In this document: piece after piece, positions 1 through 64,000 of the stretch
Layout of the letters: each line of letters begins with the position of its first letter
How positions within the stretch are numbered: the first letter of the stretch is position 1
Source: an uncultured Arcobacteraceae bacterium
GTDB lineage: Bacteria; Campylobacterota; Campylobacteria; Campylobacterales; Arcobacteraceae
Length of the DNA: 64,000 bases
Assembly: GCA_964022095.1 (NCBI GenBank)
Contig: CAXHZO010000005.1
Coordinates: forward strand, 52,870 to 116,869
Reading direction: 5' to 3'
The notes under the pieces: model-generated
Told to the model about the DNA's origin: nothing
Database searches by the model: none
Seen by the model: only the letters and a program-made list of their open reading frames with translations
Position numbers and translations under genes: made by a program

Positions 1-101
1 AGAAAAATGTATTTGGTTTAATGCCTCACCCAGAAAGAGCTATGGAAGAACTTTTAGGATGTGATGATGGAGTTAGAATGCTAAAAGGTTTCTTACAATA
101 A
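1..101 (+). CDS. purQ: phosphoribosylformylglycinamidine synthase I, 3' end (partial)
   Basis: Manual translation from nt 3 gives [19 protein letters not shown]..., containing the PurQ MPHPER motif; TAA at 99-101. Confidence 0.9.
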
Positions 102-124
102 AGAGATAGGTAACTATCTCTTTA
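99..124. terminator. hairpin after purQ
   Basis: TAAAGAGATAG-gtaa-CTATCTCTTTA perfect inverted repeat. Confidence 0.55.
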
Positions 125-135
125 GAAGTTTAGTT

Positions 136-1206
136 ATGAAAAAACTAGCAATATCAATAATTTTATTTAATATTTTTTTATCATTAAATCTATTTGCTGC
201 TAAAAATTTATATGTATCTTACAAAAATGTTCCCTCAAAAGTTTATAAAAATCAAAGATTTGAAGTTGTTGTAAAAGCTTTAATTACAACAAATAGTTTT
301 GATTATCTATCAAGCTCATTTTCAAAATCAAAAAATGTGAAACTGCTAAACCCAAAAAGTAAATGGGATAAGATATCAAATGATGTTTATGAAAATAGGT
401 ACATATTTAAAGTTGGAGAAGGTAGTTTTACTTTACCTAGAATTAGTGTTAAATTAATAAAAAACTCAAGTGCAATTGATGTAAGTACATTAGGCTCACC
501 TTCAATTAGTTACTCAAATATAGCTGTTGGTGATGGTAGATTCTCAGGTGTGATCGCAGATGATTTTGTACTAAAAGCTTATAAAACAAAACAGTATAAC
601 AATAATGATGCTTTAACAATAATTGATGTTGAAGGTGTAAACTCAAATTTAGAAAATTTTAAGATCAAAGATATTCAAGAACAAGGCATATCAGATTTAA
701 AAGATGAATTCACTAATCAAAATCTTGTGTACTATTTTGTAACTCCAGTTCATCAAAAAAAGATGGTTATTACTTATTATAATTCAAAACTAAAAAGTTT
801 TAAAGATGTTACAATTCCTTTAGTTTTACAAAATGAATTAGTAAGTACTCAAACAGATCTTAATCCAAATGATTCAAGCTTTGAAAAATACAAAAAAATT
901 GCAGTTGTAGTTTTATTTTTAATTGCACTTGCTTTATATATTTGGAAAAGAAAAAAGTTTTTATTAGTAATTGCAGTAATTCTATTTATTATAAGTGCAA
1001 TATATTTAATGCCAAATCAAACAGGAATTGTGAAAAAAGATTCATATATTTATATATTACCAACAAAAAATTCTACAATTTTCTTTAAACTAGATAATTC
1101 TCAAAAAGTTGAAAAACTACAAGAGAGAAATGGTTTTATAAAAGTTATAGGTATTGATAATAAGTTTATAGGATGGGTGAAGGAAGATAGCTTTGGCAAG
1201 AATTAG
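136..1206 (+). CDS. exported/membrane protein with C-terminal SH3-like domain
   Basis: Signal peptide, two C-terminal TM helices, then SH3-like segment ending IGWVK; typical neighbour of plsC in Campylobacterota. Confidence 0.6.
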   Translation: MKKLAISIILFNIFLSLNLFAAKNLYVSYKNVPSKVYKNQRFEVVVKALITTNSFDYLSSSFSKSKNVKLLNPKSKWDKISNDVYENRYIFKVGEGSFTLPRISVKLIKNSSAIDVSTLGSPSISYSNIAVGDGRFSGVIADDFVLKAYKTKQYNNNDALTIIDVEGVNSNLENFKIKDIQEQGISDLKDEFTNQNLVYYFVTPVHQKKMVITYYNSKLKSFKDVTIPLVLQNELVSTQTDLNPNDSSFEKYKKIAVVVLFLIALALYIWKRKKFLLVIAVILFIISAIYLMPNQTGIVKKDSYIYILPTKNSTIFFKLDNSQKVEKLQERNGFIKVIGIDNKFIGWVKEDSFGKN

Positions 1207-1879
1207 AGGAATAATACTTTTTATACAATTTACTATTACAGTTGCAATTACAGTTGTATGTATGTATTTATTTAGAAACCATACTCACAAAGTAATAAAA
1301 ATTTGGATGACTTTCCAAATGAAAGTTTTAGGTATAAAACTTCAAACTGAAGGTAAGTTAGATGAGTCCTGTGATATGGTTCTTATGAATCATCAATCGT
1401 TACTTGATATTATTGTTATGGAGTACATCCATTCAAGAGATTTAGCTTGGGTTGCAAAAAAAGAGATTGCAGATTTATTTTTCTTTGGACACATTATTAA
1501 AGCACCTAGAATGATTAGTATAGATAGAGAAAACAAAGCTGGAATTATTACTTTAATAAAAGAAACACGAGATAGACTTGATAAAGGTAGACCAATTGCA
1601 ATGTTCCCTGAAGGAACAAGAAGTGATGGTACAAAAATGCTTAAGTTTAAAGCTGGTGCTAAAATGGTTGCTAATAAACATAAACTAAAAGTACAACCAG
1701 TAGTTATTTTTAATACTAGAAATATTGTGGATTCTAAAGCTTTAAAAGCAAATCCAGGTGTTGTAAAGGTTGTATTTTTAGATCCAATACAAGCTGATAA
1801 ATCAACTGATTGGTTTGAACAAACAGAAATTAAAATGAACGAAGTCTTCAATAAAGAGTATAAAAACTATGTCTCTTAG
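1193..1879 (+). CDS. plsC: 1-acyl-sn-glycerol-3-phosphate acyltransferase
   Basis: NHQSLLD and FPEGTRS acyltransferase motifs. Confidence 0.9.
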   Translation: MARIRGIILFIQFTITVAITVVCMYLFRNHTHKVIKIWMTFQMKVLGIKLQTEGKLDESCDMVLMNHQSLLDIIVMEYIHSRDLAWVAKKEIADLFFFGHIIKAPRMISIDRENKAGIITLIKETRDRLDKGRPIAMFPEGTRSDGTKMLKFKAGAKMVANKHKLKVQPVVIFNTRNIVDSKALKANPGVVKVVFLDPIQADKSTDWFEQTEIKMNEVFNKEYKNYVS

Positions 1880-2255
1880 TTGGCAAACACTATTAGCAAT
1901 TGGGCTTGGAGGATTTCTAGGTGCAGTTGCAAGGGCATATAGTGTTCATCTATCTAATAAATACATACCTTTAGAGTTTCCAGTTGGAATTTTAATTGTA
2001 AATTTAATTGGCTCATTTATAATTGGCTTATTATTTGCTTATTTTGCACATGTTACAGTTGGTGCAAATATAAAAGCTTTTTTAACTACAGGTTTTTTAG
2101 GAGCTTTAACTACATATTCAACATTTGCTATTGAGTCATATTTACTATTTGGAACATCTATTTATTTAGCAATTACAAATATGGCATTAAACTTATTTGG
2201 TACTATTATTGCTGCTGGTAGTGGCTATAAATTAGTACAATTTTTTCTAAAATAA
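1869..2255 (+). CDS. crcB: fluoride efflux channel Fluc/CrcB
   Basis: GGFLGAVAR, NLIGSF and TGFLGALTTYSTF motifs; 128 aa. Confidence 0.92.
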   Translation: MSLSWQTLLAIGLGGFLGAVARAYSVHLSNKYIPLEFPVGILIVNLIGSFIIGLLFAYFAHVTVGANIKAFLTTGFLGALTTYSTFAIESYLLFGTSIYLAITNMALNLFGTIIAAGSGYKLVQFFLK

Positions 2256-2322
2256 ATCACAAAAATTTTTTTAAGCATTAAGTAGTTATAATATTTGTTA
2301 AAAATTATAACAAGGATGTCTC

Positions 2323-2553
2323 ATGGGTATGCCAGGCGGTATGGAATGGATTTTAATTGCATTAGTAGTATTATTACTATTTGGTGGTAAGAAAATACCA
2401 GAATTAGCAAAAGGTTTAGGTTCAGGGATTAAGAACTTCAAAAAAGCAGTTAAAGATGATGAAGAAGAAGTAGCTGAAAATAAAAAAGCAGACGAATTAG
2501 AGAAAAAAGCTGAAACTACTGAATCTGAAAAAAACGACACTAAAACAGTATAA
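2323..2553 (+). CDS. tatA: twin-arginine translocase subunit TatA/E
   Basis: TM helix followed by [23 protein letters not shown]. Confidence 0.95.
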
Positions 2554-2562
2554 GAGAAGAGA

Positions 2563-4152
2563 TTGCAAAATTTAGTTAAAAATTATATTGAAGAAATATT
2601 AGAAACTAGTGTAGTTTTAGAAAAACCAAAAGATATCTCTTTTGGTCACTACGCTACTCCTGTAGCATTCTCTTTAGCAAAAGAGTTTAGAAAATCTCCA
2701 ATGATTATTGCAGATGAGTTAGCTTCGAAATTTGCTGATTCTACAATGTTTGAAAAAGTTGAAGCTGTTAAAGGCTTTATTAACTTTAAACTATCAAACT
2801 CTTTTTTAGAAAGTTTAGTAAATGACTCATTAAGTAATGAATCAACTTTTGCTAAAGGTGAAAAAAAAGATGAGAAAATTCTTTTAGAATATGTATCTGC
2901 AAACCCTACTGGTCCTTTACATATAGGACACGCAAGGGGAGCGATAAATGGTGATAGCATTGCAAGAGTTGGAAAACATTTAGGTTATGATATTACTACA
3001 GAGTATTATGTAAATGATGCTGGTGCTCAAATGGATTTATTAGGTCTTTCTGTATCTTTAGCAGCTAGAGACTTTATTTTAAATGAAGACGTTGACTATC
3101 CTGAAACATACTATAGAGGTGATTACTTAATTGATATTGCAAAAGTAGTTATTGAAAAATTTGGTCAAGATATTATTTATGATGAATCAAAATATAAAGA
3201 GATTGCTTTTTTTGCAAAAGATTTAGTAATGGACATTATTGTTAAAGATTTAAAAGATTTAGGAGTAGAGTTTGATAACTTCGTTTCTGAAAAGTCTTTA
3301 TATGATAAATGGGATGAAATAAAAACTATTTTAGAAAACAACGGTTCATTATATGAAAAAGATGAAAAGATTTTCTTAAGATCAACAGAACATGGAGATG
3401 ACTCAGATAGAGTTGTAGTTAGAGATAATGGAATTCCTACATATTTAGCAGGTGATATTATTTACCATAAAAATAAATATGATAGATCATATGATAAGTA
3501 TATAAATATTTGGGGTGCAGATCACCATGGATATATCTCAAGAGTAAAAGCTGCAATTAAATTTTGTGGAAATGATTCAGATAAATTAGAAGTACTTTTA
3601 TCTCAAATGGTTCAGTTACTAAAAGGTGGAGAACCTTATAAAATGAGTAAAAGAGCTGGTAATGTGATTTTAATGTCTGATGTTACAGAAGAGATTGGTC
3701 CTGATGCATTAAGATTTATCTTTTTAACAAGAAAGAGTGATACTCATTTAGAGTTTGATATTGATATGCTTAAAAATCAAGATTCATCAAATCCAATTTT
3801 TTATATAAATTATGCACATGCTAGAATTAATCAAGTATTTAAAAAAGCTGAATTAAACTTAGATGATGTAATGAATGAAAACTTTGAGAATCTTAACCAA
3901 GATGGTTTAAATTTAGTTTATGAGTCATTGTTATTACAATCTGTTTTACATGAAGCATTTTCAAAAAGAGAAATGCAAAAAGTAACTGAATATTTAAATT
4001 CACTTGCATCTTCTGTGCATAAATTCTATAATGAATATAAAGTTATAGGTAGTGATGAACAAAATCAATACTTAAAAGTTTTAAGTATGGCAGCACTTAG
4101 TATTAGAACAGGTTTAAATATTTTAGGAATAAAAGCTAAGGAGGTTATGTAA
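2563..4152 (+). CDS. argS: arginyl-tRNA synthetase
   Basis: SANPTGPLHIGH, WGADHHGY and KMSKRAG motifs. Confidence 0.97.
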   Translation: MQNLVKNYIEEILETSVVLEKPKDISFGHYATPVAFSLAKEFRKSPMIIADELASKFADSTMFEKVEAVKGFINFKLSNSFLESLVNDSLSNESTFAKGEKKDEKILLEYVSANPTGPLHIGHARGAINGDSIARVGKHLGYDITTEYYVNDAGAQMDLLGLSVSLAARDFILNEDVDYPETYYRGDYLIDIAKVVIEKFGQDIIYDESKYKEIAFFAKDLVMDIIVKDLKDLGVEFDNFVSEKSLYDKWDEIKTILENNGSLYEKDEKIFLRSTEHGDDSDRVVVRDNGIPTYLAGDIIYHKNKYDRSYDKYINIWGADHHGYISRVKAAIKFCGNDSDKLEVLLSQMVQLLKGGEPYKMSKRAGNVILMSDVTEEIGPDALRFIFLTRKSDTHLEFDIDMLKNQDSSNPIFYINYAHARINQVFKKAELNLDDVMNENFENLNQDGLNLVYESLLLQSVLHEAFSKREMQKVTEYLNSLASSVHKFYNEYKVIGSDEQNQYLKVLSMAALSIRTGLNILGIKAKEVM

Positions 4153-4271
4153 TGAAATGGGCAATAATTATATTAGCATTAATCGTAGGATACGCAATTT
4201 GGACAGGTAATATGGGTGGTGCTCAAGATGCAGCAGCCAATTATAATAAAGTATTAAGACCAGGGCAGTAA
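4152..4271 (+). CDS. small membrane protein, 39 aa (not in ORF track)
   Basis: ATG overlaps the argS stop (TAATG), SD AAGGAGG at 4138-4144; MKWAIIILALIVGYAIWTGNMGGAQDAAANYNKVLRPGQ. Confidence 0.7.
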   Translation: MKWAIIILALIVGYAIWTGNMGGAQDAAANYNKVLRPGQ

Positions 4272-4274
4272 AGT

Positions 4275-4604
4275 TTAACTTTCTGCTCTGTTATTTAATT
4301 GACTTAAAAAATCTTCTATAGTGTATTTTTTTCTATGACCTTCACTCATTAAGTGAATAAATACATCACCTAAATCACAAATAGTCCAGTTGTCATCTTC
4401 TTCAACTCTAACAAACTCTTCACCCATAGGTTTTAAATCGTTCTTTAAATAAGTTAATAACGCAATACCATGCTTAGGGTTTAAAGTTGTTGCTATAACA
4501 ACATAATCAACAATATAATCTTTGTCTCTTACATCAATTATTTCAATATCTTCAGCTTTCTTATCATCTAAAATGTCTCTAATCTTTTCTATTCTTTTAT
4601 CCAA
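4275..4604 (-). CDS. rsfS: ribosome silencing factor
   Basis: DKKAEDIEIIDV...WTICDLGDVFIHLM; downstream of nadD. Confidence 0.92.
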   Translation of the reverse strand: MDKRIEKIRDILDDKKAEDIEIIDVRDKDYIVDYVVIATTLNPKHGIALLTYLKNDLKPMGEEFVRVEEDDNWTICDLGDVFIHLMSEGHRKKYTIEDFLSQLNNRAES

Positions 4605-4616
4605 AAGTTTTTACCT

Positions 4617-5162
4617 TTATTTGTTTTGTTTTTCAAGATCTAAAATCTCATTTTTTATCTCACTAGGAATGAAGTCTAAATCAAGTTTTTCTCTTAACTG
4701 AGAAGAACTTATATTTATATCAATATTTAGTGTTTGAAACTCTTTTGCTTTTTCTAAATTATAACCATTTCTAGTCGCAACTACAAACTCAACTAGTGTT
4801 TTTAACTCTTCTATATTGCTCCATTTATCTAAATGCTCTAAATTATCAGCACCAATTATAAAATATATTTTTGATGCATTGAATTTTTCTTTTAGATATT
4901 TTACTGTTTCAATGGAGTATGTGGCTTTGTTTTTTCTGATTTCATAGTCACAAACTTCAACATTAGTAAAGTTTTTAAAAACTTTTTTTAATAGTTCAAA
5001 TCTAGTTTCTGGTTCAATTTTAAAGCTATTTTTAAAAGGGTTTAAATATGTAGGAACTACAAAAATTTTTTCTATTTGTAGCTTCTGTAATGCATTATTT
5101 ACAATAGCCACATGTGCTAAATGAATAGGATCAAAACTGCCACCAAATATCGCAATATGCAC
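4617..5162 (-). CDS. nadD: nicotinate-nucleotide adenylyltransferase
   Basis: FGGSFDPIHLAH, IGADN and ISSS motifs. Confidence 0.95.
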   Translation of the reverse strand: MHIAIFGGSFDPIHLAHVAIVNNALQKLQIEKIFVVPTYLNPFKNSFKIEPETRFELLKKVFKNFTNVEVCDYEIRKNKATYSIETVKYLKEKFNASKIYFIIGADNLEHLDKWSNIEELKTLVEFVVATRNGYNLEKAKEFQTLNIDINISSSQLREKLDLDFIPSEIKNEILDLEKQNK

Positions 5163-5253
5163 TTACTTAAAACCTTTATGAATATACTTAAATAATATTA
5201 TAGCAATTTTTGGATAAAATATCTACCATTAGATTTACAATAAAGGGAAAAAA

Positions 5254-6249
5254 ATGGCTGTTAAGGTTGCAATAAACGGTTTAGGAAGAATTGGAAGATG
5301 TGTTGCAAAGATTGTTGCAAGTAAAGAGGAAGTGGAATTAGTTGCAGTAAATGCAAGTGGTAGTGAAGAAATGCTTCAATATAACCTTAGATATGACACA
5401 GTTCATGGTCCTAGACAAGATATTAAAGTTGAAGATGGATACTTACATATTGGTAATGATAAAGCAAAAATTATTAGTGAAAGAGATCCAGCAAAAATCG
5501 ACTTTGCTTCTTTAGGAGCTGAAGTAGTTTATGAATGTACAGGAGCATTTTTAACTCAAGAGTCTGTACAAGCATACATTGATAATGGAATTAAAAAAGT
5601 TGTAATGAGTGCACCTGCAAAAGATGATACTCCAACATTTGTATTAGGTGCAAATGAAGATACATATGCAGGTCAAGCAATTGTTTCAAATGCTTCTTGT
5701 ACAACAAATGGTTTAGCACCAGTTGCTAGAGTACTTGATGATGCTTTTGGAATTGAAAAAGGTTTAATGACTACAATTCACTCTTATACTTCATCTCAAC
5801 CAATCTTAGATGGTAAAGACAAAAAAGATCCAAGAAAAGGAAGAGCAGGAGCTACAAACTTAATTCCAGCAAGTACAGGTGCAGCTAAAGCAATTGGAAA
5901 AGTAATGCCTCACTTAAATGGAAAATTAAATGGTCAAGCAATTAGAGTTCCAACTCCAAATGTTTCTTTAGTTGATTTAACAGTTACTTTAAGCAAAGAG
6001 GTTTCTTTAGAAGAAGTGATCGCTGAGTTTAGAAATGCTGCAGAAGGTAAACTAAAAGGAATTTTAGGTGTTGATGAAGAAGGTAGAGTTAGTTCAGACT
6101 TCATAGGTGAGTCTTTATCTACAGTTGTTCCAGTTGATACAATTCAAGTTATTGAAGGAAATATGGTAAAAGTACTTTCATGGTATGACAATGAGTGGGG
6201 ATACTCTACAAGACTTGTAGAAATGGGTATTCACATAGCAAGTAAATAA
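5254..6249 (+). CDS. gap: glyceraldehyde-3-phosphate dehydrogenase
   Basis: INGLGRIGR, SNASCTTN and WYDNEWGYS motifs. Confidence 0.97.
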   Translation: MAVKVAINGLGRIGRCVAKIVASKEEVELVAVNASGSEEMLQYNLRYDTVHGPRQDIKVEDGYLHIGNDKAKIISERDPAKIDFASLGAEVVYECTGAFLTQESVQAYIDNGIKKVVMSAPAKDDTPTFVLGANEDTYAGQAIVSNASCTTNGLAPVARVLDDAFGIEKGLMTTIHSYTSSQPILDGKDKKDPRKGRAGATNLIPASTGAAKAIGKVMPHLNGKLNGQAIRVPTPNVSLVDLTVTLSKEVSLEEVIAEFRNAAEGKLKGILGVDEEGRVSSDFIGESLSTVVPVDTIQVIEGNMVKVLSWYDNEWGYSTRLVEMGIHIASK

Positions 6250-6268
6250 TTTTAATTAAGGAAGCAAT

Positions 6269-7465
6269 TTGAAATTACAAGAGATTAAAAATATTGATAT
6301 AACTGGTAAAAAAGTTTTTATTAGATGTGACTTTAACGTACCAATGGATGAGTATAGAAATATCACTGATGATAGAAGAATTAGAAGTGCGTTAAATACA
6401 ATTAGATACTGTATTGACAATGATTGTTCTATTATTTTAGCATCACATTTTGGTAGACCAAAAAATGGTTTTGAAGATGAATTCTCTTTAAAACCAATTG
6501 CAAAAAGATTACATACTTTATTAAAACAAGAGATTAAAATGGCTCCTGGAATTGTAGATGAAGAGTCTTTAAAAATGGCTAGTGAACTACAAACAGGTGA
6601 TATTTTATTATTAGAAAATATGAGATTTGATGAAGGTGAAACAAAAAACAATGAAGAGTTAAGTGCTAAATTGGCTTCTATGGCTGATGTTTATATTAAT
6701 GATGCATTTGGTGTTTCTCATAGAGCTCATTCATCTGTTGAAGGTATTGCACAACATTTTGATATTGAACATAAAGCAGCTGGATTTTTATTAGCAAAAG
6801 AGATTAAATTTTTCCATCATATTGTTCATAATCCAAAAAGACCATTTGTATCAATTGTAGGTGGTTCAAAAGTTTCTGGAAAACTAGAAGCACTTTATAA
6901 TCTTGTACCAAAAGTAGATAAAATCTTAATTGGTGGAGGAATGGCATTTACATTTTTAAAAGCATTAGGTCATGAAGTTGGTAATTCATTAGTTGAAGAA
7001 GAATTAATTCCTGAAGCTATTAAAATCATGGATGAAGCAAAAGAACTAGGTGTTAAACTTTATTTACCAGTTGATGTTGTTGTTGCTGAAGCTTTCGATT
7101 CAGAAGCAATTGCAAAACACGTAACAGTTCAAGAAATGCCTAAAAATTGGATGGGGTTAGATATTGGACCTGCCTCAGCTCAACTTTTCTCATTAGCATT
7201 AAGAGATGCAAATACAATTTTATGGAATGGACCAATGGGTGTTTATGAAATGGATAAGTTTGCAAAAGGAAGTACTAAAATTTCTCATGCAGTTGCAAGT
7301 TCATTTGCTACAACTGTTGTTGGTGGTGGAGATACTGCTGACTTAGTTAGAGTAACTGGTGATGAAGATGAGATGACATTTATTTCTACTGGTGGTGGAG
7401 CTTCTTTAGAGCTAATTGAAGGTAAAGTATTACCAGGTGTTAAAGCACTAATTATAGAGGAATAA
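6269..7465 (+). CDS. pgk: phosphoglycerate kinase
   Basis: [17 protein letters not shown] and STGGGASLE motifs. Confidence 0.97.
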
Positions 7466-7470
7466 TATTT

Positions 7471-9119
<1,649 letters not shown>

Positions 9120-9192
9120 ATTGTTATAAAAAGTTTTAAATTTGAATTTTCAGAATTTAGATTTAAAATTTTAAATAGAGTATAGGAAAAAA

Positions 9193-10401
9193 ATGAATAT
9201 TAATTTTAAAGAGTTAGCAAATAAATATCAAACACCATACTATGTGTATGATTTTGACCATATTACAAATCAATATAATGAATTAAAAGGTGCATTTAAA
9301 GCAAGAAAATCTTTAATTGCATATGCTGTAAAAGCAAATTCAAATTTATCAGTTATTAAACACTTAGCTAGTTTAGGTGCAGGGGCTGATTGTGTAAGTA
9401 TTGGTGAAGTAAGAAGAGCATTAAAAGTTGGAATTGCTCCTTATAAAATCATTTTCTCAGGTGTTGGAAAGATTGATTCAGAAATTAAAGAAGCTTTAGA
9501 ACTTGGTATTTTAATGATAAATGTTGAGTCAGATGCAGAGTTAAATAGAGTTGAAACAATAGCAAAACAGTTAGATGTAGTAGCAAGAATATCAATTAGA
9601 GTTAATCCAAATATTGACCCTCAAACACATCCTTATATTTCAACTGGATTACATGAAAATAAATTTGGCGTTGATATTGATACAGCAAAAAGAATGTACA
9701 TCCAATGTAAAAACTCTGATAATTTAGAGCCTCAAGGAATTCATTGTCATATTGGTTCTCAATTAACTCAATTAGAGCCTATTAAAGAGTCAATAAAAAT
9801 TGTTGCAGATTTAGTTAGAAATTTAAAAGCAATTAAAATTGAGTTATCGTTTATTGATGTTGGTGGAGGACTTGGTATTGTTTATGATGATGAAAAACTT
9901 ATTGATACAAATGAGTACGCACAATCTATTTTAGAAAATATGTTTGGTTTAGATATTACAGTAGTTTGTGAGCCAGGAAGATTCTTAGTAGGAAATTCTG
10001 GAGTATTTGTAAGTAAAGTTTTATATGAAAAAGTAAATGGAAACAAAAGATTTGTTATTGTTGATGGAGCTATGAATGACTTAATTAGACCGTCATTATA
10101 TGATGCATATCACAAAATCGAAGTACTAAATGATAACAAAGATATAAGTGACTGTAATTTAGTTGGGCCTGTTTGTGAAAGTGGTGACTTCTTTGCAAAA
10201 AACATTGAACTTCCTAAAACTGAGCATAATGATTTAGTTGCTGTTTACAGTGCTGGTGCATACTGTTTTACAATGGCAAGTAACTATAATACAAGAGGGA
10301 AAGTAGCAGAAATTGCTTATGAAGATGGAAAAGATAGATTAATTAGAAAAAGAGAAAACTTTGAAGATTTAATCGCTTTAGAAGAAGAATTTATAAAATA
10401 A
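9193..10401 (+). CDS. lysA: diaminopimelate decarboxylase
   Basis: YAVKAN, HIGSQ, EPGR and CESGD motifs. Confidence 0.96.
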   Translation: MNINFKELANKYQTPYYVYDFDHITNQYNELKGAFKARKSLIAYAVKANSNLSVIKHLASLGAGADCVSIGEVRRALKVGIAPYKIIFSGVGKIDSEIKEALELGILMINVESDAELNRVETIAKQLDVVARISIRVNPNIDPQTHPYISTGLHENKFGVDIDTAKRMYIQCKNSDNLEPQGIHCHIGSQLTQLEPIKESIKIVADLVRNLKAIKIELSFIDVGGGLGIVYDDEKLIDTNEYAQSILENMFGLDITVVCEPGRFLVGNSGVFVSKVLYEKVNGNKRFVIVDGAMNDLIRPSLYDAYHKIEVLNDNKDISDCNLVGPVCESGDFFAKNIELPKTEHNDLVAVYSAGAYCFTMASNYNTRGKVAEIAYEDGKDRLIRKRENFEDLIALEEEFIK

Positions 10402-10414
10402 TTAAAGGCATTTA

Positions 10415-11491
10415 ATGAGTGAAGATGGATTATTAGATCTTAGAAATAAGCTTGACAGTATTGATAATGAATTATTACAATTAATTAATGAAAGAATGCA
10501 AATTGTTCATCAAGTAGGTGCACTTAAAGCAAAAAGTGGTGGTGCTATTTATAGACCTGAGCGAGAAAAAGCTATTATTGATAGACTTGAGAAATTAAAC
10601 CAAGATAATAATGGCTCACTAAATAGAAGTGCAATTGAAGCACTTTTTTTAGAAATATTTGCAATTTCTAGAAATATAGAATTACCTGAAAATGTTGCAT
10701 ACTTAGGACCTGAAGGAAGCTTTACACATCAAGCTGCTGAAGGTAGATTTGGGGCAATGAGTTCATATATTTCAGTTGCTTCTATTAAAGGAATATTTAG
10801 AGAAGTAAGTACAAAAAAAGCGAGATTTGGAGTGGTTCCTATTGAGAACTCTTCAAATGGAATTGTTACAGATACAATTAATTGTTTAAGTAAATACAAT
10901 CTAAAAATTATTGCTGAAGTAGTACTTGATATTCATCATACTTTAGCAACTAACTGTGATAAAATCTCTGATATTAAAAGAATTTACTCAAAAGATATTG
11001 CTTTTGAACAGTGTAGAAAGTTTTTAGGAAATGTTGGATTAGATGAAGTTGAGCAAATTCCAATTGAATCTACAACAAAAGCTGCGAAAATAGCAGTAAA
11101 AGAAGAAGGAAGTGCAGCCATTTGTCCTCATGTAGGTGCAAAACTACACAATCTTCCAATTTTATTTGAAAATATTGAAGATACAGATAACAATAAAACA
11201 AGATTTTTTATAATTAGTGATTTTGAAAATGCTCAAAGTGGAAATGATAAAACATCAATTTTAGTTACATTCCCAGATAAACAGGGTGCTTTATTTGATT
11301 TCTTAAAAGATTTCAATGAAGCTGGAATTAACTTGACAAAAATTAAATCACATATTGTTGAAGGTCATTCTATTTTCTTTATTGATTTTGATGGCCATAA
11401 AAATGATGAAAATGTTAAAAATGTCCTACTAAAACACAGTGAAAGTGTTAAAGTATTAGGATCATATGTAAAAGAAATAAATGATATTTAG
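10415..11491 (+). CDS. pheA: chorismate mutase/prephenate dehydratase
   Basis: N-terminal CM domain, LGPEGSF, PIENS, NKTRF, ACT domain. Confidence 0.95.
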   Translation: MSEDGLLDLRNKLDSIDNELLQLINERMQIVHQVGALKAKSGGAIYRPEREKAIIDRLEKLNQDNNGSLNRSAIEALFLEIFAISRNIELPENVAYLGPEGSFTHQAAEGRFGAMSSYISVASIKGIFREVSTKKARFGVVPIENSSNGIVTDTINCLSKYNLKIIAEVVLDIHHTLATNCDKISDIKRIYSKDIAFEQCRKFLGNVGLDEVEQIPIESTTKAAKIAVKEEGSAAICPHVGAKLHNLPILFENIEDTDNNKTRFFIISDFENAQSGNDKTSILVTFPDKQGALFDFLKDFNEAGINLTKIKSHIVEGHSIFFIDFDGHKNDENVKNVLLKHSESVKVLGSYVKEINDI

Positions 11492-11500
11492 GAAAAATAG

Positions 11501-12607
11501 ATGAAATTTAATGAAGTTTTAGAAAATGTTACAACATATGAAGCTGGAAAACCAATTGAACTTGTTGTAAGAGAATATGGAGTAAATCCAAAAGATATTA
11601 TAAAATTAGCTTCAAATGAGAATCCTTATGGAACATCTCCAAAGGTTACTTCAAAAATTAAAGAGATTGCAGGAAATATGTTTATTTATCCTGATGATTC
11701 AATGTACGAATTAAAAGAAGCACTTGCAAATAAATTTGAAGTAGAAAGCCAAAATGTAATAATTGGTTCTGGAAGTGATCAGATATTAGAGTTTTGTGTT
11801 CATGCAAAATGTGATAGTTCTTCAAAAATTCTTATGGCAAAAACTACATTTGCTATGTATGAAATTTATGGAAAACAAACAGGTTCACAAATAATTAAAA
11901 CACAATCTGATACTCATAATTTAGAGCAATTCTCAGCTTTATATAAAGAGCATGGAGCAGATGTTATTTTCTTATGTTTACCAAATAATCCATTAGGTGA
12001 ATGTTTAAATAAAGACGATGTATATAAATTTTTAGAAACAATTGATAGTGAAACACTAGTAGTTGTTGATGGAGCTTATCAAGAGTATGCTTCATATAAA
12101 GATGAAAAGAAAAAAATTGTACCAAAAGATTTAATTGAAAAATTTCCTAATACTATTTATTTAGGAACATTTTCAAAGGCATATGCACTTGGTGGAATGA
12201 GAGTTGGATACGGTATTGGCCAAGCTGATGTTATAAAGACTTTATATAAATTAAGAGCTCCATTTAATATCACAACTTTAACTTTAGCCGCAGCAATTGA
12301 AGCTTTAAAAGATGAAGAGTTTGTAAATGATTGTATATCTAAAAACTTTGAAGAGATGAAAAGATATGAACAGTATGCAAAAGATAAAGGGTTTGGATAT
12401 ATTGATTCATATACAAACTTTATTACAATAAAATTTGAAGATAAGTTTATATCAAAAGAAGTTGCTCAAGAGTTACTTCAAAGAGGTGTAATTGTAAGAG
12501 ATTTAACTGGATATGGAGTAAATGCAATTAGAATTACAATTGGTAGTACTGAACAAAATACAAAAGTATTCGAACAACTAGATACTGTATTAGAAAAATT
12601 GAAATAA
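11501..12607 (+). CDS. hisC: histidinol-phosphate aminotransferase
   Basis: KLASNENP and [15 protein letters not shown] motifs. Confidence 0.93.
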
Positions 12608-12616
12608 AGAATTAAT

Positions 12617-14428
12617 ATGCAAATAGATGTAAAAGGCAAATCTCAAAAAGAATTAGAACAACTTTCACAAGATATTAGAAATAGAATCATTGATGTTGTA
12701 TCAAGAAAAGGTGGTCACTTTTCTTCGACATTAGGTGCAGTTGAACTAACTATTGGTATGCATTATGTATTTGATGCATACAAAGACCCTTTTATATTTG
12801 ATGTATCTCACCAATGTTATCCACATAAATTATTAACTGGAAGATGGGAAGAGTTTGAATCAATAAGACAGTTTAATGGCTTAAGTGGATTTACAAAACC
12901 AAATGAAAGTGATGCTGATTATTTTGTAGCAGGGCATAGTTCTACTTCTATTTCACTTGCTGTAGGAGCTGCTAAATCAATTAGACTTAAAAAAGAAGAT
13001 AGAACACCTGTTGTTATGATAGGTGATGGTTCTATGACTGCCGGAATGGTTTATGAAGCTTTAAATGAACTTGGAGATATTAAATTTCCAGTTGTAATTA
13101 TTTTAAATGATAATGAAATGTCAATTGCAAAACCAATTGGAGCAATTTCAAAATATTTATCAAAAATACTTGCTGGAAAATCATACCAAAGTTTTAAAGG
13201 TAAAGTTGATAAATTTATTAAAAATAACATGCCAGAGGGTACTACATACATAGCTAAAAGAATGGAAGAAGCTATGAAACTAATCACTCCTGGAATTTTA
13301 TTTGAAGAGATGGGAATTGATTATATTGGTCCTATTGATGGACATGACATTGAAGAGGTTATTGATACATTAGAGATTGCAAAATCTATGAATAAGCCAG
13401 TAATTGTTCATGCAAGAACTGTAAAAGGTAAAGGTTATAAAATTGCTGAAGGTCAACATGAGTGTTGGCATGGAGTAGGACCTTTTAATGTTGAAGATGG
13501 CGCTTTTGTAAAAAAAGTTGCTCCTAAAGCAGCAACAGCAGTATATGCAGATGCTTTAATAAGTTTAGCTTGTAAATATGACAATGTTGTTGGAGTAACA
13601 GCAGCAATGCCAAGTGGTACAGGAATAAATAAACTTATGGATAAGTTTCCTGATAGATTCTGGGATGTTGCAATCGCAGAGCAACATGCGGTAACTTCAA
13701 TGGCAGCTATGGCTAAAGAGGGTTTTAAACCCTTTATTACACTATATTCTACATTTTTACAAAGAGGTTTTGACCAAATTATCCATGATGTATGTATTAT
13801 GGATTTACCAGTTGTATTTGCAATGGATAGAGCAGGAATTGTAGGAAATGATGGAGAAACTCACCAAGGTGCATTTGATATTTCATATCTAAGGTTTATT
13901 CCAAATATGATTTTATTTGCACCAAGAGACGATGAAACTTTAGAATTAGCTTTAGAGTTTGCATACACTTTAACAAGTCCAAGTGCAATTAGATATCCAA
14001 GAGGTGCATTTGCACAACTTGAGTTTGAATCAACACAGTTTACTTTAGGGAAAGCAGAACTTTTAAAAGAAGGTAGTAGTAATAAACTATTTATTGGATA
14101 TGGAGCAGGTGTTAGTAGAGCCATACAAACTCAAGAGCTTCATGATGAAGATATAGCAATACTTGATTTAAGGTTTGTAAAACCAATTGATAAAGAGTGT
14201 TTAGTGCAGTTATCTAAGAAGTATGATAATTGGTATGTATTTAGTGATTCACAAAAACAAAGTGGTGTAGGAAGTGCAATTTTAGAAGCTTTAAATGAAG
14301 AGAATATTCATAATATAAGCTTGACTTCATTTGAGTATGAAGATGCCTTTATAGATCATGGTGATACAAAAATAGTAGAGGAATCTTTAGGCTTACATCC
14401 TGAACAATTAGTTAAAAGAGTAATCTAG
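12617..14428 (+). CDS. dxs: 1-deoxy-D-xylulose-5-phosphate synthase
   Basis: DVSHQCYPHK, GDGSMTAG, IAEQHAV and DGETHQG motifs. Confidence 0.96.
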   Translation: MQIDVKGKSQKELEQLSQDIRNRIIDVVSRKGGHFSSTLGAVELTIGMHYVFDAYKDPFIFDVSHQCYPHKLLTGRWEEFESIRQFNGLSGFTKPNESDADYFVAGHSSTSISLAVGAAKSIRLKKEDRTPVVMIGDGSMTAGMVYEALNELGDIKFPVVIILNDNEMSIAKPIGAISKYLSKILAGKSYQSFKGKVDKFIKNNMPEGTTYIAKRMEEAMKLITPGILFEEMGIDYIGPIDGHDIEEVIDTLEIAKSMNKPVIVHARTVKGKGYKIAEGQHECWHGVGPFNVEDGAFVKKVAPKAATAVYADALISLACKYDNVVGVTAAMPSGTGINKLMDKFPDRFWDVAIAEQHAVTSMAAMAKEGFKPFITLYSTFLQRGFDQIIHDVCIMDLPVVFAMDRAGIVGNDGETHQGAFDISYLRFIPNMILFAPRDDETLELALEFAYTLTSPSAIRYPRGAFAQLEFESTQFTLGKAELLKEGSSNKLFIGYGAGVSRAIQTQELHDEDIAILDLRFVKPIDKECLVQLSKKYDNWYVFSDSQKQSGVGSAILEALNEENIHNISLTSFEYEDAFIDHGDTKIVEESLGLHPEQLVKRVI

Positions 14429-14895
14429 TGAATACCTTTACAAAATTACTACAAAACTCTTCAAAAGAAGAGATATTATCTATTTTAGATAAAAAACTTA
14501 AAAATAGTGATGAACCAGATTTTTGGAAAGAAAAAGTTGTGCCATATACAAATGCAATACTTTCTGTATTGTTCCCATTAAAGCAACAAAACTTATTATT
14601 TAATCCAGAAGGTAAAAAAGTAGATAAATTAGATAGCGAACTATTTTTTAGATGGGCTGATTTAGTTTGCTTAAGAACTTTGGCTTTTATAATAGAGCAA
14701 AGTAATGAAAAAAAACAATTACTTAGAACAGAGTATGAAAATGTAACTTATGAAACTATCGATTTAGAAGAATTAGGAAGTTACTTAGCTTCTAATAGAA
14801 TTAATTTGATTGATGAAGATAACTTGGATTTTCCTATGGCTACATATAATTTTCATACAGCAATAATTACCATAATTAAAAAACTTCTCAACTAA
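14428..14895 (+). CDS. hypothetical protein
   Basis: 155-aa ORF whose GTG overlaps the dxs stop; no motif recognised. Confidence 0.7.
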   Translation: MNTFTKLLQNSSKEEILSILDKKLKNSDEPDFWKEKVVPYTNAILSVLFPLKQQNLLFNPEGKKVDKLDSELFFRWADLVCLRTLAFIIEQSNEKKQLLRTEYENVTYETIDLEELGSYLASNRINLIDEDNLDFPMATYNFHTAIITIIKKLLN

Positions 14896-14923
14896 TTATA
14901 ATTAAAAATTATATTTTATTTAA

Positions 14924-14982
14924 GATAAAAGTTATCCTATTAAAATCCCAAAAAATCGTATTTAAGATATTTATAGTCCTAT
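14924..14982. promoter_or_regulatory. tandem Fur/PerR-like boxes upstream of ccp
   Basis: GATAAAAGTTATCCTAT (14924-14940) and GATATTTATAGTCCTAT (14966-14982); first has the GATAA-N3-TTATC core. Confidence 0.5.
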
Positions 14983-15089
14983 TAATTATAACTTTTACTT
15001 ATTAATAAATATAAAATATCAACAAAAATTAATTTTTCTTTAATAATCTTTATCCTAAACTATATATAGATACAAATAAAGGAGAATGT

Positions 15090-16115
15090 ATGAAATTAGT
15101 AGTTTCGTTAGCAGTATGTATAATAGGTGCAAGTTCAATGTTTGCAAATTCTTCATTAATTCAAAAAGCAAAAAATAGTGGATTAGAAGCAATTCCATCT
15201 TCAAAAGAAGGAATTATGAAATTAATTGATGATAAAAATGATCCAATAACAAAAGAGAAAGTTGAGTTAGGTAAGAAGTTATATTTTGATCCTAGAATTT
15301 CAAAAAGTGGACTTATTTCTTGTAATACATGTCATAATTTAGGTTTAGGTGGTGCAGATGGAATTCCTGCAGCTATTGGTCATGGTTGGACAGTAAATCC
15401 ACATCATTTAAACTCGCCTACTGTATATAATTCAGTATTTTTTAAAGCACAGTTTTGGGATGGAAGAAGCCCTCACTTAGCAGATCAAGCCCAAGGTCCA
15501 GTTCAAGCAGGTCCAGAAATGGCTGCACCTCCAAAATTAGTTGAAGATAGAATTAACTCAATTGCTGAATATGTAACTGAGTTTAAAGGTGCATATGGGA
15601 ATGATGTAAAAATTGATTTTGAAAAAATTACTGCTACTATTGCAACATTTGAAAAAACTTTAGTTACTCCATCAAGATTTGATAAGTTTTTAAATGGTGA
15701 TGAAAATGCATTAAGTAAAGAAGAAAAAGATGGATTAGTAACATTTATTGATAAAGGATGTACTGCATGTCATTCAGGTATTGCATTAGGTGGAACAATG
15801 CAGCCATTTGAAATAGCTGCAAAATATAAATTTACAGATGTAGGTGATTTTAAAGGTGATAAAAATGGAATGGTAAAAACTCCGACACTTAGAAATATCA
15901 CAGAAACAGCACCATATTTTCACAATGGTCAAATCTGGTCATTAAGCAAAGCAGTAAAAGAGATGGGTTCTACTCAATTAGGAATTGAGATTAATGATAG
16001 TGATGCAGCTAAGATAGTAACTTTCTTAAAAGCATTAAAAGGTGATAAGCCTGAAATTATCTATCCTCAATTACCTGAGTCTTCGATCACTACTCCAAAA
16101 CCATCAGCTAAATAG
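15090..16115 (+). CDS. ccp: di-heme cytochrome c peroxidase
   Basis: Signal peptide, CNTCH and CTACH heme motifs, FWDGR, TAPYFHNG. Confidence 0.93.
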   Translation: MKLVVSLAVCIIGASSMFANSSLIQKAKNSGLEAIPSSKEGIMKLIDDKNDPITKEKVELGKKLYFDPRISKSGLISCNTCHNLGLGGADGIPAAIGHGWTVNPHHLNSPTVYNSVFFKAQFWDGRSPHLADQAQGPVQAGPEMAAPPKLVEDRINSIAEYVTEFKGAYGNDVKIDFEKITATIATFEKTLVTPSRFDKFLNGDENALSKEEKDGLVTFIDKGCTACHSGIALGGTMQPFEIAAKYKFTDVGDFKGDKNGMVKTPTLRNITETAPYFHNGQIWSLSKAVKEMGSTQLGIEINDSDAAKIVTFLKALKGDKPEIIYPQLPESSITTPKPSAK

Positions 16116-16117
16116 TA

Positions 16118-16144
16118 AATCTAAGAGGATATTCCTCTTAGATT
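16118..16144. terminator. hairpin after ccp
   Basis: AATCTAAGAGGA-tat-TCCTCTTAGATT. Confidence 0.65.
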
Positions 16145-16186
16145 AATATCATTTTAATTTTCTAATATAAATAAAAAGGTAGAATT

Positions 16187-17290
16187 TTGGATATGAATAA
16201 ATCAAATTTAAAACGAGAAAAAGCAAAAGCTGCAATAGTAAATCTATTTATAGGTGATGCTTTATCAATGCCTGTTCACTGGTTTTATAACCGCTTTGAT
16301 ATTTTAAAAGCTTTTCCACCTTCTGGAATTACAAAAATGCAAGCTGCTCCTTTTTTTCATCCAAGTTCAATAATGAATTTGCACTCTACTAAAAGTGGTG
16401 GAAGAAAAAATGAGAAAAATATATCGCAAAAAGAAGTGGTAGGTGATGTTATACTTAAAGGTAAGAGTCATTTATGGGGAAAAGCTAATATTCATTATCA
16501 TCATGAAATGAAAGCAGGTGAGAATACTTTAAATGCTTGGTGCGCTAAATGGCTTATGGAAAGTTTAGTAAAACAAGAGGAATACAATTGTAAAGATTGG
16601 GCAGAAGAGTATATTGATTTGATGACCTCTTCAACACCCAAGCATCCAGATACTTACGCTGAGAGTTATCATAGAGAGTTTTTTGCTAATTACTCAAATG
16701 GTAAAGAGGTATTAAAATGTGGTGGCGTAACTCATGATACTCCTTCAATGGGAGCACTTGTTAGTGTAGGTGTTTTGGCATTGAGCTTGTTTTCTTTTAA
16801 ATCTTTAGATGAAGTAATTAAAACTTGTCAAGAACATGTATTTTTAACTCATCCTGATGAAGGCCTAATGTATGTAGTAAAAAGCTATGTTATTTTATTG
16901 CATAACTTGCTTAATAATGATTCAGATTTAGTAATACTTAATGAAATAAATACGGCAGCAAGTGTAATTCCTAAAACTAAAATATTTAAACTAATAAGCC
17001 AAAATAAAGAAGATTCTTATGTTTTAGGACAAAAATATTCACTTGCATGTTATATTACAGATTCTTGGCCAAGTGTTTGTTATTTGGCATGTAAATATTA
17101 TAAAGATCCTAAAAAAGCTCTACTTATTAATACAAACCTAGGTGGAGAAAATGCTCATAGAGGTTCGGTTTTAGGAACTATAGTTGGTTTAGCCTCAAAT
17201 AAATTTGATGAAGATTTATATAAGAGCTTAGAACAACACAAGAACTTAGAGTTATTAATCAATCAATGGCTTGATAAGTTTTATCCATAA
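16187..17290 (+). CDS. ADP-ribosylglycohydrolase family protein
   Basis: IGDALSMP near the N-terminus and NTNLGGENAHRGSVLG near the C-terminus. Confidence 0.75.
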   Translation: MDMNKSNLKREKAKAAIVNLFIGDALSMPVHWFYNRFDILKAFPPSGITKMQAAPFFHPSSIMNLHSTKSGGRKNEKNISQKEVVGDVILKGKSHLWGKANIHYHHEMKAGENTLNAWCAKWLMESLVKQEEYNCKDWAEEYIDLMTSSTPKHPDTYAESYHREFFANYSNGKEVLKCGGVTHDTPSMGALVSVGVLALSLFSFKSLDEVIKTCQEHVFLTHPDEGLMYVVKSYVILLHNLLNNDSDLVILNEINTAASVIPKTKIFKLISQNKEDSYVLGQKYSLACYITDSWPSVCYLACKYYKDPKKALLINTNLGGENAHRGSVLGTIVGLASNKFDEDLYKSLEQHKNLELLINQWLDKFYP

Positions 17291-17828
17291 AAACTTTTAA
17301 TTTCTCAGCACAAAGGCCCATAGCTGTACTTTCATAACCTTTTACACTTTTGATATAAGGCTTACAAAAACCTTCAACCATAATCGCACCTGCTTTTCCA
17401 AAGCACTCACCTGATTTTATATAGTTTTCTATATCATTATTTTCAAATTTTTCAAATAAATATGTAGTGATTGAAATATCAATTAGCTCTTTATTTTTTG
17501 ATTTATAAATCATACAAGTAATAACTGAAGTTTCACTTCCACTTTGAAGTTTTAGCATTCTTCTTGCATCTTTTTCATCTTTTGCTTTTCTTAGAAGCTT
17601 GCCATTTGATGTAACAACACTATCTGAAACTAACAAAGGCATATCTTCAACACCATATTTTTTGTATAGTTCATCAAATTTTCCTTTTGTGGCCTCATAA
17701 CAAAAGCTTTTTGGATCAGTTGTTTTTATAGAATCTTCATCAAAGTTACCACCATTTTGTATAAAGTTAATTCCAAATTGTGTTAATATTTTTGCTCTTG
17801 TTGATGAGTTTGAACCTAGTCTGATCAA
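17259..17828 (-). CDS. maf: Maf-family nucleoside triphosphate pyrophosphatase
   Basis: LGSNSSTRAKIL, SDSVV and GKAGA motifs. Confidence 0.9.
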   Translation of the reverse strand: MIRLGSNSSTRAKILTQFGINFIQNGGNFDEDSIKTTDPKSFCYEATKGKFDELYKKYGVEDMPLLVSDSVVTSNGKLLRKAKDEKDARRMLKLQSGSETSVITCMIYKSKNKELIDISITTYLFEKFENNDIENYIKSGECFGKAGAIMVEGFCKPYIKSVKGYESTAMGLCAEKLKVFMDKTYQAID

Positions 17829-17908
17829 GTTAAACCTTTTTTATTTAAATAATACTCTATTAGTATATAATAGAGCTTTAAAAATTGAATATTTTATAGG
17901 ATTAAATA

Positions 17909-18859
17909 ATGAACATAGTTGTAATAGGTGTAGGTGGAATAGGTGCTTTTTATGGAATGATTTTACATGATGTAGGATGTAATGTAAAATTTATAGCTAG
18001 AGGGGAAAACTTAGAATATCTTAAAAACAATAAAATGAAACTAAGTCATCCAAATTATACTATTGAAGATAAAATTGATACATATAATCTTGATGAGTTT
18101 ATAACTAATCATAGGCCTGAATATATAGATGCCATATTAATTGCTACAAAGGGAATGAGTACAGAGCCTATCTCCCAAAAGCTTGCCTTATGGACTAAAA
18201 ATGCAAATTCAATACCTTATTATATTTCACTTCAAAATGGTGTTGACAATGAAAATATTATGGAAGAGTATTATAATAAAGAGTATGTTATAGGTGGACT
18301 TACAAGACTTATTGTATCTCATACAGTAGGACTTGGACATGTTCATTGTGAGGGAGGAGTTGAAACTTTAATAGGAGCAGTAAATCCAAATGAAGTAAAT
18401 AGTAGATTTTTAGAAAACTTAAAAACTGTTTTAGATAAAACTCAAACAAGAACTATCATATGTGAAAACATAAAGTTAGAGCTTTGGAATAAACTTATAG
18501 TTAATAATGGTGTAAATGCAATATGTGCCTTACTAGAAGAAGAATCAGGTCCTTTAATGAAAAATGAAAAAACTTCAAAACTTATCTATGGACTTATGAG
18601 TGAAGCAGCACTTGCTTCAAATGCTGCTGGAGTTAATCTTACTCAAGAAGATGCAGATAAAATGTTTGAACTTTATACAAAATTTCAGTCTGTAAAACCC
18701 TCTATGTGGCTTGATAAAGAGAATAATAGAGATTTAGAATTAGAGCAAATTTGTGGTGTTGTTATAAAAAATTGTGAAAAACAAGGACTTGATGCTCCTT
18801 ATACTAGAACTATTTCTACGCTTTTAGAGTTTACATACAATAGACAAAGAAATAAATAA
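17909..18859 (+). CDS. panE: ketopantoate reductase (ApbA/PanE) family protein, copy 1
   Basis: GVGGIG Rossmann motif, LQNG, LWNKLIVN, KPSM. Confidence 0.75.
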   Translation: MNIVVIGVGGIGAFYGMILHDVGCNVKFIARGENLEYLKNNKMKLSHPNYTIEDKIDTYNLDEFITNHRPEYIDAILIATKGMSTEPISQKLALWTKNANSIPYYISLQNGVDNENIMEEYYNKEYVIGGLTRLIVSHTVGLGHVHCEGGVETLIGAVNPNEVNSRFLENLKTVLDKTQTRTIICENIKLELWNKLIVNNGVNAICALLEEESGPLMKNEKTSKLIYGLMSEAALASNAAGVNLTQEDADKMFELYTKFQSVKPSMWLDKENNRDLELEQICGVVIKNCEKQGLDAPYTRTISTLLEFTYNRQRNK

Positions 18860-18939
18860 AACTAAAAATCGCAAAAAATCGCTTGATTTTTTAAGTTAGT
18901 ATTTCATAGATATAATTAGTCATAAGAAAAAGGAATTTA

Positions 18940-19470
18940 ATGAATAAAACAGTTGTATATCAAGGTGTTGAGGGAGCATATTCTCATCTTGCAAGTAGTA
19001 AACTTTTTCTTAACTCAAAATTTATTGCATCTGATTCTTTTTTAGAATCAATGCAATTAGTAGAGCAAGGTAAGGCAGACTTTGGAGTAATCCCAATAGA
19101 AAACTCATCAGCTGGTAGAGTTGAAGATATTTATAGGCTTGTTTCTAAATATAATAGATGAGTATTTTTATCTAATAAAGCATATATAACATCTCTTATA
19201 TTTAGTATGAGAAATATACCAGTAGCACTTTATAAAGCTCTTGGTGCTTTTGCTACTAATGGAATAGATTTAATCAAAATAGAGAGTTATTCAGGTATTG
19301 GAAGTATGTATTCAACTCAGTTTCATGTGGATTTATATGGTCATACGGATGAAAAAAGACTGCAATTAGCCCTTGATGAGCTGAGGTTTTTTGTGGAAGA
19401 ATTGAAAGTTATTGGTGTTTATGAAAGGCATGAGTATAGAGATAAAATGTGTGAGTTAAACCATTTATAA
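18940..19470 (+). pseudogene. pheA: prephenate dehydratase remnant with internal deletion and in-frame TGA at 19159-19161
   Basis: N-terminal YQGVEGAYS...PIENSSAG and C-terminal ACT domain (NIPVALYKALGAFATNGIDLIKIES) share one frame; only 177 codons; TRF-containing centre missing. Confidence 0.8.
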
Positions 19471-19494
19471 AATGAAGCAATAGCTTCATTTTAT
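19467..19494. terminator. bidirectional hairpin between the pheA remnant and leuB
   Basis: ATAAAATGAAGC-aata-GCTTCATTTTAT. Confidence 0.7.
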
Positions 19495-20558
19495 TTGTTG
19501 ATATACTCAACTATAATATCTCCCATTTGAGAAGTACTTAAAACTTCTTTTGCATCAAAAGATGATAAATCTTTAGTTCTATAGCCATCTTTTAGTACAT
19601 TTTTAATAGCTTCTTGTATTATATTTGAAGATTCTTCTTCATTTAGTGAATATTTAAGCATCATTGCAGCACTCTCAATTGTAGCTATTGGATTGGCTAT
19701 TCCAAGACCTGCAATATCAGGAGCTGAACCATGAATAGGTTCATAAACAGCTGTTTTATTTCCAGTTGAAGCACTAGGAAGAAGACCAATTGAACCTACA
19801 ACCATTGAAGCTGTATCACTTAAAATATCTCCAAAAATATTTCCTGTAACTATTACATCAAATTGTTTTGGGTTTCGCACTAATTGCATAGCTGCATTAT
19901 CAACATACATATGAGAAAGTTCAACTTCAGGATACTCTTTTGATAACTCAATCATAGTTGACCTCCAAAGTTGAGATACCTCTAAAACATTTGATTTATC
20001 AACAGAGCATAATCTCTTATCTCTTTTCATGGCTAGTTCAAAAGCAGTTTTTCCGATTCTTTGGATTTCTTCTTTTGTATAAACCATAGTATTAAAAGCT
20101 TTTTGTCCATCATTTTGCCTTGGTTCACCAAAATATATACCACCAATTAACTCTCTTATAACCATAATATCACAGCCTTTTATGATCTCAGGCTTTAGTG
20201 TTGAGGCATTTGTAAGTTCATCATAAACAATGGCAGGTCGTAAGTTTGCAAATACTCCTAACTCTTCTCTAAACTTTAAAAGCCCAGATTCAGGTCTTAG
20301 ATGTCTAGGTAAGTTATCCCATTTCTCACCACCAATAGCACCAAATAAACAAGCATGAGATTTTAAAACCCCATCAACTGTCTCTTTTGGAAGAGGGTGA
20401 CCTATTTTATCAATGGCTACTCCACCCATTAGATACTCTTTATATTCTAAATTGAAGCCACACTTTTTACTAATGGCATCTAATACTTTCACAGCTTCAT
20501 TTATAATTTCAACGCCAATTCCATCACCTTTGATTAATGATATATTATAATTTTTCAC
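19491..20558 (-). CDS. leuB: 3-isopropylmalate dehydrogenase
   Basis: [14 protein letters not shown] and [12 protein letters not shown] motifs. Confidence 0.92.
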
Positions 20559-20569
20559 ATATTCTCCTT

Positions 20570-21364
20570 TTATATTGCACTTTGAACCACACCCGCATCA
20601 GCTCTTAAAACTGCACCATTTGTAGCACTTGATATTGGACTTGCTGTATAAACAATCATATTTGATACCTCATCTACTTCTGTAAATCTTTTAAGTAGTG
20701 ATGTTGGTCGTATATTTTTAAAGAACTCTTCTTGCATTTGCTCAAAAGTGAAGTTCATTTGTTTTGCATAATCATATAAAAAAGTAGTAACACCCTCTGA
20801 TTTTGTAGGTCCTATGATGATAGAGTTTGAAGTTACATTGGTGCCAGCTGTAAGCTCAGCTATTCCTCTAGCGATTGATAATTGTGCAGTTTTACTCATA
20901 CCATAGTGAATCATCTCTTTTGGTATTTGATACGCTGATTCACTTGAAATAAAGATAATTCTTCCCCAATTTTGCTTTAGCATAGAAGGTAAGTAAGATT
21001 GAGATAGTCTTACTCCACTCATTACATTTGTATTAAACATACTAAGCCAATCTTCTTCCTCTAAACTTGTAAACTCTTTTGTCTCAAAAATTCCAAGGTT
21101 ATTGATTAGAATATCTACTTTTGATAGTTGTTTTATTAATTTATCGCAGCCTTCTTTACTTGAAAGGTCAGCAACTATTCCTTCAACTTTTGCATTTTTG
21201 TTATAAGATTTTATTTTTTTGATAGATTCTTGAACATTTTGTTCATCTCGACCATTTATATATACATAAGCACCCTCATCACATAATTTTTTAGCTGTTG
21301 CAAAACCAACGCCTAAAGTTGAACCTGTAACAAGAGCAGTTTTATTTTGTAGTTTTAAATCCAT
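20570..21364 (-). CDS. short-chain dehydrogenase/reductase
   Basis: [12 protein letters not shown] and YGMSK (YxxxK) motifs. Confidence 0.88.
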
Positions 21365-21392
21365 ACTAATACTCCTTTATAAAAATAAAGGC

Positions 21393-21425
21393 ATCTTAGT
21401 AGAATTTAATCGTATTATTATCGCA
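21393..21425 (-). promoter_or_regulatory. TGCGAT tandem box plus -10 element, promoter of SDR-leuB
   Basis: Minus strand reads TGCGAT-AATAA-TACGAT-N10-TAAGAT. Confidence 0.7.
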
Positions 21426-21431
21426 GTTTAT

Positions 21432-22190
21432 TTAAAACAGTTCTATTTTATATCCTGAGTTATTTTGATTTACTATTAAGTCTTTATGTATTTTACTTCT
21501 AAGTCTAAATAAAACAGACCTAAAAGCAGCATATCCAGCTGGTTCATCTTGCCAAATTGCATACTCCATTTGTTCTTGGGATACAAATTGCCCAGCACTT
21601 CTACAAAGTAAATCAATAATCTTTTTCTCTTTAGAAGTTAGTTTTATAGGTTCATCTCCATAATATAAAACTTCTACTTCTTTATCATAAAGATAACCAT
21701 ATTTAAGTTGTATTGTTCTATGATTTTGTTCTTTATTTAAAGATAATTGATGCTCTAAAGTTTTGTTTATATTTTCAACAGCATCTAGTTTTTTAATTTT
21801 TTCATTATCTTCTTTTGCTTTACTAAGAGCCACTTCAATAGCAGCATGTAAGCTTTGTTTTTTATATGGTTTGATTATATATCCATATGCTAAAGTTTGA
21901 GAAGCTTCTTTTATAGTTTTTATTTCTGAATTTGCAGTTAGAAAAACCACAGGTACCTCAGGAATTGAGTTTTTTAACTCTTTTGCAAGCTCAATTCCAG
22001 TAGTTGGTCCTTTTAGGTAAATATCCATCAAAATTAAGTCAGGTTTAGCACCTTTTTCTAATAAAGCTATAGTTTTACATCTATTTGGAGCAACACCACA
22101 AACTTTATATCCTAATTCATGTAGTGTTTCTTTTAGATTTAGTGCAATTATTGATTCATCTTCAACAATTAAAATTTCAATTTTGCTCAT
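21432..22190 (-). CDS. response regulator, REC plus OmpR/PhoB-type winged helix
   Basis: IVEDE...PDLILMDI...IKPY receiver; C-terminal LTSKEKKII...IW...LFRLRSKI...GYK wHTH pattern. Confidence 0.85.
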   Translation of the reverse strand: MSKIEILIVEDESIIALNLKETLHELGYKVCGVAPNRCKTIALLEKGAKPDLILMDIYLKGPTTGIELAKELKNSIPEVPVVFLTANSEIKTIKEASQTLAYGYIIKPYKKQSLHAAIEVALSKAKEDNEKIKKLDAVENINKTLEHQLSLNKEQNHRTIQLKYGYLYDKEVEVLYYGDEPIKLTSKEKKIIDLLCRSAGQFVSQEQMEYAIWQDEPAGYAAFRSVLFRLRSKIHKDLIVNQNNSGYKIELF

Positions 22191-22192
22191 TA

Positions 22193-23488
22193 TTATTCTC
22201 CCTCATCCTTAGAAAAAATTATATTACACTCTAAACCATTATTATTCTTAAACTCTATAGTTCCATCTAGTTGATCTTCAATAATTGAGTGAATAAGTTG
22301 CATTCCAATTGAATCACTTTTATATAGCGAGTCAATGTCATCTAATCCATCTCCATTATCACGAATTTTTACGTGGATCTGTTCATCTACTTTTTTCATA
22401 TGAATACATAATAAATTATCTCTATCTTCTTTAAATGCATATTTTAAAGCATTTACACAAAGTTCATGTAGAACCATTCCTATTTGTATACATCTATTTG
22501 TAGAAAAACTCAAATTATCAATGTGTACATCTACATTTAATGTTGTGTTTTGTGAAATATATAACTCTTTTATATCATCAACAAGTCTTTTTATATAATT
22601 TTTAAGATTTATATATGCTAGGTTTTCACCTAAATATAAAAACTCATGAACTAAAGCCATAGTATGAATTCTACTTCTACTTTGTTGTAAGATATAAATC
22701 ATATCTTTATCTTTTGTTCGTCGCTCTTGCATATTTAGTAGTGATGATATTATTTCCATATTGTTTTTTACTCTATGATGAATCTCTTTTAGTAATATGT
22801 CTTTTTCTTCAACTGACTTTTGTAATTCTTGATTCATTTTAGTGATTTTTGTTCTGTATTCTTGTCTTTGTGTCATATCTCTTGAAAAAGCACAAATATA
22901 TTCATTTCCATTATGTGTAAAACCATGACCTGAAACTTCCACAGGAAAAATTGTTCCATCCTTTCTAATTTGTGTAGTTTCTAATCTCCAATTTTTATGA
23001 TGGTAGATATTGTACATACACTCTTTTGCAGTCTCCCTATCAAAATTTGGGTCCATATCTTCTAAATACATATGATTTAAAAACTCATCTTTACTTCTTC
23101 CTATCATCTTACAAGCAGCTTCATTTACATAAATGAATTTTGCATCTAATGTAAACCAGTATATAGCATCAATAGAGTTGTTCAATGCAAACTCATAAGG
23201 AACAAGCCTTTCTTTATCTTTATCTTTTAACTCTTTGTATGAACCCTCAATTCTTGAAACAACTTTTTGCATATGATTTAACATGATAAATAAAATTATT
23301 CCAGTTACTATTAAAAATATAATTCCAAAAGTGAAAGGCCCTTCTTGGCTTAGTGAATGATACTTTGAAAACTCACTTACAAGTCTATCAATAAACAAAA
23401 TACCAACAGCTCCTATTAGTATATATGTTAATGAAAACTTTGTTGGTATGGATTTATTATTTAAAATATAGTTCTTAACTCTTCCCAT
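22193..23488 (-). CDS. membrane PAS-domain sensor histidine kinase, HisKA_2 type
   Basis: Two TM helices, PAS/PAC (RKDGTIFPVEV), EIHHRVKNN H-box, ELCVNALKYAF N-box, DNGDG; probable ATG at 23488. Confidence 0.88.
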   Translation of the reverse strand: MGRVKNYILNNKSIPTKFSLTYILIGAVGILFIDRLVSEFSKYHSLSQEGPFTFGIIFLIVTGIILFIMLNHMQKVVSRIEGSYKELKDKDKERLVPYEFALNNSIDAIYWFTLDAKFIYVNEAACKMIGRSKDEFLNHMYLEDMDPNFDRETAKECMYNIYHHKNWRLETTQIRKDGTIFPVEVSGHGFTHNGNEYICAFSRDMTQRQEYRTKITKMNQELQKSVEEKDILLKEIHHRVKNNMEIISSLLNMQERRTKDKDMIYILQQSRSRIHTMALVHEFLYLGENLAYINLKNYIKRLVDDIKELYISQNTTLNVDVHIDNLSFSTNRCIQIGMVLHELCVNALKYAFKEDRDNLLCIHMKKVDEQIHVKIRDNGDGLDDIDSLYKSDSIGMQLIHSIIEDQLDGTIEFKNNNGLECNIIFSKDEGE

Positions 23489-23549
23489 TTTACTGCTCTT
23501 ATTATAGATTTGAAAAATTATATCATAAATAAAAATATTCACTAATAAC

Positions 23550-23582
23550 TGCGATAATTTTGCGATTTTTTTCCATTAAGAT
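23550..23582 (+). promoter_or_regulatory. TGCGAT tandem box plus -10 element, promoter of dmpK-P
   Basis: TGCGAT-AATTT-TGCGAT-N10-TAAGAT. Confidence 0.78.
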
Positions 23583-23624
23583 TCAAATTGAATTAAAAAT
23601 TCATAATTGAAAAAGGTAGGTGTT

Positions 23625-23873
23625 ATGGCTAATGAATCACCGTTTGAAAGAAAATATGTACATATTACTGATGTTAAATCAAACGATTTAGTTGAGTTTG
23701 ATTTCTCTATAGGTGATCCATGTATGTATGTTGAACTTGCATTGCCGAAAAAGCAATTTGATGAGTTTTGTAAAAGAAATGCAGTTAAGCATTTAACAAG
23801 AGATCAAGAAATTGATGTGGAAAACGACAAGCATAAGTGGCAGTATGGTGTTGTTGGAACACTAAGTAAATAA
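23625..23873 (+). CDS. dmpK: phenol hydroxylase assembly subunit P0
   Basis: VEFDFSIGDPCMYVELALP...FDEFC; ATG at 23625 after AAGGTAGG. Confidence 0.9.
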   Translation: MANESPFERKYVHITDVKSNDLVEFDFSIGDPCMYVELALPKKQFDEFCKRNAVKHLTRDQEIDVENDKHKWQYGVVGTLSK

Positions 23874-23886
23874 AGGAGTTGAAAAT

Positions 23887-24882
23887 ATGTCTTTAGATAT
23901 AAAAAGTATAGATATTAAGCCAAAAAGAGAAACTTTTGGACACGTGGAAAGAAGAATTGGTGAAGGTAAGATGGCTTCAAGATATGAAGAGGCAACATTT
24001 GATATTCAGCCAGTTGCAAACTTTCATTATAGACCTTATGCAAATCCAGAGTTTGAGTTATATGATCAAAATAAAACTAGCATTAAAATGGAAGACTGGT
24101 ATAAGTTTTTAGACCCAAGACAATACCACTATGCTTCATATGTAACAGCAAGAGCAAAACAACAAGAAGTTGCAGAACAAAACTTTGTTTTTGTAGAAAA
24201 AAGAAATATGTTAGATGTAATGCCAGGAGATATAAAACAAGAAATCTTGAATTATGTTTTACCACTTAGACACTATGAGTGGGGAGCAAATATGAATAAC
24301 CTTCAATTATGTTCAGAAGGATATGGTGCAGCTATTACAAATGCTTATATGTTCCATGCAGAAGATAGATTAGGTAATGCTCAATATCTTACAAGAATTG
24401 GATTATTACTTAGTGAAAATGAACCTGCTGTTTTAGATAATGCAAAAGATAAATGGTTAAATGATGAAGCATGGCAGCCACTTAGAAAAGCAATGGAAGA
24501 TAGCTTTGTTTTACAAGATTGGTTTGAGCTTCATATAGCGCAAAATGTGATTTTCGATGGTTTTATTCATCCTTTAGTATTTGATAAGTACGAGCAAGAA
24601 CTAAACCAAAGAGGTGGAACTGCTCAAACTATGATGACAGAGTTTATCACATCTTGGAATGATGAATCTGCTAGATGGATTGATATGACAGTTAAAGTAG
24701 CAGCTTTAGAACGTGATGAAAATAAAGAGTTATTAAATCAATGGTGTAAAAAGTATATTGATATTGCAAGTAATGCAGCCCTAGCAATTGCTAAAAATAT
24801 AGTTAATAATCCAGAAGAAACAGTTAATAACATACAAGAGCAATTAGTGGCAAGATTAAATAAAAATGGTTTAAACCTATAG
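23887..24882 (+). CDS. dmpL: phenol hydroxylase beta subunit P1
   Basis: ASRYEEATFDIQP-NFHYRP, DPRQYHY and EWGANMNN motifs. Confidence 0.93.
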   Translation: MSLDIKSIDIKPKRETFGHVERRIGEGKMASRYEEATFDIQPVANFHYRPYANPEFELYDQNKTSIKMEDWYKFLDPRQYHYASYVTARAKQQEVAEQNFVFVEKRNMLDVMPGDIKQEILNYVLPLRHYEWGANMNNLQLCSEGYGAAITNAYMFHAEDRLGNAQYLTRIGLLLSENEPAVLDNAKDKWLNDEAWQPLRKAMEDSFVLQDWFELHIAQNVIFDGFIHPLVFDKYEQELNQRGGTAQTMMTEFITSWNDESARWIDMTVKVAALERDENKELLNQWCKKYIDIASNAALAIAKNIVNNPEETVNNIQEQLVARLNKNGLNL

Positions 24883-24890
24883 GAGAAAGA

Positions 24891-25160
24891 ATGTCAAAGG
24901 TATTTTTAGCACTTCAAGCAGTAGATGAAACAAGAGCTATTATTGAAGCTATACAAGAAGATAATGAAAATGTTGAGGTTGAACCACAGCCTGCCATGGT
25001 AAAAATCTCAGCTGAGAAAAAAATGGTAATAAATGCTCAAACTGTATCTGACAAATTAGGTAGAGATTGGGATCCACAAGAGTTACAGTTAGTTTTAATT
25101 TCACTAGCTGGAAATGTTGATGAAGATTATGACCACTTTACAATTTATTGGGAAAATTAG
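24891..25160 (+). CDS. dmpM: phenol hydroxylase regulatory protein P2 (MmoB/DmpM)
   Basis: 89 aa with IIEAI...PAMVKI...LISLAGNVDE. Confidence 0.92.
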   Translation: MSKVFLALQAVDETRAIIEAIQEDNENVEVEPQPAMVKISAEKKMVINAQTVSDKLGRDWDPQELQLVLISLAGNVDEDYDHFTIYWEN

Positions 25161-25171
25161 GAGAAAATATT

Positions 25172-26692
25172 ATGACTATGAGTACACAAAAAAGAAAAAA
25201 ACGTCTAAATATGAAAGACAAATATAAGTATATGACAAGACTTGGTTGGGAAACTACATATCAAGATATGGATGATGTTTTCCCTGAAGATAAATTTGAG
25301 GGTATAAAAATTCATGATTGGGAAGCTTGGGAAGATCCATTTAGAATGACAATGGATGCTTATTGGAAATACCAAGGTGAAAAAGATAAGAAACTATATG
25401 CAATTATTGATGCTTTTGCTCAAAATAATGGACAAAAAAATATTTCAGATGCAAGATATGTATCCGCATTAAAACTGTTTTTAACAGGTGTTTCACCTTT
25501 AGAATATCAAGCACATAGAGGTTTTGCAAATATTGCAAGAGCTTTTAGAGGTGATGGTCCAAGAGTTGCATGTCAAATGCAAGCTATTGATGAGTTAAGA
25601 CATGTTCAAACACAAATTCATACTTTAAGCCATTATAACAAATACTTTAATGGTTTTTCAGAGTGGGCACATTGGCATGATAATGTATGGTACTTATCTG
25701 TTCCTAAATCATTCTTTGATGATGCAAGAGCAGCAGGTCCTTTTGAGTTTATTATTGCTATTGGATTCTCATTTGAGTATGTATTAACTAATCTATTATT
25801 TGTACCGTTTATGAGTGGTGCAGCTTATAATGGAGATATGGCAACAGTTACATTTGGATTCTCAGCTCAAAGTGATGAGGCAAGACATATGACTTTAGGT
25901 TTACAAGCTATCAAGTTCTTATTAGAGCAAGACCCTGCAAATGTTCCTATTGTTCAAAAGTGGATTGATAAGTGGACTTGGAGAGGTTATAAAGTTTTAG
26001 GACTAGTATCTGCAATGATGGATTATATGTTACCTGATTCACCACAGTCTTGGAAAGAAGCTTGGGAATTATATTTTGAGCAAAATACAGTTGCACTATT
26101 TAAAGATTTAGAAAGATATGGAATTACAGTTCCAGATTGTGCAGCAACAATAAAAGCTGAAAAAGAGCATATTTCTCATCAAGTTTGGATGACACTATAT
26201 ACTCATAATGCAGCAGCACCTTTCCATACGTGGATTCCAGATGAGAAAAAAATGGATTGGTTAAGCGAAAAGTATCCTGAAACTTTCGATAAATATTACA
26301 GACCAGTTTATGAACACTGGAATAAGTTAGAAAAAGAAGGTACGAGATACTACTCTGAAATGCTTCCTCAGTTATGTCAAACTTGTCAGTTACCAATGTT
26401 AGCAACAGAAGTTGAAAAAGGTGAACCAACTCAAATTGCACATAGACATACTATGTACAATAATGAGAGATTCCATTTCTGTTCAGATCATTGTCAAGAT
26501 ATTTTTGAAAATGAACCTGAAAAGTATATTCAATCTTGGTTACCAGTTCATCAAATCTTCCAAGGAAACTGTGGAGGTGCTACACTTCCAGAAGTACTTA
26601 AATGGTATAAGGTTGAATTTGGACAAGATAATCTTGATTATGTAGGTTCTCAGGATCAAAAAATGTGGAAAGAATGGAAGGGAGAAGCATAA
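25172..26692 (+). CDS. dmpN: phenol hydroxylase alpha (di-iron) subunit P3 with YHS domain
   Basis: Two DExRH motifs (IDELRH, SDEARH), WEDPFR, CQTCQ and FCSDHC; ATG at 25172 after AGGAG. Confidence 0.96.
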   Translation: MTMSTQKRKKRLNMKDKYKYMTRLGWETTYQDMDDVFPEDKFEGIKIHDWEAWEDPFRMTMDAYWKYQGEKDKKLYAIIDAFAQNNGQKNISDARYVSALKLFLTGVSPLEYQAHRGFANIARAFRGDGPRVACQMQAIDELRHVQTQIHTLSHYNKYFNGFSEWAHWHDNVWYLSVPKSFFDDARAAGPFEFIIAIGFSFEYVLTNLLFVPFMSGAAYNGDMATVTFGFSAQSDEARHMTLGLQAIKFLLEQDPANVPIVQKWIDKWTWRGYKVLGLVSAMMDYMLPDSPQSWKEAWELYFEQNTVALFKDLERYGITVPDCAATIKAEKEHISHQVWMTLYTHNAAAPFHTWIPDEKKMDWLSEKYPETFDKYYRPVYEHWNKLEKEGTRYYSEMLPQLCQTCQLPMLATEVEKGEPTQIAHRHTMYNNERFHFCSDHCQDIFENEPEKYIQSWLPVHQIFQGNCGGATLPEVLKWYKVEFGQDNLDYVGSQDQKMWKEWKGEA

Positions 26693-27054
26693 TGGCAATT
26701 GTAAGTAAAGGTGAATATCCAGTAATTATGATGGATAGTGTAGATAAGTTTCATGGTAACCAATTAGTATATGTAGGTTGGGATAAACATAAGTTAATCA
26801 ATTCAGCGATGGCTTTTCCTTTACCACCACAAATGCCTTTTAAGGCATTAGTGCATGAAGTAATGCCAGGTTGTTATAAAGATCATCCAGATTTTGAAAA
26901 AGTTGTATGGGATGATTCTGTTATTTGGAGATTAAACGGTGAAGAGTTTACTCCTGATTTTGAAAAATCTCTTGAAGATAATGGAATTGATCATAAGTCA
27001 TTAGTTAGATTTGAAACACCAAATCTAACAGGAATTAACGGAGTAGGAATGTGA
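26692..27054 (+). CDS. dmpO: phenol hydroxylase gamma subunit P4
   Basis: YVGWDKH...HPDF...GIDHKSLVRFETP; ATG overlaps the dmpN stop. Confidence 0.9.
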   Translation: MAIVSKGEYPVIMMDSVDKFHGNQLVYVGWDKHKLINSAMAFPLPPQMPFKALVHEVMPGCYKDHPDFEKVVWDDSVIWRLNGEEFTPDFEKSLEDNGIDHKSLVRFETPNLTGINGVGM

Positions 27055-28109
27055 GTTATCAAGTAGAAATAGAACCAACAGGAGATGTAGTAGAAGTTCA
27101 AGATGGTCAAACTATTCTTGATGCTGCATTAAGACAGGGGGTATATATTCCCCATGCGTGCTCTCATGGTTTATGTGGTACTTGTAAGGTAGAGATATTA
27201 GAAGGTGAAGTTGACTATGGTGCAGCTTCTCCTTTTGCCCTTATGGATATGGAAAAAGATGAGGGAAAATGTCTTGCTTGTACTGCTACACCAATGGAAG
27301 ATTGTGCTATAGAAGCTGATGTTGATGAAGATCCAGATGCTAAATCAATACCTGTAAAAGATTTTATGGGAACAGTTGTTGAGGTGAAGGATTTAACACC
27401 TAGAATAAAAGGTATTTTTATAGAATTAGATGAAGAGATTGAGTTTCAAGCAGGTCAATATGTACAATATCATGTACCAGGATTTGAAGAACCAAGAGCA
27501 TTTTCTTTATGTAACTCTTCAAATGATAAAAAAATTGTAGAGTTAAATATTTCTTTAGTTCCAGATGGAGAAGCAACTCCATGGATTCATAAAAATGTAA
27601 AAGTTGGTGCAAGAAGAAAAGTATCAGGACCTTATGGAAGATTTTTTGTAAGAGAATCTGCTCAAAAACCTATGATTTTCTTTGCAGGTGGTTCAGGTCT
27701 TTCAAGTCCAAAATCTATGATTTTAGAGCAGCTTGAAAATGGAAGTAAACAAGAAATAACACTTTTTCATGGTGCTAGAAATGAAGAAGAGTTATATTAT
27801 GCAGATTTATTTAGAGACTTAGAGCAAAAGCATGAGAACTTTACATATGTACCTGTTTTATCCGATGAAGATACTCCTTCTTGGGAAGGGAAAAAAGGTT
27901 TTGTAAATGATGCTGCAAAAGAAGTTTTTGAAAATGACTTCTCTGGAAAAAAAGCATATCTTTGTGGACCTCCACCTATGATAGATGCTTGTATTACAAC
28001 ATTAATGAGAGGAAGACTTTACGAAAAAGATATTTATACTGAAAAGTTCTTCTCAAAAGCTGACTTAAATGCTGAAAATCAGCGTTCCCCTTTATTTAAA
28101 TCAATTTAA
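27051..28109 (+). CDS. dmpP: phenol hydroxylase reductase P5 (2Fe-2S/FAD/NAD)
   Basis: CSHGLCGTC, RAFS, GPYG, AGGSG and YLCGPPPM motifs. Confidence 0.95.
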   Translation: MSYQVEIEPTGDVVEVQDGQTILDAALRQGVYIPHACSHGLCGTCKVEILEGEVDYGAASPFALMDMEKDEGKCLACTATPMEDCAIEADVDEDPDAKSIPVKDFMGTVVEVKDLTPRIKGIFIELDEEIEFQAGQYVQYHVPGFEEPRAFSLCNSSNDKKIVELNISLVPDGEATPWIHKNVKVGARRKVSGPYGRFFVRESAQKPMIFFAGGSGLSSPKSMILEQLENGSKQEITLFHGARNEEELYYADLFRDLEQKHENFTYVPVLSDEDTPSWEGKKGFVNDAAKEVFENDFSGKKAYLCGPPPMIDACITTLMRGRLYEKDIYTEKFFSKADLNAENQRSPLFKSI

Positions 28110-28129
28110 AATTTTTAAAAAGTAGTTTT

Positions 28130-28162
28130 TGCGATTTTTCTGCGAAACTATTTCTGTAAAGT
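28130..28162 (+). promoter_or_regulatory. TGCGAT tandem box plus -10 element, promoter of the meta-pathway genes
   Basis: TGCGAT-TTTTC-TGCGAA-N10-TAAAGT. Confidence 0.72.
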
Positions 28163-28207
28163 TAAAAAGTCAAAAAGCTATGACTTTTAAATAAAAAAGG
28201 GGATGTT

Positions 28208-28528
28208 TTGAAATATGAAATCTTCGTAAAAGATAAAGACAAAACTAAAACTTGTCTTGAATCTAAACATCTTATGGATGGTTTATATGTATATGATAAT
28301 CTAGTTCCAAAGGGTTGTCATAATGGTGCCTGTGGACTTTGTAAGGTTAAAGTTCATAGAGGAGACTACAAAAAATGCAAAATGAATAGAAAACACATCT
28401 CATGTGAAGAAGAGAGTGCAGATATTCTTTTAGCTTGTAAGACATTTCCTAGAAGTGATATGGAAATAGAATTTATACGTAGAGACTTATCTAAAGAAAA
28501 ATCCCAAGTTTATGTACTTGGTAATTAA
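28208..28528 (+). CDS. dmpQ: XylT/DmpQ-type plant-like ferredoxin
   Basis: GCHNGACGLCKV...MNRKHIS...LAC; directly before the C23O gene. Confidence 0.88.
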   Translation: MKYEIFVKDKDKTKTCLESKHLMDGLYVYDNLVPKGCHNGACGLCKVKVHRGDYKKCKMNRKHISCEEESADILLACKTFPRSDMEIEFIRRDLSKEKSQVYVLGN

Positions 28529-28545
28529 ATAATTAGGAGAAAGTA

Positions 28546-29493
28546 ATGAGCAGTATTATGAGATTAGGTCATGTTGATATTAATGTATTAGATATTAATG
28601 AATCAAGAGACTATTATGAAAATATTATGGGTATGGAAGTTACAAGAGAAGACTCTGATGGAACACTTTATTTAAAGTGCTGGGATGAATGGGATAAATA
28701 CAGTCTTATTTTAAGACCTAGTGAAGAAGCAACATATAATAAGGTTGCGTATAAAGTAGAAAAAGATTCTGATATAGATGATTTTAAAGAAAAAATCGAA
28801 AAATATGGAATAAAAACAGAGATTTTAGAAGCTGGAACTATTCCTGAATGTGGAAGGGTATTAAAGTTTATATCTCCAAGTGAGCATGAATTTAATTTAT
28901 ATGCTGAAAAAACATTTGTAGGTAAAAAAGTAGGTCACACTAATCCTGCACCTTGGCCAATTGATGGAAAAGGTATCAAAGCTCACTGGATTGATCATAT
29001 TTTATTAATGACTCAAGGTCCTGAAAAATTAATGGAAGCTACTAAGTTCTTTGAAGAAGTATTTGATATGAAATTAGCAGAGCAAGTTTGTGTAGGACCT
29101 GAGGGCTCAGTTCAGGCTGCAACATGGTTAAGTGCTGGAAACACTCCTCATGATTTAGCTTTTGTTGCTGGAGCAGAAACTGGTATGCATCATTTTGCAT
29201 TTTTCTTAGATGGTTGGAATGATATTTTAAGATCAGCAGATGTTATGGCTATGAATAATGTTAAGTTAGATGTTACTCCTCAAAGACATGGTATTACAAG
29301 AGGTGAGACTATTTATTTCTTTGACCCATCAGGACATAGACTTGAGACATTTGCAGGTCTAGGTTATGCAGTTTGTAAAGATATGCCAACAGTTACTTGG
29401 ACAGAAGATGAACTATGGAGAGGTATTTTCTATCATACAGGTCAAGAAAATGGTGCATTTACAACTGCATATACATTATCAGCTTATAAATAA
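28546..29493 (+). CDS. dmpB: catechol 2,3-dioxygenase
   Basis: RLGHV, WDEWDKYS, HHFAF and RHGITRGETIYFFDPSGHRLE motifs. Confidence 0.96.
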   Translation: MSSIMRLGHVDINVLDINESRDYYENIMGMEVTREDSDGTLYLKCWDEWDKYSLILRPSEEATYNKVAYKVEKDSDIDDFKEKIEKYGIKTEILEAGTIPECGRVLKFISPSEHEFNLYAEKTFVGKKVGHTNPAPWPIDGKGIKAHWIDHILLMTQGPEKLMEATKFFEEVFDMKLAEQVCVGPEGSVQAATWLSAGNTPHDLAFVAGAETGMHHFAFFLDGWNDILRSADVMAMNNVKLDVTPQRHGITRGETIYFFDPSGHRLETFAGLGYAVCKDMPTVTWTEDELWRGIFYHTGQENGAFTTAYTLSAYK

Positions 29494-29515
29494 AAGAAAA
29501 ATTTAGGAATTTAAA

Positions 29516-29944
29516 ATGTTGACAAAAACATCAAGAGATTTGACAAGTCAAACAGCTTTAAAGCTTTGTGAGTTATCAATTGAAAAGGCTAATGAATTAA
29601 ATATAAAAATAAATGTAAGTGTTACAGATTCAAAAGGGATTGAACTTGCATTTATAAGAATGGATGATTCTTTTATTCATTCAAGTCAAATAGCAAAAGA
29701 TAAGGCTTATACAAGTGCAAGTTTTGGTTTTAACTCAGATATATGGACTCAAGTTTTCAAAAGTGAACCTCATTTAGAACAAGGTTTTTCTAATAGAGAT
29801 AGATTAATACCTTTTGGTGGAGGGCTTACTATTTTTGAAAATGAAGAAAAAGTTGGAGCCATTGGTGTTTCAGGCGGAACTGAACAAGAAGATATTATTT
29901 GCGCGAAGTATGCAATAGAAAGGATAGGATTAAATAATGAATAA
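29516..29944 (+). CDS. GlcG/HbpS-family heme-binding protein (NahX-like accessory)
   Basis: RMDD...KAYTSASFG...FGGG...GAIGVSGG motifs. Confidence 0.85.
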   Translation: MLTKTSRDLTSQTALKLCELSIEKANELNIKINVSVTDSKGIELAFIRMDDSFIHSSQIAKDKAYTSASFGFNSDIWTQVFKSEPHLEQGFSNRDRLIPFGGGLTIFENEEKVGAIGVSGGTEQEDIICAKYAIERIGLNNE

Positions 29945-31394
29945 AGTACAACACTATATTAACGGACAATTTTTAGATTCATCTTGTGGGGAGTTTTTTG
30001 AGAATATCAACCCTATGAATGGTCAAGTATTATCTCAAGTAGCCCTAGGACGAGAAGATGAAGTGAATGCAGCAGTTGCAGCAGCTAAAGCAGCTCTTAC
30101 TGGTGAATGGGGTCAAATGAAATTAAATGACAGAATTGCAATGATGTATGAAATTGCTGAGGAAATTGATAGAAGATTTGATGATTTCTTAGAAGCTGAA
30201 TGTTTAGATACAGGTAAACCTTATTCTATTGCAAGACATATTGATATCCCAAGAGGTGCTGCAAATTTTAAAGTATTTGCAGACACTATGAAATCTGTTG
30301 CAGATGAAGCTTATAGAATGGATACACCTGATGGAAAAGTAGCTATGAATTATTCTATGAGAAAACCTAAGGGGGTTATTGGTGTAATTTCTCCATGGAA
30401 TTTACCATTACTTTTAATGACTTGGAAAGTTGGTCCTGCAATGGCTTGTGGAAATACAGTAGTTGTGAAACCATCACAAGTTACACCAACAACAACATCT
30501 TTACTTGGTGAAGTAATGTCAAAAGTTGGTGTTCCTTCTGGTGCATATAATGTAGTACAAGGAAAAGGTTCAATTACTGGAAATTTATTAACAGCTCATA
30601 AAGATGTAGATGCTTTAACTTTTACAGGTGAGACAAAAACAGGTGAGATGATTATGAAAGCTTGTTCTCATGGTGTTAGAGATGTATCCTTAGAGCTTGG
30701 TGGAAAAAACCCAGCTATTGTTTTTGCTGATTGTGATATGGATAAGGCAATTGCTGAGACTACAAGATCGTGTTTTGCTAACTCTGGTCAAGTTTGTTTA
30801 GGAACTGAAAGAGTTTATGTTCAAAGAGAAATTTTTGATGAATTTGTATCAAAACTAAAAGAGTCAGCTTTAAAACTAAAACTTGGAATTCATAATGATG
30901 AATCAGTTGATATGGGGCCAGTAGTTAGTGCTGCTCATAGAGATAAAGTATTAGAGTTTTATGACATAGCTAAAAAAGAGGGTGCAAATGTAATTTTAGG
31001 TGGAGGTGCTCCTAAAATGGAAGGTGATTTAGCAAATGGATTCTTTGTTGAACCTACTATTTGGACTGGTCTTCCTGAAGATGCAACAGTTGTAAAACAA
31101 GAAGTATTTGGACCTTGTTGTCATATTGCACCTTTTGATAGTGAAGAAGAAGTTATTAAAATGGCTAATGATACAGATTATGGACTAGCATCTACAATAT
31201 TTACAGAAAATTTAGATAAGGCTCATAGAGTAGCTTCACAAATTGACTCAGGAATTGTATGGATTAATTCATGGTTCTTAAGAGATTTAAGAACACCATT
31301 TGGTGGAATGAAAGGTTCTGGTATCGGAAGAGAGGGTGGTCACCACTCATTAGAGTTCTATACTGAACTTAAAAACGTATGTATAAAAATGTAA
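29937..31394 (+). CDS. dmpC: 2-hydroxymuconic semialdehyde dehydrogenase
   Basis: PWNLPLLL, LELGGKN, NSGQVCL and WFLRDLRTPFGG motifs. Confidence 0.95.
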   Translation: MNKVQHYINGQFLDSSCGEFFENINPMNGQVLSQVALGREDEVNAAVAAAKAALTGEWGQMKLNDRIAMMYEIAEEIDRRFDDFLEAECLDTGKPYSIARHIDIPRGAANFKVFADTMKSVADEAYRMDTPDGKVAMNYSMRKPKGVIGVISPWNLPLLLMTWKVGPAMACGNTVVVKPSQVTPTTTSLLGEVMSKVGVPSGAYNVVQGKGSITGNLLTAHKDVDALTFTGETKTGEMIMKACSHGVRDVSLELGGKNPAIVFADCDMDKAIAETTRSCFANSGQVCLGTERVYVQREIFDEFVSKLKESALKLKLGIHNDESVDMGPVVSAAHRDKVLEFYDIAKKEGANVILGGGAPKMEGDLANGFFVEPTIWTGLPEDATVVKQEVFGPCCHIAPFDSEEEVIKMANDTDYGLASTIFTENLDKAHRVASQIDSGIVWINSWFLRDLRTPFGGMKGSGIGREGGHHSLEFYTELKNVCIKM

Positions 31395-31403
31395 GGGTGT
31401 AAT

Positions 31404-32198
31404 ATGTCAATGACTCAAGAAAAAATTGAAAAGTATGGAAATGAATTGTATGAGGCTTTAAAAGGAAACTATACAATTGAGCCTATTTCAAATAGAGAAC
31501 CTGATTCTACAATTGAAGATGCTTATGCTATTCAACATCACTTTTTAAAAAGAAGAATGGAAGATGATGGAAGTAAAATTATTGGTAAAAAAATTGGTGT
31601 TACATCAAAGGTTGTTATGGACATGTTAGGTGTTCATCAACCTGATTTTGGTTACCTTTTATCAGATATGATTTACTCTGATGGTGATGTAATAAATGTA
31701 ACAAGTGGAATGATTCAGCCAAAAGCAGAGGGTGAAATAGCCTTTGTTTTAAAAGAAGATTTATGTGGACCAGGAGTTACAGCTGCTGATGTTATTAAAG
31801 CAACAAAATTTGTAATGCCTTGTTTTGAAATAGTTGATTCAAGAATCAAAGATTGGAAAATTAAAATCCAAGATACAGTTGCTGATAACGCTTCATGTGG
31901 ATATATGGTATTTGGAGGACAAAGTGTATCTCCTTTAGATGTTGATTTAACAACTTGTGGAATAACTTTAGAGAGAAATGGTGAGTTATTACATACAGGA
32001 GCAGGTGCAGCAGCTCTTGGTAGTCCTGTAAATGCAGTAGTTTGGCTTGCAAATAAACTTGGAGAGTTTGGTGTATCGCTAAAAGCAGGTGAGGTTATTT
32101 TATCAGGGGCTTTATGTGCAATGGTAGATATAAAACCAGGTGATAATATGACTGCAAGTATTGGTGGCGTTGGTTCTGCCTCAATCAGATTTGAATAA
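31404..32198 (+). CDS. dmpE: 2-oxopent-4-enoate hydratase
   Basis: GKKIGVTSK...QPDFG and WKIKIQDTVADNAS motifs. Confidence 0.92.
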   Translation: MSMTQEKIEKYGNELYEALKGNYTIEPISNREPDSTIEDAYAIQHHFLKRRMEDDGSKIIGKKIGVTSKVVMDMLGVHQPDFGYLLSDMIYSDGDVINVTSGMIQPKAEGEIAFVLKEDLCGPGVTAADVIKATKFVMPCFEIVDSRIKDWKIKIQDTVADNASCGYMVFGGQSVSPLDVDLTTCGITLERNGELLHTGAGAAALGSPVNAVVWLANKLGEFGVSLKAGEVILSGALCAMVDIKPGDNMTASIGGVGSASIRFE

Positions 32199-32210
32199 AA
32201 GGTAAATACA

Positions 32211-33095
32211 ATGGAAAAAATAAATTGTGCATTAATTGGGTCTGGAAATATTGGAACAGACCTAATGTATAAACTAAAAAGAAGTGAAATATTAAATCCT
32301 TTATGGATGGTTGGTATTGACCCTGAGTCTGATGGTTTATTAAGAGCTAAAGAAGATGGTATGAAAACAACAGCCGAAGGTGTTGATGGATTACTTCCTT
32401 TTATTAAAGAAGATGGTGTAAAGATTGCATTTGATGCAACATCAGCTTATGTTCATGGTGAAAATAATAAAAAGTTAGCGGAACTTGGAGTTCAAGTTAT
32501 TGATTTAACTCCTGCTGCAATAGGACCATTTTGTGTGCCATCAGTTAATATGGAAGAGCTACTTGCTCAAAATACTCAAAATGTAAATATGGTTACTTGT
32601 GGTGGGCAAGCTACTATTCCTATGATTGCCGCTGTATCAAAAGTTCAGGAAGTTGAATATGCAGAAATTGTAGCAACAGCAGCTTCTAAGTCAGCAGGTC
32701 CAGGAACTCGTGCTAATATTGATGAGTTTACTGAAACTACAAAACTTGGAATAGAGCAAGTAGGTGGTGCTAAAAAAGGTAAAGCAATTATTATTTTAAA
32801 TCCTGCAGAACCACCTTTAATGATGAGAGATACAATTCATTGTTTAACAAGTGAAAAACCTGATGAAGAAGCTATTACTAAATCAATCCATGAAATGGTT
32901 GAAACTATGCAAGAGTTTATTCCAGGGTATGTGTTAAAAAATGGACCAGTTTTTGATGGTAATAAAATCTCTATTTGGTTAGAAATTGAAGGTTTGGGGG
33001 ATTATTTGCCTAAGTATGCAGGTAACCTAGACATTATTACAGCAGCAGCAACAAATATTGCAGAACAAATGGCTAAAAAGATTAAAGGAGCATAA
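32211..33095 (+). CDS. dmpF: acylating acetaldehyde dehydrogenase
   Basis: [22 protein letters not shown] and YAGNLDI motifs. Confidence 0.95.
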
Positions 33096-33096
33096 G

Positions 33097-34125
33097 ATGG
33101 ATTTACAAGGTAAAAAAATAAAAATTCATGATATGTCTTTAAGAGATGGAATGCACTCAATTAGACATCAATTTTCACTTGAAGAGATGACAAATATGTC
33201 AACAGCAATGGATAAAGCAGGTGTTCCTTTTATTGAAGTTACTCATGGAGATGGACTTGGTGGTTCATCACTTAACTATGGATGGGGAAGACATACTGAT
33301 GAAGAGTGGTTAGATGCAGTAGTGCCAAATATGACACAAGCTAAAATCTCAGCTCTTTTACTTCCAGGAATCGGTATTGTAAAAGATTTAGAAAAAGCTG
33401 TTGATCATGGTATTTCTATGGTTAGAGTAGCAACTCATTGTACGGAAGCTGATTGTTCAGCCCAACATATAAAAGCTGCTAAATCAATGGGACTTGATAC
33501 AGTTGGATTTTTAATGATGGCTCATATGGTTGATGAAAAAAGATTAGTTGAGGAAGCTTCTAAAATGGTTTCTTATGGAGCTACTACTATTTATGCAACT
33601 GATTCAGCTGGCTACTTACTTCCTGATATGGTAAGTTCTAGAATTAAAGCATTAAAAGCAGAGTTTGGTGATGAAATTGAACTTGGTTTCCATGGGCACA
33701 ATAATTTATCAATGGGTGTTGCAAACTCTTTAGCTGCTATTGAAGCAGGTGCTACACGAATTGATGCTTCACTTGCAGGTTTTGGAGCAGGTTCTGGAAA
33801 CACTGCAACTGAAGTATTAGTTGCTGTTTGTAATAGAATGGGTGTTGATACAGGTGTTAATCTTGAAGCTATTGAAGATGCAGCTGAGGATATTGCACTT
33901 CCTATTATGGGTAAACCTACAAGAATCTCAAGGGATTCTATTACTTTAGGTTATGCAGGTGTTTATTCATCATTTTTACTATTTGCTAGACGAGCAGAAG
34001 AAAAGTATGGAATAGATGCAAGATCTTTACTTGTTGAATTAGGTAGAAGAGGAATGATTGGTGGTCAAGAGGATATGATTGATGATTGTGCTATGGAATT
34101 AGCTAAACAAAAAGGATTATTATAA
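33097..34125 (+). CDS. dmpG: 4-hydroxy-2-oxovalerate aldolase
   Basis: [21 protein letters not shown] and [13 protein letters not shown] at 33097 after AAGGAG. Confidence 0.95.
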
Positions 34126-34913
34126 TGGCATTAGATAAAGCAACAATAGAAAAACTTGCAAAGCATTGTGAAGATGCAGAATTGCAAGCTTATGAGATTA
34201 CAAAAATTACTGATGATTACCCAGAAATGACATATGAAGATGCATATGATATTCAATGGACTGCAAGGGCTGCTAAGGAAGCAAGAGGTCATAAAATAGT
34301 TGGTATGAAAATGGGGCTTACTTCACAGGCTAAAATGAAACAAATGGGAGTTCCAAATCCTTGTTATGGATATCTTGCTGATTACTTTGCATATGGTGAT
34401 GGGGCAGAAATACCATATGACGAATTAATTCATCCAAAAGTTGAAGCTGAAATTGCTTTTGTATTAAAAGATGATTTAAGTGGTCCGGGATGTCATATAG
34501 GTGATGTATTAGCTGCTACTGATTTTGTAATGCCTGCTGTTGAGATTATTGATTCAAGATATAAGGATTTTAAATTTGATTTAAAATCTGTAATTGCTGA
34601 TAACTCTTCATCTTCTAGATATGTAAGTGGTGGTATGGCAAAAAAAGCTAATGAAGTTGATTTAAAAACTTTAGGTGTCGTAATGGAAATAAATGGTGAA
34701 GTTGTACAACTTGGAGCAGGAGCTGCAGTTCTTGGTCATCCAGCAACTGCTATTGCAATGCTTGCAAATATGATGAGTGAACGAGGTGAGGTTTTAAAGG
34801 CTGGATCTTATATCTTAAGTGGAGCAATTACAGCTGCAACTACTGTTAATAAAGGTGATAATGTAACTGTTAAGTTTCAAGATTTAGGAACTTTATCATT
34901 TAAATTTGTATAG
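34125..34913 (+). CDS. dmpH: 4-oxalocrotonate decarboxylase
   Basis: KMGLTSQAKMKQMGV and FDLKSVIADNSSS motifs. Confidence 0.92.
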   Translation: MALDKATIEKLAKHCEDAELQAYEITKITDDYPEMTYEDAYDIQWTARAAKEARGHKIVGMKMGLTSQAKMKQMGVPNPCYGYLADYFAYGDGAEIPYDELIHPKVEAEIAFVLKDDLSGPGCHIGDVLAATDFVMPAVEIIDSRYKDFKFDLKSVIADNSSSSRYVSGGMAKKANEVDLKTLGVVMEINGEVVQLGAGAAVLGHPATAIAMLANMMSERGEVLKAGSYILSGAITAATTVNKGDNVTVKFQDLGTLSFKFV

Positions 34914-34918
34914 AAAAT

Positions 34919-35068
34919 AAGAGCAACTTATTGCTTTTAAAAAATGGGATATTTTAAGGACAACTTGTTGTCCCTTTAGGGTTTGCTTCTTTAAAGATGG
35001 CTTTGCCATCTTGTTAAAAGAAGTTAAATATGTAAGGTCCCTTAAAAAATGGGACATTTTTTAAGGAG
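34919..35068. repeat. cluster of short palindromes between dmpH and dmpI; the last stem overlaps the dmpI SD
   Basis: GGACAAC-tt-GTTGTCC; AAGATGGC-ttt-GCCATCTT; CCTTAAAAAATG-gga-CATTTTTTAAGG; TTAAAAAATGGGA occurs twice. Confidence 0.7.
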
Positions 35069-35074
35069 TATATT

Positions 35075-35266
35075 ATGCCAATAGCAACTATAAATATAAT
35101 CGAAGGCAGATCTGATGAGCAAAAAGAGAAGCTTATAGAAAAAGTAACTCAAGCAATTCACGAAGCTATAGATGCACCAAAACAAAATGTTAGAGTGATT
35201 TTAAATGAAATGCCAAAACAACATTTTGGAATAGGTGGAGAAAGTGTAAAAAAGATGGGGCGATAA
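35075..35266 (+). CDS. dmpI: 4-oxalocrotonate tautomerase
   Basis: N-terminal Pro (MPIA), EGRSDEQK and FGIGG; 63 aa. Confidence 0.95.
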   Translation: MPIATINIIEGRSDEQKEKLIEKVTQAIHEAIDAPKQNVRVILNEMPKQHFGIGGESVKKMGR

Positions 35267-35267
35267 A

Positions 35268-36275
35268 GTGTTAAAATTAAGTGTATTAGACCAATCTCCA
35301 ATTCATGATGGAAAAGAAGCAAAGCAAGGCTTATTTGATACTATTGAATTAGCAAAATCTTGTGAAGACTTAGGTTATTATAGATATTTATTAGCAGAAC
35401 ATCATGATACACCTGGCTATGCTTCTTGTGCCCCTGAGATTATGGTTAGTGCAGTTGCTTCAAATGCTTCAAAAATTAGAGTTGGTAGTGGTGGAGTTAT
35501 GCTAAATCACTATAGCTCTTTTAAAGTAGCAGAGACTTTTAATACACTTAATGCTTTATACGATAATAGGATTGATTTAGGTGTAGGAAGAGCTAGTGGC
35601 GGAAGTTTTTTAGCTACTAGAGCTTTGCATTCAAATCAAAGTGATTATTCAAAAAAAGTTTATGAAACAATAAATTATTTAGATAAAACAGTTCCTTTAA
35701 ATTCTTCATTTAGTGGATTGACTTTATCCCCAGTTCAAGAAAATAGTACTCCTGTGTATTTACTAGGTTCTAGTAATTCAAGTTCTTCTTTAGCAGGAGT
35801 TTTAGGTGCAGGTTTTATCTTAGCACTATTTATAGGAACACATGAAAGAAATTCTTCAATAATACAAGAGTATAAAAAAACATTTAATAAAAGTCATAAT
35901 TTTAAAAAGCCAAAAGCTAGTATTGCAGTTGCTTGTATTGTTGCAAAGGATAAAGAAGAAGCAAGATATATAGCAAGTACACATACTTATTGGAAGTTAC
36001 AAGCTTTCAGACAGCCTACAAGGGATGATTTACAAAGCCCACAAGCAGTTCAAGAACTAATAAAAGATTTAAGCCTTGAAGATAGACAATATTATGAAGA
36101 AACAATGAATACCATGATATTGGGTAATGCAAAAGAGTGTAAAGAAGAAATAGAGAAATTAGCTTTAGAATATGAAGTTGATGAGGTAATTATTGTGAAT
36201 GTGACTTATTCTTTTGAGCATAGAAAAAGATCATATGAACTTTTAGCAAAAGAGTTTGATTTAAATAAGGAGTAA
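35268..36275 (+). CDS. luciferase-like (LLM) flavin-dependent oxidoreductase
   Basis: LSVLDQSP, AEHH, RVGSGGVML and RIDLGVGRA motifs. Confidence 0.88.
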   Translation: MLKLSVLDQSPIHDGKEAKQGLFDTIELAKSCEDLGYYRYLLAEHHDTPGYASCAPEIMVSAVASNASKIRVGSGGVMLNHYSSFKVAETFNTLNALYDNRIDLGVGRASGGSFLATRALHSNQSDYSKKVYETINYLDKTVPLNSSFSGLTLSPVQENSTPVYLLGSSNSSSSLAGVLGAGFILALFIGTHERNSSIIQEYKKTFNKSHNFKKPKASIAVACIVAKDKEEARYIASTHTYWKLQAFRQPTRDDLQSPQAVQELIKDLSLEDRQYYEETMNTMILGNAKECKEEIEKLALEYEVDEVIIVNVTYSFEHRKRSYELLAKEFDLNKE

Positions 36276-36277
36276 AA

Positions 36278-37096
36278 ATGTCAAATCCAGAAATAGCAAA
36301 TAGTATTAATACGGGTAATTATAATACTAACTATCATGATTTAGGTGAGGGTGAAGTAGTTTTATTTATCCATGGTTCAGGACCAGGGGTTTCAGCCTTT
36401 GCAAACTGGAGATTAACAATGCCCCAGCTTGCAAAAAACTTTAGAGTAATAGCTCCTGATATGGTAGGCTTTGGTTATAGTGATAGACCTAATGATATTA
36501 CTTATAGTATGGATGTATGGGTAGAGCAAGCTATTAATTTAATGGATGCTTTAAAAATAGAAGAATTTAATATCGTTGGTAACTCTTTTGGTGGAGGCTT
36601 GGCTTTATGTTTAGCTATAAAATATCCAAATAGAGTGAATAAAATGGTATTAATGGGTGCAATGGGTGTTGATTTTGAAATAACAGCTGGACTTGATCAA
36701 GCATGGGGATATACTCCAAGTATAGAAAACATGAAAGCTTTATTAGATACATTTGCATATAGTAGAGAACTAGTAACAGATGATTTAGCAAAAATGAGAT
36801 ATGAAGCTAGTATTAGACCTGGATTTCAAGAATCATTTAGTTCAATGTTTCCCGAACCAAGACAAAATAGTGTAAAATCAATGGCAAGTGATGAAAAAGA
36901 AATAGCTTCTATTGATAAAGATGTTTTAATTATCCATGGTAGAGATGATAAGGTGATTCCTTTTGAAAACTCAATTAGATTGCATAATCTAATAGAAAAG
37001 TCACAATTACATGGTTTTGGACAATGTGGACATTGGTCTCAAATAGAACATAAGGATAGATTTAATAAACTACTTGAAGATTTCTTTTTAGAATAG
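36278..37096 (+). CDS. dmpD: 2-hydroxymuconic semialdehyde (meta-cleavage product) hydrolase
   Basis: HGSGPGVSAFANW, GNSFGG nucleophile elbow, HGRDD, CGHWSQIE. Confidence 0.9.
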   Translation: MSNPEIANSINTGNYNTNYHDLGEGEVVLFIHGSGPGVSAFANWRLTMPQLAKNFRVIAPDMVGFGYSDRPNDITYSMDVWVEQAINLMDALKIEEFNIVGNSFGGGLALCLAIKYPNRVNKMVLMGAMGVDFEITAGLDQAWGYTPSIENMKALLDTFAYSRELVTDDLAKMRYEASIRPGFQESFSSMFPEPRQNSVKSMASDEKEIASIDKDVLIIHGRDDKVIPFENSIRLHNLIEKSQLHGFGQCGHWSQIEHKDRFNKLLEDFFLE

Positions 37097-37104
37097 GAGT
37101 AGAT

Positions 37105-38043
37105 ATGAACTTTTTAATTTTAGGTACAGGTGGAATAGGCGCATTTTACGGAGCAAGATTATTAAGTTCATCAAATAAAGTTACATTTGTCGCAAGGAGT
37201 TTGCACTTAGAAGCTATAAGAAAAAATGGCTTACAAGTGCAACATCCTGATTTTTCCTTCTCTCAAAAAGTAGATGTATCACAACTACAAGATATAGACT
37301 TCACTTCTTTAAATATTGATGTAATAATTCTAACTACAAAATCAAATACAACTAAAATAATAGCAAAAGAGCTTTCTTTTAAACTAGATACATTAAAAGA
37401 CAAACCATATATTTTATCTTTACAAAATGGTGTTGAGAATGAGAAATTTTTATGTGAATATTTTCAAAAAGATAAAATAATAGGTGGACTAACTAGAAAA
37501 ATAGGTGCTCATATTATAAAACCCTCTTTTATAGAAGCCACAGGTAAAGTAGAAACTCTAATAGGTGCAATTTCCCAAACTAAAGAAAACACAGCTTTTT
37601 TAAAGAAGTTAAATAAAAGTATAAATGAAGCTGGTATTTTATGTGAAGTTGTTGATGATATAAATAAAGAGCTTTGGAAAAAACTTATTATAAACAATGG
37701 AGTAAATGCTATTTGTGCTTTACTCAAAATTAAAACTGGTGTTTTAATGAATAATGAAAAACTTTCATCTTTAGTTTATAGTCTAATGAAAGAGACTCAA
37801 AGTGCTGCAAAAGCTTGTAGTATAGAAATTACTAACAATGAACTAAGTCAAATGTATGAGTTAATTAAAAATTTTGACTCAATTAAACCCTCAATGCTAG
37901 TTGATAGAGAGTTTAAAAGAGAATTAGAAATAGATGAAATCTGTAATGTAGTAATAAACTATAATAAAATGCAAAATATAGATAGCCCTTATACTAAATC
38001 AATCTCTTATTTACTTGATTTTGTGTATAAAAATGAAAAATAA
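37105..38043 (+). CDS. panE: ketopantoate reductase (ApbA/PanE) family protein, copy 2
   Basis: GTGGIG, LQNG, LWKKLIIN and KPSM motifs. Confidence 0.75.
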   Translation: MNFLILGTGGIGAFYGARLLSSSNKVTFVARSLHLEAIRKNGLQVQHPDFSFSQKVDVSQLQDIDFTSLNIDVIILTTKSNTTKIIAKELSFKLDTLKDKPYILSLQNGVENEKFLCEYFQKDKIIGGLTRKIGAHIIKPSFIEATGKVETLIGAISQTKENTAFLKKLNKSINEAGILCEVVDDINKELWKKLIINNGVNAICALLKIKTGVLMNNEKLSSLVYSLMKETQSAAKACSIEITNNELSQMYELIKNFDSIKPSMLVDREFKRELEIDEICNVVINYNKMQNIDSPYTKSISYLLDFVYKNEK

Positions 38044-38050
38044 AACTATT

Positions 38051-38083
38051 TGCGATTAATCTGCGATAAGTTTTTATTATTAT
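38051..38083 (+). promoter_or_regulatory. TGCGAT tandem box plus -10 element before an ORF-less segment
   Basis: TGCGAT-TAATC-TGCGAT-N10-TATTAT. Confidence 0.7.
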
Positions 38084-38089
38084 TACCTT

Positions 38090-38278
38090 TGAAATAGGTG
38101 CAAGTGATATATTTATTTTTGAAGTTGTAGTACCTATTATGTTTTTTGCTTTTAAACTTATAAATGCTTTCTTTTTATCACTTACAACTTCAAAGCGACT
38201 TATATGAAGTTTCTCCTTTCATAAAAAAATGATTTAGACATAAATACGGCATTTTATATGCCGTATGCCCTTATTTTA
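38090..38278 (+). ncRNA. candidate structured sRNA or leader RNA with anti-SD loop
   Basis: Own promoter box; several complementary segments; TATGAA-gtttctcct-TTCATA hairpin; terminal ATACGGCAT-tttat-ATGCCGTAT hairpin. Confidence 0.5.
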
Positions 38279-38290
38279 ACTTATAAAAAG

Positions 38291-38323
38291 TGCGATAATT
38301 TTGCGATTTAATTTAATTAAAAT
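38291..38323 (+). promoter_or_regulatory. TGCGAT tandem box plus -10 element, promoter of the porin gene
   Basis: TGCGAT-AATTT-TGCGAT-N10-TAAAAT; the 17-mer is identical to the dmpK site. Confidence 0.78.
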
Positions 38324-38398
38324 CTTTAATGTAGAGTACCAACTATATATTGCGCGTGTATGGTAGTCTAGAAAATTTCGAAATCTTGGAGAGATAAA

Positions 38399-39565
38399 AT
38401 GAAAAAAATTACAAAATTAAGTATGGCTGTATGTTTACTACTTAGTAGTTCAGTTTTTGCTGATACTTTAGAAGAAGCATTTTCTAATTCAAAAGTAAAG
38501 GGTGAATTAAAAGCACAATACTTTGATAAGCAAAGTCCATTAGATGGTAAAAACGATAATATTTTTGTTATAGGTGGAAATATAAATATCGTAACGGGTT
38601 CTTTTTATGGATTAAATGCAGGAGTTACATTTCAAGCTTCACATGTAGTAGATAGATCTATTGAGGCAACAAATGATTTTGCTAACACAATGGATGCATC
38701 AGGTGCTGTAATGTCTGAATCATATTTAGCATATACTTTAAATAATACAACATTAAAAGTTGGTAGACAGTATATTACAACTCCTTTAGTTGCAGGATCT
38801 GGGTCTAGAATGATTAAAGAGTCTTTTGAAGGTGTTACTTTAACAAATACAGATTTAGCTGATACAACTATAGTTGCTGCATATGCAAATAAGTTCCAAG
38901 GAAGAACAGATGGTGCTGAAAACCCAGGTGAGTTTGATAAGTATGAAGATGGAGCATATACTTTATATCTGAAAAACAACTCTATTGAAAACTTGACACT
39001 ACAAGGTCAGTATTTAGATGTAGATGGAAGTACTGCAAATACTGATAAAAATGCTTTATATATAGATGGTGTTTATGATGCTAGTATTGCAAAAGTTTCA
39101 CTACAAGTAATTGATTCTACAAATGATAGTAATGCTAAGTCTGATGGTAGATTATATGGGGCTAAAGTTAGTGGAAATATAGGAATGGTTAATTTAACAG
39201 GATTATATACAAGTACTACTGATGATGGTGATGTATTTGTTGGTGCTGGAAATGGTGCTGATTCTGGTTATACAGCTTTACCAATTCATGGTGGAAGTGT
39301 AACATATAAAGCAAACACAGATACAATGGTTGCTGTTGCAGCTACACAATTAGCAGGGGCTACTGTTGTTGCGTATATAGGACAAGTAAAATCACCTGAT
39401 AATAATAACTTAGGTGGTTCAGATAAGATTGATGCTTATGGTGGATTTGTACAGTATGCATTTAATAAAAATTTCTCAACAAAAGTTATGTATGAAAACG
39501 CTTCATTTAGCGATACTTTAAAAGATTCAAATGCTTTAAGAGTTTATACTTCATATAAATTTTAG
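38399..39565 (+). CDS. outer-membrane porin (OprD/Campylobacterota Opr-like)
   Basis: Signal peptide, LKVGRQYITTPL motif, C-terminal YKF beta-barrel signature. Confidence 0.82.
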   Translation: MKKITKLSMAVCLLLSSSVFADTLEEAFSNSKVKGELKAQYFDKQSPLDGKNDNIFVIGGNINIVTGSFYGLNAGVTFQASHVVDRSIEATNDFANTMDASGAVMSESYLAYTLNNTTLKVGRQYITTPLVAGSGSRMIKESFEGVTLTNTDLADTTIVAAYANKFQGRTDGAENPGEFDKYEDGAYTLYLKNNSIENLTLQGQYLDVDGSTANTDKNALYIDGVYDASIAKVSLQVIDSTNDSNAKSDGRLYGAKVSGNIGMVNLTGLYTSTTDDGDVFVGAGNGADSGYTALPIHGGSVTYKANTDTMVAVAATQLAGATVVAYIGQVKSPDNNNLGGSDKIDAYGGFVQYAFNKNFSTKVMYENASFSDTLKDSNALRVYTSYKF

Positions 39566-39594
39566 TAATTTAGTATAGTATAAAAGCTGTTTTT

Positions 39595-39626
39595 AAGGGT
39601 TCAAGTATATACTTGAACCCTTTTTT
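39595..39626 (+). terminator. intrinsic terminator after the porin
   Basis: AAGGGTTCAAGTATATACTTGAACCCTT palindrome followed by a T-run. Confidence 0.85.
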
Positions 39627-39655
39627 AATTTAAATTTTTTTCAAAAGAAGTTATT

Positions 39656-40543
39656 ATGCAGTATTATATTTTATTAGTTTTAGCAGTACTTTTTTGGTCA
39701 GGTAACTTTATTGCCGGTAGATTTATTTCAACTGATATTGAACCTATGGAGTTGTCTTTTTATAGATGGCTATTTGTTTTAGTATTATTATCTCCATTAT
39801 TTATAATCTATTATAAAAATATTTTAAAAGTTTTAAAAAAGCAGTATTTGATCCTAATAGTTCTTGGTGCCTTAGGGGTTGCTTCTTTTAATACTTTTTT
39901 ATATTATGGTTTACAAACAACAACGGCTACAAATGCACTTCTGATAAACTCTTCAACTCCAATTTTTATAATTGTATTTTCAGCAATTATATTAAAAGTA
40001 TCAATAAGTAAAATTCAATTATTTGGAATTTTTTTATCAACATTTGGAGTGATATTTCTAATAATCAAAGGTGATTTAAATCATTTAGCAGACTTGACTT
40101 TTGAAAAAGGTGATTTATGGATTATAAGTTCTAGTATTGTTTGGGCATTATATTCTGTATTATTAAAATTTAAACCAAAAGAATTAGGTGGATTTGAATT
40201 TTTAATAGTAACAACTTTTATTGGGGTAGTAATTTTATGTTTTGCTTTTTATGCTCAAGGATATAGCTTTTCATTACAGTTTGCATCAAATGAAAAACTA
40301 TTATATGCAATGATCTATATAGTGATATTTCCTTCAATTTTATCATTTTATTTTTGGAATATATCAACACCACAAGTTGGAGCAAATAAAGCTGGGCAAT
40401 TTGCACATATAATGCCAATTTCAGGTGCAATTCTTGCTTATTTTATTTTAGACGAAAGAATGCATTTTTATCATTTTATTGGAATTATATTAATTTTTAC
40501 TGGTATATATTTATCGATTTTTTATAAACGAAAAGTTTTTTAA
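39656..40543 (+). CDS. DMT/EamA family transporter
   Basis: About 10 TM helices; FWSGNF, GLQTTTATNA and GD...WALYS repeats. Confidence 0.88.
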   Translation: MQYYILLVLAVLFWSGNFIAGRFISTDIEPMELSFYRWLFVLVLLSPLFIIYYKNILKVLKKQYLILIVLGALGVASFNTFLYYGLQTTTATNALLINSSTPIFIIVFSAIILKVSISKIQLFGIFLSTFGVIFLIIKGDLNHLADLTFEKGDLWIISSSIVWALYSVLLKFKPKELGGFEFLIVTTFIGVVILCFAFYAQGYSFSLQFASNEKLLYAMIYIVIFPSILSFYFWNISTPQVGANKAGQFAHIMPISGAILAYFILDERMHFYHFIGIILIFTGIYLSIFYKRKVF

Positions 40544-40545
40544 TC

Positions 40546-41826
40546 ATGCAAGCAGTTTCAGGTTTATTAATTTTTTCATCTTTTTTAACAACATTGTATG
40601 CTTATTTTTTCAATAATGAATTATTACTTTTAGCAGGCGCTTTAGCTTGGAGTGCTTTTATAATTTTGTTTATGTCGTTAAAGAGTAAAAAACTATTGAT
40701 AATACTGTTTATTTTAAGTTTGTCTGCTTTGTTTTTTTCATATGCAAATGCATATGAAATTAACTTTTATAAGCTTTTTACAGTTAATCAATATCTATTA
40801 ACCCTTTTAATAGGAGTGGGCTTTTTAAGACTTATTACAACACCAAAAAAAGAGAATATAAAAAAATCACCTATAGGAAGTAACTCTTTTATAAAAACAT
40901 ATTTGGGAGTTCATTTTTTTGGTTCAGTTATAAATATGTCTTCTTTACTTTTAGTTGCAGATAAAATGTACAAAAAAGCTAAACTCACAGATGCACAGTT
41001 AGTTCTTTTAACAAGGGCTTTTGGTTCAGATGCATATTGGTCTCCATTTTTTGTTGCCTTTGCAGCAGCTATGACCTACGCTCCAAATTTAGATACTCAA
41101 GTAATTATGGTAAATGGCTTTATATTATTTTTAATAGGTTTTGCAATTACATATTTTGAAGTAAAAAAAGATAATAAATTTGATTTAAAGAATTTTAGTG
41201 GGTATCCAATTTCACTTGATAGTTTGGTGTTACCATTTACTCTTGCTTTTTTAGTTTTAATTACAAACTATTTTATAAAAGATTTAAAAGTTATTGTTTT
41301 AATAGCTTTATTTTCTATTATATTAGCATTAGTTGTATTACCTATAAAAAAAGGTATAAAACAATCATTTGAAATTTTTAAAAATCATATTTTTTATGAA
41401 TTACCTAAAATGAAAGTTGAGATGTCGTTATTTTTGATCGCAGGTATGTTTGGTATATCTATTAGTTCTATTCTTTTTGGCATAGGAGTTGAGCTGCCGT
41501 TTGAAAAGTTTGATTGGATAGTTGCTTCAATATTTTTAGCAATTTTTATTATCTTAGGTTTCATAGGAATTCATCCTATTATATCTATTGCTATTGTTGG
41601 TGAGTTTTTAAGTAGTGTAAATCATACTCTTTTTGCAGTTGCATTCTTAATGTCATGGGCAACTACTGTGTCAACATCTATTTTTAGTGGATTAAACTTA
41701 ACAATTATTTCAAGATATAATTTAGACTCAAAAAGAGTATTTAAATTAAATATAATATATGCATTTAAAATGTATATTCTATCAGTTGTTTTTTTGTATT
41801 TCTTATCAAAATATTTAAATATCTAA
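40546..41826 (+). CDS. uncharacterised multi-pass membrane protein, possible transporter
   Basis: 426 aa with many hydrophobic helices; WSPFF and GIHP motifs. Confidence 0.65.
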   Translation: MQAVSGLLIFSSFLTTLYAYFFNNELLLLAGALAWSAFIILFMSLKSKKLLIILFILSLSALFFSYANAYEINFYKLFTVNQYLLTLLIGVGFLRLITTPKKENIKKSPIGSNSFIKTYLGVHFFGSVINMSSLLLVADKMYKKAKLTDAQLVLLTRAFGSDAYWSPFFVAFAAAMTYAPNLDTQVIMVNGFILFLIGFAITYFEVKKDNKFDLKNFSGYPISLDSLVLPFTLAFLVLITNYFIKDLKVIVLIALFSIILALVVLPIKKGIKQSFEIFKNHIFYELPKMKVEMSLFLIAGMFGISISSILFGIGVELPFEKFDWIVASIFLAIFIILGFIGIHPIISIAIVGEFLSSVNHTLFAVAFLMSWATTVSTSIFSGLNLTIISRYNLDSKRVFKLNIIYAFKMYILSVVFLYFLSKYLNI

Positions 41827-41867
41827 AAAAATCATATTATTCTCATACATTTTAATTAGAATTACAG

Positions 41868-41947
41868 CAATAGGTAAGTGCATCTCGTTTTGTATCCTTT
41901 CTGCTTCCTAATTTTGAATAGAAACAAATGCATTTACCTTTTATTTT
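41868..41947 (+). ncRNA. candidate sRNA, long hairpin with CU-rich interior
   Basis: AGGTAAGTGCAT (41872-41883) pairs with ATGCATTTACCT (41928-41939), then a T-run; TAGAAT -10 at 41857-41862; internal TATCCTTT. Confidence 0.4.
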
Positions 41948-41996
41948 AGTTATTAAATGTACAATACTTTTTAAAATTTCTATTAAGTGAACTTCT

Positions 41997-42923
41997 ATGA
42001 ATCTATTTTTTATTTTACTGGGTAAAATTGCCCCTTTATATCTGAATATAGCTGCTGGCTACATTTTAACTAGATATTTAAAAGTCAAAAGAGACTATAT
42101 TGCTTTTATTTTAATTTATATTTTAGGACCAATAGTAATATTTTTTGCAACGCTATCTATTGAGATTAATTTACAATTAGTTTTTTTACCATTTTTTGTA
42201 TTTGTCTTTGGTAGTGCAATTGCTTTTTATATATTAAAGAGATATAAAAATGATTGGAATGATGCTAGTATTAATACTTTAGCATTTACTTGTGGTACAG
42301 GAAATACAGGCTATTTTGGTATTCCTTTAGCAATGATTTTATTAACGCCAGAAGCTGCAAATATCTTTATTTTCGCAACAATGGCTTCTTTATTATACGA
42401 AAATACTACAGGTTTTTATGTTACTGCAAAAGGAACTTTCACTGCACGACAATCAATAATAAAAGTAATAAAGCTGCCTTTATTATATGCTTTTATTGCA
42501 GGGGTAAGTCTAAATCTTTTAGGTTTTAGAACTCCTGAGTTTATTGTTCCACATTTTGAAAACTTCAAATGGGCTTATGGAATACTTGGTATGATGATGT
42601 TAGGTATGGGAATGAAAGGCTTTAATCTAAGTGAAGATTTAGATAAAAAGTATTTAAAAGTAGCCTATTTTTATAAGTTTATTTTTTGGCCAGTAGCAAT
42701 ATTATTGATAATTTTTCTTGATAAGAACTTTATTGGCTTTTTAAGTGAAGAAATTTATAAAGTACTGTTTTTATTTTCTGTAGTACCACTTGCTGGGAAT
42801 ACAGTAACTTTAGCAGTATTATTAAAAGCAAAACCTGAAAAGGCTTCTTTTACTGTTTTATTAAGTACATTAATTTCAGTAATTTATATACCAATAGTTC
42901 TTTTAATATATGGAGGATTTTAG
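41997..42923 (+). CDS. AEC (auxin efflux carrier/malate permease) family transporter
   Basis: GNTGYFGIPL motif, multiple TM helices, VLLSTLIS near the C-terminus. Confidence 0.85.
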   Translation: MNLFFILLGKIAPLYLNIAAGYILTRYLKVKRDYIAFILIYILGPIVIFFATLSIEINLQLVFLPFFVFVFGSAIAFYILKRYKNDWNDASINTLAFTCGTGNTGYFGIPLAMILLTPEAANIFIFATMASLLYENTTGFYVTAKGTFTARQSIIKVIKLPLLYAFIAGVSLNLLGFRTPEFIVPHFENFKWAYGILGMMMLGMGMKGFNLSEDLDKKYLKVAYFYKFIFWPVAILLIIFLDKNFIGFLSEEIYKVLFLFSVVPLAGNTVTLAVLLKAKPEKASFTVLLSTLISVIYIPIVLLIYGGF

Positions 42924-42928
42924 AAGAA

Positions 42929-43576
42929 TTAATCTTCTAAAACTCTTCTTGAAGTCCAGTATGCTTTTTTATAAAAAGGTTTATTAAGTTTTGTGAACTT
43001 TACACCTTTTATAGAAGCATGCATAAATCTACCATCTCCCATATAAACACCAACATGTCTATCATATTTTCCTGTTTTAAAGAATACTAAATCACCAAGT
43101 TGTAATTGCGATTTATTAATACTTTGACCACTTTTTACTTGTGTTCTAGTATTTCTAGGAATTTTTACATTAAATTTTTCTTTAAAGATTCTTTGTGTAA
43201 ATGCAGAACAATCAATTCCTCTTTTAGAGTTACCTCCAAATTTATATTTTACACCTTTCCATTCTTTATAAAACTCCATTAATGCCTCTTTGATTTCATT
43301 ATCACTAGAGTTTGTAGAGTTCTTTTGTACTTTTTTACCTTGAGCAATCATTTTTTTGTACTCTTCAGGAGTTATTATAGGTTCATCTACTTTTTTTATT
43401 TTTTTCTGTGAATTTTCAAATAGTCTTTGATACTCTTCATATGAGATAATAATCTCTTTTTTCTCTTGAGTATTAGTTTCTAAAATGCTAGTAGAGTCAG
43501 TTAATTTGGTTTGATTCGTAGTACATCCAGATAATATAAATATAAATGCAATAAAAAAATAAGATTTTCTTATCAT
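42929..43576 (-). CDS. NlpC/P60 lipoprotein peptidase
   Basis: Lipobox LSGC, GIDCSAF and HVGVY motifs. Confidence 0.9.
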   Translation of the reverse strand: MIRKSYFFIAFIFILSGCTTNQTKLTDSTSILETNTQEKKEIIISYEEYQRLFENSQKKIKKVDEPIITPEEYKKMIAQGKKVQKNSTNSSDNEIKEALMEFYKEWKGVKYKFGGNSKRGIDCSAFTQRIFKEKFNVKIPRNTRTQVKSGQSINKSQLQLGDLVFFKTGKYDRHVGVYMGDGRFMHASIKGVKFTKLNKPFYKKAYWTSRRVLED

Positions 43577-43627
43577 TAAATCTCCTGTAAAAAGTTAAAG
43601 TTAGCTTATATTATACCTTAAAAGCCC

Positions 43628-44173
43628 TTAATCAAGTATTCTTTGAGATTTCCAATAGTGTTTTTTAAAGTATACATTATCAAGTTTAGATATGGTTACA
43701 CCCCTTTTTGAAGAAGCATGAATAAATTCTCCATTTTTCAAATATATACCAACATGCCTAGAGTTTTTTCCTGTTTTAAAAAAAACTAAATCCCCTGTAT
43801 TTAGTTCATTTTTACGTATTTCATATCCTGTTTTAGATTGAAGTCTTGTTGTTCTTGGAATATTTACATTTAATTTATCTTTGAATGCAATTTGAATTAA
43901 AGCAGAGCAATCAATTCCCTTTTTAGAGTTACCTCCAAATTTATATCTAACTCCCTTCCATTCGCTATAAAAGTCATTTAACTTTTCATCTAATGATTGG
44001 CTAAAGCTTTCTTCTTTAATTCTTTTTTCTTGGATTAAGTGCTGTAATGATGCACTTTGTATTGTTATATCATCTGTAGTTTTTAAACTAATTACTTGAG
44101 TAGGTGACTTAAAAGAACAACCCGTAAAAAATAAAATAGAGGTGTAAATAATAAAAGTTGACTTAATAAACAT
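43628..44173 (-). CDS. NlpC/P60 lipoprotein peptidase
   Basis: Lipobox FTGC, GIDCSAL and HVGIY motifs. Confidence 0.9.
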   Translation of the reverse strand: MFIKSTFIIYTSILFFTGCSFKSPTQVISLKTTDDITIQSASLQHLIQEKRIKEESFSQSLDEKLNDFYSEWKGVRYKFGGNSKKGIDCSALIQIAFKDKLNVNIPRTTRLQSKTGYEIRKNELNTGDLVFFKTGKNSRHVGIYLKNGEFIHASSKRGVTISKLDNVYFKKHYWKSQRILD

Positions 44174-44264
44174 TCCTAAATAACCTTGAATAGAAGATTT
44201 TTTTTAAATAATAATAAAAAATGATTATTATGTCAAGTATTCTTTGTAGATTAAGACTAAGAGG

Positions 44265-44747
44265 TTAATAACCTCTTAGTGTAATTCCAAGTATTATTGC
44301 AATTAATCCTAAAACAATATTTATTGGAATTAAGTATTTTGCTAGTGGAGTTAGTTGTGCTTTTGCAACTGGAAACTCACCATTATTAAAAGCTTTTTGA
44401 GCTTTATTTCTTTTTATGTAAATAATAATAAATATTAAAGTCATAATAGTCCAAATAATCTCTTTTAAGATAACAAAAGAGTATAAGGGCGTTCCTTTAA
44501 ACCCTAAAGCAATTATCATTATAATAGCTGTTAAAAGAAGAAGAATAATTGAAGGAATAACCATATTAAAAAATCTTCTAAGATTTTCTAGTGTTCTTCC
44601 TAATTTTATTTTTGGATCTTCAATTTCTTGCATAGAATGATGAACCGCAAATCTAATTACAATCATCCCACCAACCCAAATGATTGCTGAGATTACATGT
44701 AAAAAGATAATTAGTGTCGAGAAGTTAGAAAAAAGTTCACTCAACAT
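44265..44747 (-). CDS. 4-TM membrane protein, CopD-like N-terminus
   Basis: FLHVISAIIWVGG motif and four hydrophobic helices. Confidence 0.65.
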   Translation of the reverse strand: MLSELFSNFSTLIIFLHVISAIIWVGGMIVIRFAVHHSMQEIEDPKIKLGRTLENLRRFFNMVIPSIILLLLTAIIMIIALGFKGTPLYSFVILKEIIWTIMTLIFIIIYIKRNKAQKAFNNGEFPVAKAQLTPLAKYLIPINIVLGLIAIILGITLRGY

Positions 44748-44753
44748 TTATCC

Positions 44754-47309
44754 TTATAAGTTTGCTTTTGCAAACTCTAAAGCTGCAGTTTTTGCATCTT
44801 CAATTTTTGTTATGTCTTTTCCACCTGCTTGTGCGAAGTCTGGTCTTCCTCCACCACCTCCACCAACGATTGGAGCAATATTTTTAATCCAATCACCAGC
44901 TTTGATATTAGTGTTTTTACTACCTGCTACAATCATTACTTTATCACCCTTTGCTTGAAGTAATAAAATCGCAAGCTTATCATTAGCATTTTTCATATCA
45001 TCAACAATTTTTTTAAGATCACCTGTTTTTACAACATCTACCACAACTTTTGTATCACCAATAACTTCTTCAGTAATTGGAGCTGCTGTTTGGCTTTGTG
45101 CTTCATCTAGCTCTTTTTTAAGATCTTTGATTTGCTCTTTTAATTTTTTAATCCCTGTTAAGACATCATTGTTTTTAACTTCTGCTTTTACATCATTTAG
45201 CGTTGAAATAATCTCTTTCGTATACTCAATTGCAGCAGTTCCACAAACTGCTTCTATTCTTCTAACTCCTGCAGAAACTCCAGATTCTTTAATAATATAA
45301 AAACTTCCAATATCAGCAGAGTTTTTTACATGAGTCCCTCCACAAAATTCAACAGAAATATCGCTAAAGCTTACAACTCTAACTGTATCACCATATTTTT
45401 CACCAAACATAGCAATAGCACCTTTTTCTTTTGCTTGCTCGATTGGAAGTTCTTCAACATTTCCATGAAGTGCTCTTGCAATCATAGAGTTTACTAAATC
45501 TTCAACTTCTTCAATTTGCTCATTGCTCATAGCTTTTGGATAAGTAAAGTCAAATCTTAATCTTTTTGCATCATTTAATGAACCAGCTTGTGATACACTA
45601 TCTCCAAGAACCATTTTTAATGCACTTTGAAGTAAATGTGTCGCACTATGATGTTTTGCAATTTCATATCTGTTTACTACAACTGCATCAACTGATTCAC
45701 CTTTTTTAATAGTAGAGTTCTCAACATTTACTTTTGAAAGATTCAGTCCATGGAATTTTGAAGTTTCTTCAATAATAGCAATATGCTCATTATCTTCTAA
45801 TGCTCCAATATCACCTTCTTGTCCACCAGAAGTTGCATAAAATGGAGTTTTATCTAGCATTACCCAACCAGTTGAGCCTTTTTCTAAAGTATCTACTTCA
45901 CTAAAGTTCTCATCTAATAGTGCAACGATTTTTGATTTATATGTAATATTGTCATAACCAACAAATTCATTTAAACCATATTTTTCAATTAACTGTTTGA
46001 AGTCACCTTCATTTGATGTATCTCCACTACCTTTCCAAGCAGCTTTAGCTTTAGCTTTTTGTTCACTCATAAGTTCATCAAACTTATCATTATCTACCTT
46101 TAAACCTTTATCTCTTAACATATCTTCTGTTAAGTCTAATGGGAATCCATAAGTATCATAAAGTTTAAATGCAATTTCTCCACTAAATACTTCTTTTGTA
46201 TTTGCTAATTCATCAGTGAATATTGTCATACCAGAATCAATAGTTTTAAAGAATCTTTCCTCTTCTAATGTCATTTGCTCTTTAATATAATCTTGTTGTT
46301 CAGTTAGTTCACTATAGTGTGCACCCATTATTTCACATAAAGTATCAAAAAGTTTAGCCATAAATGGTTTCCTAAAGCCAAGTAAATAACCATGTCTAAC
46401 AGCTCTTCTCATGATTCTTCTATTTACATAAGGTCTTCCTTCATTTCCAAATAAAATACCTTGTGCAAGCATAAATGAGTTTGCTCTTAAGTGATCAGCA
46501 ATTACTCTGTATGATCCAATTGTCTCTTTTGTTGCTTCTTTTTTAGCAAGTTCTTCAAGTTTTTTAATAATTGGCTGAAAATTAGATGAATCAAAGTTGT
46601 TTAACACACCTTCTTTGATTGCAATAACTCTCTCTAATCCCATACCTGTATCAATTGAAGGTTTTGGAAGTGGATTTAATTTTCCATCTGCTGTTCTTTC
46701 GTATTGCATAAATACTAAGTTCCAGATTTCTAAGAATCTATCACCCTCTCCACCCATTTTATCTTCAGGACCATTGAAGTTTTCTTCCCCTTGGTCATAA
46801 AAAATTTCACTACATGGGCCACAAGCACCAGTATCTCCCATTGACCAGAAATTATCTTTATCTCCAAATCTCATGATTCTTGAAGCATCAATATGTTTTG
46901 ACCAAATCTCATAAGCTTCATCATCACTGTCGTGGATTGTAACCCATAATTTATCAACATCTAATGCAAGGTTTTTAGTTACAAATTCCCAAGCATAAGC
47001 GATAGCATCTTCTTTGAAATAATCACCAAAGGAAAAATTACCTAACATCTCAAATAAAGTATGATGACGTGCAGTGTAACCAACATTTTCTAAGTCATTA
47101 TGCTTTCCACCAGCTCTAACACAAAGTTGACAAGATGTAGCTCTTGGATTTTGTGGAGTTGGAACAGATCCTGTAAATATATCTTTAAATTGAACCATCC
47201 CAGCATTTGTAAACATCAAAGTGGGGTCATCAGGTACTAATGGCATTGAACTTATTACTTCATGCCCTTTACTTTTGAAAAAGTCTAAATATTCTTTTCT
47301 AACATCCAT
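44754..47309 (-). CDS. alaS: alanyl-tRNA synthetase
   Basis: [25 protein letters not shown] and [14 protein letters not shown] motifs. Confidence 0.98.
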
Positions 47310-47460
47310 AAAAACTATCCATTCTAATTAAAATTACATGATTTTATCTAAAAATTAATTTAGGCTAGATTAGTGAAACTTAAAAAAATGTAAAACTAAA
47401 TTTAAGTTAATCAAAGTTATAATTAATACAAGACTAAAATTAATAATTAAGGAAGATAAA

Positions 47461-47778
47461 ATGGGAAAATATATTGAATTAACTCCTGCTAACTTTGAAG
47501 AGATAACTAACAGTGGCGTGTCTATGGTTGATTTCTGGGCTCCATGGTGTGGACCTTGTAGAATGATCGCACCAGTAATTGACGAATTAGCAACTGACTT
47601 TGATGGTAAAGCTAATATCTGTAAAGTAAATACTGATGAAGAACAAGATTTAGCAGTTAAGTTTGGTGTTAGATCTATTCCTACTATTATCTTTATGAAA
47701 GATGGTGAAGTAGTTGATACTATGGTTGGTGCATCTTCTAAACAAGCATTTACTGATAAAATCAATTCTTTATTATAA
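47461..47778 (+). CDS. trxA: thioredoxin, copy 1
   Basis: WCGPC active site; 105 aa. Confidence 0.95.
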   Translation: MGKYIELTPANFEEITNSGVSMVDFWAPWCGPCRMIAPVIDELATDFDGKANICKVNTDEEQDLAVKFGVRSIPTIIFMKDGEVVDTMVGASSKQAFTDKINSLL

Positions 47779-47796
47779 TAAATATTAAAGATCATT

Positions 47797-47828
47797 AAAA
47801 GGCAAAAATTAAATTTTTGCCTTTTTTT
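47797..47828 (+). terminator. intrinsic terminator after trxA copy 1
   Basis: AAAAGGCAAAAAT-taa-ATTTTTGCCTTTT plus T-run. Confidence 0.8.
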
Positions 47829-47862
47829 ATACCCGCTTTAAGCTTAATATAAATTCTTAAAT

Positions 47863-47879
47863 GATAAAATTTTTCCAAT
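47863..47879. promoter_or_regulatory. Fur/PerR-like box upstream of trxA copy 2
   Basis: GATAAAATTTTTCCAAT, similar to the ccp and trxB sites. Confidence 0.4.
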
Positions 47880-47901
47880 TAAATAAAAAAAAGGATTTTT
47901 T

Positions 47902-48219
47902 ATGGGAAAATATATCGAATTAAATAATACGAATTTCGAAGATACAACAAAAGAGGGTGTATCTTTAGTTGACTTTTGGGCTCCATGGTGTGGACCTTGT
48001 AGAATGCTTTCACCAGTAATTGATGAATTAGCAGGTGATTTTGAAGGTAAAGCAAAAATTTGTAAAGTTAACTCTGATGAAGAGCAAGACTTAGCAGTAA
48101 AATTTGGAGTTAGATCTATTCCAACTATACTATTTATGAAAGATGGTGAAGTGGTTGATACAATGGTTGGTGCTGCTTCAAAACAAGCATTCACTGATAA
48201 ATTAAACTCACTGATTTAA
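47902..48219 (+). CDS. trxA: thioredoxin, copy 2
   Basis: WCGPC active site; 105 aa; 87/105 identical to copy 1 by manual count. Confidence 0.95.
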   Translation: MGKYIELNNTNFEDTTKEGVSLVDFWAPWCGPCRMLSPVIDELAGDFEGKAKICKVNSDEEQDLAVKFGVRSIPTILFMKDGEVVDTMVGAASKQAFTDKLNSLI

Positions 48220-48246
48220 TAACTTATATAAATACTAACAATTATT

Positions 48247-48284
48247 AAAAAAAGGGATGAGACTTCGGTCTTGTCCCTTTTTTT
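48247..48284 (+). terminator. intrinsic terminator after trxA copy 2
   Basis: AAAGGGATGAGAC-ttcg-GTCTTGTCCCTTT plus T-run. Confidence 0.85.
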
Positions 48285-48301
48285 ATGCAAAAAAATTCTA
48301 A

Positions 48302-48334
48302 TGTCATATTAAAGCCATTTTGATTTCTTATCAT
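48302..48334 (+). promoter_or_regulatory. pho-box-like tandem site plus -10 element upstream of the DASS transporter
   Basis: TGTCAT-ATTAA-AGCCAT-N10-TATCAT. Confidence 0.45.
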
Positions 48335-48367
48335 TTCATTATAAAAAAATCATAAAAAGGACAAATT

Positions 48368-49774
48368 ATGAGCAATACAATGAAAATTGCAATACCGATT
48401 GTTATCGCAATCATAGTAGCACTTCTTCCAACACCAGAAGGCTTAGCCCTAAATGCACAATATTTCTTTGCAGTATTTTTAGGAGTAATCGTAGCACTAA
48501 TTTTAGAGCCAATTCCACCTGCACTTATTGGTTTAGTAGGAGTTTCATTTTGTGCAACTTTTGGTTTAGTAGGTGAAAGTGCAAAAGAAGCAAGAAATTG
48601 GGCTTTAAGTGGTTTCTCAAATGGAGTTATTTGGTTAATCTTTGCAGCATTTATGTTCGCACTTGGTTACAAAAAATCAGGACTTGGTAAACGGATTGCT
48701 TTACTATTAGTTAAAAAACTAGGTAAAACAACACTTGGTTTAGGATATGCTGTAGCATTTGCAGATGGAGTTTTAGCACCATTTATGCCTTCAAATACAG
48801 CAAGAAGTGCAGGGACTATTTTCCCAATTGCCATTAATATTCCACAAATGTTTAATTCAACACCAGATAATGAACCTAGAAAAATTGGTTCATATATATC
48901 TTGGGTAGCAATAGCAGCAACTACGGTTACAAGTTCTATGTTTTTAACAGCACTTGCACCTAACCTTTTAGCTGTTTCATTAGTTGAAAAAAATATTGGC
49001 GTAGGAATAGAATGGGGTACTTGGTTTAGCACATTAGCAGTAATAATGATTCCATTGTTCTTATTAGTTCCAATTTTAACATATCTTGTATATCCTCCAG
49101 AACAAAAAACTTCACCCGAAGCTCCTGCATGGGCAGCAAGTGAATTAGAAAAAATGGGTTCAATTACTAAAAAAGAGTTAATTATGCTTGGACTTGGCTT
49201 ATTAGCTTTAGTATTATGGATTTTTGGTAAACAAATTGGAGTAAATGGTACTGTTGCTGCAATTTCAGTATTATGTTTACTTGTATTAACAAACGTTATA
49301 TCTTGGGAAGATGTAATTACAAATAAAGGCGCAATCAATGTATTTATTTGGTTTGCTACATTAGTTGCAATGGCTTCAGGACTTAAAAAAGTTGGATATT
49401 TAAAATGGGCATCAGGTTTAATTTCTAGCTGGTTATCAGGTATGGATCCTGTTCTAATTGCCTTGACTTTAGTAGTATTATTCTTTTTATTCCACTATTT
49501 ATTTGCAAGCGTAACTGCACATGTTGTGGCATTACTTCCTTTATTCTTAGGAATTGCAGCAAATTTATTACCTGCAGATATGTTACAACCACTAGCTATA
49601 TTACTAGTTGGTTCATTAGGATTAATGGGAATTATCACTCCATATGGAACAGGACCTTCTCCTATATGGTACGGTGCAGGATATATTTCTCAAGCAAAAT
49701 GGTGGTTCTTAGGATTAATTTTTGGATCAATCTATTTATTATCACTAGTACTTTTAGGAATCGTAATCCTTTAA
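48368..49774 (+). CDS. DASS family di/tricarboxylate antiporter (CitT/TtdT-like)
   Basis: GLGKRIAL, PSNTARSAG, FASVTAH and TPYGTGPSPIWYG motifs. Confidence 0.9.
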   Translation: MSNTMKIAIPIVIAIIVALLPTPEGLALNAQYFFAVFLGVIVALILEPIPPALIGLVGVSFCATFGLVGESAKEARNWALSGFSNGVIWLIFAAFMFALGYKKSGLGKRIALLLVKKLGKTTLGLGYAVAFADGVLAPFMPSNTARSAGTIFPIAINIPQMFNSTPDNEPRKIGSYISWVAIAATTVTSSMFLTALAPNLLAVSLVEKNIGVGIEWGTWFSTLAVIMIPLFLLVPILTYLVYPPEQKTSPEAPAWAASELEKMGSITKKELIMLGLGLLALVLWIFGKQIGVNGTVAAISVLCLLVLTNVISWEDVITNKGAINVFIWFATLVAMASGLKKVGYLKWASGLISSWLSGMDPVLIALTLVVLFFLFHYLFASVTAHVVALLPLFLGIAANLLPADMLQPLAILLVGSLGLMGIITPYGTGPSPIWYGAGYISQAKWWFLGLIFGSIYLLSLVLLGIVIL

Positions 49775-49797
49775 ATCCTCACTTCTTTTTTTAATTT

Positions 49798-49830
49798 AAT
49801 GGTGTTAGATGTAATATCTAGCACCATTTT
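49798..49830 (+). terminator. hairpin after the DASS transporter
   Basis: AATGGTGTTAGAT-gtaat-ATCTAGCACCATT. Confidence 0.65.
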
Positions 49831-49856
49831 ATTTAGATTTAACTATAATATAACAC

Positions 49857-52025
49857 ATGAAAAAACTACTAATACTACTACTTTTCCCACTGTTTTTATT
49901 TGCTAATCAATCAATTTTAATTATAAACTCTTATCACAAAGGTTATGAGTTTAGCGATAAGATACTAAAAGGGATAGAAGAAGTTTTATATAAAAGTTCA
50001 AATATTGATGTAAATATTTTATATATGGATTCGAAAAGAGTAACTTCAAAACTATATTACAAAAACTTAGAAAAACTTTATAGTGTGCAACTTAAAAATA
50101 GAAAGTATGACTTAATAATTGCAGTTGACAGATTTGCATATGATTTTGTACTTGAAACTTACAAGAATTTTTTTACAAATGAACAAATCTTAGCAGTAGG
50201 AATAGAAAATTTTTCTTTTGAAAAAACAAAAAAGTATGGCTTAGAAAATAAAGTATCAGCTTTAATAGAAAAACGTGATTTAAAAGGAAATGTTGATGTA
50301 ATCAGAACAATTTTTCCTAGTATGAAAAAACTTTATATCATAAATGATAAGAGTTTAAATGCCTTACATACAGAACCTTTAATTTTTGATTTAATGAATA
50401 ATTTTAAAGGCAGTTTTGAGTTAGAGTATTTAAAAGAGGATAATTTAAAAAATTTAGTTAATAGATTTTCAAAAAAAGAAGAGTCAAGTGCAGCACTTTT
50501 TATAAGATTTTATAAAAATAAAAATGGTGAATTAAATAAAAACAATGAAATTGCAAATTTTATAAAAAATGCCCAAGTTCCAATTTTTGTAACTGATTCT
50601 ATTTTTATAAATAAAGGTGCAACCGGAGGAAAAATAGTAGATCTATATAGATTTGGTAAAACTGCTGGAAATATGTCTATGGATATATTACTTAATGGTC
50701 AACATAAAGTAATTAGCTCAAATGATTTGTATTTTGTTTTTGATTCACAAAAATTGAGTCAATTTACACTTCCTGTTGATGCTTTAAGACTTGATTATGA
50801 GTTAGTAAATAAAAGATTGACTTTTTATGATAAGCATACAGGATTTATAAATTTTGTATTTACAATTTCACCCTTATTGGTATTTTTGATTTTAGGGTTA
50901 GTTCACAATATTTACATGAGAAAACAAACAGAAAAAGAATTAAGACAAAGAATTGAGTTTGATGAAGTTTTATTAAATGCAATTGAAAGTCCAATTTTTT
51001 GGGAAAATGAAAAGGGAGTAATAGTAGATTCTAATAGTGAATTTTGTTCTTTAGTTGGGTTAAATTGCAAAAGTTTATATGGTAAAAAATTAGAAGACTT
51101 TACCCAATATCCAAAAGTAAAAGAAGTAATTGAAGTAATAAATAAATATAAAGAAAATAGTTTAGAAAATTATGAGTATAAGCACTTTGATGAAAACAAG
51201 AAAAAAAGAGTTTTCTTAATAAAACAAGAGAAATTTGAAGATAAAAAATCAAAAAAAGCGGGTTTTGTGACTATTTTTACTGATGTAACAAAAGAAAGAG
51301 CACTAAATAAAGAGAAACAAAAAAATAGACAATTTATTATTCAACAAAGTAAATTAGCAGAAATTGGGGAAGTTTTTTCATCAATTGCTCATCAATGGAA
51401 GTCACCACTTATTGAAATTACTGCAATTGCGCAAGAGCTGTTTTATAGTAAAAAATGTATTGCTCAAAAAGAAGATGAAAGTTTTGTAAAAGATATTATG
51501 AATCAAGTTACATATATGACAGATACAATAAATGATTTTCAAAAATTTATTATGCCTTCTAATGAAAAAACACAGTTTAATATTTATGAAGCAATAAAAG
51601 CAATGCTTGAAATTATAAATCATAATATGAAATATAATAGTATCAAAATTGATGTACAGGTAGAAGATAATACTGATTTATTAGTGAGTGGATATAAAAA
51701 TGAGTGTATGCAAACTTTTTTAAATATAGTGAATAATGCAAAAGATGCATTACTAAATAATGATTATAAAAATAGATATATTAATATTAAAATTTATAAT
51801 GAAAATGAGTTCTTAGTGGTAACCATAAAAGATAATGCTGGTGGTATTAAAAATGATAATATATATGATATATTTAAACCATACTTTACTACAAAATCAG
51901 ATGGACATGGTATAGGCCTTTATATGAGTAAAGTGATAATTGAGGATAAAATGGGTGGAATAATACAAGTTCAAAATATTGATAATGGTGCAATATTTAC
52001 TATAAAATTGGATCAAAGCAAATGA
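49857..52025 (+). CDS. sensor histidine kinase with periplasmic ligand-binding domain and PAS domain
   Basis: Signal peptide, ILIINSYH, TM helix, PAS, IAHQWKSPL H-box, DNAGG, GHGIGLY. Confidence 0.9.
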   Translation: MKKLLILLLFPLFLFANQSILIINSYHKGYEFSDKILKGIEEVLYKSSNIDVNILYMDSKRVTSKLYYKNLEKLYSVQLKNRKYDLIIAVDRFAYDFVLETYKNFFTNEQILAVGIENFSFEKTKKYGLENKVSALIEKRDLKGNVDVIRTIFPSMKKLYIINDKSLNALHTEPLIFDLMNNFKGSFELEYLKEDNLKNLVNRFSKKEESSAALFIRFYKNKNGELNKNNEIANFIKNAQVPIFVTDSIFINKGATGGKIVDLYRFGKTAGNMSMDILLNGQHKVISSNDLYFVFDSQKLSQFTLPVDALRLDYELVNKRLTFYDKHTGFINFVFTISPLLVFLILGLVHNIYMRKQTEKELRQRIEFDEVLLNAIESPIFWENEKGVIVDSNSEFCSLVGLNCKSLYGKKLEDFTQYPKVKEVIEVINKYKENSLENYEYKHFDENKKKRVFLIKQEKFEDKKSKKAGFVTIFTDVTKERALNKEKQKNRQFIIQQSKLAEIGEVFSSIAHQWKSPLIEITAIAQELFYSKKCIAQKEDESFVKDIMNQVTYMTDTINDFQKFIMPSNEKTQFNIYEAIKAMLEIINHNMKYNSIKIDVQVEDNTDLLVSGYKNECMQTFLNIVNNAKDALLNNDYKNRYINIKIYNENEFLVVTIKDNAGGIKNDNIYDIFKPYFTTKSDGHGIGLYMSKVIIEDKMGGIIQVQNIDNGAIFTIKLDQSK

Positions 52026-52678
52026 AAATACTAGTTTTAGAAGATAATAAAAGTCTATCAAATGTAATAAATAAAGCATTAAGTATAGAAGGTTACCAAG
52101 TAGATTGTTTTTATGATGGTGATGATGCTTTAAATGCAATTGAAAATGGTTACTCATGTTTTATTTTAGATATTAATGTTCCAAATTTAGATGGAATATC
52201 TGTAATGGAATATATAAGATACAATCATCCAAACACACCAGTTATTATAATTAGTGCAAATCATGATTTAGTAAAAATTGAAAAGTCATATCAAATAGGT
52301 TGTGATGATTATTTAAAAAAGCCATTTTATATATTTGAATTAGTTCAAAAAGTAAAAAAACTTTGTTATGTTGAAGAGCAATATATAGTTTTTGATGACA
52401 ATTTTAAATTTGATTTTAAAAATCATAAACTCTATGAAAATGATAAAGAAATTGAGCTTACGAAAAAAGAGATACTATTTTTAGAATTATTCCCTAAAAA
52501 CCTGCATCATGTGGCTACTTATGAAGAAATAGAAGAGTATGTATGGGAAGGTGAAGAGACCAACTTAACTAATATTAGAACTATGATAAAAAGATTAAGA
52601 AAAAAGTTACCTATTGATGGAGTAACAATTGTTAAAGGATTAGGATATAGTCTTAATAAGAATGTAAAACTAATTTAA
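52022..52678 (+). CDS. OmpR-family response regulator
   Basis: LEDN...LDINVP...KKPF receiver plus wHTH (IKRLRKKL, GLGY). Confidence 0.92.
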   Translation: MKILVLEDNKSLSNVINKALSIEGYQVDCFYDGDDALNAIENGYSCFILDINVPNLDGISVMEYIRYNHPNTPVIIISANHDLVKIEKSYQIGCDDYLKKPFYIFELVQKVKKLCYVEEQYIVFDDNFKFDFKNHKLYENDKEIELTKKEILFLELFPKNLHHVATYEEIEEYVWEGEETNLTNIRTMIKRLRKKLPIDGVTIVKGLGYSLNKNVKLI

Positions 52679-52726
52679 TAGTTTTTTAAGACAAAGTGTT
52701 GTTTAATACAATAAAAAATATTAAAA

Positions 52727-52743
52727 GATAAAAATTATCCAAT
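52727..52743. promoter_or_regulatory. Fur/PerR-like box upstream of trxB
   Basis: GATAAAAATTATCCAAT, with the GATAA-N3-TTATC core. Confidence 0.5.
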
Positions 52744-52864
52744 AAAAGAGATTTAGTTAACTTAATACTTAACAAAAATTAAGTATTATTACTTTCTTAT
52801 ATTAAATGGCTTTTATTTAGTCAAATGTTTTTTTCATTTAGTATAATTATAAAAAGGATTTAAA

Positions 52865-53794
52865 ATGTTAGATTTAGTAATTATTGGTGGAGGACCTGCT
52901 GGGTTAACAGCAGGATTATACGCTACTAGAGGTGGTTTAAAAGATGTTGTAATGTACGAAATGGGTATGCCTGGTGGACAAATCACTGGAAGTTCTGAAA
53001 TCGAAAACTACCCTGGACAAGGTAATGTTATGTCTGGTATGGAATTAATGGAAAACTGGCCAGAACAGTGTCAAAAATTTGGGCTTAAACATGAAATGAA
53101 CCAAGTAACAAATGTTAAAAAAGTGAATGATATATTTGAAGTTACAACTGGTGATGGAAAAGTTCAAGAGGCAAAAGCAGTATTATTAGCAACTGGTTCT
53201 GTTCCAAGACGTGCAGGATTTAAAGGTGAAGATGAGTTCTTTGGTAGAGGTATTTCTACTTGTGCAACTTGTGATGGATTCTTTTACAAAAATAAAGAAG
53301 TAGCACTTATTGGTGGTGGAGACTCAGCATTAGAAGAAGCAGTTTACCTTGCAAAAATTTGTTCAAAAGTTTATTTAGTTCATAGAAGAGATACTTATAG
53401 AGCTGCACCTTCAACAATTGAACATATGAAAGCTTGTGAAAATATTGAAGAAGTTACAAATGTAACAGTTGAAGAAGTTTATGGTGATGCAACAGGTGTT
53501 ACTGGACTTAAAGTAAAAAGTAAAGAATCTGGTGATATTAGAGATTTAAATGTTCCAGGTGTATTTGTATTTGTTGGTAGAGATGTATTAAATGAACCAT
53601 TAAAGCAAGAAGATGGATCATTTTTATGTGATACAAATGAGCAAGGTGAAGTTATTGTTGATCTTAGAATGAAAACTTCAGTTCCAGGTTTATATGCAGC
53701 AGGTGATGTTAGAATTGATGCAGCAAAACAAGTTGTTTGTGCAGCAGGTGATGGTGCAACAGCAGCAGTTGATATTATTGAATATATTGGATAA
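52865..53794 (+). CDS. trxB: thioredoxin reductase
   Basis: GGGPAG, CATCDG and GGGDSA motifs. Confidence 0.96.
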
Positions 53795-53810
53795 AGGAAA
53801 ATATTAAAAG

Positions 53811-54584
53811 ATGATCAAAGTAGGTATAGTAGGAAGTACAGGAAGAGTAGGTTCTTTATTAATTGATGATTTAGAAAATGATGAACAAGCTAGAGTTAGT
53901 AGTGTACATGTATTTGGAGAGTTAAAAAAACAACTTCCAGAAGATACAGTAGTTACAAATGATATGAAAGTTTTATTAGATTCTAGTGATGTAGTTATTG
54001 ATTTTAGTGCACCAACTGCAACTGAAGCTTTATTAACACAAATAGTTGAAAGTAAAGAAGGAAAACCTTTAGTTATTGCAACTACTGGATTTAATAAACA
54101 TCAACAAAATTTATTATTAGAAGCTAGTAAAATTGTACCAGTATTATATGCTACAAATATGAGTTTAGGAGTTGCAGTGTTAAACAAACTTGTTGCACTT
54201 GCATCTAAAACTCTGGCTGACTTTGATATTGAAATTGTTGAACAACACCATAGACATAAAGTTGATTCACCATCTGGTACAGCTTTAACACTTGCAGAAC
54301 ATGCTGCAAGTGCAAGAGATTTAGATTTAGATGATGTTAGAGTTTCAGGTCGTGATGGAATTATCGGAGCTAGAACAAAAGATGAAATCTCAGTAATGGC
54401 ACTAAGAGGTGGAGATATTGTTGGTAGACATACAGTTGGTTTATATAATGATGGAGAATTTCTTGAATTAAACCATACTGCGACTGCTAGAAACACTTTC
54501 TCAAAAGGTGCAATAAAAGTAGCTAAATGGATTATTGGAAAAGATCCAAAATTATACTCAATCAATGACGCTTTAGGTCTATAA
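53811..54584 (+). CDS. dapB: 4-hydroxy-tetrahydrodipicolinate reductase
   Basis: IDFS, ATTG and EQHHRHKVDSPSGTA motifs. Confidence 0.96.
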   Translation: MIKVGIVGSTGRVGSLLIDDLENDEQARVSSVHVFGELKKQLPEDTVVTNDMKVLLDSSDVVIDFSAPTATEALLTQIVESKEGKPLVIATTGFNKHQQNLLLEASKIVPVLYATNMSLGVAVLNKLVALASKTLADFDIEIVEQHHRHKVDSPSGTALTLAEHAASARDLDLDDVRVSGRDGIIGARTKDEISVMALRGGDIVGRHTVGLYNDGEFLELNHTATARNTFSKGAIKVAKWIIGKDPKLYSINDALGL

Positions 54585-54596
54585 GGAAAATAAAAT

Positions 54597-55946
54597 ATGT
54601 GTGCAATAGTTGGAATTTATGGTAATGAAAATGCTTCTAGGTTAGCTTCAATAGCTCTGTTTGCAATGCAACATAGAGGTCAAGAAGCAACTGGTATCTC
54701 TTCATCTTGTAAGGGAAAAATCTTTACTAAAAAAGATAGAGGTTTAGTTTCTGAAGTATTTGATGATGATGCTTTATCTTACTTAAAAGGTAATATGGCA
54801 ATTGGTCATAATAGATACTCAACTGCAGGTGGAGATTCTATATTAGATGCTCAACCTGTATTTGCTAAATATAAATTAGGTGAAATTTCTATTGTTCACA
54901 ATGGAAACTTAATTAATAAAAATGAAGTAAGACAAGAATTAATTGACAAAGGTGCCATTTTCCAAACAGGAATGGATACTGAAAACCTAATTCACTTAAT
55001 TGCTAAAAATACAAAAGATAGATTAAGAGATAGAATTAAAGAAGCATTAGAAAAAACTGTTGGCGCATATTGTTTTATTGTTCAATCAAGATCAAAACAG
55101 TTTGTTATAAGAGATAGATATGGTATTAGACCTCTATCATTAGGTAAAATAAAAAGTGGTGGTTACATAGTTGCTAGTGAAACTTGTGCATTTGACTTAG
55201 TTGGAGCTGATTTTATTAGAGATGTAAATCCTGGTGAAATGTTAATTTTTGATGAAGATAAAGATGAACCTGAATCAATTCAATTATTTGAACCAATTCC
55301 AAGACCATGTGCTTTTGAATATGTATATTTTGCAAGACCAGATTCTGTAATAGATGGTAAAAATGTATATAGAACAAGAGAAGATATGGGTAAAGCACTT
55401 GCTAAAAATGATGCTGATAATGGAATCCATGTTGATATGGTTGTTCCAGTTCCAGATTCAGGAGTTCCAGCAGCACTTGGTTATGCAGCACAAAGTGGAG
55501 TTCCTTTTGAGTATGGAATTATTAGAAATCACTATGTAGGTAGAACTTTTATTGAACCAACACAAGAGATGAGGGATATTAAAGTAAGAATGAAGCTTAG
55601 TCCTATGAAATCATTAATTGCTGGTAAATCTTTACTTGTAATTGATGATTCAATTGTAAGAGGAACTACATCAAAAAGAATAGTTAAGATGTTAAAAGAT
55701 GCAGGTGCAAAAGAAGTACACTTTAGAGTTGCATCTCCTGAGATTAAATTCCCTTGTTATTATGGTATTGACACACCAAATAAAGAAGAATTGATTTCAA
55801 ATAATATGTCAGTTGAAGAAGTGAAAGAATATATTGAAGCTGATACTTTAGCTTATCTTTCCATTGATGATTTAGTTAGTGTAATTGGTAATGATAGAGA
55901 GTATGCTTTAGAGAGTTTCAATGGAGATTATTTCGTAAAAGCATAA
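54597..55946 (+). CDS. purF: amidophosphoribosyltransferase
   Basis: N-terminal Cys, QHRGQE, YFARPDS and DDSIVRGTT motifs. Confidence 0.97.
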   Translation: MCAIVGIYGNENASRLASIALFAMQHRGQEATGISSSCKGKIFTKKDRGLVSEVFDDDALSYLKGNMAIGHNRYSTAGGDSILDAQPVFAKYKLGEISIVHNGNLINKNEVRQELIDKGAIFQTGMDTENLIHLIAKNTKDRLRDRIKEALEKTVGAYCFIVQSRSKQFVIRDRYGIRPLSLGKIKSGGYIVASETCAFDLVGADFIRDVNPGEMLIFDEDKDEPESIQLFEPIPRPCAFEYVYFARPDSVIDGKNVYRTREDMGKALAKNDADNGIHVDMVVPVPDSGVPAALGYAAQSGVPFEYGIIRNHYVGRTFIEPTQEMRDIKVRMKLSPMKSLIAGKSLLVIDDSIVRGTTSKRIVKMLKDAGAKEVHFRVASPEIKFPCYYGIDTPNKEELISNNMSVEEVKEYIEADTLAYLSIDDLVSVIGNDREYALESFNGDYFVKA

Positions 55947-56908
55947 TGAGTAACTTAAAAGACGTATTAACAATAGGTCGTTATTTTAAAAATAAATTTG
56001 GTGAAAAAGTATATAAAGTTCCCATTTCAATAGGAGGATTTACATGCCCAAATATTGATGGAACTGTAGCAAAAGGTGGTTGTTCTTTTTGTGAGAATGA
56101 CTCTTTTTCTCCTAATTTACAAGATAAAAGACCAAAATTTAAATTAAACCCAAAAGTAAATGAAAACCCTTTTTTAGATAACCAACTAAAACAGCTTGAG
56201 CTACAATTTAATGCCACAAAACAAAGACTTCAAAATAAGTTTGGCGCTAATAAGTTTATAGTATATTTTCAGTCATTTACAAATACTTATGCCCCCTTTT
56301 CAACACTAAAAGCTTTGTATGAAAAAGCACTTAGTTTTGACAATGTAATAGGCCTTAGTATTGGTACAAGAACTGATTGTGTAACTGATGAAATTTTAGA
56401 TTATTTAGTTGACTTATCAAAAGAAAAAGAGATTTGGGTTGAGTATGGAATTCAATCATTCTATGATGAAACGCTTGATAAAATCAATAGAGGTGATAGC
56501 GTTGAAAATATGAAGTATTGGATTACTAGAAGTAAGGAAAAAGGTTTAAATGTTTGTGGACATTTAATATATGGACTTCCTGATGAAACACAAGACATGA
56601 TGTTAGAGACATTTAAGCAAACTATTGATTTAAATGTAGATTCTATAAAGTTTCATCCACTATACGTAGTTAAAAATACACTTTTAACTAATGAATATCG
56701 AAAAGGAAGATTTGAACCAATAAGCGAAGATTTATATATAGATACAGTTGTAAAGTCAATTGTAGATCTTCCAGATAATATATCAATACAAAGAATTACA
56801 GCAGGTATTGATGATGATACACTATTATCACCTCAGTGGTGTAGAAATAAACACTCTCAAATGAAAAAAGTTAGATTAGCTTTGGAAAAAGAAGGGTTAA
56901 ATTATTAG
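55946..56908 (+). CDS. radical SAM protein, YhcC/TIGR01212-like
   Basis: GFTCPNIDG...GGCSFC and YFQSFTNTY motifs. Confidence 0.85.
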   Translation: MSNLKDVLTIGRYFKNKFGEKVYKVPISIGGFTCPNIDGTVAKGGCSFCENDSFSPNLQDKRPKFKLNPKVNENPFLDNQLKQLELQFNATKQRLQNKFGANKFIVYFQSFTNTYAPFSTLKALYEKALSFDNVIGLSIGTRTDCVTDEILDYLVDLSKEKEIWVEYGIQSFYDETLDKINRGDSVENMKYWITRSKEKGLNVCGHLIYGLPDETQDMMLETFKQTIDLNVDSIKFHPLYVVKNTLLTNEYRKGRFEPISEDLYIDTVVKSIVDLPDNISIQRITAGIDDDTLLSPQWCRNKHSQMKKVRLALEKEGLNY

Positions 56909-56912
56909 TAAA

Positions 56913-56930
56913 CTAGGAAGTAATTCCTAG
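56913..56930. terminator. hairpin between convergent genes
   Basis: CTAGGAA-gtaa-TTCCTAG. Confidence 0.5.
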
Positions 56931-56931
56931 C

Positions 56932-57840
56932 TTATTTCATTTTTAGTAGATAGTCAACTACATTTTCAATAAATGCATCATTTTTTCTATCTTTTCTATA
57001 TGCAATATATAGTTTTCTCATCATTTTTTGATTAGCAATTCTAGATTCAAATAAAGCTCCCGCTTTAATAAGTGATTCAATTGCATTTCTTGACACAATT
57101 GATACAGTTGGTGTTAATTCTTTATCTGAGTGAAGAACTGTTTGAACAATTGTTGTTGCACTTGTAACTTCACTTGTTACATCGAATGTATCACAATCAG
57201 GATAATTTGCTTTATCAAGATTTTCTTTAAATAGAATTCTTGTATTTGATTCAGGATTTCTACAAACCCATTTATATGATAATAAATCTTCTGGTTTAGC
57301 TTTAGTAGGAAGTTTTTGATTTGAAAAAATTACAATTTCATCATCCATCCATTCTCTATAAACAATATCATCATTTGGAACATAGTTTTCAACTAAAGCA
57401 ATATCAATTTTTTTATCTAATAAATCTTCAATTGCTTCATGGGAAACAGATACATTTATTGATACATCATTGTGTATATTTTCTTTTAAATTATTCAAAA
57501 ATTTAGGTAGGATATAGTTACCAATAATAAAAGATGCACCAAAAATAAAAGTAACATTTTTATTCATAATTTTTAATAATTCTTTTTCTCCATTTGAAAC
57601 ACATTTTTCAATTTTTAAAGCAATAGAGTAAAGCATTTGACCTTCTTTAGTAAGTCTAATACCATTTTTCTTTCTATCAACTACTTGAACATCTAGATAT
57701 TCCTCAATATACTTCATTTGTTGAGTTACCGCAGGTTGAGAAATACCCAGTTTTGCTGAAGCTTTTGAGAAGGATTTTTCTCTAACTACAGTCAAAAAAG
57801 TTTCAAGTTTTGCAAAATCATTAAGCATCAATTTCTCCAA
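56932..57840 (-). CDS. LysR-family transcriptional regulator
   Basis: SFSKASAKLGISQPAVTQQMKYIEE helix-turn-helix. Confidence 0.92.
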   Translation of the reverse strand: MEKLMLNDFAKLETFLTVVREKSFSKASAKLGISQPAVTQQMKYIEEYLDVQVVDRKKNGIRLTKEGQMLYSIALKIEKCVSNGEKELLKIMNKNVTFIFGASFIIGNYILPKFLNNLKENIHNDVSINVSVSHEAIEDLLDKKIDIALVENYVPNDDIVYREWMDDEIVIFSNQKLPTKAKPEDLLSYKWVCRNPESNTRILFKENLDKANYPDCDTFDVTSEVTSATTIVQTVLHSDKELTPTVSIVSRNAIESLIKAGALFESRIANQKMMRKLYIAYRKDRKNDAFIENVVDYLLKMK

Positions 57841-57954
57841 ATAAATATTTATTAATATTATAACATTTATTTATAAATATATTTATTAAGAGGTGTCAAG
57901 AATTTATTAATTTATCTAATCTATGGTATAATAAATAATAATTGGAGAAGAGAA

Positions 57955-60009
57955 ATGTCAGAAAATTTACTATCGTCACTTAATGATTCACAAAAAAGTG
58001 CAGCACAACATATAGATGGTTCGCTTTTGATACTAGCTGGTGCTGGTTCAGGGAAAACAAAAACTATTACAACAAGACTTGCTTATTTAATATCAATTGG
58101 AATTGATCCAAGTTCGATTTTAACATTAACTTTTACAAATAAAGCAGCAAGTGAAATGCGAGAACGTGCATTTAAAATGATAGATACATCAATAGTAAAT
58201 ACTCCACCATTATTATGTACATTTCATAAATTTGGTTTACTTTTTTTAAAGTTTCATATGAGTGAACTAAATAGAAAAAATAACTTTGTTATCATTGATA
58301 CAGACGATAAAAAAAGAATACTAAGATCAATTGATAAAGAGATTACAACTTCACTATTAGTTAGTGAAATTTCAAAGTATAAAAATACGCTTATGACTCC
58401 ATACGAAGCGAAAACATCAGCACAATTAAAGTTATATCAACAAATTGCAGATATATATGAAAAATATGAAGCATATTTGTTAAAAAACAACTTAGTAGAT
58501 TTTGATGATTTACTTTTACTTCCATATAAAATTTTAAAAGAAAATGAAAAGTTATCAAAAGAAATAAGCCAAAAGTATAAATATATTATGGTAGATGAGT
58601 ATCAAGATACAAATGAACTTCAATATAGACTTTTAAGGCTTTTATGTAGTTCTCATAACAATCTTTGTGTAGTTGGTGATGATGACCAATCTATTTATGG
58701 ATGGAGAGGTGCAACTATAAAAAATATTTTAAATTTTAGTGAGCACTTTGAAGATACAGTTGTAGTAAAACTAGAAGAGAACTATAGGTCAACAGATACT
58801 ATTTTGGATCACGCAAATCAACTAATTGAACACAATAGAGATAGATTAGGTAAAAAACTTGTAGGAACTAGACAAAAAGGTAGTTCTATTAGAGTTTATG
58901 AATCACATGATGAAAATGAAGAGACAAGAAAAATTTGTGATGATATAAAAATACTTTTAGACTCAGGTATTCAAGGAAAAGATATTGCAATACTATTTAG
59001 AGTAAATGCACTTTCAAGATCTCTTGAAGAAGGCTTTAATAGAGCTGGGCTTCATTATAAGCTTGTTGGTGGTATGAAGTTCTATGAAAGAGCGGAGATA
59101 AAAGATTTAATCGCATATTTTAGAGTGCTAACAAACTCAAATGACAATTTTTCAATAAAAAGAGTTATTAATAAGCCTAAAAGAGGTATTGGAAAAACTA
59201 CCATTGAAAAACTTGAAACAAAATCAATTGAATTGAAAAAATCAATTGTAAGTGTAATTTCTGATTTAAATGCAGATGAATTATCTCAAGTTGTTGGAAA
59301 GAAAAACTCAAGAACACTTAAAGTATTTGAAGCTTCACTAATGGATTTAAGAGAGGTTTTATCAGAATCGAAAATGAAGTTTTTAGATTCATTTGAAGAG
59401 ACATTTGATTATAGAGCTTCATATGATAATGTTCCTGATGGTTTTGATAGACAAGGTAATATTGATGAATTTTATGGGTATGTAAGAGATTTCTTTATTC
59501 AAAATCCTCACTTAGAATTAAAAGATTTTTTAAATGAGATTGCATTAGAAAGCGAAAGTGATGAATTTAACGGTGAAGCAGTATCAATGATGAGTATTCA
59601 TGCAGCTAAAGGATTAGAGTTTAAAAATCTGTTTATCATAGGTTTTGAAGAAGGATTCTTCCCAATAACAGGTGATGGAAGTGATATTGAAGAGGAAAGA
59701 AGATTAGGTTATGTTGCTCTTACTAGAGCAATGGATAATTTAACTTTATCTTTTGCCCATTCTAGATTTTACAAAGGGAAAAGAGCCACTTTAACAAAAA
59801 GTAGATTTCTAAGTGAATCAGGTGTTATAAAAGGTTCTCTTACAATCGAAAAACATTCATCATTTAGAAAAGGTGATTTAGTTCAGCATAAAATATTTGG
59901 TATTGGTAGAGTTCAAAAATCTACAAAAGCTGGAAAAGATTATAAGCTAACTATTAACTTTGGTGGAACTCACAGAGAGATTCTATCTTCATTTGTAGAG
60001 AAGGCATAA
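57955..60009 (+). CDS. uvrD: UvrD/PcrA/Rep DNA helicase
   Basis: AGAGSGKT, VDEYQD, GDDDQSIYGWRGA and EERRLGYVALTRA motifs. Confidence 0.93.
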   Translation: MSENLLSSLNDSQKSAAQHIDGSLLILAGAGSGKTKTITTRLAYLISIGIDPSSILTLTFTNKAASEMRERAFKMIDTSIVNTPPLLCTFHKFGLLFLKFHMSELNRKNNFVIIDTDDKKRILRSIDKEITTSLLVSEISKYKNTLMTPYEAKTSAQLKLYQQIADIYEKYEAYLLKNNLVDFDDLLLLPYKILKENEKLSKEISQKYKYIMVDEYQDTNELQYRLLRLLCSSHNNLCVVGDDDQSIYGWRGATIKNILNFSEHFEDTVVVKLEENYRSTDTILDHANQLIEHNRDRLGKKLVGTRQKGSSIRVYESHDENEETRKICDDIKILLDSGIQGKDIAILFRVNALSRSLEEGFNRAGLHYKLVGGMKFYERAEIKDLIAYFRVLTNSNDNFSIKRVINKPKRGIGKTTIEKLETKSIELKKSIVSVISDLNADELSQVVGKKNSRTLKVFEASLMDLREVLSESKMKFLDSFEETFDYRASYDNVPDGFDRQGNIDEFYGYVRDFFIQNPHLELKDFLNEIALESESDEFNGEAVSMMSIHAAKGLEFKNLFIIGFEEGFFPITGDGSDIEEERRLGYVALTRAMDNLTLSFAHSRFYKGKRATLTKSRFLSESGVIKGSLTIEKHSSFRKGDLVQHKIFGIGRVQKSTKAGKDYKLTINFGGTHREILSSFVEKA

Positions 60010-60018
60010 ACATAATTA

Positions 60019-60873
60019 ATGCAAAAAAGACTTTATAATAAAGAACCATTAAATAAACTAATTGTTGTTAATAAACCAATGTTTGTAAGTTCAAACTCTT
60101 ATTTAAATAGAATTAAAAGAAAATACAAAAATAAAAAAGCTGGATTTTCAGGAACACTTGACCCTTTTGCAAAAGGGTGTTTAATTGTTGCCTTTGGCCA
60201 ATACTCAAAACTATTTAACTATATAGAAAAAACTCCTAAAAAATATAAAGCAGTAATATGGTTAGGAGCTACATCTGAATCTTTAGATATTGAAAATATT
60301 ATTGATATAAAAGATGAAAAAACAGTTCATAAAAATGATATTCAAAGAGCAATTGAGCAAACAAAAGGCGATATTAATTATTTCCCACCAAAGTTTAGTG
60401 CAAAAAAAATTGATGGAAAAAGAGCTTATGATTTAGCTAGAAATGGTGAAGATGTTAAAATGAAAGAATCAACTATGCATATATATGATTCAAAATTTAT
60501 TACTTATAAACATCCTTTTATTACATTTGAAGCAACTGTAAGTGAAGGAAGCTATATAAGATCACTTGCACAAATTATTTTAGAAAAGCTTTATTGTATC
60601 GGTACTTTGTCTTACTTAGAAAGATTAAATGAGGGTAAATTCTTTTATGAAAACGAAAAAGATTTAAATCCATTAGATTATTTAAATATCCCAAAAAATT
60701 CATACTTTGGAACAAAAGATTGGTTATATGATGGAAAAAAAATTTCTATTGAATTTTTAGAGAATAAAAAAGATGGAACCTATCTAATTGTATTTGATGA
60801 TTTTTTCAGTATTATTGAAATTAAAGATAGTCAAGTAAAATATTTATTAAATAAGGTTTTATTAAATGTCTGA
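60019..60873 (+). CDS. truB: tRNA pseudouridine(55) synthase
   Basis: GTLDPFA, FSAKKIDG and GSYIRSL motifs. Confidence 0.93.
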   Translation: MQKRLYNKEPLNKLIVVNKPMFVSSNSYLNRIKRKYKNKKAGFSGTLDPFAKGCLIVAFGQYSKLFNYIEKTPKKYKAVIWLGATSESLDIENIIDIKDEKTVHKNDIQRAIEQTKGDINYFPPKFSAKKIDGKRAYDLARNGEDVKMKESTMHIYDSKFITYKHPFITFEATVSEGSYIRSLAQIILEKLYCIGTLSYLERLNEGKFFYENEKDLNPLDYLNIPKNSYFGTKDWLYDGKKISIEFLENKKDGTYLIVFDDFFSIIEIKDSQVKYLLNKVLLNV

Positions 60874-61642
60874 GATGATTGCAAAATCTTATGCAAAAGT
60901 AAATATTTTTTTGAAAGTTGCAAATAAAAGAGAAAATTATCATGAACTCGTATCAAGGTTTGTACGAGTTCATAATCAATATGACACAATGTCATTTGTT
61001 AAAACTAGTAGGAAAGCTGTAAATATTATAGGTGATTTTGGTTGCAAAATGGAATCAAACACTGTTTATAAAATATACAATTTGATAAAAAATTATAAAA
61101 ATGTTGAAAACTTTTTCAAAGAATATAGTATTAAAGTAGATAAGAAAATACCAGAGTTTGCAGGACTTGGTGGTGGAAGTTCAAATGCTGCAACATTTTT
61201 AATAATGGCAAATAAATATTGTGAATTAAATTTATCAAAAGATGAAATGTGTAAGATTGCACAACAAGTTGGGGCTGATGTTCCATTTTTTGTATATGAG
61301 TATGATAGTGCAAATGTTACAGGTATTGGTGAAATAGTTGAAAAGTTTGATGAAGAGATTTTAGATATACAAACAGTTACACCAAAAATACAGTGTAATA
61401 CTGGTGAAATATTTAATTGTTTTAGAAACAATTTTTATAAACAAGTTTCACAAGAAGAAGCAAAAAAACTTTTAAGTATGAAGTCAATTGATATATTAAA
61501 AAGTATGAGTATTAAAGAAGCTAATGATTTATACGAACCAGCAATTAGCACTTATCCAACTTTAAAAGAGTATGAAAAAAAAGATTGGTATTTTAGTGGA
61601 AGTGGAAGTTCGTTTTTTAGGATAAAAGATGGCAAAAGATAA
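60866..61642 (+). CDS. ispE: 4-diphosphocytidyl-2C-methyl-D-erythritol kinase
   Basis: [18 protein letters not shown] and GADVPFF motifs. Confidence 0.94.
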
Positions 61643-62102
61643 AAAAGAAAACAAAAGATTAGAGTTTAAAAATAAAAAAGCATTTCATGACTATTTTATT
61701 TTAGATCAGTTTGAAGCAGGAATCGCTTTAGAAGGTAGTGAAGTTAAAGCTATTAGAGAAGGAAGGGTGAATTTAAAAGACTCTTTTGTACGAATAATAA
61801 AAGGCGAAGTATTTTTATTAAATACTCATATTTCTCATTTAAGTACTACTCATGCAACGTACAGACCTGATGAAAGAAGAGATAGAAAGCTTTTATTACA
61901 TAAAAAAGAGATAGCTAAACTACACACAAAAGTGACAAAAGATGGCATAACTTTAGTTGCTATAAAACTTTACTTTAACTCAAGAAACATGATTAAAGTA
62001 AAAATAGCAACAGCGCAGGGTAAGAAACTTCATGATAAGAGAGAAGACCTTAAGAAAAAAACGATGTTAAGGGAAACACAGCAGGTATTAAAGAATTTTT
62101 AA
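61629..62102 (+). CDS. smpB: SsrA-binding protein
   Basis: [19 protein letters not shown] and GKKLHDKRE motifs. Confidence 0.96.
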
Positions 62103-62149
62103 AAGAAGATAAAAAGTGTCTTGTTTATAAGCTGAAATTATAATTCTTC

Positions 62150-62177
62150 TGTTAATTAATTGTTAATTTTTTGTTAA
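62150..62177 (+). promoter_or_regulatory. three TGTTAA direct repeats at 11-bp spacing upstream of ccoN
   Basis: TGTTAA at 62150, 62161 and 62172. Confidence 0.45.
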
Positions 62178-62257
62178 TTTTAAGTTTGAGTTAGCTAATA
62201 TTTGCATATTAAGTGACATTCTTGTGACTTGTATATAAAATTAGTAGGAGGAAATTG

Positions 62258-63727
62258 ATGCAAAACGGTGCACAAATCGAGTATGACTACTCTGTTGCGA
62301 AGTTATTTACGTTTTCAACGATTTTGTTTGGTATCATTGGTATGACAATTGGTGTTGTACTTGCATTTCAATTGGCTTTTCCAGGGTTAAACAACTTAGC
62401 TGGAGAATATGGTACATTCAGTAGATTAAGACCTTTACACACTAATGGTGTGGCATTTGGTTTTGCTCTAAGTGGTATTTTTGCTGGATGGTATTACATC
62501 TCGCAAAGAGTATTAAAGGTTTCTTTAAAAGAATCTCCATTCTTAATGGGTATAGCTAAATTACATTTTATCTTATACTTCATTACAATTCTTTTAGCAG
62601 TTGTTACACTATTCATGGGTATTACAACTTCAAAAGAGTATGCAGAATTAGAATGGCCATTAGACATATTAGTAGTAGTTTGGTGGGTATTATGGGGTGT
62701 TTCAATTTTTGGACTTATTGGAATTAGAAGAGAAAGAACATTATATATTTCTATTTGGTATTTTATTGCTACATTTATAGCTGTTGCAATGTTATACCTA
62801 TTTAACAATATGGAAGTTCCAACTTACTTTGCTTCTGGTGGTTATGGTTCATGGATTCATTCTGTATCTATGTATTCTGGTACTAATGATGCACTTGTTC
62901 AGTGGTGGTATGGTCATAATGCTGTTGCATTCGTATTTACTACACCTATTATTGCATTAATTTATTACTTCTTACCAAAAGAATCAGGTCAAAATGTTTA
63001 TTCATATAAATTATCAATCTTAGCATTCTGGGGATTATTATTTGTATATTTATGGGCTGGTGGACACCACTTAATTTATTCAACTGTTCCAGATTGGATG
63101 CAGACTATGGGTTCTGTAATGTCAGTTGTTTTAATTTTACCATCATGGGGATCTGCAATTAATATGCTTTTAACTATGAAAGGTGAGTGGAATCAATTAC
63201 AAACAAATACACTAATTAAATTTATGGTATTAGCTTCAACTTTCTATATGTTATCAACAATAGAAGGACCAATTCAAGCTATCAAATCTGTAAATGCTAT
63301 TGCACACTTTACTGACTGGATTCCAGGACACGTACATGATGGTGTTTTAGGATGGGTTGTATTTATGATTATGGCTGCATTATTCCATATGGTTCCTAGA
63401 ATGTTCAAAAGAGAAATCTATTCTAAATCATTAATGGATACTCAATTCTGGTTACAAACAACTGGTATTGTTTTATACTTCACTTCAATGTGGATTGCAG
63501 GTATTACTCAAGGTATGATGTGGAGAGCTTACGATGAATATGGTTCATTAGTATACTCATTTATTGATACAGTTACTGTATTACATCCATACTATACTAT
63601 TAGAGCTGTTGGTGGGTTATTATACCTAATTGGATTCTTTATGTTCGCATTTAATATCTATAAAACTATTACTTCAGGTAGAGTTTTAGATAAAGAACCA
63701 GTTAACAAAACGCCAGTAGCGGCATAA
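62258..63727 (+). CDS. ccoN: cbb3-type cytochrome c oxidase subunit I
   Basis: RLRPLHTN, QWWYGHNAV, GGHHL and GHVH motifs; SD AGGAGG. Confidence 0.97.
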   Translation: MQNGAQIEYDYSVAKLFTFSTILFGIIGMTIGVVLAFQLAFPGLNNLAGEYGTFSRLRPLHTNGVAFGFALSGIFAGWYYISQRVLKVSLKESPFLMGIAKLHFILYFITILLAVVTLFMGITTSKEYAELEWPLDILVVVWWVLWGVSIFGLIGIRRERTLYISIWYFIATFIAVAMLYLFNNMEVPTYFASGGYGSWIHSVSMYSGTNDALVQWWYGHNAVAFVFTTPIIALIYYFLPKESGQNVYSYKLSILAFWGLLFVYLWAGGHHLIYSTVPDWMQTMGSVMSVVLILPSWGSAINMLLTMKGEWNQLQTNTLIKFMVLASTFYMLSTIEGPIQAIKSVNAIAHFTDWIPGHVHDGVLGWVVFMIMAALFHMVPRMFKREIYSKSLMDTQFWLQTTGIVLYFTSMWIAGITQGMMWRAYDEYGSLVYSFIDTVTVLHPYYTIRAVGGLLYLIGFFMFAFNIYKTITSGRVLDKEPVNKTPVAA

Positions 63728-63743
63728 GAAGGAGGGTAAAATT

Positions 63744-64000
63744 ATGTTTCATTGGTTTGAACAAAGACCGTTTTTCTTTGCGGTATTAGTATTCGTATTT
63801 GTTGCATTCGCTGGAATTGTTGAAATCGTTCCTGATTTTGCAAAACAGTCAAGACCAACAGTTGGTACGAAACCATATAGTTTACTTGAATTATCAGGTA
63901 GACATGTATATATTAAAGATTCGTGTAATGCGTGTCACTCACAGTTAATTAGACCATTTAAATCAGAAACTGATAGATATGGTATGTATTCATTATCTGG
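63744..64000 (+). CDS. ccoO: cbb3-type cytochrome c oxidase subunit II, 5' part (partial)
   Basis: Manual translation MFHWFEQRPFFF...SCNACHSQLIRPFKSETDRYG. Confidence 0.93.
   Translation, partial: MFHWFEQRPFFFAVLVFVFVAFAGIVEIVPDFAKQSRPTVGTKPYSLLELSGRHVYIKDSCNACHSQLIRPFKSETDRYGMYSLS

Follow-up and report, generated by a model that had tools for sequence, protein, structure and literature searches.

A tandem GCGA box at five promoters of a phenol-degradation cluster in an Arcobacteraceae bacterium, probably bound by the adjacent two-component regulator

Five promoters in a phenol-degradation cluster of an uncultured Arcobacteraceae bacterium share one tandem box at a fixed distance from the -10 hexamer. 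We consider this box to be most probably the binding site of the response regulator encoded beside it, which would activate promoters that have no -35 hexamer in the manner of PhoB. Textbooks present phenol hydroxylase operons as controlled through sigma-54 by one-component sensors, DmpR being an example; for the phenol hydroxylase genes described here, control seems to lie with a PhoB-like two-component circuit that uses sigma-70 and has an unusually built regulator. Marine and wastewater Arcobacteraceae are often seen at polluted sites, and for them the circuit offers a small sensor-promoter pair that lends itself to testing. We found no publication on this site-regulator system.

Five box promoters in one gene cluster

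The window, that is, the whole 64,000-nt stretch analysed, contains the cluster at 19.5-39.6 kb (Table 1). A preliminary description had listed five sites of the form TGCGAT-N5-TGCGAT-N10-TAnnnT and had read them as the operators of a phenol regulon. All five sites were borne out: each is intergenic and oriented toward its own downstream unit, and in every case a TAnnnT hexamer lies exactly 10 nt past the box. At two mismatches or fewer the window holds 5 box matches, against a mean of 1.34 in 100 shuffles, a single one of which reached 5. The whole genome (2,565,272 bp), in which the TGCGAT hexamer occurs only 373 times on both strands, holds 35 matches at the same threshold; the five cluster sites account for each of the 3 exact matches and for 2 of the 3 that have a single mismatch. 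A weight matrix that includes the -10, and whose training set included this genome's own five sites, scored these at 34.4-43.9 bits and the next best match in the genome at 12.8. By the mismatch and weight-matrix scans alike, the box has no strong match in unrelated intergenic regions of the 2.57-Mb genome. Within the meta-cleavage operon, no box was found in the gap at 34913-35075 by pattern or weight-matrix scan.

Table 1. Features of the cluster, in window coordinates
Feature	Position	Strand	Basis or remark
SDR + leuB-like unit	19491..21364	minus	downstream of TGCGATAATAATACGAT box
3-isopropylmalate-dehydrogenase-like paralogue	19491-20558	minus	NCBIfam
Short-chain dehydrogenase (SDR)	20570-21364	minus	NCBIfam
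SDR/leuB-like unit promoter	box TGCGATAATAATACGAT 21425-21409, N10, -10 TAAGAT 21398-21393	minus	predicted start ~21385-21387
Response regulator, 252 aa	21432..22190	minus	Pfam Response_reg + Trans_reg_C
Sensor kinase	22193..23488	minus	ORF open to GTG 23542
Extended -10 TGATATAAT of kinase-regulator operon	23517..23525 (23525-23517)	minus	
dmpKLMNOP promoter	box TGCGATAATTTTGCGAT 23550-23566, N10, -10 TAAGAT 23577-23582	plus	predicted start ~23588-23590
Multicomponent phenol hydroxylase dmpK, L, M, N, O, P	23607..28109	plus	Pfam
Meta-cleavage operon promoter	box TGCGATTTTTCTGCGAA 28130-28146, N10, -10 TAAAGT 28157-28162	plus	predicted start ~28168-28170
Meta-cleavage operon	28208..38043	plus	
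ORF-less unit promoter	box TGCGATTAATCTGCGAT 38051-38067, N10, -10 TATTAT 38078-38083	plus	
ORF-less transcript candidate, ~190 nt	38089..38275	plus	
Porin promoter	box TGCGATAATTTTGCGAT 38291-38307, N10, -10 TAAAAT 38318-38323	plus	predicted start of porin gene ~38329-38331
OprD/Opr-family outer-membrane porin	38399-39565	plus	domain search
Porin terminator	39595-39622	plus	terminator scan

In this genome the regulon would span 17 kb and comprise five units: dmpKLMNOP, the meta-cleavage operon, the SDR + leuB-like unit, an ORF-less RNA and the porin. The dmpKLMNOP genes match Pfam Phenol_hyd_sub, Phenol_Hydrox (twice), MmoB_DmpM and Phenol_monoox, and also encode a BenC/MmoC-like reductase. 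The meta-cleavage operon begins with ferredoxin, catechol 2,3-dioxygenase, an HbpS-like protein and 2-hydroxymuconic semialdehyde dehydrogenase, continues with dmpE, dmpF, dmpG, dmpH and an ORF of the size of a 4-oxalocrotonate tautomerase (35075-35266), and ends with an LLM oxidoreductase, a dmpD-like hydrolase and a panE-like reductase. Contig C7 carries a second leuB, with 82% identity. Domain annotation of the 19.5-39.6 kb cluster revealed no regulator genes beyond the kinase-regulator pair and no sigma factor gene.

The unit between the meta-cleavage operon and the porin is a candidate small RNA under the same box control. No ORF of at least 23 aa was found in it; it contains a stem (GAAGUUGU/ACAACUUC) and a C/U-rich stretch (UUUCUCCUUUCAU), and a terminator scan places a hairpin at 38244-38266, followed by a T-run, at its end. 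Its predicted fold has -39.4 kcal/mol (z -3.7), and it has no Rfam match. The tandem arrangement of the ORF-less box and the porin box is kept in 5 related genomes, and the porin leader of about 70 nt is conserved. At 10 further loci, which were chosen from box matches, boxes stand upstream of porins of 42-98% identity.

Conservation of the box and co-occurrence with the regulator

We surveyed 184 genomes of the family with the pattern GCGAW-N6-RCGAW-N10-TANNNT, regulator orthologues being taken at 67% identity or more. The proposed tie between box and regulator held: 175 matches were found in the 38 genomes that bear an orthologue, against 16 in the 146 that do not, counts which overstate independence in that related genomes are kin, the orthologues spanning 9 genera. 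The 16 matches fall one per genome, and a few of them resemble true boxes. All 36 genomes with dmpN, the large subunit of phenol hydroxylase, carry the regulator (36/36). The box adjoins the kinase gene in 28 of 29 orthologous 3.7-kb loci; among the 20 relatives whose sequences were fetched, it lies upstream of dmpK in all 20, and an equivalent box precedes the SDR gene in 15.

The box also stands out as a conserved island in promoter alignments made without the motif. In the kinase-dmpK spacer (21 genomes) the invariant columns are TGCGA, GCGA and TA..T. For the meta-operon promoter, aligned from 16 genomes in which the genes upstream are unrelated, the box promoter is the sole conserved island, with the GCGA cores and the -10 as its invariant columns. 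The association persists in two other families beside regulators 44-49% identical to this one: three distant homologues, one of them with loci of 54% GC, keep TGCGATTTTTWTGCGAT-N10-TAnnnT adjoining the kinase-regulator pair, and these boxes neighbour p-cresol methylhydroxylase-like and protocatechuate-cleavage genes. In genomes with two paralogous kinase-regulator pairs, the boxes beside one pair look like those beside the other and the recognition helices are identical, so that neither feature assigns a paralogue to a promoter.

The predicted targets suggest a regulon that is phenolic throughout, in line with the phenol regulon of the preliminary description: here phenol hydroxylase, the meta-cleavage pathway and the porin, to which relatives add toluene-monooxygenase-like and cresol-methylhydroxylase-like clusters, transporters and a chemoreceptor. 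The circuit appears to move with the catabolic island between genera. The box is specific enough for the regulon to be deduced straight from the genome sequence of any member of the group, and its occurrence in relatives points to the porin, transporters and chemoreceptor as parts of the phenolic response.

Geometry of the box and type of promoter

In 510 kb of related loci GCGA-N7-GCGA occurs 89 times, and the other spacings from N3 to N12 occur 0-1 times. The TAnnnT hexamer lies at exactly N10 in 67 of 76 unique sites (14 sites at the next best offset); with the hexamer set as -12 to -7, the box spans approximately -39 to -23. Among 66 unique box promoters, only 3 have an extended -10 (TGn), and in 63 the -35 position matches TTGACA at no more than 3 of 6 bases. 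The box thus resembles a pho box in its two direct repeats of 11-bp period, its fixed distance of 10 bp from the -10 and the lack of a -35 hexamer. In this phylum the -35 is reported to be poorly conserved at promoters in general (PMC7755780), so that its absence here says less about dependence on an activator than the same finding in E. coli would.

A sigma-54 promoter (-24 GG/-12 GC) for dmpK was rejected: by direct reading there is no GG from 23543 to the ribosome-binding site at about 23612, and a -10 type promoter is present. A search of the genome with PF06505 (XylR_N) gave no match, control genomes being equally silent.

The regulator and its kinase

The regulator consists of a receiver, a 45-residue helix (residues 111-155) and a winged helix-turn-helix. 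The receiver (Pfam Response_reg, 83 bits) has D56, K107 and P108 invariant and E10, D11 and T85 nearly invariant among 29 homologues; the output domain scores 37.4 bits with Trans_reg_C (cut-off 26.2), and no ANTAR domain was found with Pfam. In the AlphaFold2 model (pLDDT 86.7) the winged helix is made up of strands at 159-177, helices at 186-197, 205-213 and 220-233, and a hairpin at 239-249. The best Foldseek matches to the model are MtrA, PrrA, KdpE, RpaA, PmrA, PhoP and DrrB/D, over approximately 250 columns, and include DNA-bound structures of KdpE, PmrA, PhoP and RpaA. Orthologues and paralogues show almost no variation in the recognition helix and the wing.

The preliminary description had likened the protein to the OmpR/PhoB type, in which the linker is short and flexible and receivers dimerise through the alpha4-beta5-alpha5 face. 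The winged helix agrees with this comparison; the receiver and linker instead resemble those of PdtaR and EutV, and the kinase is of the HisKA_2 kind. In the model, helix 111-155 is continuous with alpha5, with no short flexible linker. EutV superposes on the receiver and helix at 2.4 A over 153 columns (Foldseek), a PDB sequence search matched the receiver alone, with PdtaR 1s8n among the best matches and 6wsh also matched, and one source names a homologue PdtaR.

In the kinase, a pair of predicted membrane helices joined by a short loop is accompanied by a PAS domain on the cytoplasmic side (PAS_9, 47 bits), HisKA_2/HWE (HisKA_2, 89 bits) and an ATPase domain; it probably starts at ATG 23488 rather than GTG 23542. 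The extended -10 of the kinase-regulator operon has no box ahead of it in its own direction; the 21-genome alignment made without the motif shows it conserved as TGnTAnAAT.

Proposed mechanism and alternatives

We propose that the membrane-anchored PAS/HisKA_2 kinase would sense phenolic compounds and phosphorylate Asp56 of the regulator, which would dimerise through its long helix and set its two winged helices head to tail on the GCGA half-sites, 11 bp apart. This dimer geometry on direct repeats is an assumption, as the receiver and linker differ from those of canonical OmpR/PhoB proteins. Bound at the usual location of the -35, the regulator would recruit or position sigma-70 polymerase at target promoters in which both a -35 hexamer and an extended -10 appear to be missing, and the kinase-regulator operon would use its own, box-independent extended -10 promoter.

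The box might instead serve repression: the regulator, perhaps when unphosphorylated, would block polymerase at -39 to -23 until phenolics release it. The box does overlap a region that polymerase must contact, and a weak -35 is said to suffice in this phylum (PMC7755780), so that box promoters might fire unaided. Occlusion, however, needs no fixed register, yet the distance from box to -10 is exact in most unique sites. Box promoters also lack the extended -10 that the kinase-regulator operon promoter has. Direct repeats in this position serve activation by PhoB. They are also argued to activate in Sulfurospirillum (PMC7755780). We therefore regard repression as unlikely, and activation as the preferred reading.

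That some other transcription factor encoded elsewhere binds the box, the kinase-regulator pair controlling something else, is very improbable. The link between regulator and box is drawn from sequence, and 16 genomes without the regulator hold a match each; against this stand the co-occurrence and adjacency described above, which hold even for the 44-49% identical homologues in other families, the lack of a second regulator gene in the cluster, and the fit of a tandem direct repeat to a winged-helix dimer. Because the box is conserved and keeps a constant distance to a -10-like hexamer downstream, it could likewise belong to a class of promoters read by an alternative sigma factor, with no part for the regulator. 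Such an element would lie 16-18 nt from the -10, whereas the repeat copies end 10 and 21 nt from it; the box has two equal copies one helical turn apart, the cluster has no sigma gene, and the box follows the regulator across families, all of which make this explanation extremely unlikely.

More tentatively, and with somewhat less than even confidence, we suggest that the pair is the first example of a family of two-component systems of Campylobacteria, so far undescribed, that sense phenolics and have a PdtaS/PdtaR-like core of kinase and receiver in which a winged helix replaces the RNA-binding output. Through a single invariant box, GCGA-N7-GCGA-N11-TAnnnT, entire islands for the breakdown of aromatics would be turned on, comprising monooxygenases for phenol and toluene, cresol methylhydroxylase, ring cleavage, a porin dedicated to the pathway, transporters, a chemoreceptor and a small RNA induced by phenol.

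Comparison with known systems

The pho box lies 10 bp from the -10, and PhoB activates through sigma-70. As in PhoB-PhoR of Escherichia coli, where PhoB binds two 11-bp direct repeats (PMC2648988), a winged-helix regulator is here matched with two direct repeats of 11-bp period in the place of the -35. The systems differ in the half-site (GCGA(T/A) here, CTGTCAT in the pho box), in the receiver, here of the PdtaR/EutV kind with a 45-residue helix, in the kinase, here HisKA_2 with PAS, and in the signal, presumably phenolics here and phosphate there.

Within the same class of bacteria, six promoters in one gene region of Sulfurospirillum have direct repeats that overlap the -35 and are bound by the OmpR-type PceP (PMC7755780). 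Both regulators are encoded inside a catabolic or respiratory gene region, several units of which share a direct-repeat element overlapping the -35, and the kinase-regulator operon of PceS-PceP, expressed at a low constitutive level, is a further likeness (PMC7755780). Unlike the box described here, the PceP element is CTATW-N17-CTATW, and one Pce site is about 85 bp upstream of the transcription starts under its control; the Pce signal is tetrachloroethene, and the Pce kinase crosses the membrane with seven helices and includes a periplasmic domain (PMC7755780). PceS-PceP rests on EMSA and dRNA-seq, and the phenol system is known from its sequence (PMC7755780 for the former).

With PdtaS-PdtaR and with EutW-EutV of Enterococcus, the system shares a receiver continued by a long helix. 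In PdtaS-PdtaR of Mycobacterium the kinase is of the HisKA_2 type with PAS. The present pair has the same make-up, a HisKA_2 kinase with PAS and a receiver followed by a helical linker, but its output is a DNA-binding winged helix (Trans_reg_C) where PdtaR and EutV have the RNA-binding ANTAR; control at promoters rather than at terminators would follow from this replacement. TodS-TodT and StyS-StyR of Pseudomonas are two-component systems that control aromatic catabolism with PAS-containing kinases, which are large double-sensor proteins; their regulators, members of the NarL/FixJ family, act from binding sites well upstream of the promoter. With DmpR, XylR and MopR the system shares its target genes (dmpKLMNOP and the meta pathway) and, presumably, its class of inducer. 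Those regulators are one-component, sigma-54-dependent enhancer-binding proteins (PMC7264223), whereas the dmpK gene described here has an upstream region without GG as far as the ribosome-binding site and a promoter of the -10 type.

Box promoters in the genome

Re-reading the coordinates in the sequence bore out the five sites that the preliminary description had proposed: all five share two TGCGAT-like hexamers 11 bp apart, followed after 10 nt by a TAnnnT hexamer, and all five are intergenic and oriented toward the downstream unit. The source genome (2.57 Mb, 28% GC, 31 contigs) holds 35 matches to TGCGAT-N5-TGCGAT at two or fewer mismatches, and the five sites comprise all three exact copies and two of the three one-mismatch copies. 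In a weight-matrix scan of the whole genome they score 34-44 bits, and the best other site reaches at most 12.8; the matrix was derived from related sites, and its training set included these five. By both the mismatch count and the scan, the motif is thus not equally common in unrelated intergenic regions, and the corresponding objection fails because the five sites far outscore the rest of the genome.

The same elements are found in alignments made blind to the motif, one of the kinase-dmpK spacer in 21 genomes and one, from 16 genomes with unrelated upstream neighbours, of the sequence preceding the ferredoxin gene. In both, the invariant columns fall on the two GCGA cores and, within the -10 hexamer, on its T, A and T. 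The geometry is equally strict: GCGA-N7-GCGA occurs 89 times in 510 kb of related loci and every other spacing from N3 to N12 at most once, and TAnnnT lies exactly at N10 in 67 of 76 unique sites (any other offset, at most 14).

Features of the window discussed in the text
Feature	Position	Strand	Remarks
ORF of 87 aa	19207-19470	+	
Short-chain dehydrogenase and leuB-like gene			Downstream of the regulator
Box	21425-21409	-	Faces short-chain dehydrogenase
Response regulator	21432-22190	-	252 aa; receiver and Trans_reg_C; in one operon with the kinase
Sensor kinase	22193-23488	-	PAS and HisKA_2/HWE domains; two predicted membrane helices, short loop between
Promoter of kinase-regulator operon	23525-23517		Conserved TGnTAnAAT
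Box	23550	+	Faces dmpK
dmpKLMNOP			Multicomponent phenol hydroxylase; divergent from kinase-regulator genes
Hairpin, T-rich tail	28068-28086		Inside dmpP 3' end, just ahead of meta-operon box
Box	28130	+	Faces meta-cleavage operon
Meta-cleavage operon			Long, after dmpKLMNOP; ferredoxin, catechol 2,3-dioxygenase, semialdehyde dehydrogenase, dmpE/F/G/H, 63-aa tautomerase-size ORF, three accessory enzymes
Hairpin, T-rich tail	35040-35066		Between dmpH and tautomerase-size ORF
Box	38051	+	Faces ORF-less unit
ORF-less unit	38089-38275	+	3' of meta-cleavage operon; terminator hairpin and T-run at 38244-38275
Box	38291	+	Faces porin
Porin leader	38329-38398		About 70 nt
OprD-like porin gene	from 38399		Strong terminator
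EamA-family transporter, 426-aa protein, Mem_trans protein	39656-42923		After porin

At the two hairpins outside the ORF-less unit, transcription may be attenuated or terminated between units. Since another contig holds a second copy, the leuB-like gene is a paralogue. The 87-aa ORF aligns to prephenate dehydratase over its C-terminal part only (203-281 of 283) and for that reason is probably a gene remnant. Beyond the porin, the 426-aa protein has no Pfam or NCBIfam match; it and the EamA-family transporter keep their position 3' of the porin in four related genomes, and neither is preceded by a box; read-through might bring them into the regulon.

Co-occurrence of box and regulator

The regulator is present at no less than 67% identity in 38 of the 184 family genomes, spread over nine genera; these carriers include every one of the 36 genomes that have the hydroxylase large subunit. 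The pattern GCGAW-N6-RCGAW-N10-TANNNT yields 175 matches in the 38 regulator-bearing genomes (2-8 each) and 16 matches, one each, in the 146 genomes without the regulator; the same pattern reversed gives 0-3 per genome. As the genomes are kin, we read this as a strong association and not as a statistical test. The box adjoins the kinase gene in 28 of 29 orthologous 3.7-kb loci, and in each of 20 relatives compared over 20 kb the kinase-regulator pair and dmpK-P diverge, with a box ahead of dmpK. Homologues of the regulator in Poseidonibacter, Halarcobacter, Aliarcobacter and Arcobacter carry generic names only; one source lists an 81% identical regulator in Poseidonibacter lekithochrous.

Four genomes in which no regulator was detected (G017, G107, G057 and G030) each have a single box almost identical to one in a regulator-bearing relative; that of G017 equals the site upstream of the porin in G010. 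Relics are one reading of these lone boxes; a regulator overlooked because the assemblies are fragmented is another.

Across 19174-38380, the whole cluster shows 96.7-98.3% DNA identity to a locus assigned to another genus (L031; G055:C1:313191-333190), whose regulator is 100% identical. Regulator, dmpN and box are all missing from the one other genome in the window's own genus, and together these observations suggest recent horizontal transfer of the island.

Targets within and beyond the family

Box targets within the family also include a toluene-4-monooxygenase-like cluster, a TauE-like permease, an ABC transporter, a prephenate-dehydratase-like gene, a chemoreceptor, and an Ldh-like gene that heads a meta operon beside a second, paralogous kinase-regulator pair. 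In genome G005 the box (L048:9296, minus strand) lies 45 nt upstream of the toluene-4-monooxygenase-like cluster, which encodes a hydroxylase, TmoB, a Rieske protein, an MmoB-like protein and a second hydroxylase subunit, then an alcohol dehydrogenase and a reductase, with a transposase gene nearby. Two other loci (L039:18992 and L043:18946, both minus strand) have a box at 42-96 nt ahead of the gene for a 627-aa chemoreceptor, a homologue of which, in L037, has 4HB_MCP_1 and MCPsignal domains; this position suggests that chemotaxis belongs to the phenolic response.

Of 401 genomes sampled from the class, 377 belong to other families, and just three of these carry a regulator homologue (44-49% identity). 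At all three loci, two of which have 54% GC, TGCGATTTTTWTGCGAT-N10-TAnnnT is retained next to the regulator and a PAS-HisKA_2 kinase. The genes that the boxes face here are a small cytochrome c gene and, after it, one for a FAD_binding_4 flavoprotein, a layout which we take to be p-cresol methylhydroxylase-like; one genome has a further box in front of a series made up of an aldehyde dehydrogenase, LigB-type genes for protocatechuate 4,5-cleavage and a TRAP transporter. Phenolic compounds are the shared theme of the box targets, which supports the phenol regulon first proposed and at the same time widens it.

The second kinase-regulator pair occurs in many relatives (L037, L039, L043-L045, L050 and L058), where its regulator is 67-74% identical to the first. 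It is divergent from the Ldh-like gene and shares its recognition helix and kind of box with the first pair. Compared by eye in the relatives' loci, the boxes of the two systems showed no difference; this fits the recognition helix and wing, which are near-invariant across orthologues and the second paralogue.

The regulator protein

The preliminary description had likened the REC-wHTH regulator to OmpR/PhoB winged-helix regulators. As to its domains this stands, since they fit the definition of the OmpR/PhoB family: Trans_reg_C is above threshold in Pfam, and in the AlphaFold2 model (pLDDT 86.7) the DNA-binding domain consists of a beta-sheet, three helices and a wing, as in OmpR/PhoB proteins. 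Over its full length the model matches the folds of MtrA, PrrA, DNA-bound KdpE, RpaA, PmrA and PhoP. A PDB sequence search matched the receiver domain alone; the winged helix is established by Pfam and fold instead. The usual linker and dimer arrangement does not appear to be retained, however, as in the model the receiver continues into one 45-residue helix, which superposes on the EutV receiver and coiled coil. By sequence the receiver is closest to PdtaR-like and PhyR-like receivers, and the partner kinase is of the HisKA_2 type. Taken together, these features indicate a PdtaR/EutV-like module in which a winged helix replaces ANTAR.

The ORF-less unit and the porin leader

No ORF of 23 aa or more lies between the box at 38051 and the porin box. 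The ORF-less stretch folds better than 200 of 200 shuffled sequences (z = -3.7), and the tandem box layout is kept in five related genomes together with parts of the sequence, namely the stem GAAGTTGT/ACAACTTC and a C/U-rich stretch ahead of the terminator. Our best guess, offered tentatively and at somewhat less than even odds, is a small RNA, driven by the box and about 190 nt long. The alternative is that the unit is the leader of a decayed gene. Two other genomes have a full 345-aa prephenate-dehydratase-like gene between two boxes, box-driven by position and just upstream of the porin box, and in another genome a box precedes a similar short ORF-less stretch running toward the porin gene end. 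No Rfam family matched at E <= 1 across 21000-39000, and a short-word search of the AT-rich genome for targets of such an RNA gave chance-level matches only.

A consensus fold of six ORF-less sequences (two identical) contained one stem of 8 pairs, in which just one change was compensatory; covariation this thin was too little for a structure call, which was dropped. A peptide was likewise not called, because the small ORFs (22 aa here, 28 aa in one relative) do not stay in frame among close relatives in the alignment.

The porin leader is highly conserved in six genomes, with long invariant runs and an imperfect stem TAGAGTACCA/TGGTAGTCTA, and has no Rfam match. Judged by this conservation, it may be a regulatory leader.

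Activation or repression

At the -35 position, 63 of 66 box promoters match TTGACA in three of six bases or fewer, and an extended -10 TGn is found in three of the 66. The pho box has a 10-bp distance to the -10 hexamer. We favour a mechanism in which the regulator, occupying -39 to -23, would activate box promoters in a PhoB-like manner, since the register is fixed. Repression by the bound regulator is a live rival: the -35 element is poorly conserved in these bacteria, according to PMC7755780, which weakens the argument for activation from a missing -35.

RNA-type data consist of contigs from relatives of about 90% similarity, two of the four runs being probably DNA, and these contigs show no start, end or level. 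In one study, on contigs of relatives, one contig ends at 23598 and word depth over dmpK-N is far above that over the kinase-regulator genes; coming from a single study, these observations are not counted as evidence. A search for the XylR_N family (PF06505) gave no match in this genome and none in the control genomes either.

Comparison with known systems

We found no description of the regulator, the box or the regulon in the open-access papers searched. The available text of the Arcobacter sp. CAB paper shows a working meta-cleavage pathway for this group; that text is silent on regulation, the terms 'two-component', 'histidine kinase' and 'response regulator' being absent from it. PhoB binds two 11-bp direct repeats, as described in PMC2648988. 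Within the same class, PceP of Sulfurospirillum provides a precedent: it binds direct repeats that overlap the -35 in six units of one gene region, and is argued in PMC7755780 to be an activator. Elements of this kind, in which a winged-helix response regulator has a direct-repeat site at a promoter lacking a -35, are already known; new are the architecture of the protein, the type of kinase, the pathway targeted and how broad the regulon is.

Follow-up and report, generated by a model that had tools for sequence, protein, structure and literature searches.

Multicomponent phenol hydroxylases are a textbook example of control by sigma54 and DmpR. Members of the DmpR/XylR family are one-component AAA+ activators bearing a XylR_N/V4R sensor and acting with sigma54, and DmpR of the Pseudomonas sp. 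CF600-type operons and MphR of Acinetobacter hold the same position divergent from dmpK, with the same predicted targets, as the gene pair considered here (PMC7285258, in its available text). A GAFTGA-type activator lies within the fetched flank at 53 of 70 dmpN loci from outside the Arcobacteraceae, and this bears out the remark of the first-pass annotation that the present pair, a sensor kinase and a response regulator, sits where DmpR is normally found. The best analogue in manner of working is provided by TodS/TodT (TodT being of the NarL/FixJ type) and TmoS/TmoT of Pseudomonas, in which a PAS kinase governs an aromatic oxygenase operon, as is proposed here. Toluene-4-monooxygenase, which TmoST controls, is a di-iron relative of phenol hydroxylase, and TodS has no transmembrane helix and a PAS-HK-REC-PAS-HK arrangement (PMC4861429, in its available text), whereas the present kinase has two transmembrane helices, a single PAS domain and a single HisKA_2 domain. 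The present regulator also carries a winged helix, which TodT does not, and its kinase's PAS domain is only 12% identical to TodS PAS1.

A second likeness is to PdtaS/PdtaR, EutW/EutV and PhyK/PhyR, in which the kinase likewise has a HisKA_2 H-box and the receiver is related. The output of PdtaR/EutV-type regulators is an ANTAR RNA-binding domain and that of the PhyR type a sigma-like anti-anti-sigma domain; unlike these, the present regulator ends in a DNA-binding winged helix and its kinase is membrane-anchored. In this output, REC plus Trans_reg_C predicted to read an 11-bp direct repeat over the -35 position, the regulator resembles PhoB and PhoP, but the half-site is GCGA rather than TGTCA, the kinase is of the HisKA_2 type, the receiver resembles HisKA_2 partners, and the linker is longer. 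Tandem repeats of 11 bp make up the pho boxes (PMC4447250, in its available text), which can overlap the -35 element, and PhoP can also repress (PMC11825685, likewise). Within the Arcobacteraceae, the catechol cluster of Arcobacter sp. CAB matches the present locus in the locus-tag order of its meta-pathway genes; the available text of its description names no regulator, operator or phenol hydroxylase (PMC3656443).

The locus is set out in Table 1, where the window denotes the whole 64,000-nucleotide stretch that was analysed. The kinase likely starts at the ATG at 23488, which gives 431 residues and equals the database protein length, rather than at the GTG at 23542. The span of 21432 to 23582 first assigned to the pair does contain both genes, but its end lies too far out and therefore includes the dmpK promoter.

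Table 1. Genes and predicted control elements of the locus in the window
Feature	Position	Strand	Basis
Short-chain dehydrogenase (SDR) gene (20570-21364) and LeuB-like gene (19491-20558, named from translation), box-linked	19491..21364	-	Profile search for scanned genes
Predicted operator (21425-21409) and -10 TAAGAT (21398-21393) before SDR gene	21393..21425	-	Matrix
Response regulator, 252 aa: PdtaR/EutV/PhyR-like receiver (D56), helical linker, OmpR/PhoB-type winged helix	21432..22190	-	Profile and fold searches
Sensor kinase, 431 aa: two transmembrane helices, loop of ~15 aa, coiled coil, one cytoplasmic PAS (98-207), HisKA_2 (H238), HATPase	22193..23488	-	Profile search, alignment
Extended -10 TG-N-TATAAT upstream of kinase-regulator operon	23517..23525	-	Sequence; similar element visible in relatives, uncounted
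Predicted operator before dmpK, TGCGAT-N5-TGCGAT, GCGA half-sites 11 bp apart (about -38 and -27)	23550..23566	+	Cross-genome footprinting, matrix
Predicted -10 hexamer TAAGAT of dmpK promoter	23577..23582	+	Fixed offset from box
dmpKLMNOP, multicomponent phenol hydroxylase, subunits in that order (dmpK start 23625, PF06099); predicted target operon 1	23625..28109	+	PF06099, PF02332; subunits named by gene order and homology
Predicted operator and -10 TAAAGT before dmpQ and catechol meta-cleavage operon	28130..28162	+	Matrix
dmpQ, dmpB (catechol 2,3-dioxygenase), HbpS-like gene, dmpC, E, F, G, H, I, luciferase-like monooxygenase, dmpD-like hydrolase, PanE-like gene; predicted target operon 2	28208..38043	+	dmpC-H named from translations and established gene order
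Predicted operator and -10 TATTAT before ~200-nt structured non-coding stretch	38051..38083	+	Matrix
Predicted operator and -10 TAAAAT before porin gene	38291..38323	+	Matrix
OprD-like porin, EamA transporter, 426-aa membrane protein; predicted uptake/export operon	38399..41826	+	Profile search

The domain structure first read from the letters, a kinase with two transmembrane helices, a very short loop, one PAS domain and a HisKA_2 H-box beside a receiver resembling HisKA_2 partners fused to an OmpR-like winged helix, was confirmed. In the kinase, two hydrophobic N-terminal segments flank the loop of about 15 residues, and the Pfam search returned PAS (98-207), HisKA_2 (235-310; PF07568, 89 bits against a cut-off of 22) and HATPase, with H238 of the H-box, N346, D377 and G379 all present. 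A query of 50%-identity cluster representatives with the kinase N-terminus brought up mostly multi-PAS proteins. The regulator displays Response_reg (6-119) and Trans_reg_C (180-248), both above the Pfam cut-off, which is the composition that defines the OmpR/PhoB family, and the receiver residues E10, D11, D56, T85 and K107 are intact. The same search found neither an ANTAR nor an AAA+ domain in it. Among the closest solved structures to the receiver are 1s8n (entitled 'putative antiterminator'), 6wsh and PhyR entries; 1s8n is PdtaR and 6wsh EutV, both partners of HisKA_2 kinases. JGI names several homologues 'PdtaS' or 'PdtaR'. The NCBIfam model of PhyR matches the receiver portion only (87 against a cut-off of 240) and that of PhyK scores 123 against 750, while orthology to a named OmpR/PhoB member (PhoB, OmpR, KdpE and others) was not found, every NCBIfam model falling far under its cut-off (PhoB, for example, 71 against 296).

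Control of dmpK by sigma54 was rejected, none of its components having been found. No match to rpoN was found in the genome, which is 99.99% complete, and the same search was positive in 4 of 14 controls; a GAFTGA-type motif is absent from all 6,503 open frames, and the eight Sigma54_activat matches are all weak (best E 4e-7). XylR_N is found neither in this genome nor in any of 184 Arcobacteraceae genomes (positive control 3/3), and a DmpR-type query gave a best genome match of E 1.2, compared with E below 1e-170 in 4/4 control loci, so that no member of the DmpR/XylR family and no DmpR/sigma54 system acting on dmpK from elsewhere in the genome, the finding that would have overturned the early reading, was seen. 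Neither strand of the 136-nt intergenic region before dmpK holds a GG-N10-GC element of the -24/-12 type, in agreement with the earlier observation of no obvious sigma54 element there, made alongside that of no AAA+ activator in the window. Outside the Arcobacteraceae, 17 of the 70 loci also lack a GAFTGA protein; 12 of these and two others were examined, and among the 35 upstream frames scanned there was no kinase-regulator pair of the present type, with a GntR gene at four of the loci examined. The activators for the loci without a GAFTGA protein may lie elsewhere in those genomes.

In the Arcobacteraceae, dmpN is carried by 36 of 184 genomes, and kinase orthologues (E<=1e-90) occur in exactly these 36, while the remaining 148 have none, an answer to the co-occurrence question raised by the first-pass annotation that holds within this family. 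Since cluster, pair and boxes travel together in inheritance, the 36 genomes do not count as 36 independent events. In 32 of the 34 relatives whose loci were fetched (the fragmented genome G511 being excluded), the pair stands immediately beside dmpK in divergent orientation; in the other two it does not adjoin dmpK, and both copies come after type I secretion genes. While rpoN is undetected in 23 of the 36 dmpN genomes, 13 have it and yet keep the pair, so that loss of sigma54 cannot by itself account for the rewiring. DmpN identities to relatives fall into two groups, 83-99% and about 70%, and proteobacterial homologues are 63-73% identical. A phylum-wide sample returned dmpN in none of 400 genomes besides the present one, a figure that says little about absence because 35 of 183 family genomes do have it.

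The probable operator is GCGA-N7-GCGA, and a TA-N3-T -10 hexamer begins 11 nt after the second GCGA, a geometry like that of the pho box; TA-N3-T is the sigma70 signature. The box tracks the gene as an 11-bp repeat, a spacing that would suit an operator of the OmpR/PhoB type with its tandem period of 10-11 bp. It precedes dmpK at a fixed distance to the hexamer in 34 of 34 relatives, and at the more distant loci all 26 distinct sites have TA-N3-T at this one offset, whereas moving the hexamer to other offsets between -4 and +4 leaves 0-1 of 26. A matrix trained on these 26 sites, with the four closest relatives left out, finds only five sites above 8 bits in the 2.57 Mb genome, all inside the phenol cluster. 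Across the 36 dmpN genomes box plus -10 is matched 150 times, at least twice in each, against 15 for a reversed-pattern control that puts the -10 in no meaningful place; the 148 genomes without dmpN hold 41 (a hand sum from the table), a background that is not zero, and 1.30 Mb of the 70 non-Arcobacteraceae dmp loci none. Upstream of the kinase-regulator operon its own strand has no operator box, and therefore this operon is probably constitutive. No Rfam family was found within 15000-45000, the region of the non-coding stretch, and a generic promoter scan was uninformative (37 sites against 45.8 expected).

A site over -35 could also block polymerase, so that the regulator may be pictured as a repressor at the box, or the promoters as served by an ECF sigma factor, with phosphorylation relieving or modifying the effect. 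Repression is within the reach of PhoP (PMC11825685, in its available text), and seven ECF sigma pairs are described for A. butzleri (PMC2147049, likewise); the constant distance from box to -10 in 34/34 sites, however, suits contact with polymerase better than a steric block, the -35 position of the dmpK promoter reads ATAATT and has no likeness to TTGACA, and TA-N3-T speaks for sigma70, which together make such an arrangement very improbable. The sigma70 control first suggested for this pathway is instead supported by the failure to find rpoN or DmpR, the co-occurrence of pair and dmpN, the fixed repeat-to-hexamer spacing, and the presence of pair and box at other aromatic operons.

This last point also bears on whether the pair reads the box at all. 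In three genomes of two other Campylobacterota families, outside the sample, it flanks p-cresol methylhydroxylase-type genes, and these loci carry box plus -10 (2, 1 and 1 sites); five loci with more distant regulators have none. GAGA-N7-GAGA, at unchanged spacing, accompanies three distant paralogues from the Arcobacteraceae whose helix is altered. A GAGA box was wrongly predicted for genomes G394 and G254, and a rule by which one helix residue selects GCGA or GAGA appears to fit all cases, but post hoc. The pair could be a passenger on the cluster, with another, unlinked winged-helix regulator reading the box: the genome has many further receiver and winged-helix genes, any of about 30 further proteins with a receiver, the most similar at 31% identity, could be the reader, block inheritance would account for the co-occurrence, and genomes G408 and G430 retain boxes beside truncated regulators. 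These two, however, lack dmpN and their loci look to be decaying, while the box accompanies the pair into other families and operons, takes on another sequence along with an altered helix, and seldom occurs in genomes that lack the pair; the passenger is accordingly the least probable of the readings weighed here.

If the pair does activate through the box, the signal is the next matter. Mean identity among homologues is 68% for the PAS domain, 23% for the loop and 48-55% for the transmembrane helices, a conservation that favours PAS over loop as the sensor. The PAS fold was confirmed, the nearest structures being structural-genomics domains, 3olo (Z 17.1) and 3bwl (Z 16.7), whose entry titles name no ligand; toluene-binding TodS PAS1 ranks 45 (Z 11.3, rmsd 3.3, 113 aligned, 12% identity) and is not specially close, so the fold does not identify the ligand. 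The regulon might instead answer to oxygen or redox state, to membrane damage by phenolics, or to a downstream metabolite, sensed through the PAS domain or the membrane segment. The PAS matches do include oxygen and redox sensors, namely FixL with haem and NifL and MmoS with FAD, and an FAD in the present domain is conceivable; the pathway requires O2, the operon contains an HbpS-like gene, the kinase is membrane-anchored while TodS is not (PMC4861429, in its available text), and 49 close homologues all retain C126 and C199. Against this, alignment with YtvA shows no LOV motif NCRFLQ and the long PAS helix no conserved His, the predicted pocket residues vary with the aromatic operon beside which a copy lies, and homologous genes of strain CAB shift in expression between catechol and acetate, both under perchlorate (PMC3656443, in its available text); a non-aromatic signal is on balance unlikely. 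At four PAS positions the residues of the dmpK-side kinase copies and those of the dmpQ-side copies form entirely distinct sets (the G438 dmpK-side kinase, which has an internal stop, being excluded from the alignment), and second copies of the pair adjoining the catechol operon keep the DNA-reading helix with altered residues in the predicted PAS pocket.

On these comparisons of sequence, the pair is most probably a dedicated activator of the aromatic-catabolism regulon, a sensor and on-switch replacing sigma54 and DmpR. The kinase, tethered by its two transmembrane helices, would sense a phenolic (phenol or cresol) in the cytoplasmic PAS pocket, autophosphorylate on H238 and, following two-component chemistry at intact residues, pass the phosphate to D56. 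The phosphorylated regulator, by analogy with the OmpR/PhoB family, would bind the GCGA half-sites 11 bp apart as a tandem dimer. Because these promoters possess a -10 hexamer but no -35, whose place the box covers, the dimer is proposed to recruit sigma70 polymerase as PhoB and PhoP do, at five promoters: those of dmpK, dmpQ, the SDR gene, the porin and a candidate small RNA. The dmp cluster may have been acquired from Proteobacteria without DmpR, and, as the regulator architecture is widespread in Campylobacterota, an existing type of regulator was probably recruited to it. Pair and box apparently constitute an undescribed family of sigma70 activators for phenolic catabolism; no earlier description was found in the literature, most subscription papers lying outside what is searchable. 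Tentatively, and at rather less than even confidence, Campylobacterota may own a family of phenolic-sensing PAS/HisKA_2 kinases and winged-helix regulators that took over acquired phenol, toluene, benzoate and p-cresol pathways, in which duplicates keep the operator and re-tune PAS pocket (Y110H, A125T, I129D/E, Q173H) and kinase-regulator interface, one copy sensing phenol and the other catechol as two insulated inputs to the same regulon, and a single helix residue picks GCGA or GAGA.

In the literature searched, neither growth on phenol nor its oxidation was found, only catechol use by strain CAB, whose homologous meta-cleavage cluster is induced on catechol relative to acetate, both under perchlorate (PMC3656443, in its available text), and the words 'aromatic', 'phenol' and 'catechol' are absent from the main text of two family-wide Arcobacteraceae genome papers. 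About one in five Arcobacteraceae species genomes carries the phenol pathway under different candidate control. With the operator, the place of the -10 and a set of candidate pocket residues spelled out, regulator, site and ligand are directly testable in cultured strains. If the PAS domain binds phenols, it would offer a new sensor scaffold for phenol, cresol or catechol that uses sigma70 and may be useful for biosensors, and the Arcobacteraceae of wastewater and coastal waters are suggested to be overlooked inducible degraders of phenolics.

Domain searches of both proteins bore out the first-pass description of a kinase-regulator pair divergent from dmpK, with two hydrophobic segments, a short loop, PAS and HisKA_2 domains in the kinase and a receiver fused to a winged helix in the regulator (see table). 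The observation holds up, and the case for it is now stronger than at first, with a candidate operator and a candidate regulon defined. Closely related named proteins assign the window to the Arcobacteraceae. The hydrophobic segments flank a loop of about 15 aa, and the phosphorylation residues are intact (H238 in the kinase, D56 in the regulator). By fold comparison, the solved structures nearest the receiver are 3cg0, 1s8n, 6wsh (the latter two we take to be PdtaR and EutV) and PhyR proteins. A porin/transporter block also lies beyond the dmp operon in the same cluster, and the cluster's companions include SDR, LeuB-like and PanE-like genes. The nearby prephenate dehydratase gene is broken into two parts and shows an internal stop and an apparent deletion; in close relatives it is a single open frame (~288 aa), and the window holds an intact pheA-like gene.

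Features of the phenol cluster, the window and compared loci (L numbers; window positions unless a locus is named)
Feature	Position	Strand	Remark
pheA-like gene	10415-11491		intact
PanE-like gene	17909-18859	+	
Prephenate dehydratase gene	18940-19470	+	
SDR and LeuB-like genes	19491-21364	-	
Predicted operator	21425	-	SDR
Response regulator, 252 aa	21432-22190	-	receiver and Trans_reg_C winged helix, by domain search
Sensor kinase, 431 aa	22193-23488	-	PAS, HisKA_2 and HATPase, by domain search
Predicted operator	23550		dmpK
dmpKLMNOP phenol hydroxylase operon	23625-28109		divergent from minus-strand pair
Predicted operator	28130		dmpQ
Catechol meta-cleavage operon	28208-38043		
PanE-like gene	37105-38043	+	
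Predicted operators	38051 and 38291		porin region
Structured non-coding stretch	38088-38285	+	
Tandem thioredoxin-like genes	47461-48219	+	
Second two-component pair	49857-52678	+	
Box before small ORF	L159:16922	+	
Box before small ORF	L160:329	-	
Box before small ORF	L170:2291	+	
Box before small ORF	L174:11068	-	
Chemoreceptor gene	L141:16769-18652		box-bearing
Chemoreceptor gene	L146:16767-18650		box-bearing
Chemoreceptor gene	L153:12758-14641		box-bearing
Second di-iron monooxygenase operon	L152:5527-9002		genome G405, own box
Second di-iron monooxygenase operon	L158:6204-9599		genome G450

DmpR and MphR control dmp and mph operons (PMC7285258), and a GAFTGA-type activator lies within the fetched flank at 53/70 dmpN loci from outside the Arcobacteraceae. 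The window's own genome (2.57 Mb, 99.99% complete) yielded no match to Sigma54_DBD (controls positive in 4/14 genomes) and none to XylR_N (3/3 proteobacterial control genomes positive), while its eight Sigma54_activat matches are all weak. None of its 6,503 open frames carries a GAFTGA-type motif, a DmpR-type query found a best match of only E 1.2, and GG-N10-GC is absent from both strands of the 136-nt kinase-dmpK intergenic region. The earlier statement that the window has no AAA+ activator and no obvious -24/-12 element before dmpK held, the suggested search for rpoN and DmpR homologues elsewhere in this genome detected neither, and sigma54 control of dmpK was rejected. A. butzleri is described as having many two-component systems and no rpoN (PMC2147049).

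A whole-genome scan for TRCGA-N6-TRCGA returned five sites, every one intergenic and within the phenol cluster. Upstream of dmpK, GCGA-N7-GCGA is present in 34/34 relatives, including two whose pair sits elsewhere in the genome, and a TA-N3-T hexamer begins 11 nt past the second GCGA in all 34. At 26 distinct sites from more distant loci the hexamer holds that offset in 26/26, with at most one at offsets of -4 to +4; a matrix trained on these sites recovers only the same five above 8 bits in the window's genome. Matches to the combined box and -10 pattern number 150 across the family's 36 dmpN genomes, at least two in each (reversed control, 15), and 41 in 30 of the 148 others; the 1.30 Mb of dmp loci from outside the Arcobacteraceae contains no match. 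Each of 136 sites in 60 fetched stretches was attributed to the frame that follows it on its own strand: 35 to dmpK, 28 to dmpQ, 27 to SDR, 16 to porin and 30 to other frames or none. Among these last are a toluene/o-xylene monooxygenase operon and genes of malate-dehydrogenase-like, pheA-like and chemoreceptor type. GCGA-N7-GCGA is probably the operator of the phenol cluster.

Box-linked malate-dehydrogenase-like, pheA-like and TauE genes occur at other loci, and two Arcobacteraceae genomes carry a second di-iron monooxygenase operon of the toluene/o-xylene type. In several genomes the box-bearing chemoreceptor (methyl-accepting chemotaxis) gene adjoins the regulator and possibly serves chemotaxis toward aromatics.

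In the predicted promoter geometry the half-sites lie near -38 and -27, and the box stands in place of a -35 element. PhoB sites comprise two tandem 11-bp repeats (PMC4447250), and PhoP boxes extend over the -35 position, with displacement of sigma region 4 (PMC11825685). A phenolic compound would bind the kinase PAS domain, D56 would receive phosphate from H238, and the regulator, sitting on the box as a tandem dimer, would recruit sigma70 polymerase at five promoters, a scheme that we regard as quite likely. Repression through the same box, or the use of an ECF sigma factor, is highly improbable.

The suggested co-occurrence of pair and dmp genes was confirmed across the 184 family genomes: a kinase at E<=1e-90 is found in precisely the 36 with dmpN and in none of the other 148. 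The dmpN genomes are relatives and their cluster travels as a unit, so these counts are not independent events. Three of the 148 hold a 34-38% kinase paralogue alone, and close regulator orthologues occur in the 36 dmpN genomes, with truncated remnants in two more. XylR_N is found in 0/184; rpoN is found in 67/184 and in 13/36 dmpN genomes, and the pair is thus retained even where sigma54 exists. In 32 of 34 fetched loci (of 35 other dmpN loci) it is directly divergent from dmpK. A pair that is a passenger on the cluster would also co-occur with dmpN; this is the least probable reading. The remnants, G408 (L153) and G430 (L154), keep a truncated regulator, SDR and boxes, with kinase and dmp genes not found; one assembly (G438, L136) has internal stops in dmpN, kinase and rpoN, through decay or sequencing error.

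Compared with the window kinase, dmpK-side orthologues average 68% identity over the PAS domain, 48-55% over the TM helices and 23% over the loop, which favours PAS over the loop as sensor. In the fetched loci, thirteen second copies stand beside dmpQ, mostly with a malate-dehydrogenase-like gene, and two more adjoin a porin-benK-benE-benDCBA operon; all 15 form one clade in a quick tree (SH-aLRT 99), and their features therefore count as one event. The ben-side third copies (G485 and G478; L161 and L163), whose divergent neighbours are porin-benK-benE and the benzoate dioxygenase genes, have a box with the -10 one base nearer. Between 32 dmpK-side and 13 dmpQ-side kinases, PAS residues differ without overlap at Y110/H, A125/T, I129/D-E-S and Q173/H; the DHp helix also differs, with matching receiver changes. 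In the alignment with YtvA, A125 falls opposite F46 and Q173 opposite N94 (numbering counted from that alignment), presumably pocket positions. The TodS pocket includes G48, A63 and I114 (PMC4861429), to which Y110, A125 and Q173 would correspond by register. The kinase model has a confident PAS fold (pLDDT 92); its closest structural matches do not name a ligand and TodS PAS1 comes only 45th, so a phenolic ligand of the PAS domain stays a candidate. Redox, membrane stress or a metabolite acting through the same regulator is an unlikely alternative to a phenolic signal.

Among 48 close regulators the predicted recognition helix hardly varies. Three distant Arcobacteraceae paralogues, divergent from a p-cresol methylhydroxylase-like operon, have an altered helix, and all three of their loci carry GAGA-N7-GAGA followed by a -10 at unchanged spacing. 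In a phylum sample the architecture recurs at 31-49% identity in 44/400 genomes (those without dmpN), from which eight loci were fetched. In the three closest, p-cresol methylhydroxylase-type genes (the G254 flavoprotein being called from a start resembling that of G394) adjoin a pair whose kinase has the same 2-TM/PAS/HisKA_2 layout, and GCGA boxes with -10 are present (2, 1 and 1 sites); no box occurs at the five loci whose regulators are 34-36% identical. A GAGA box had been expected in two of the three, and GCGA was found instead. Post hoc, Ser (once Thr) at position 225 appears to go with GCGA, and Gly or Asn with GAGA; this position presumably corresponds to a base-contacting residue of the PhoB helix. 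Operons of the p-cresol methylhydroxylase/vanillyl-alcohol-oxidase type occur in several Campylobacterota families (L185 in G075, L186 in G394, L187 in G254, L156, L157, L168), with a protocatechuate 4,5-cleavage pathway also at the G075 locus. Family f7 has a distant orphan regulator of this architecture in 33/34 sampled genomes; PAS kinase and box are both absent from the three loci examined (L188-L190).

The structured stretch between the two porin-region boxes begins just past a predicted -10 and ends in a hairpin; its folding z-score is -3.6, its long stem is conserved in three genomes (G442, G445, G547), and it has no Rfam match. It may be a small RNA or a leader controlled by the pair's regulator. 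At a similar position in other genomes a box precedes a conserved hydrophobic ORF of ~27 aa, a candidate unannotated small protein, followed by a hairpin. Elsewhere in the window, two thioredoxin-like genes are near-identical and in tandem, as in L176, and a second two-component pair (722-aa kinase, 218-aa regulator) adjoins an anion-transporter-like gene and is unrelated to the phenol cluster.

TodST and TmoST are two-component precedents for control of aromatic oxygenases (PMC4861429), although their kinase architecture differs. Arcobacter sp. CAB oxidises catechol via meta-cleavage genes induced on catechol, with no regulator named in the available text (PMC3656443), and carriers of ring-cleavage genes include Campylobacterota (PMC9535955). 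The available portions of PMC8784404, PMC6249378 and PMC10432169 add nothing about pair or box; a term search of PMC11265409 and PMC10336517 gave zero occurrences of 'aromatic', 'phenol' or 'catechol', and the literature searched, largely excluding subscription literature, contained no description of either. The dmp genes have a GC content of 33-34%, above that of the pair (27.5%) and the flanks (about 29%), and DmpN shares 63-73% identity with its proteobacterial counterparts; this composition and similarity would fit a resident regulator recruited to acquired dmp genes.

Follow-up and report, generated by a model that had tools for sequence, protein, structure and literature searches.

We report a predicted non-coding RNA of about 175–185 nt (38091..38275, + strand) that lies between a phenol-catabolism operon and a porin gene, bounded by a putative promoter of its own (P1) and by an intrinsic terminator. 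The window, by which we mean the whole 64,000-nt stretch that was analysed, comes from a low-GC, 2.57-Mb genome that is 99.99% complete (G000). The evidence below makes it highly probable that this is a real, conserved, structured non-coding element. Our preferred reading, to which we give a probability of roughly 0.5, is that it is a new response-regulator-dependent small RNA (sRNA) gene of about 175 nt, doubling as the 3' untranslated region (UTR) of the operon and acting in trans. Since compensating mutations preserve its helices among related bacteria of marine origin, the element is probably a new regulatory RNA.

Genomic Context of the RNA Element

The island in which the element lies was annotated with Pfam. 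A multicomponent phenol hydroxylase (23887-28109) is followed by genes for ferredoxin, catechol 2,3-dioxygenase and meta-cleavage enzymes, and the meta-cleavage operon ends with an ApbA/PanE-like gene (37105..38043, + strand); an EamA transporter gene is also present. The RNA element is within the 355-nt spacer that separates the ApbA gene from an OprD-like porin gene (38399..39565, + strand), its constant downstream neighbor. Encoded on the − strand are a PAS/HisKA_2 histidine kinase (22193-23542) and an OmpR-type response regulator (21432-22190). Such phenol operons are classically controlled by a sigma-54 activator of the DmpR/XylR type. Here, the hydroxylase cluster is flanked by the HWE-like PAS/HisKA_2 kinase and the OmpR-type regulator, and its promoters display direct repeats and sigma-70–like −10 boxes.

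Two further features of the island were recorded. First, there are two ApbA/PanE paralogs (37105-38043 and 17909-18859) with a mutual identity of about 41%, and the former has no close counterpart in the islands of two related genomes, G112 (a 45% match) and G197 (an N-terminally unaligned match). Second, a 426-residue open reading frame (ORF) at 40546-41826, which has no Pfam match at E values up to 1e-5, is kept in the G111, G112, and G197 islands with 62-67% identity.

A genome from another genus, G024, encodes an ApbA protein 98% identical to that of the window, and the phenol-hydroxylase promoter also matches there at a collinear distance (C1:318299-333210). When 61 relatives were searched at the DNA level with a 361-nt query (the spacer plus a few flanking bases), the G024 copy was 99% identical, with 3 differing positions. 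Being 99% identical in two genera over the stretches compared, the phenol island (23543-38400) looks to have been recently transferred horizontally between genera.

Distribution and Conservation

Searches with the porin and with ApbA yielded diverged copies in loci L018 (the G111 stretch) and L019 (the G202 stretch) and in G200, where the RNA element is divided between the ends of two contigs. With ApbA, 184 genomes of the family were searched, and the repeat motif of P1 was found downstream in seven entries, from five genomes, among the 32 ApbA-linked loci examined. A covariance model (R1) built on five sequences matched 7 of 151 family genomes, newly adding G112 and G197, and none of 140 genomes sampled from other families of the order. 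The relatives with names that carry the locus bear the titles Arcobacter and Poseidonibacter. The order of features is constant across the seven genomes—last operon gene, P1, RNA, hairpin, porin promoter (P2), porin—while the identity of the upstream gene differs, with an alpha/beta hydrolase in G112 and G197 and ApbA elsewhere. One further locus, L020, encodes a porin 56% identical to that of the window, preceded by P2, and the RNA element is absent. The sequence-only reading had made its candidate sRNA depend on conservation at homologous loci, and both sequence and structure are indeed conserved there.

The RNA element had no match in a plasmid collection, and blastn of the window spacer against 137 loci found no relative among those that came from a metagenome scan; the degenerate element pattern used in that scan was too loose and returned at least 117 stretches. 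A hit from a sensitive search in G110 (genus g3, E 0.047) was rejected as noise because it falls at the end of a coding region and has no promoter motif. In Rfam 15, there was no match at gathering thresholds anywhere in the window, and the best subthreshold scores within 38030-38410 were 22.2 bits vs. a threshold of 49.9 for freshwater-2 (− strand) and 17.8 vs. 75 for Ocean-V. As judged from these comparisons, the element is a member of no described RNA family; the covariation looked for in the same context was found in its helices across related loci, as detailed below.

Sequencing runs offered two side observations. Among the differences listed for isolate run X9, the spacer has 3 substitutions and 1 insertion in 355 nt, compared with 21 substitutions over 642 nt of ApbA. 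In run X14, position 38073 is followed directly by 38292 in a minor contig (depth 3 vs. 7.9, upstream identity about 87%), so that the RNA is left out; if real, the junction would create four TGCGAT repeats in a row, in a natural variant lacking the RNA. Since this contig seems to lack the RNA segment, the element may be dispensable.

Promoters P1 and P2

P1, which sits 8 nt past the ApbA stop codon (38043), consists of a direct repeat, TGCGAT-N5-TGCGAT (TGCGATTAATCTGCGAT, 38051..38067, + strand), and of a −10 hexamer, TATTAT (38078..38083, + strand), exactly 10 nt after the second repeat. Position 38051-38083 had been read as a full regulon promoter from the sequence alone. We confirmed both the repeat and the hexamer and found that the layout is common to four other units of the island. 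With up to two mismatches allowed, the repeat has five matches in the window vs. 1.34 expected, a number reached by 1 of 100 shuffles. These sites, at 21409 (−), 23550 (+), 28130 (+), 38051 (+), and 38291 (+), are all intergenic and directed at a gene or at the RNA element, and the hexamers 10 nt past the repeat are TAAGAT, TAAGAT, TAAAGT, TATTAT, and TAAAAT, respectively. A genome-wide scan gave at least 33 sites with up to two mismatches; among the sites listed, which do not include that at 28130, the combination of 0-1 mismatch and a TAnnnT hexamer occurs only at four sites on the island contig. The site at 28130-28146 (TGCGATTTTTCTGCGAA followed by TAAAGT) is an internal regulon promoter between the hydroxylase reductase and the ferredoxin/dioxygenase genes, so the island is seemingly transcribed from several co-regulated promoters.

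The P1 operator is kept in G024, G111, G112, G197, G200, and G202, where hexamers at the same spacing read TACTAT, TATTAT, TATTAT, TAATAT, TAATAT, and TAAAAT. At the level of motifs, the element thus has what an independent sRNA gene should have, a promoter of its own, with repeat and −10 hexamer at fixed spacing in seven of seven genomes. The repeats are the putative binding site of the island's OmpR-type response regulator, and we read direct repeats spaced by 11 bp over the −35 region, near an OmpR-family regulator gene, as a probable activator-dependent promoter. Its inducing signal would be phenol, and the predicted start site lies near 38090-38092.

As the sequence-only reading had proposed, the porin has a separate promoter. 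This promoter, P2 (38291..38323, + strand), comprises TGCGAT-N5-TGCGAT at 38291-38307 and TAAAAT at 38318-38323 and is conserved in all homologs, L020 included. In addition, an alignment shows that the porin 5' UTR (38331-38398) is conserved down to G202. It contains a GTACCA...TGGTAG stem, then TTGCGCG and TTCGAAATCT just before the Shine-Dalgarno sequence, and it may be a second regulatory element.

Extent, Terminator, and Coding Potential

The 3' end of the element is set by an intrinsic-terminator hairpin (38244..38266, + strand) of 9 bp, including 4 G-C pairs, followed by GCCCTTATTTTAAC. A terminator scan of 37800-38600 found two terminator-like sites, which are this same hairpin on both strands, vs. 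0.2 expected, and no other such site between the stop codon at 38043 and position 38244. The hairpin is therefore as described in the sequence-only reading, where its U-tract was called modest; we would call it poor. In the six sequences that were folded, a 3' hairpin is found at the same place before P2 every time, built from three unrelated stem sequences, with stems of 14-15 bp in G202 and G197 and tails that contain U, the tail in the window being the poor one.

The view that the segment holds no credible ORF was also upheld. There are four ORFs of 20-22 residues, none of which is conserved: the ATG of the 22-residue ORF is deleted in L018, and a second ORF has undergone a frameshift or is shortened to 6 residues. 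Small peptides (the 22-residue ORFs, MKFLLS) were thus rejected, as neither start codons nor frames are conserved, and the segment has no conserved reading frame, as expected for an independent sRNA gene.

When folded as RNA, the + strand of 38090-38278 reaches −38.6 kcal/mol with a z score of −3.95, a value matched by 0 of 200 shuffles. The − strand has a z score of −2.96, which is expected for inverted repeats. The + strand is favored by the helices and terminator, in which there are about 11 G·U vs. 3 A·C cells; this excess of G·U, the direction of the promoter and the U-containing tails together point to transcription of the + strand.

With no terminator belonging to the operon ahead of P1, transcription of the operon should continue into the RNA, in which case the element and the upstream mRNA would share a terminator, as 3' UTR-embedded sRNAs do. 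This raises the question of whether the element is instead a cis-acting module of the 3' UTR, whose main role would be to shield the long mRNA of the operon against 3' exonucleases or to control how efficiently transcription terminates, with P1 adding little. Such a module would account for the lack of a terminator between the last operon gene and the element, for the position of the element after the last operon gene whichever gene that is, and for the conserved terminator hairpins. A stabilizer, however, needs neither a regulon promoter whose −10 hexamer is conserved in every lineage, nor an invariant 12-nt unpaired stretch, nor a 5' end placed 2-3 nt before the first helix, as in six of seven genomes. 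The conserved promoter and the placement of the 5' end disfavor a pure 3' UTR stabilizer, which we regard as unlikely.

The terminator also bears on the suggestion, made from the sequence alone, that the element might be a switchable leader for the porin. In such a leader or attenuator, transcription from P1 would under certain conditions continue past the hairpin, with the crossing helices described below serving as alternative states of the switch. The element does adjoin the porin in seven of seven genomes, its three segments are pairwise complementary as in attenuators, and the U-tract in the window is weak. However, the terminator is followed by a conserved regulon promoter and a conserved 5' UTR that belong to the porin itself, with P2 between terminator and porin in all seven genomes, and L020 has porin and P2 without the element. 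In an informal look, nothing was found that could disrupt the terminator stem by alternative pairing, the only possible competitor in the window being a 6-nt AAATGC/GCATTT match that is weaker in L018; the G202 and G197 stems reach 14-15 bp, as noted above. Moreover, the helices share a single nucleotide, U38183, and so need not be alternatives. Strong terminators, a separate conserved promoter and the porin's own conserved 5' UTR make the leader less likely, and we hold it to be about as improbable as the stabilizer. With no antiterminator found in that look, and with the terminator and conserved P2 separating the RNA from the porin, this part of the sequence-only reading is weakened. The preferred reading remains the response-regulator-dependent sRNA gene.

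Three Mutually Crossing Helices Covary

The RNA contains three helices, all on the + strand, whose pairings had been seen in the sequence and are present as described. Helix a pairs 38093..38101 with 38130..38138 (9 bp, including one G·U). Helix b pairs 38102..38109 with 38176-38183 (8 bp). Helix c (12 bp) pairs 38118..38129, which abuts the 3' arm of helix a, with 38183-38194, so that the 3' arms of helices b and c form one contiguous segment (38176..38194). The sequence-only reading had two of these pairings crossing; in fact, the order of the arms is a-b-c-a'-b'-c', and each helix crosses the other two. Between a' and b' lies a stretch, TTTTGCTTTTAA (38144..38155, + strand), that is invariant in the alignments of all seven genomes and unpaired in all models.

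Helix a is retained with covariation. In every genome 7-9 of its 9 positions pair, and the pair types vary at positions 2, 4, 6, and 8; position 2 is G·U, G-C, or A-U depending on the genome, and three further pairs are replaced on both sides in G202 (CUGGAUGC/GCAUCCAG). In helix c, 10-12 of 12 positions pair around an invariant core (GAAGUUGU/ACAACUUC). Covariation is seen at the three outer pairs: G197 and G200 have C-G in place of U-A, and G202 shows three changes. One or two mismatches are found in each of G111, G112, and G202, those in G111 being A·C. In an alignment of five sequences, 93.8% of 97 cells of helices a and c pair, vs. 30-48% for slid partners, and six pairs change on both sides, values that 1 of 500 shuffles reaches; the first six letters of the G200 row are misaligned in that alignment. 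The pair tables for seven genomes agree with this result.

Helix b had to be judged by duplexes in individual sequences rather than by column counts, because the 3' arms of G197, G200, and G202, in which the C/U hairpin is on the other side of b'c', resisted alignment with the others by MAFFT. The helix exists in several versions: 1) AAGUGAUA/UAUCACUU in the window, in G024, and, with 7 bp, in G112, 2) GGUAUAUA/UAUAUAUC and GUGGUAUA/UAUAUCAU in G197 and G200, and 3) UAGUGGU/ACCAUUA in G202. In each version, b comes directly after a, and b' directly before c'. Compared with all window pairs of its own RNA, the duplex is within the top 0.15-1.4% in five of six sequences, while that in G111 is bulged and weak (9%).

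Taken locally, [a b], [c a'], and [b' c'] correspond to the three strands of a three-way junction in which no more than 1 junction nucleotide is left unpaired, and U38183 is the single position used by two helices. The strands follow one another in the opposite cyclic order to that of an ordinary junction, which means that linkers must span the distal ends. The linker from b to c ranges from 8 to about 90 nt, and that from a' to b' is at least 37 nt; by a simple estimate of distances, 8 nt should be enough if b and c are at an acute angle. In six of seven copies, helix a begins 8-9 nt past the P1 hexamer, i.e., ~2-3 nt past the expected start of the transcript.

It could be argued that there is no functional RNA here, the conserved DNA being a regulator-binding or recombination sequence in which the pairings are inherited by chance. 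The lineages are few, about four being independent, with G202 alone accounting for three of the helix a double changes and two of those in helix c; AT-rich DNA folds easily; and the − strand has a z score of −2.96 as well. Whole-RNA fold z scores are modest in some homologs (−1.40 in G112, with 17 of 200 shuffles as good, and −1.88 in G202, with 3 of 100), a point for the sceptic that would also follow if a nested fold has room for just one of the three helices. Chance inheritance, however, fits poorly with compensatory double changes in three helices, with G·U pairs tolerated on the + strand only, or with terminators conserved in place and not in sequence. We consider it very unlikely.

If the three helices coexist, they would form a rare pseudoknot topology and a sensing or binding domain, e.g., for a metabolite of the phenol pathway or for the island's regulator. 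The element would then be an aptamer-type or sponge sRNA, in which the three-helix core is a binding fold and not a scaffold for a seed. Consistent with this, all three crossing helices appear to be under selection, invariant unpaired nucleotides adjoin the junction, and our scans found no base-pairing target. On the other hand, the searches made here found no precedent, G000 has no CsrA or Hfq to sponge, and the linkers vary from 8 to about 90 nt. We therefore see an aptamer-bearing sRNA of a new class as a long shot, slightly behind the stabilizer and the porin leader, and continue to favor a trans-acting sRNA.

C/U-Rich Segments and Putative Targets

The sequence-only reading had singled out an exposed anti–Shine-Dalgarno loop. 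The hairpin in question (38203..38223, + strand), in which TATGAA at 38203-38208 pairs with TTCATA at 38218-38223 around a C/U-rich loop (GTTTCTCCT), is present and weak: it is absent from the full-length minimum free energy structure, and its stem is found only in the window and in the 99% identical G024 copy. What stands is the CUCC motif, which occurs in six of seven genomes. It is found at two different positions, after c' in the window, G024, and G111, and between a' and b' in G197, G200, and G202, being in a predicted loop in the latter three and unpaired in G111. In G112 it is absent and replaced by AUUCUUUUCUU. Because of this absence and of the shifting position, an exposed C/U-rich stretch is a common feature of the element and not a defining one.

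Hfq (PF17209) was not found in G000 by a search that was positive in 5 of 14 control genomes, and CsrA was not found either. Any pairing would therefore not depend on those chaperones. Target scans were performed with RNAduplex against 2013 crude start regions, derived from a home-made ORF caller. The whole RNA gave implausibly long duplexes and no credible target, and the two unpaired segments gave no outlier. Duplexes with porins reached −19.5 for the window's own porin and −18.7 for the C1 paralog, against a background of −13.3 ± 3.3, and there was no convincing complementarity to the three paralogous porin mRNAs. Among island start regions in four species, no target was consistent, the best candidate being the start region of the phenol hydroxylase small subunit (about −19 kcal/mol), found in the window and G111 only. 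Complements of the invariant 12-mer are at chance level (74 vs. 60 expected); one in the porin coding region (38507-38518, one mismatch) was rejected since it is not kept in G112 and G197. A target search had been proposed along with the sequence-only reading; in our genome-wide, porin-paralog, and island scans, there was no outlier and no target with complementarity conserved across species. Since the island moves between genera, our guess is that the most plausible targets are in the island itself or among highly conserved core mRNAs.

Discussion

Taken together, these findings lead us to propose the following scenario for this small non-coding RNA gene, which would belong to a horizontally transferred phenol-catabolism island. 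The OmpR-type regulator would bind the TGCGAT repeats over the −35 region of P1, and a transcript would start near 38090-38092, almost at the foot of helix a, and end at the 38244-38266 hairpin. This RNA would carry the a-b-c-a'-b'-c' helices, the unpaired UUUUGCUUUUAA that is unchanged in all seven genomes at 38144-38155, and C/U-rich unpaired stretches. It would have a dual origin, as a P1 transcript and as the 3' UTR of the operon, and would presumably be induced and made together with the catabolic enzymes and the porin. Independently of Hfq, its unpaired U/C-rich segments would pair with mRNAs in trans.

How does this compare with known systems? In enterobacteria, OmpR-activated sRNA genes adjoin porin genes, as in micF/ompC and micC/ompN. 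Similarly, the element is short, non-coding, ends at an intrinsic terminator, and lies beside a co-regulated porin, with a putative OmpR-family promoter whose repeats are 11 bp apart. Unlike micF and micC, it has no Rfam match, is in tandem with the porin whereas those genes are divergent, shows no convincing complementarity to the three paralogous porin mRNAs, and is found in a genome with no Hfq. sRNAs of the DapZ/MicL type are embedded in 3' UTRs and have their own promoter while sharing the terminator of the mRNA. The element likewise lies at the 3' end of an operon, with its own promoter and a sole terminator common with the upstream mRNA, although its promoter is 8 nt past the stop codon and theirs are inside the coding region. 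EutX/Rli55 are regulatory sRNAs with a structured sensing domain in a catabolic two-component regulon. The element too would be an sRNA with a structured core in a catabolic island under a two-component system, but it matches no known aptamer, no ANTAR-type regulator was seen, and ligand binding is speculative here. By analogy, its gene organization is most like that of OmpR-controlled, porin-adjacent sRNA genes and of 3' UTR sRNAs with their own promoter.

Within Campylobacterota, the Helicobacter pylori RepG sRNA (PMC8295292) has a C/U-rich loop. The C/U-rich unpaired motif of our element could similarly pair with a G-rich leader or a Shine-Dalgarno sequence in a host that, like that of RepG, lacks Hfq. 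However, the motif is not in all seven genomes and is not homologous to that of RepG, and the three-helix crossing core contrasts with simple stem-loops. Our literature searches, which included the Arcobacter passages of PMC6429828, found no regulatory RNA for Arcobacter-type bacteria, phenol degraders among them, or for their aromatic-compound catabolism; the supplements of that paper hold unnamed Arcobacter motifs.

The candidate travels with its island, and the response-regulator promoter motif in front of it is the one that also precedes the genes for the catabolic enzymes and the uptake porin. Provided that the RNA is expressed, these bacteria, which have neither Hfq nor CsrA, would control a catabolic regulon at the post-transcriptional level as well. 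With three helices that all cross one another, each supported by covariation, the element also offers a compact system in which to test an unusual RNA topology. Should these helices coexist in a binding fold, the RNA would belong to a new class of sRNAs, bearing an aptamer and encoded on a catabolic island.
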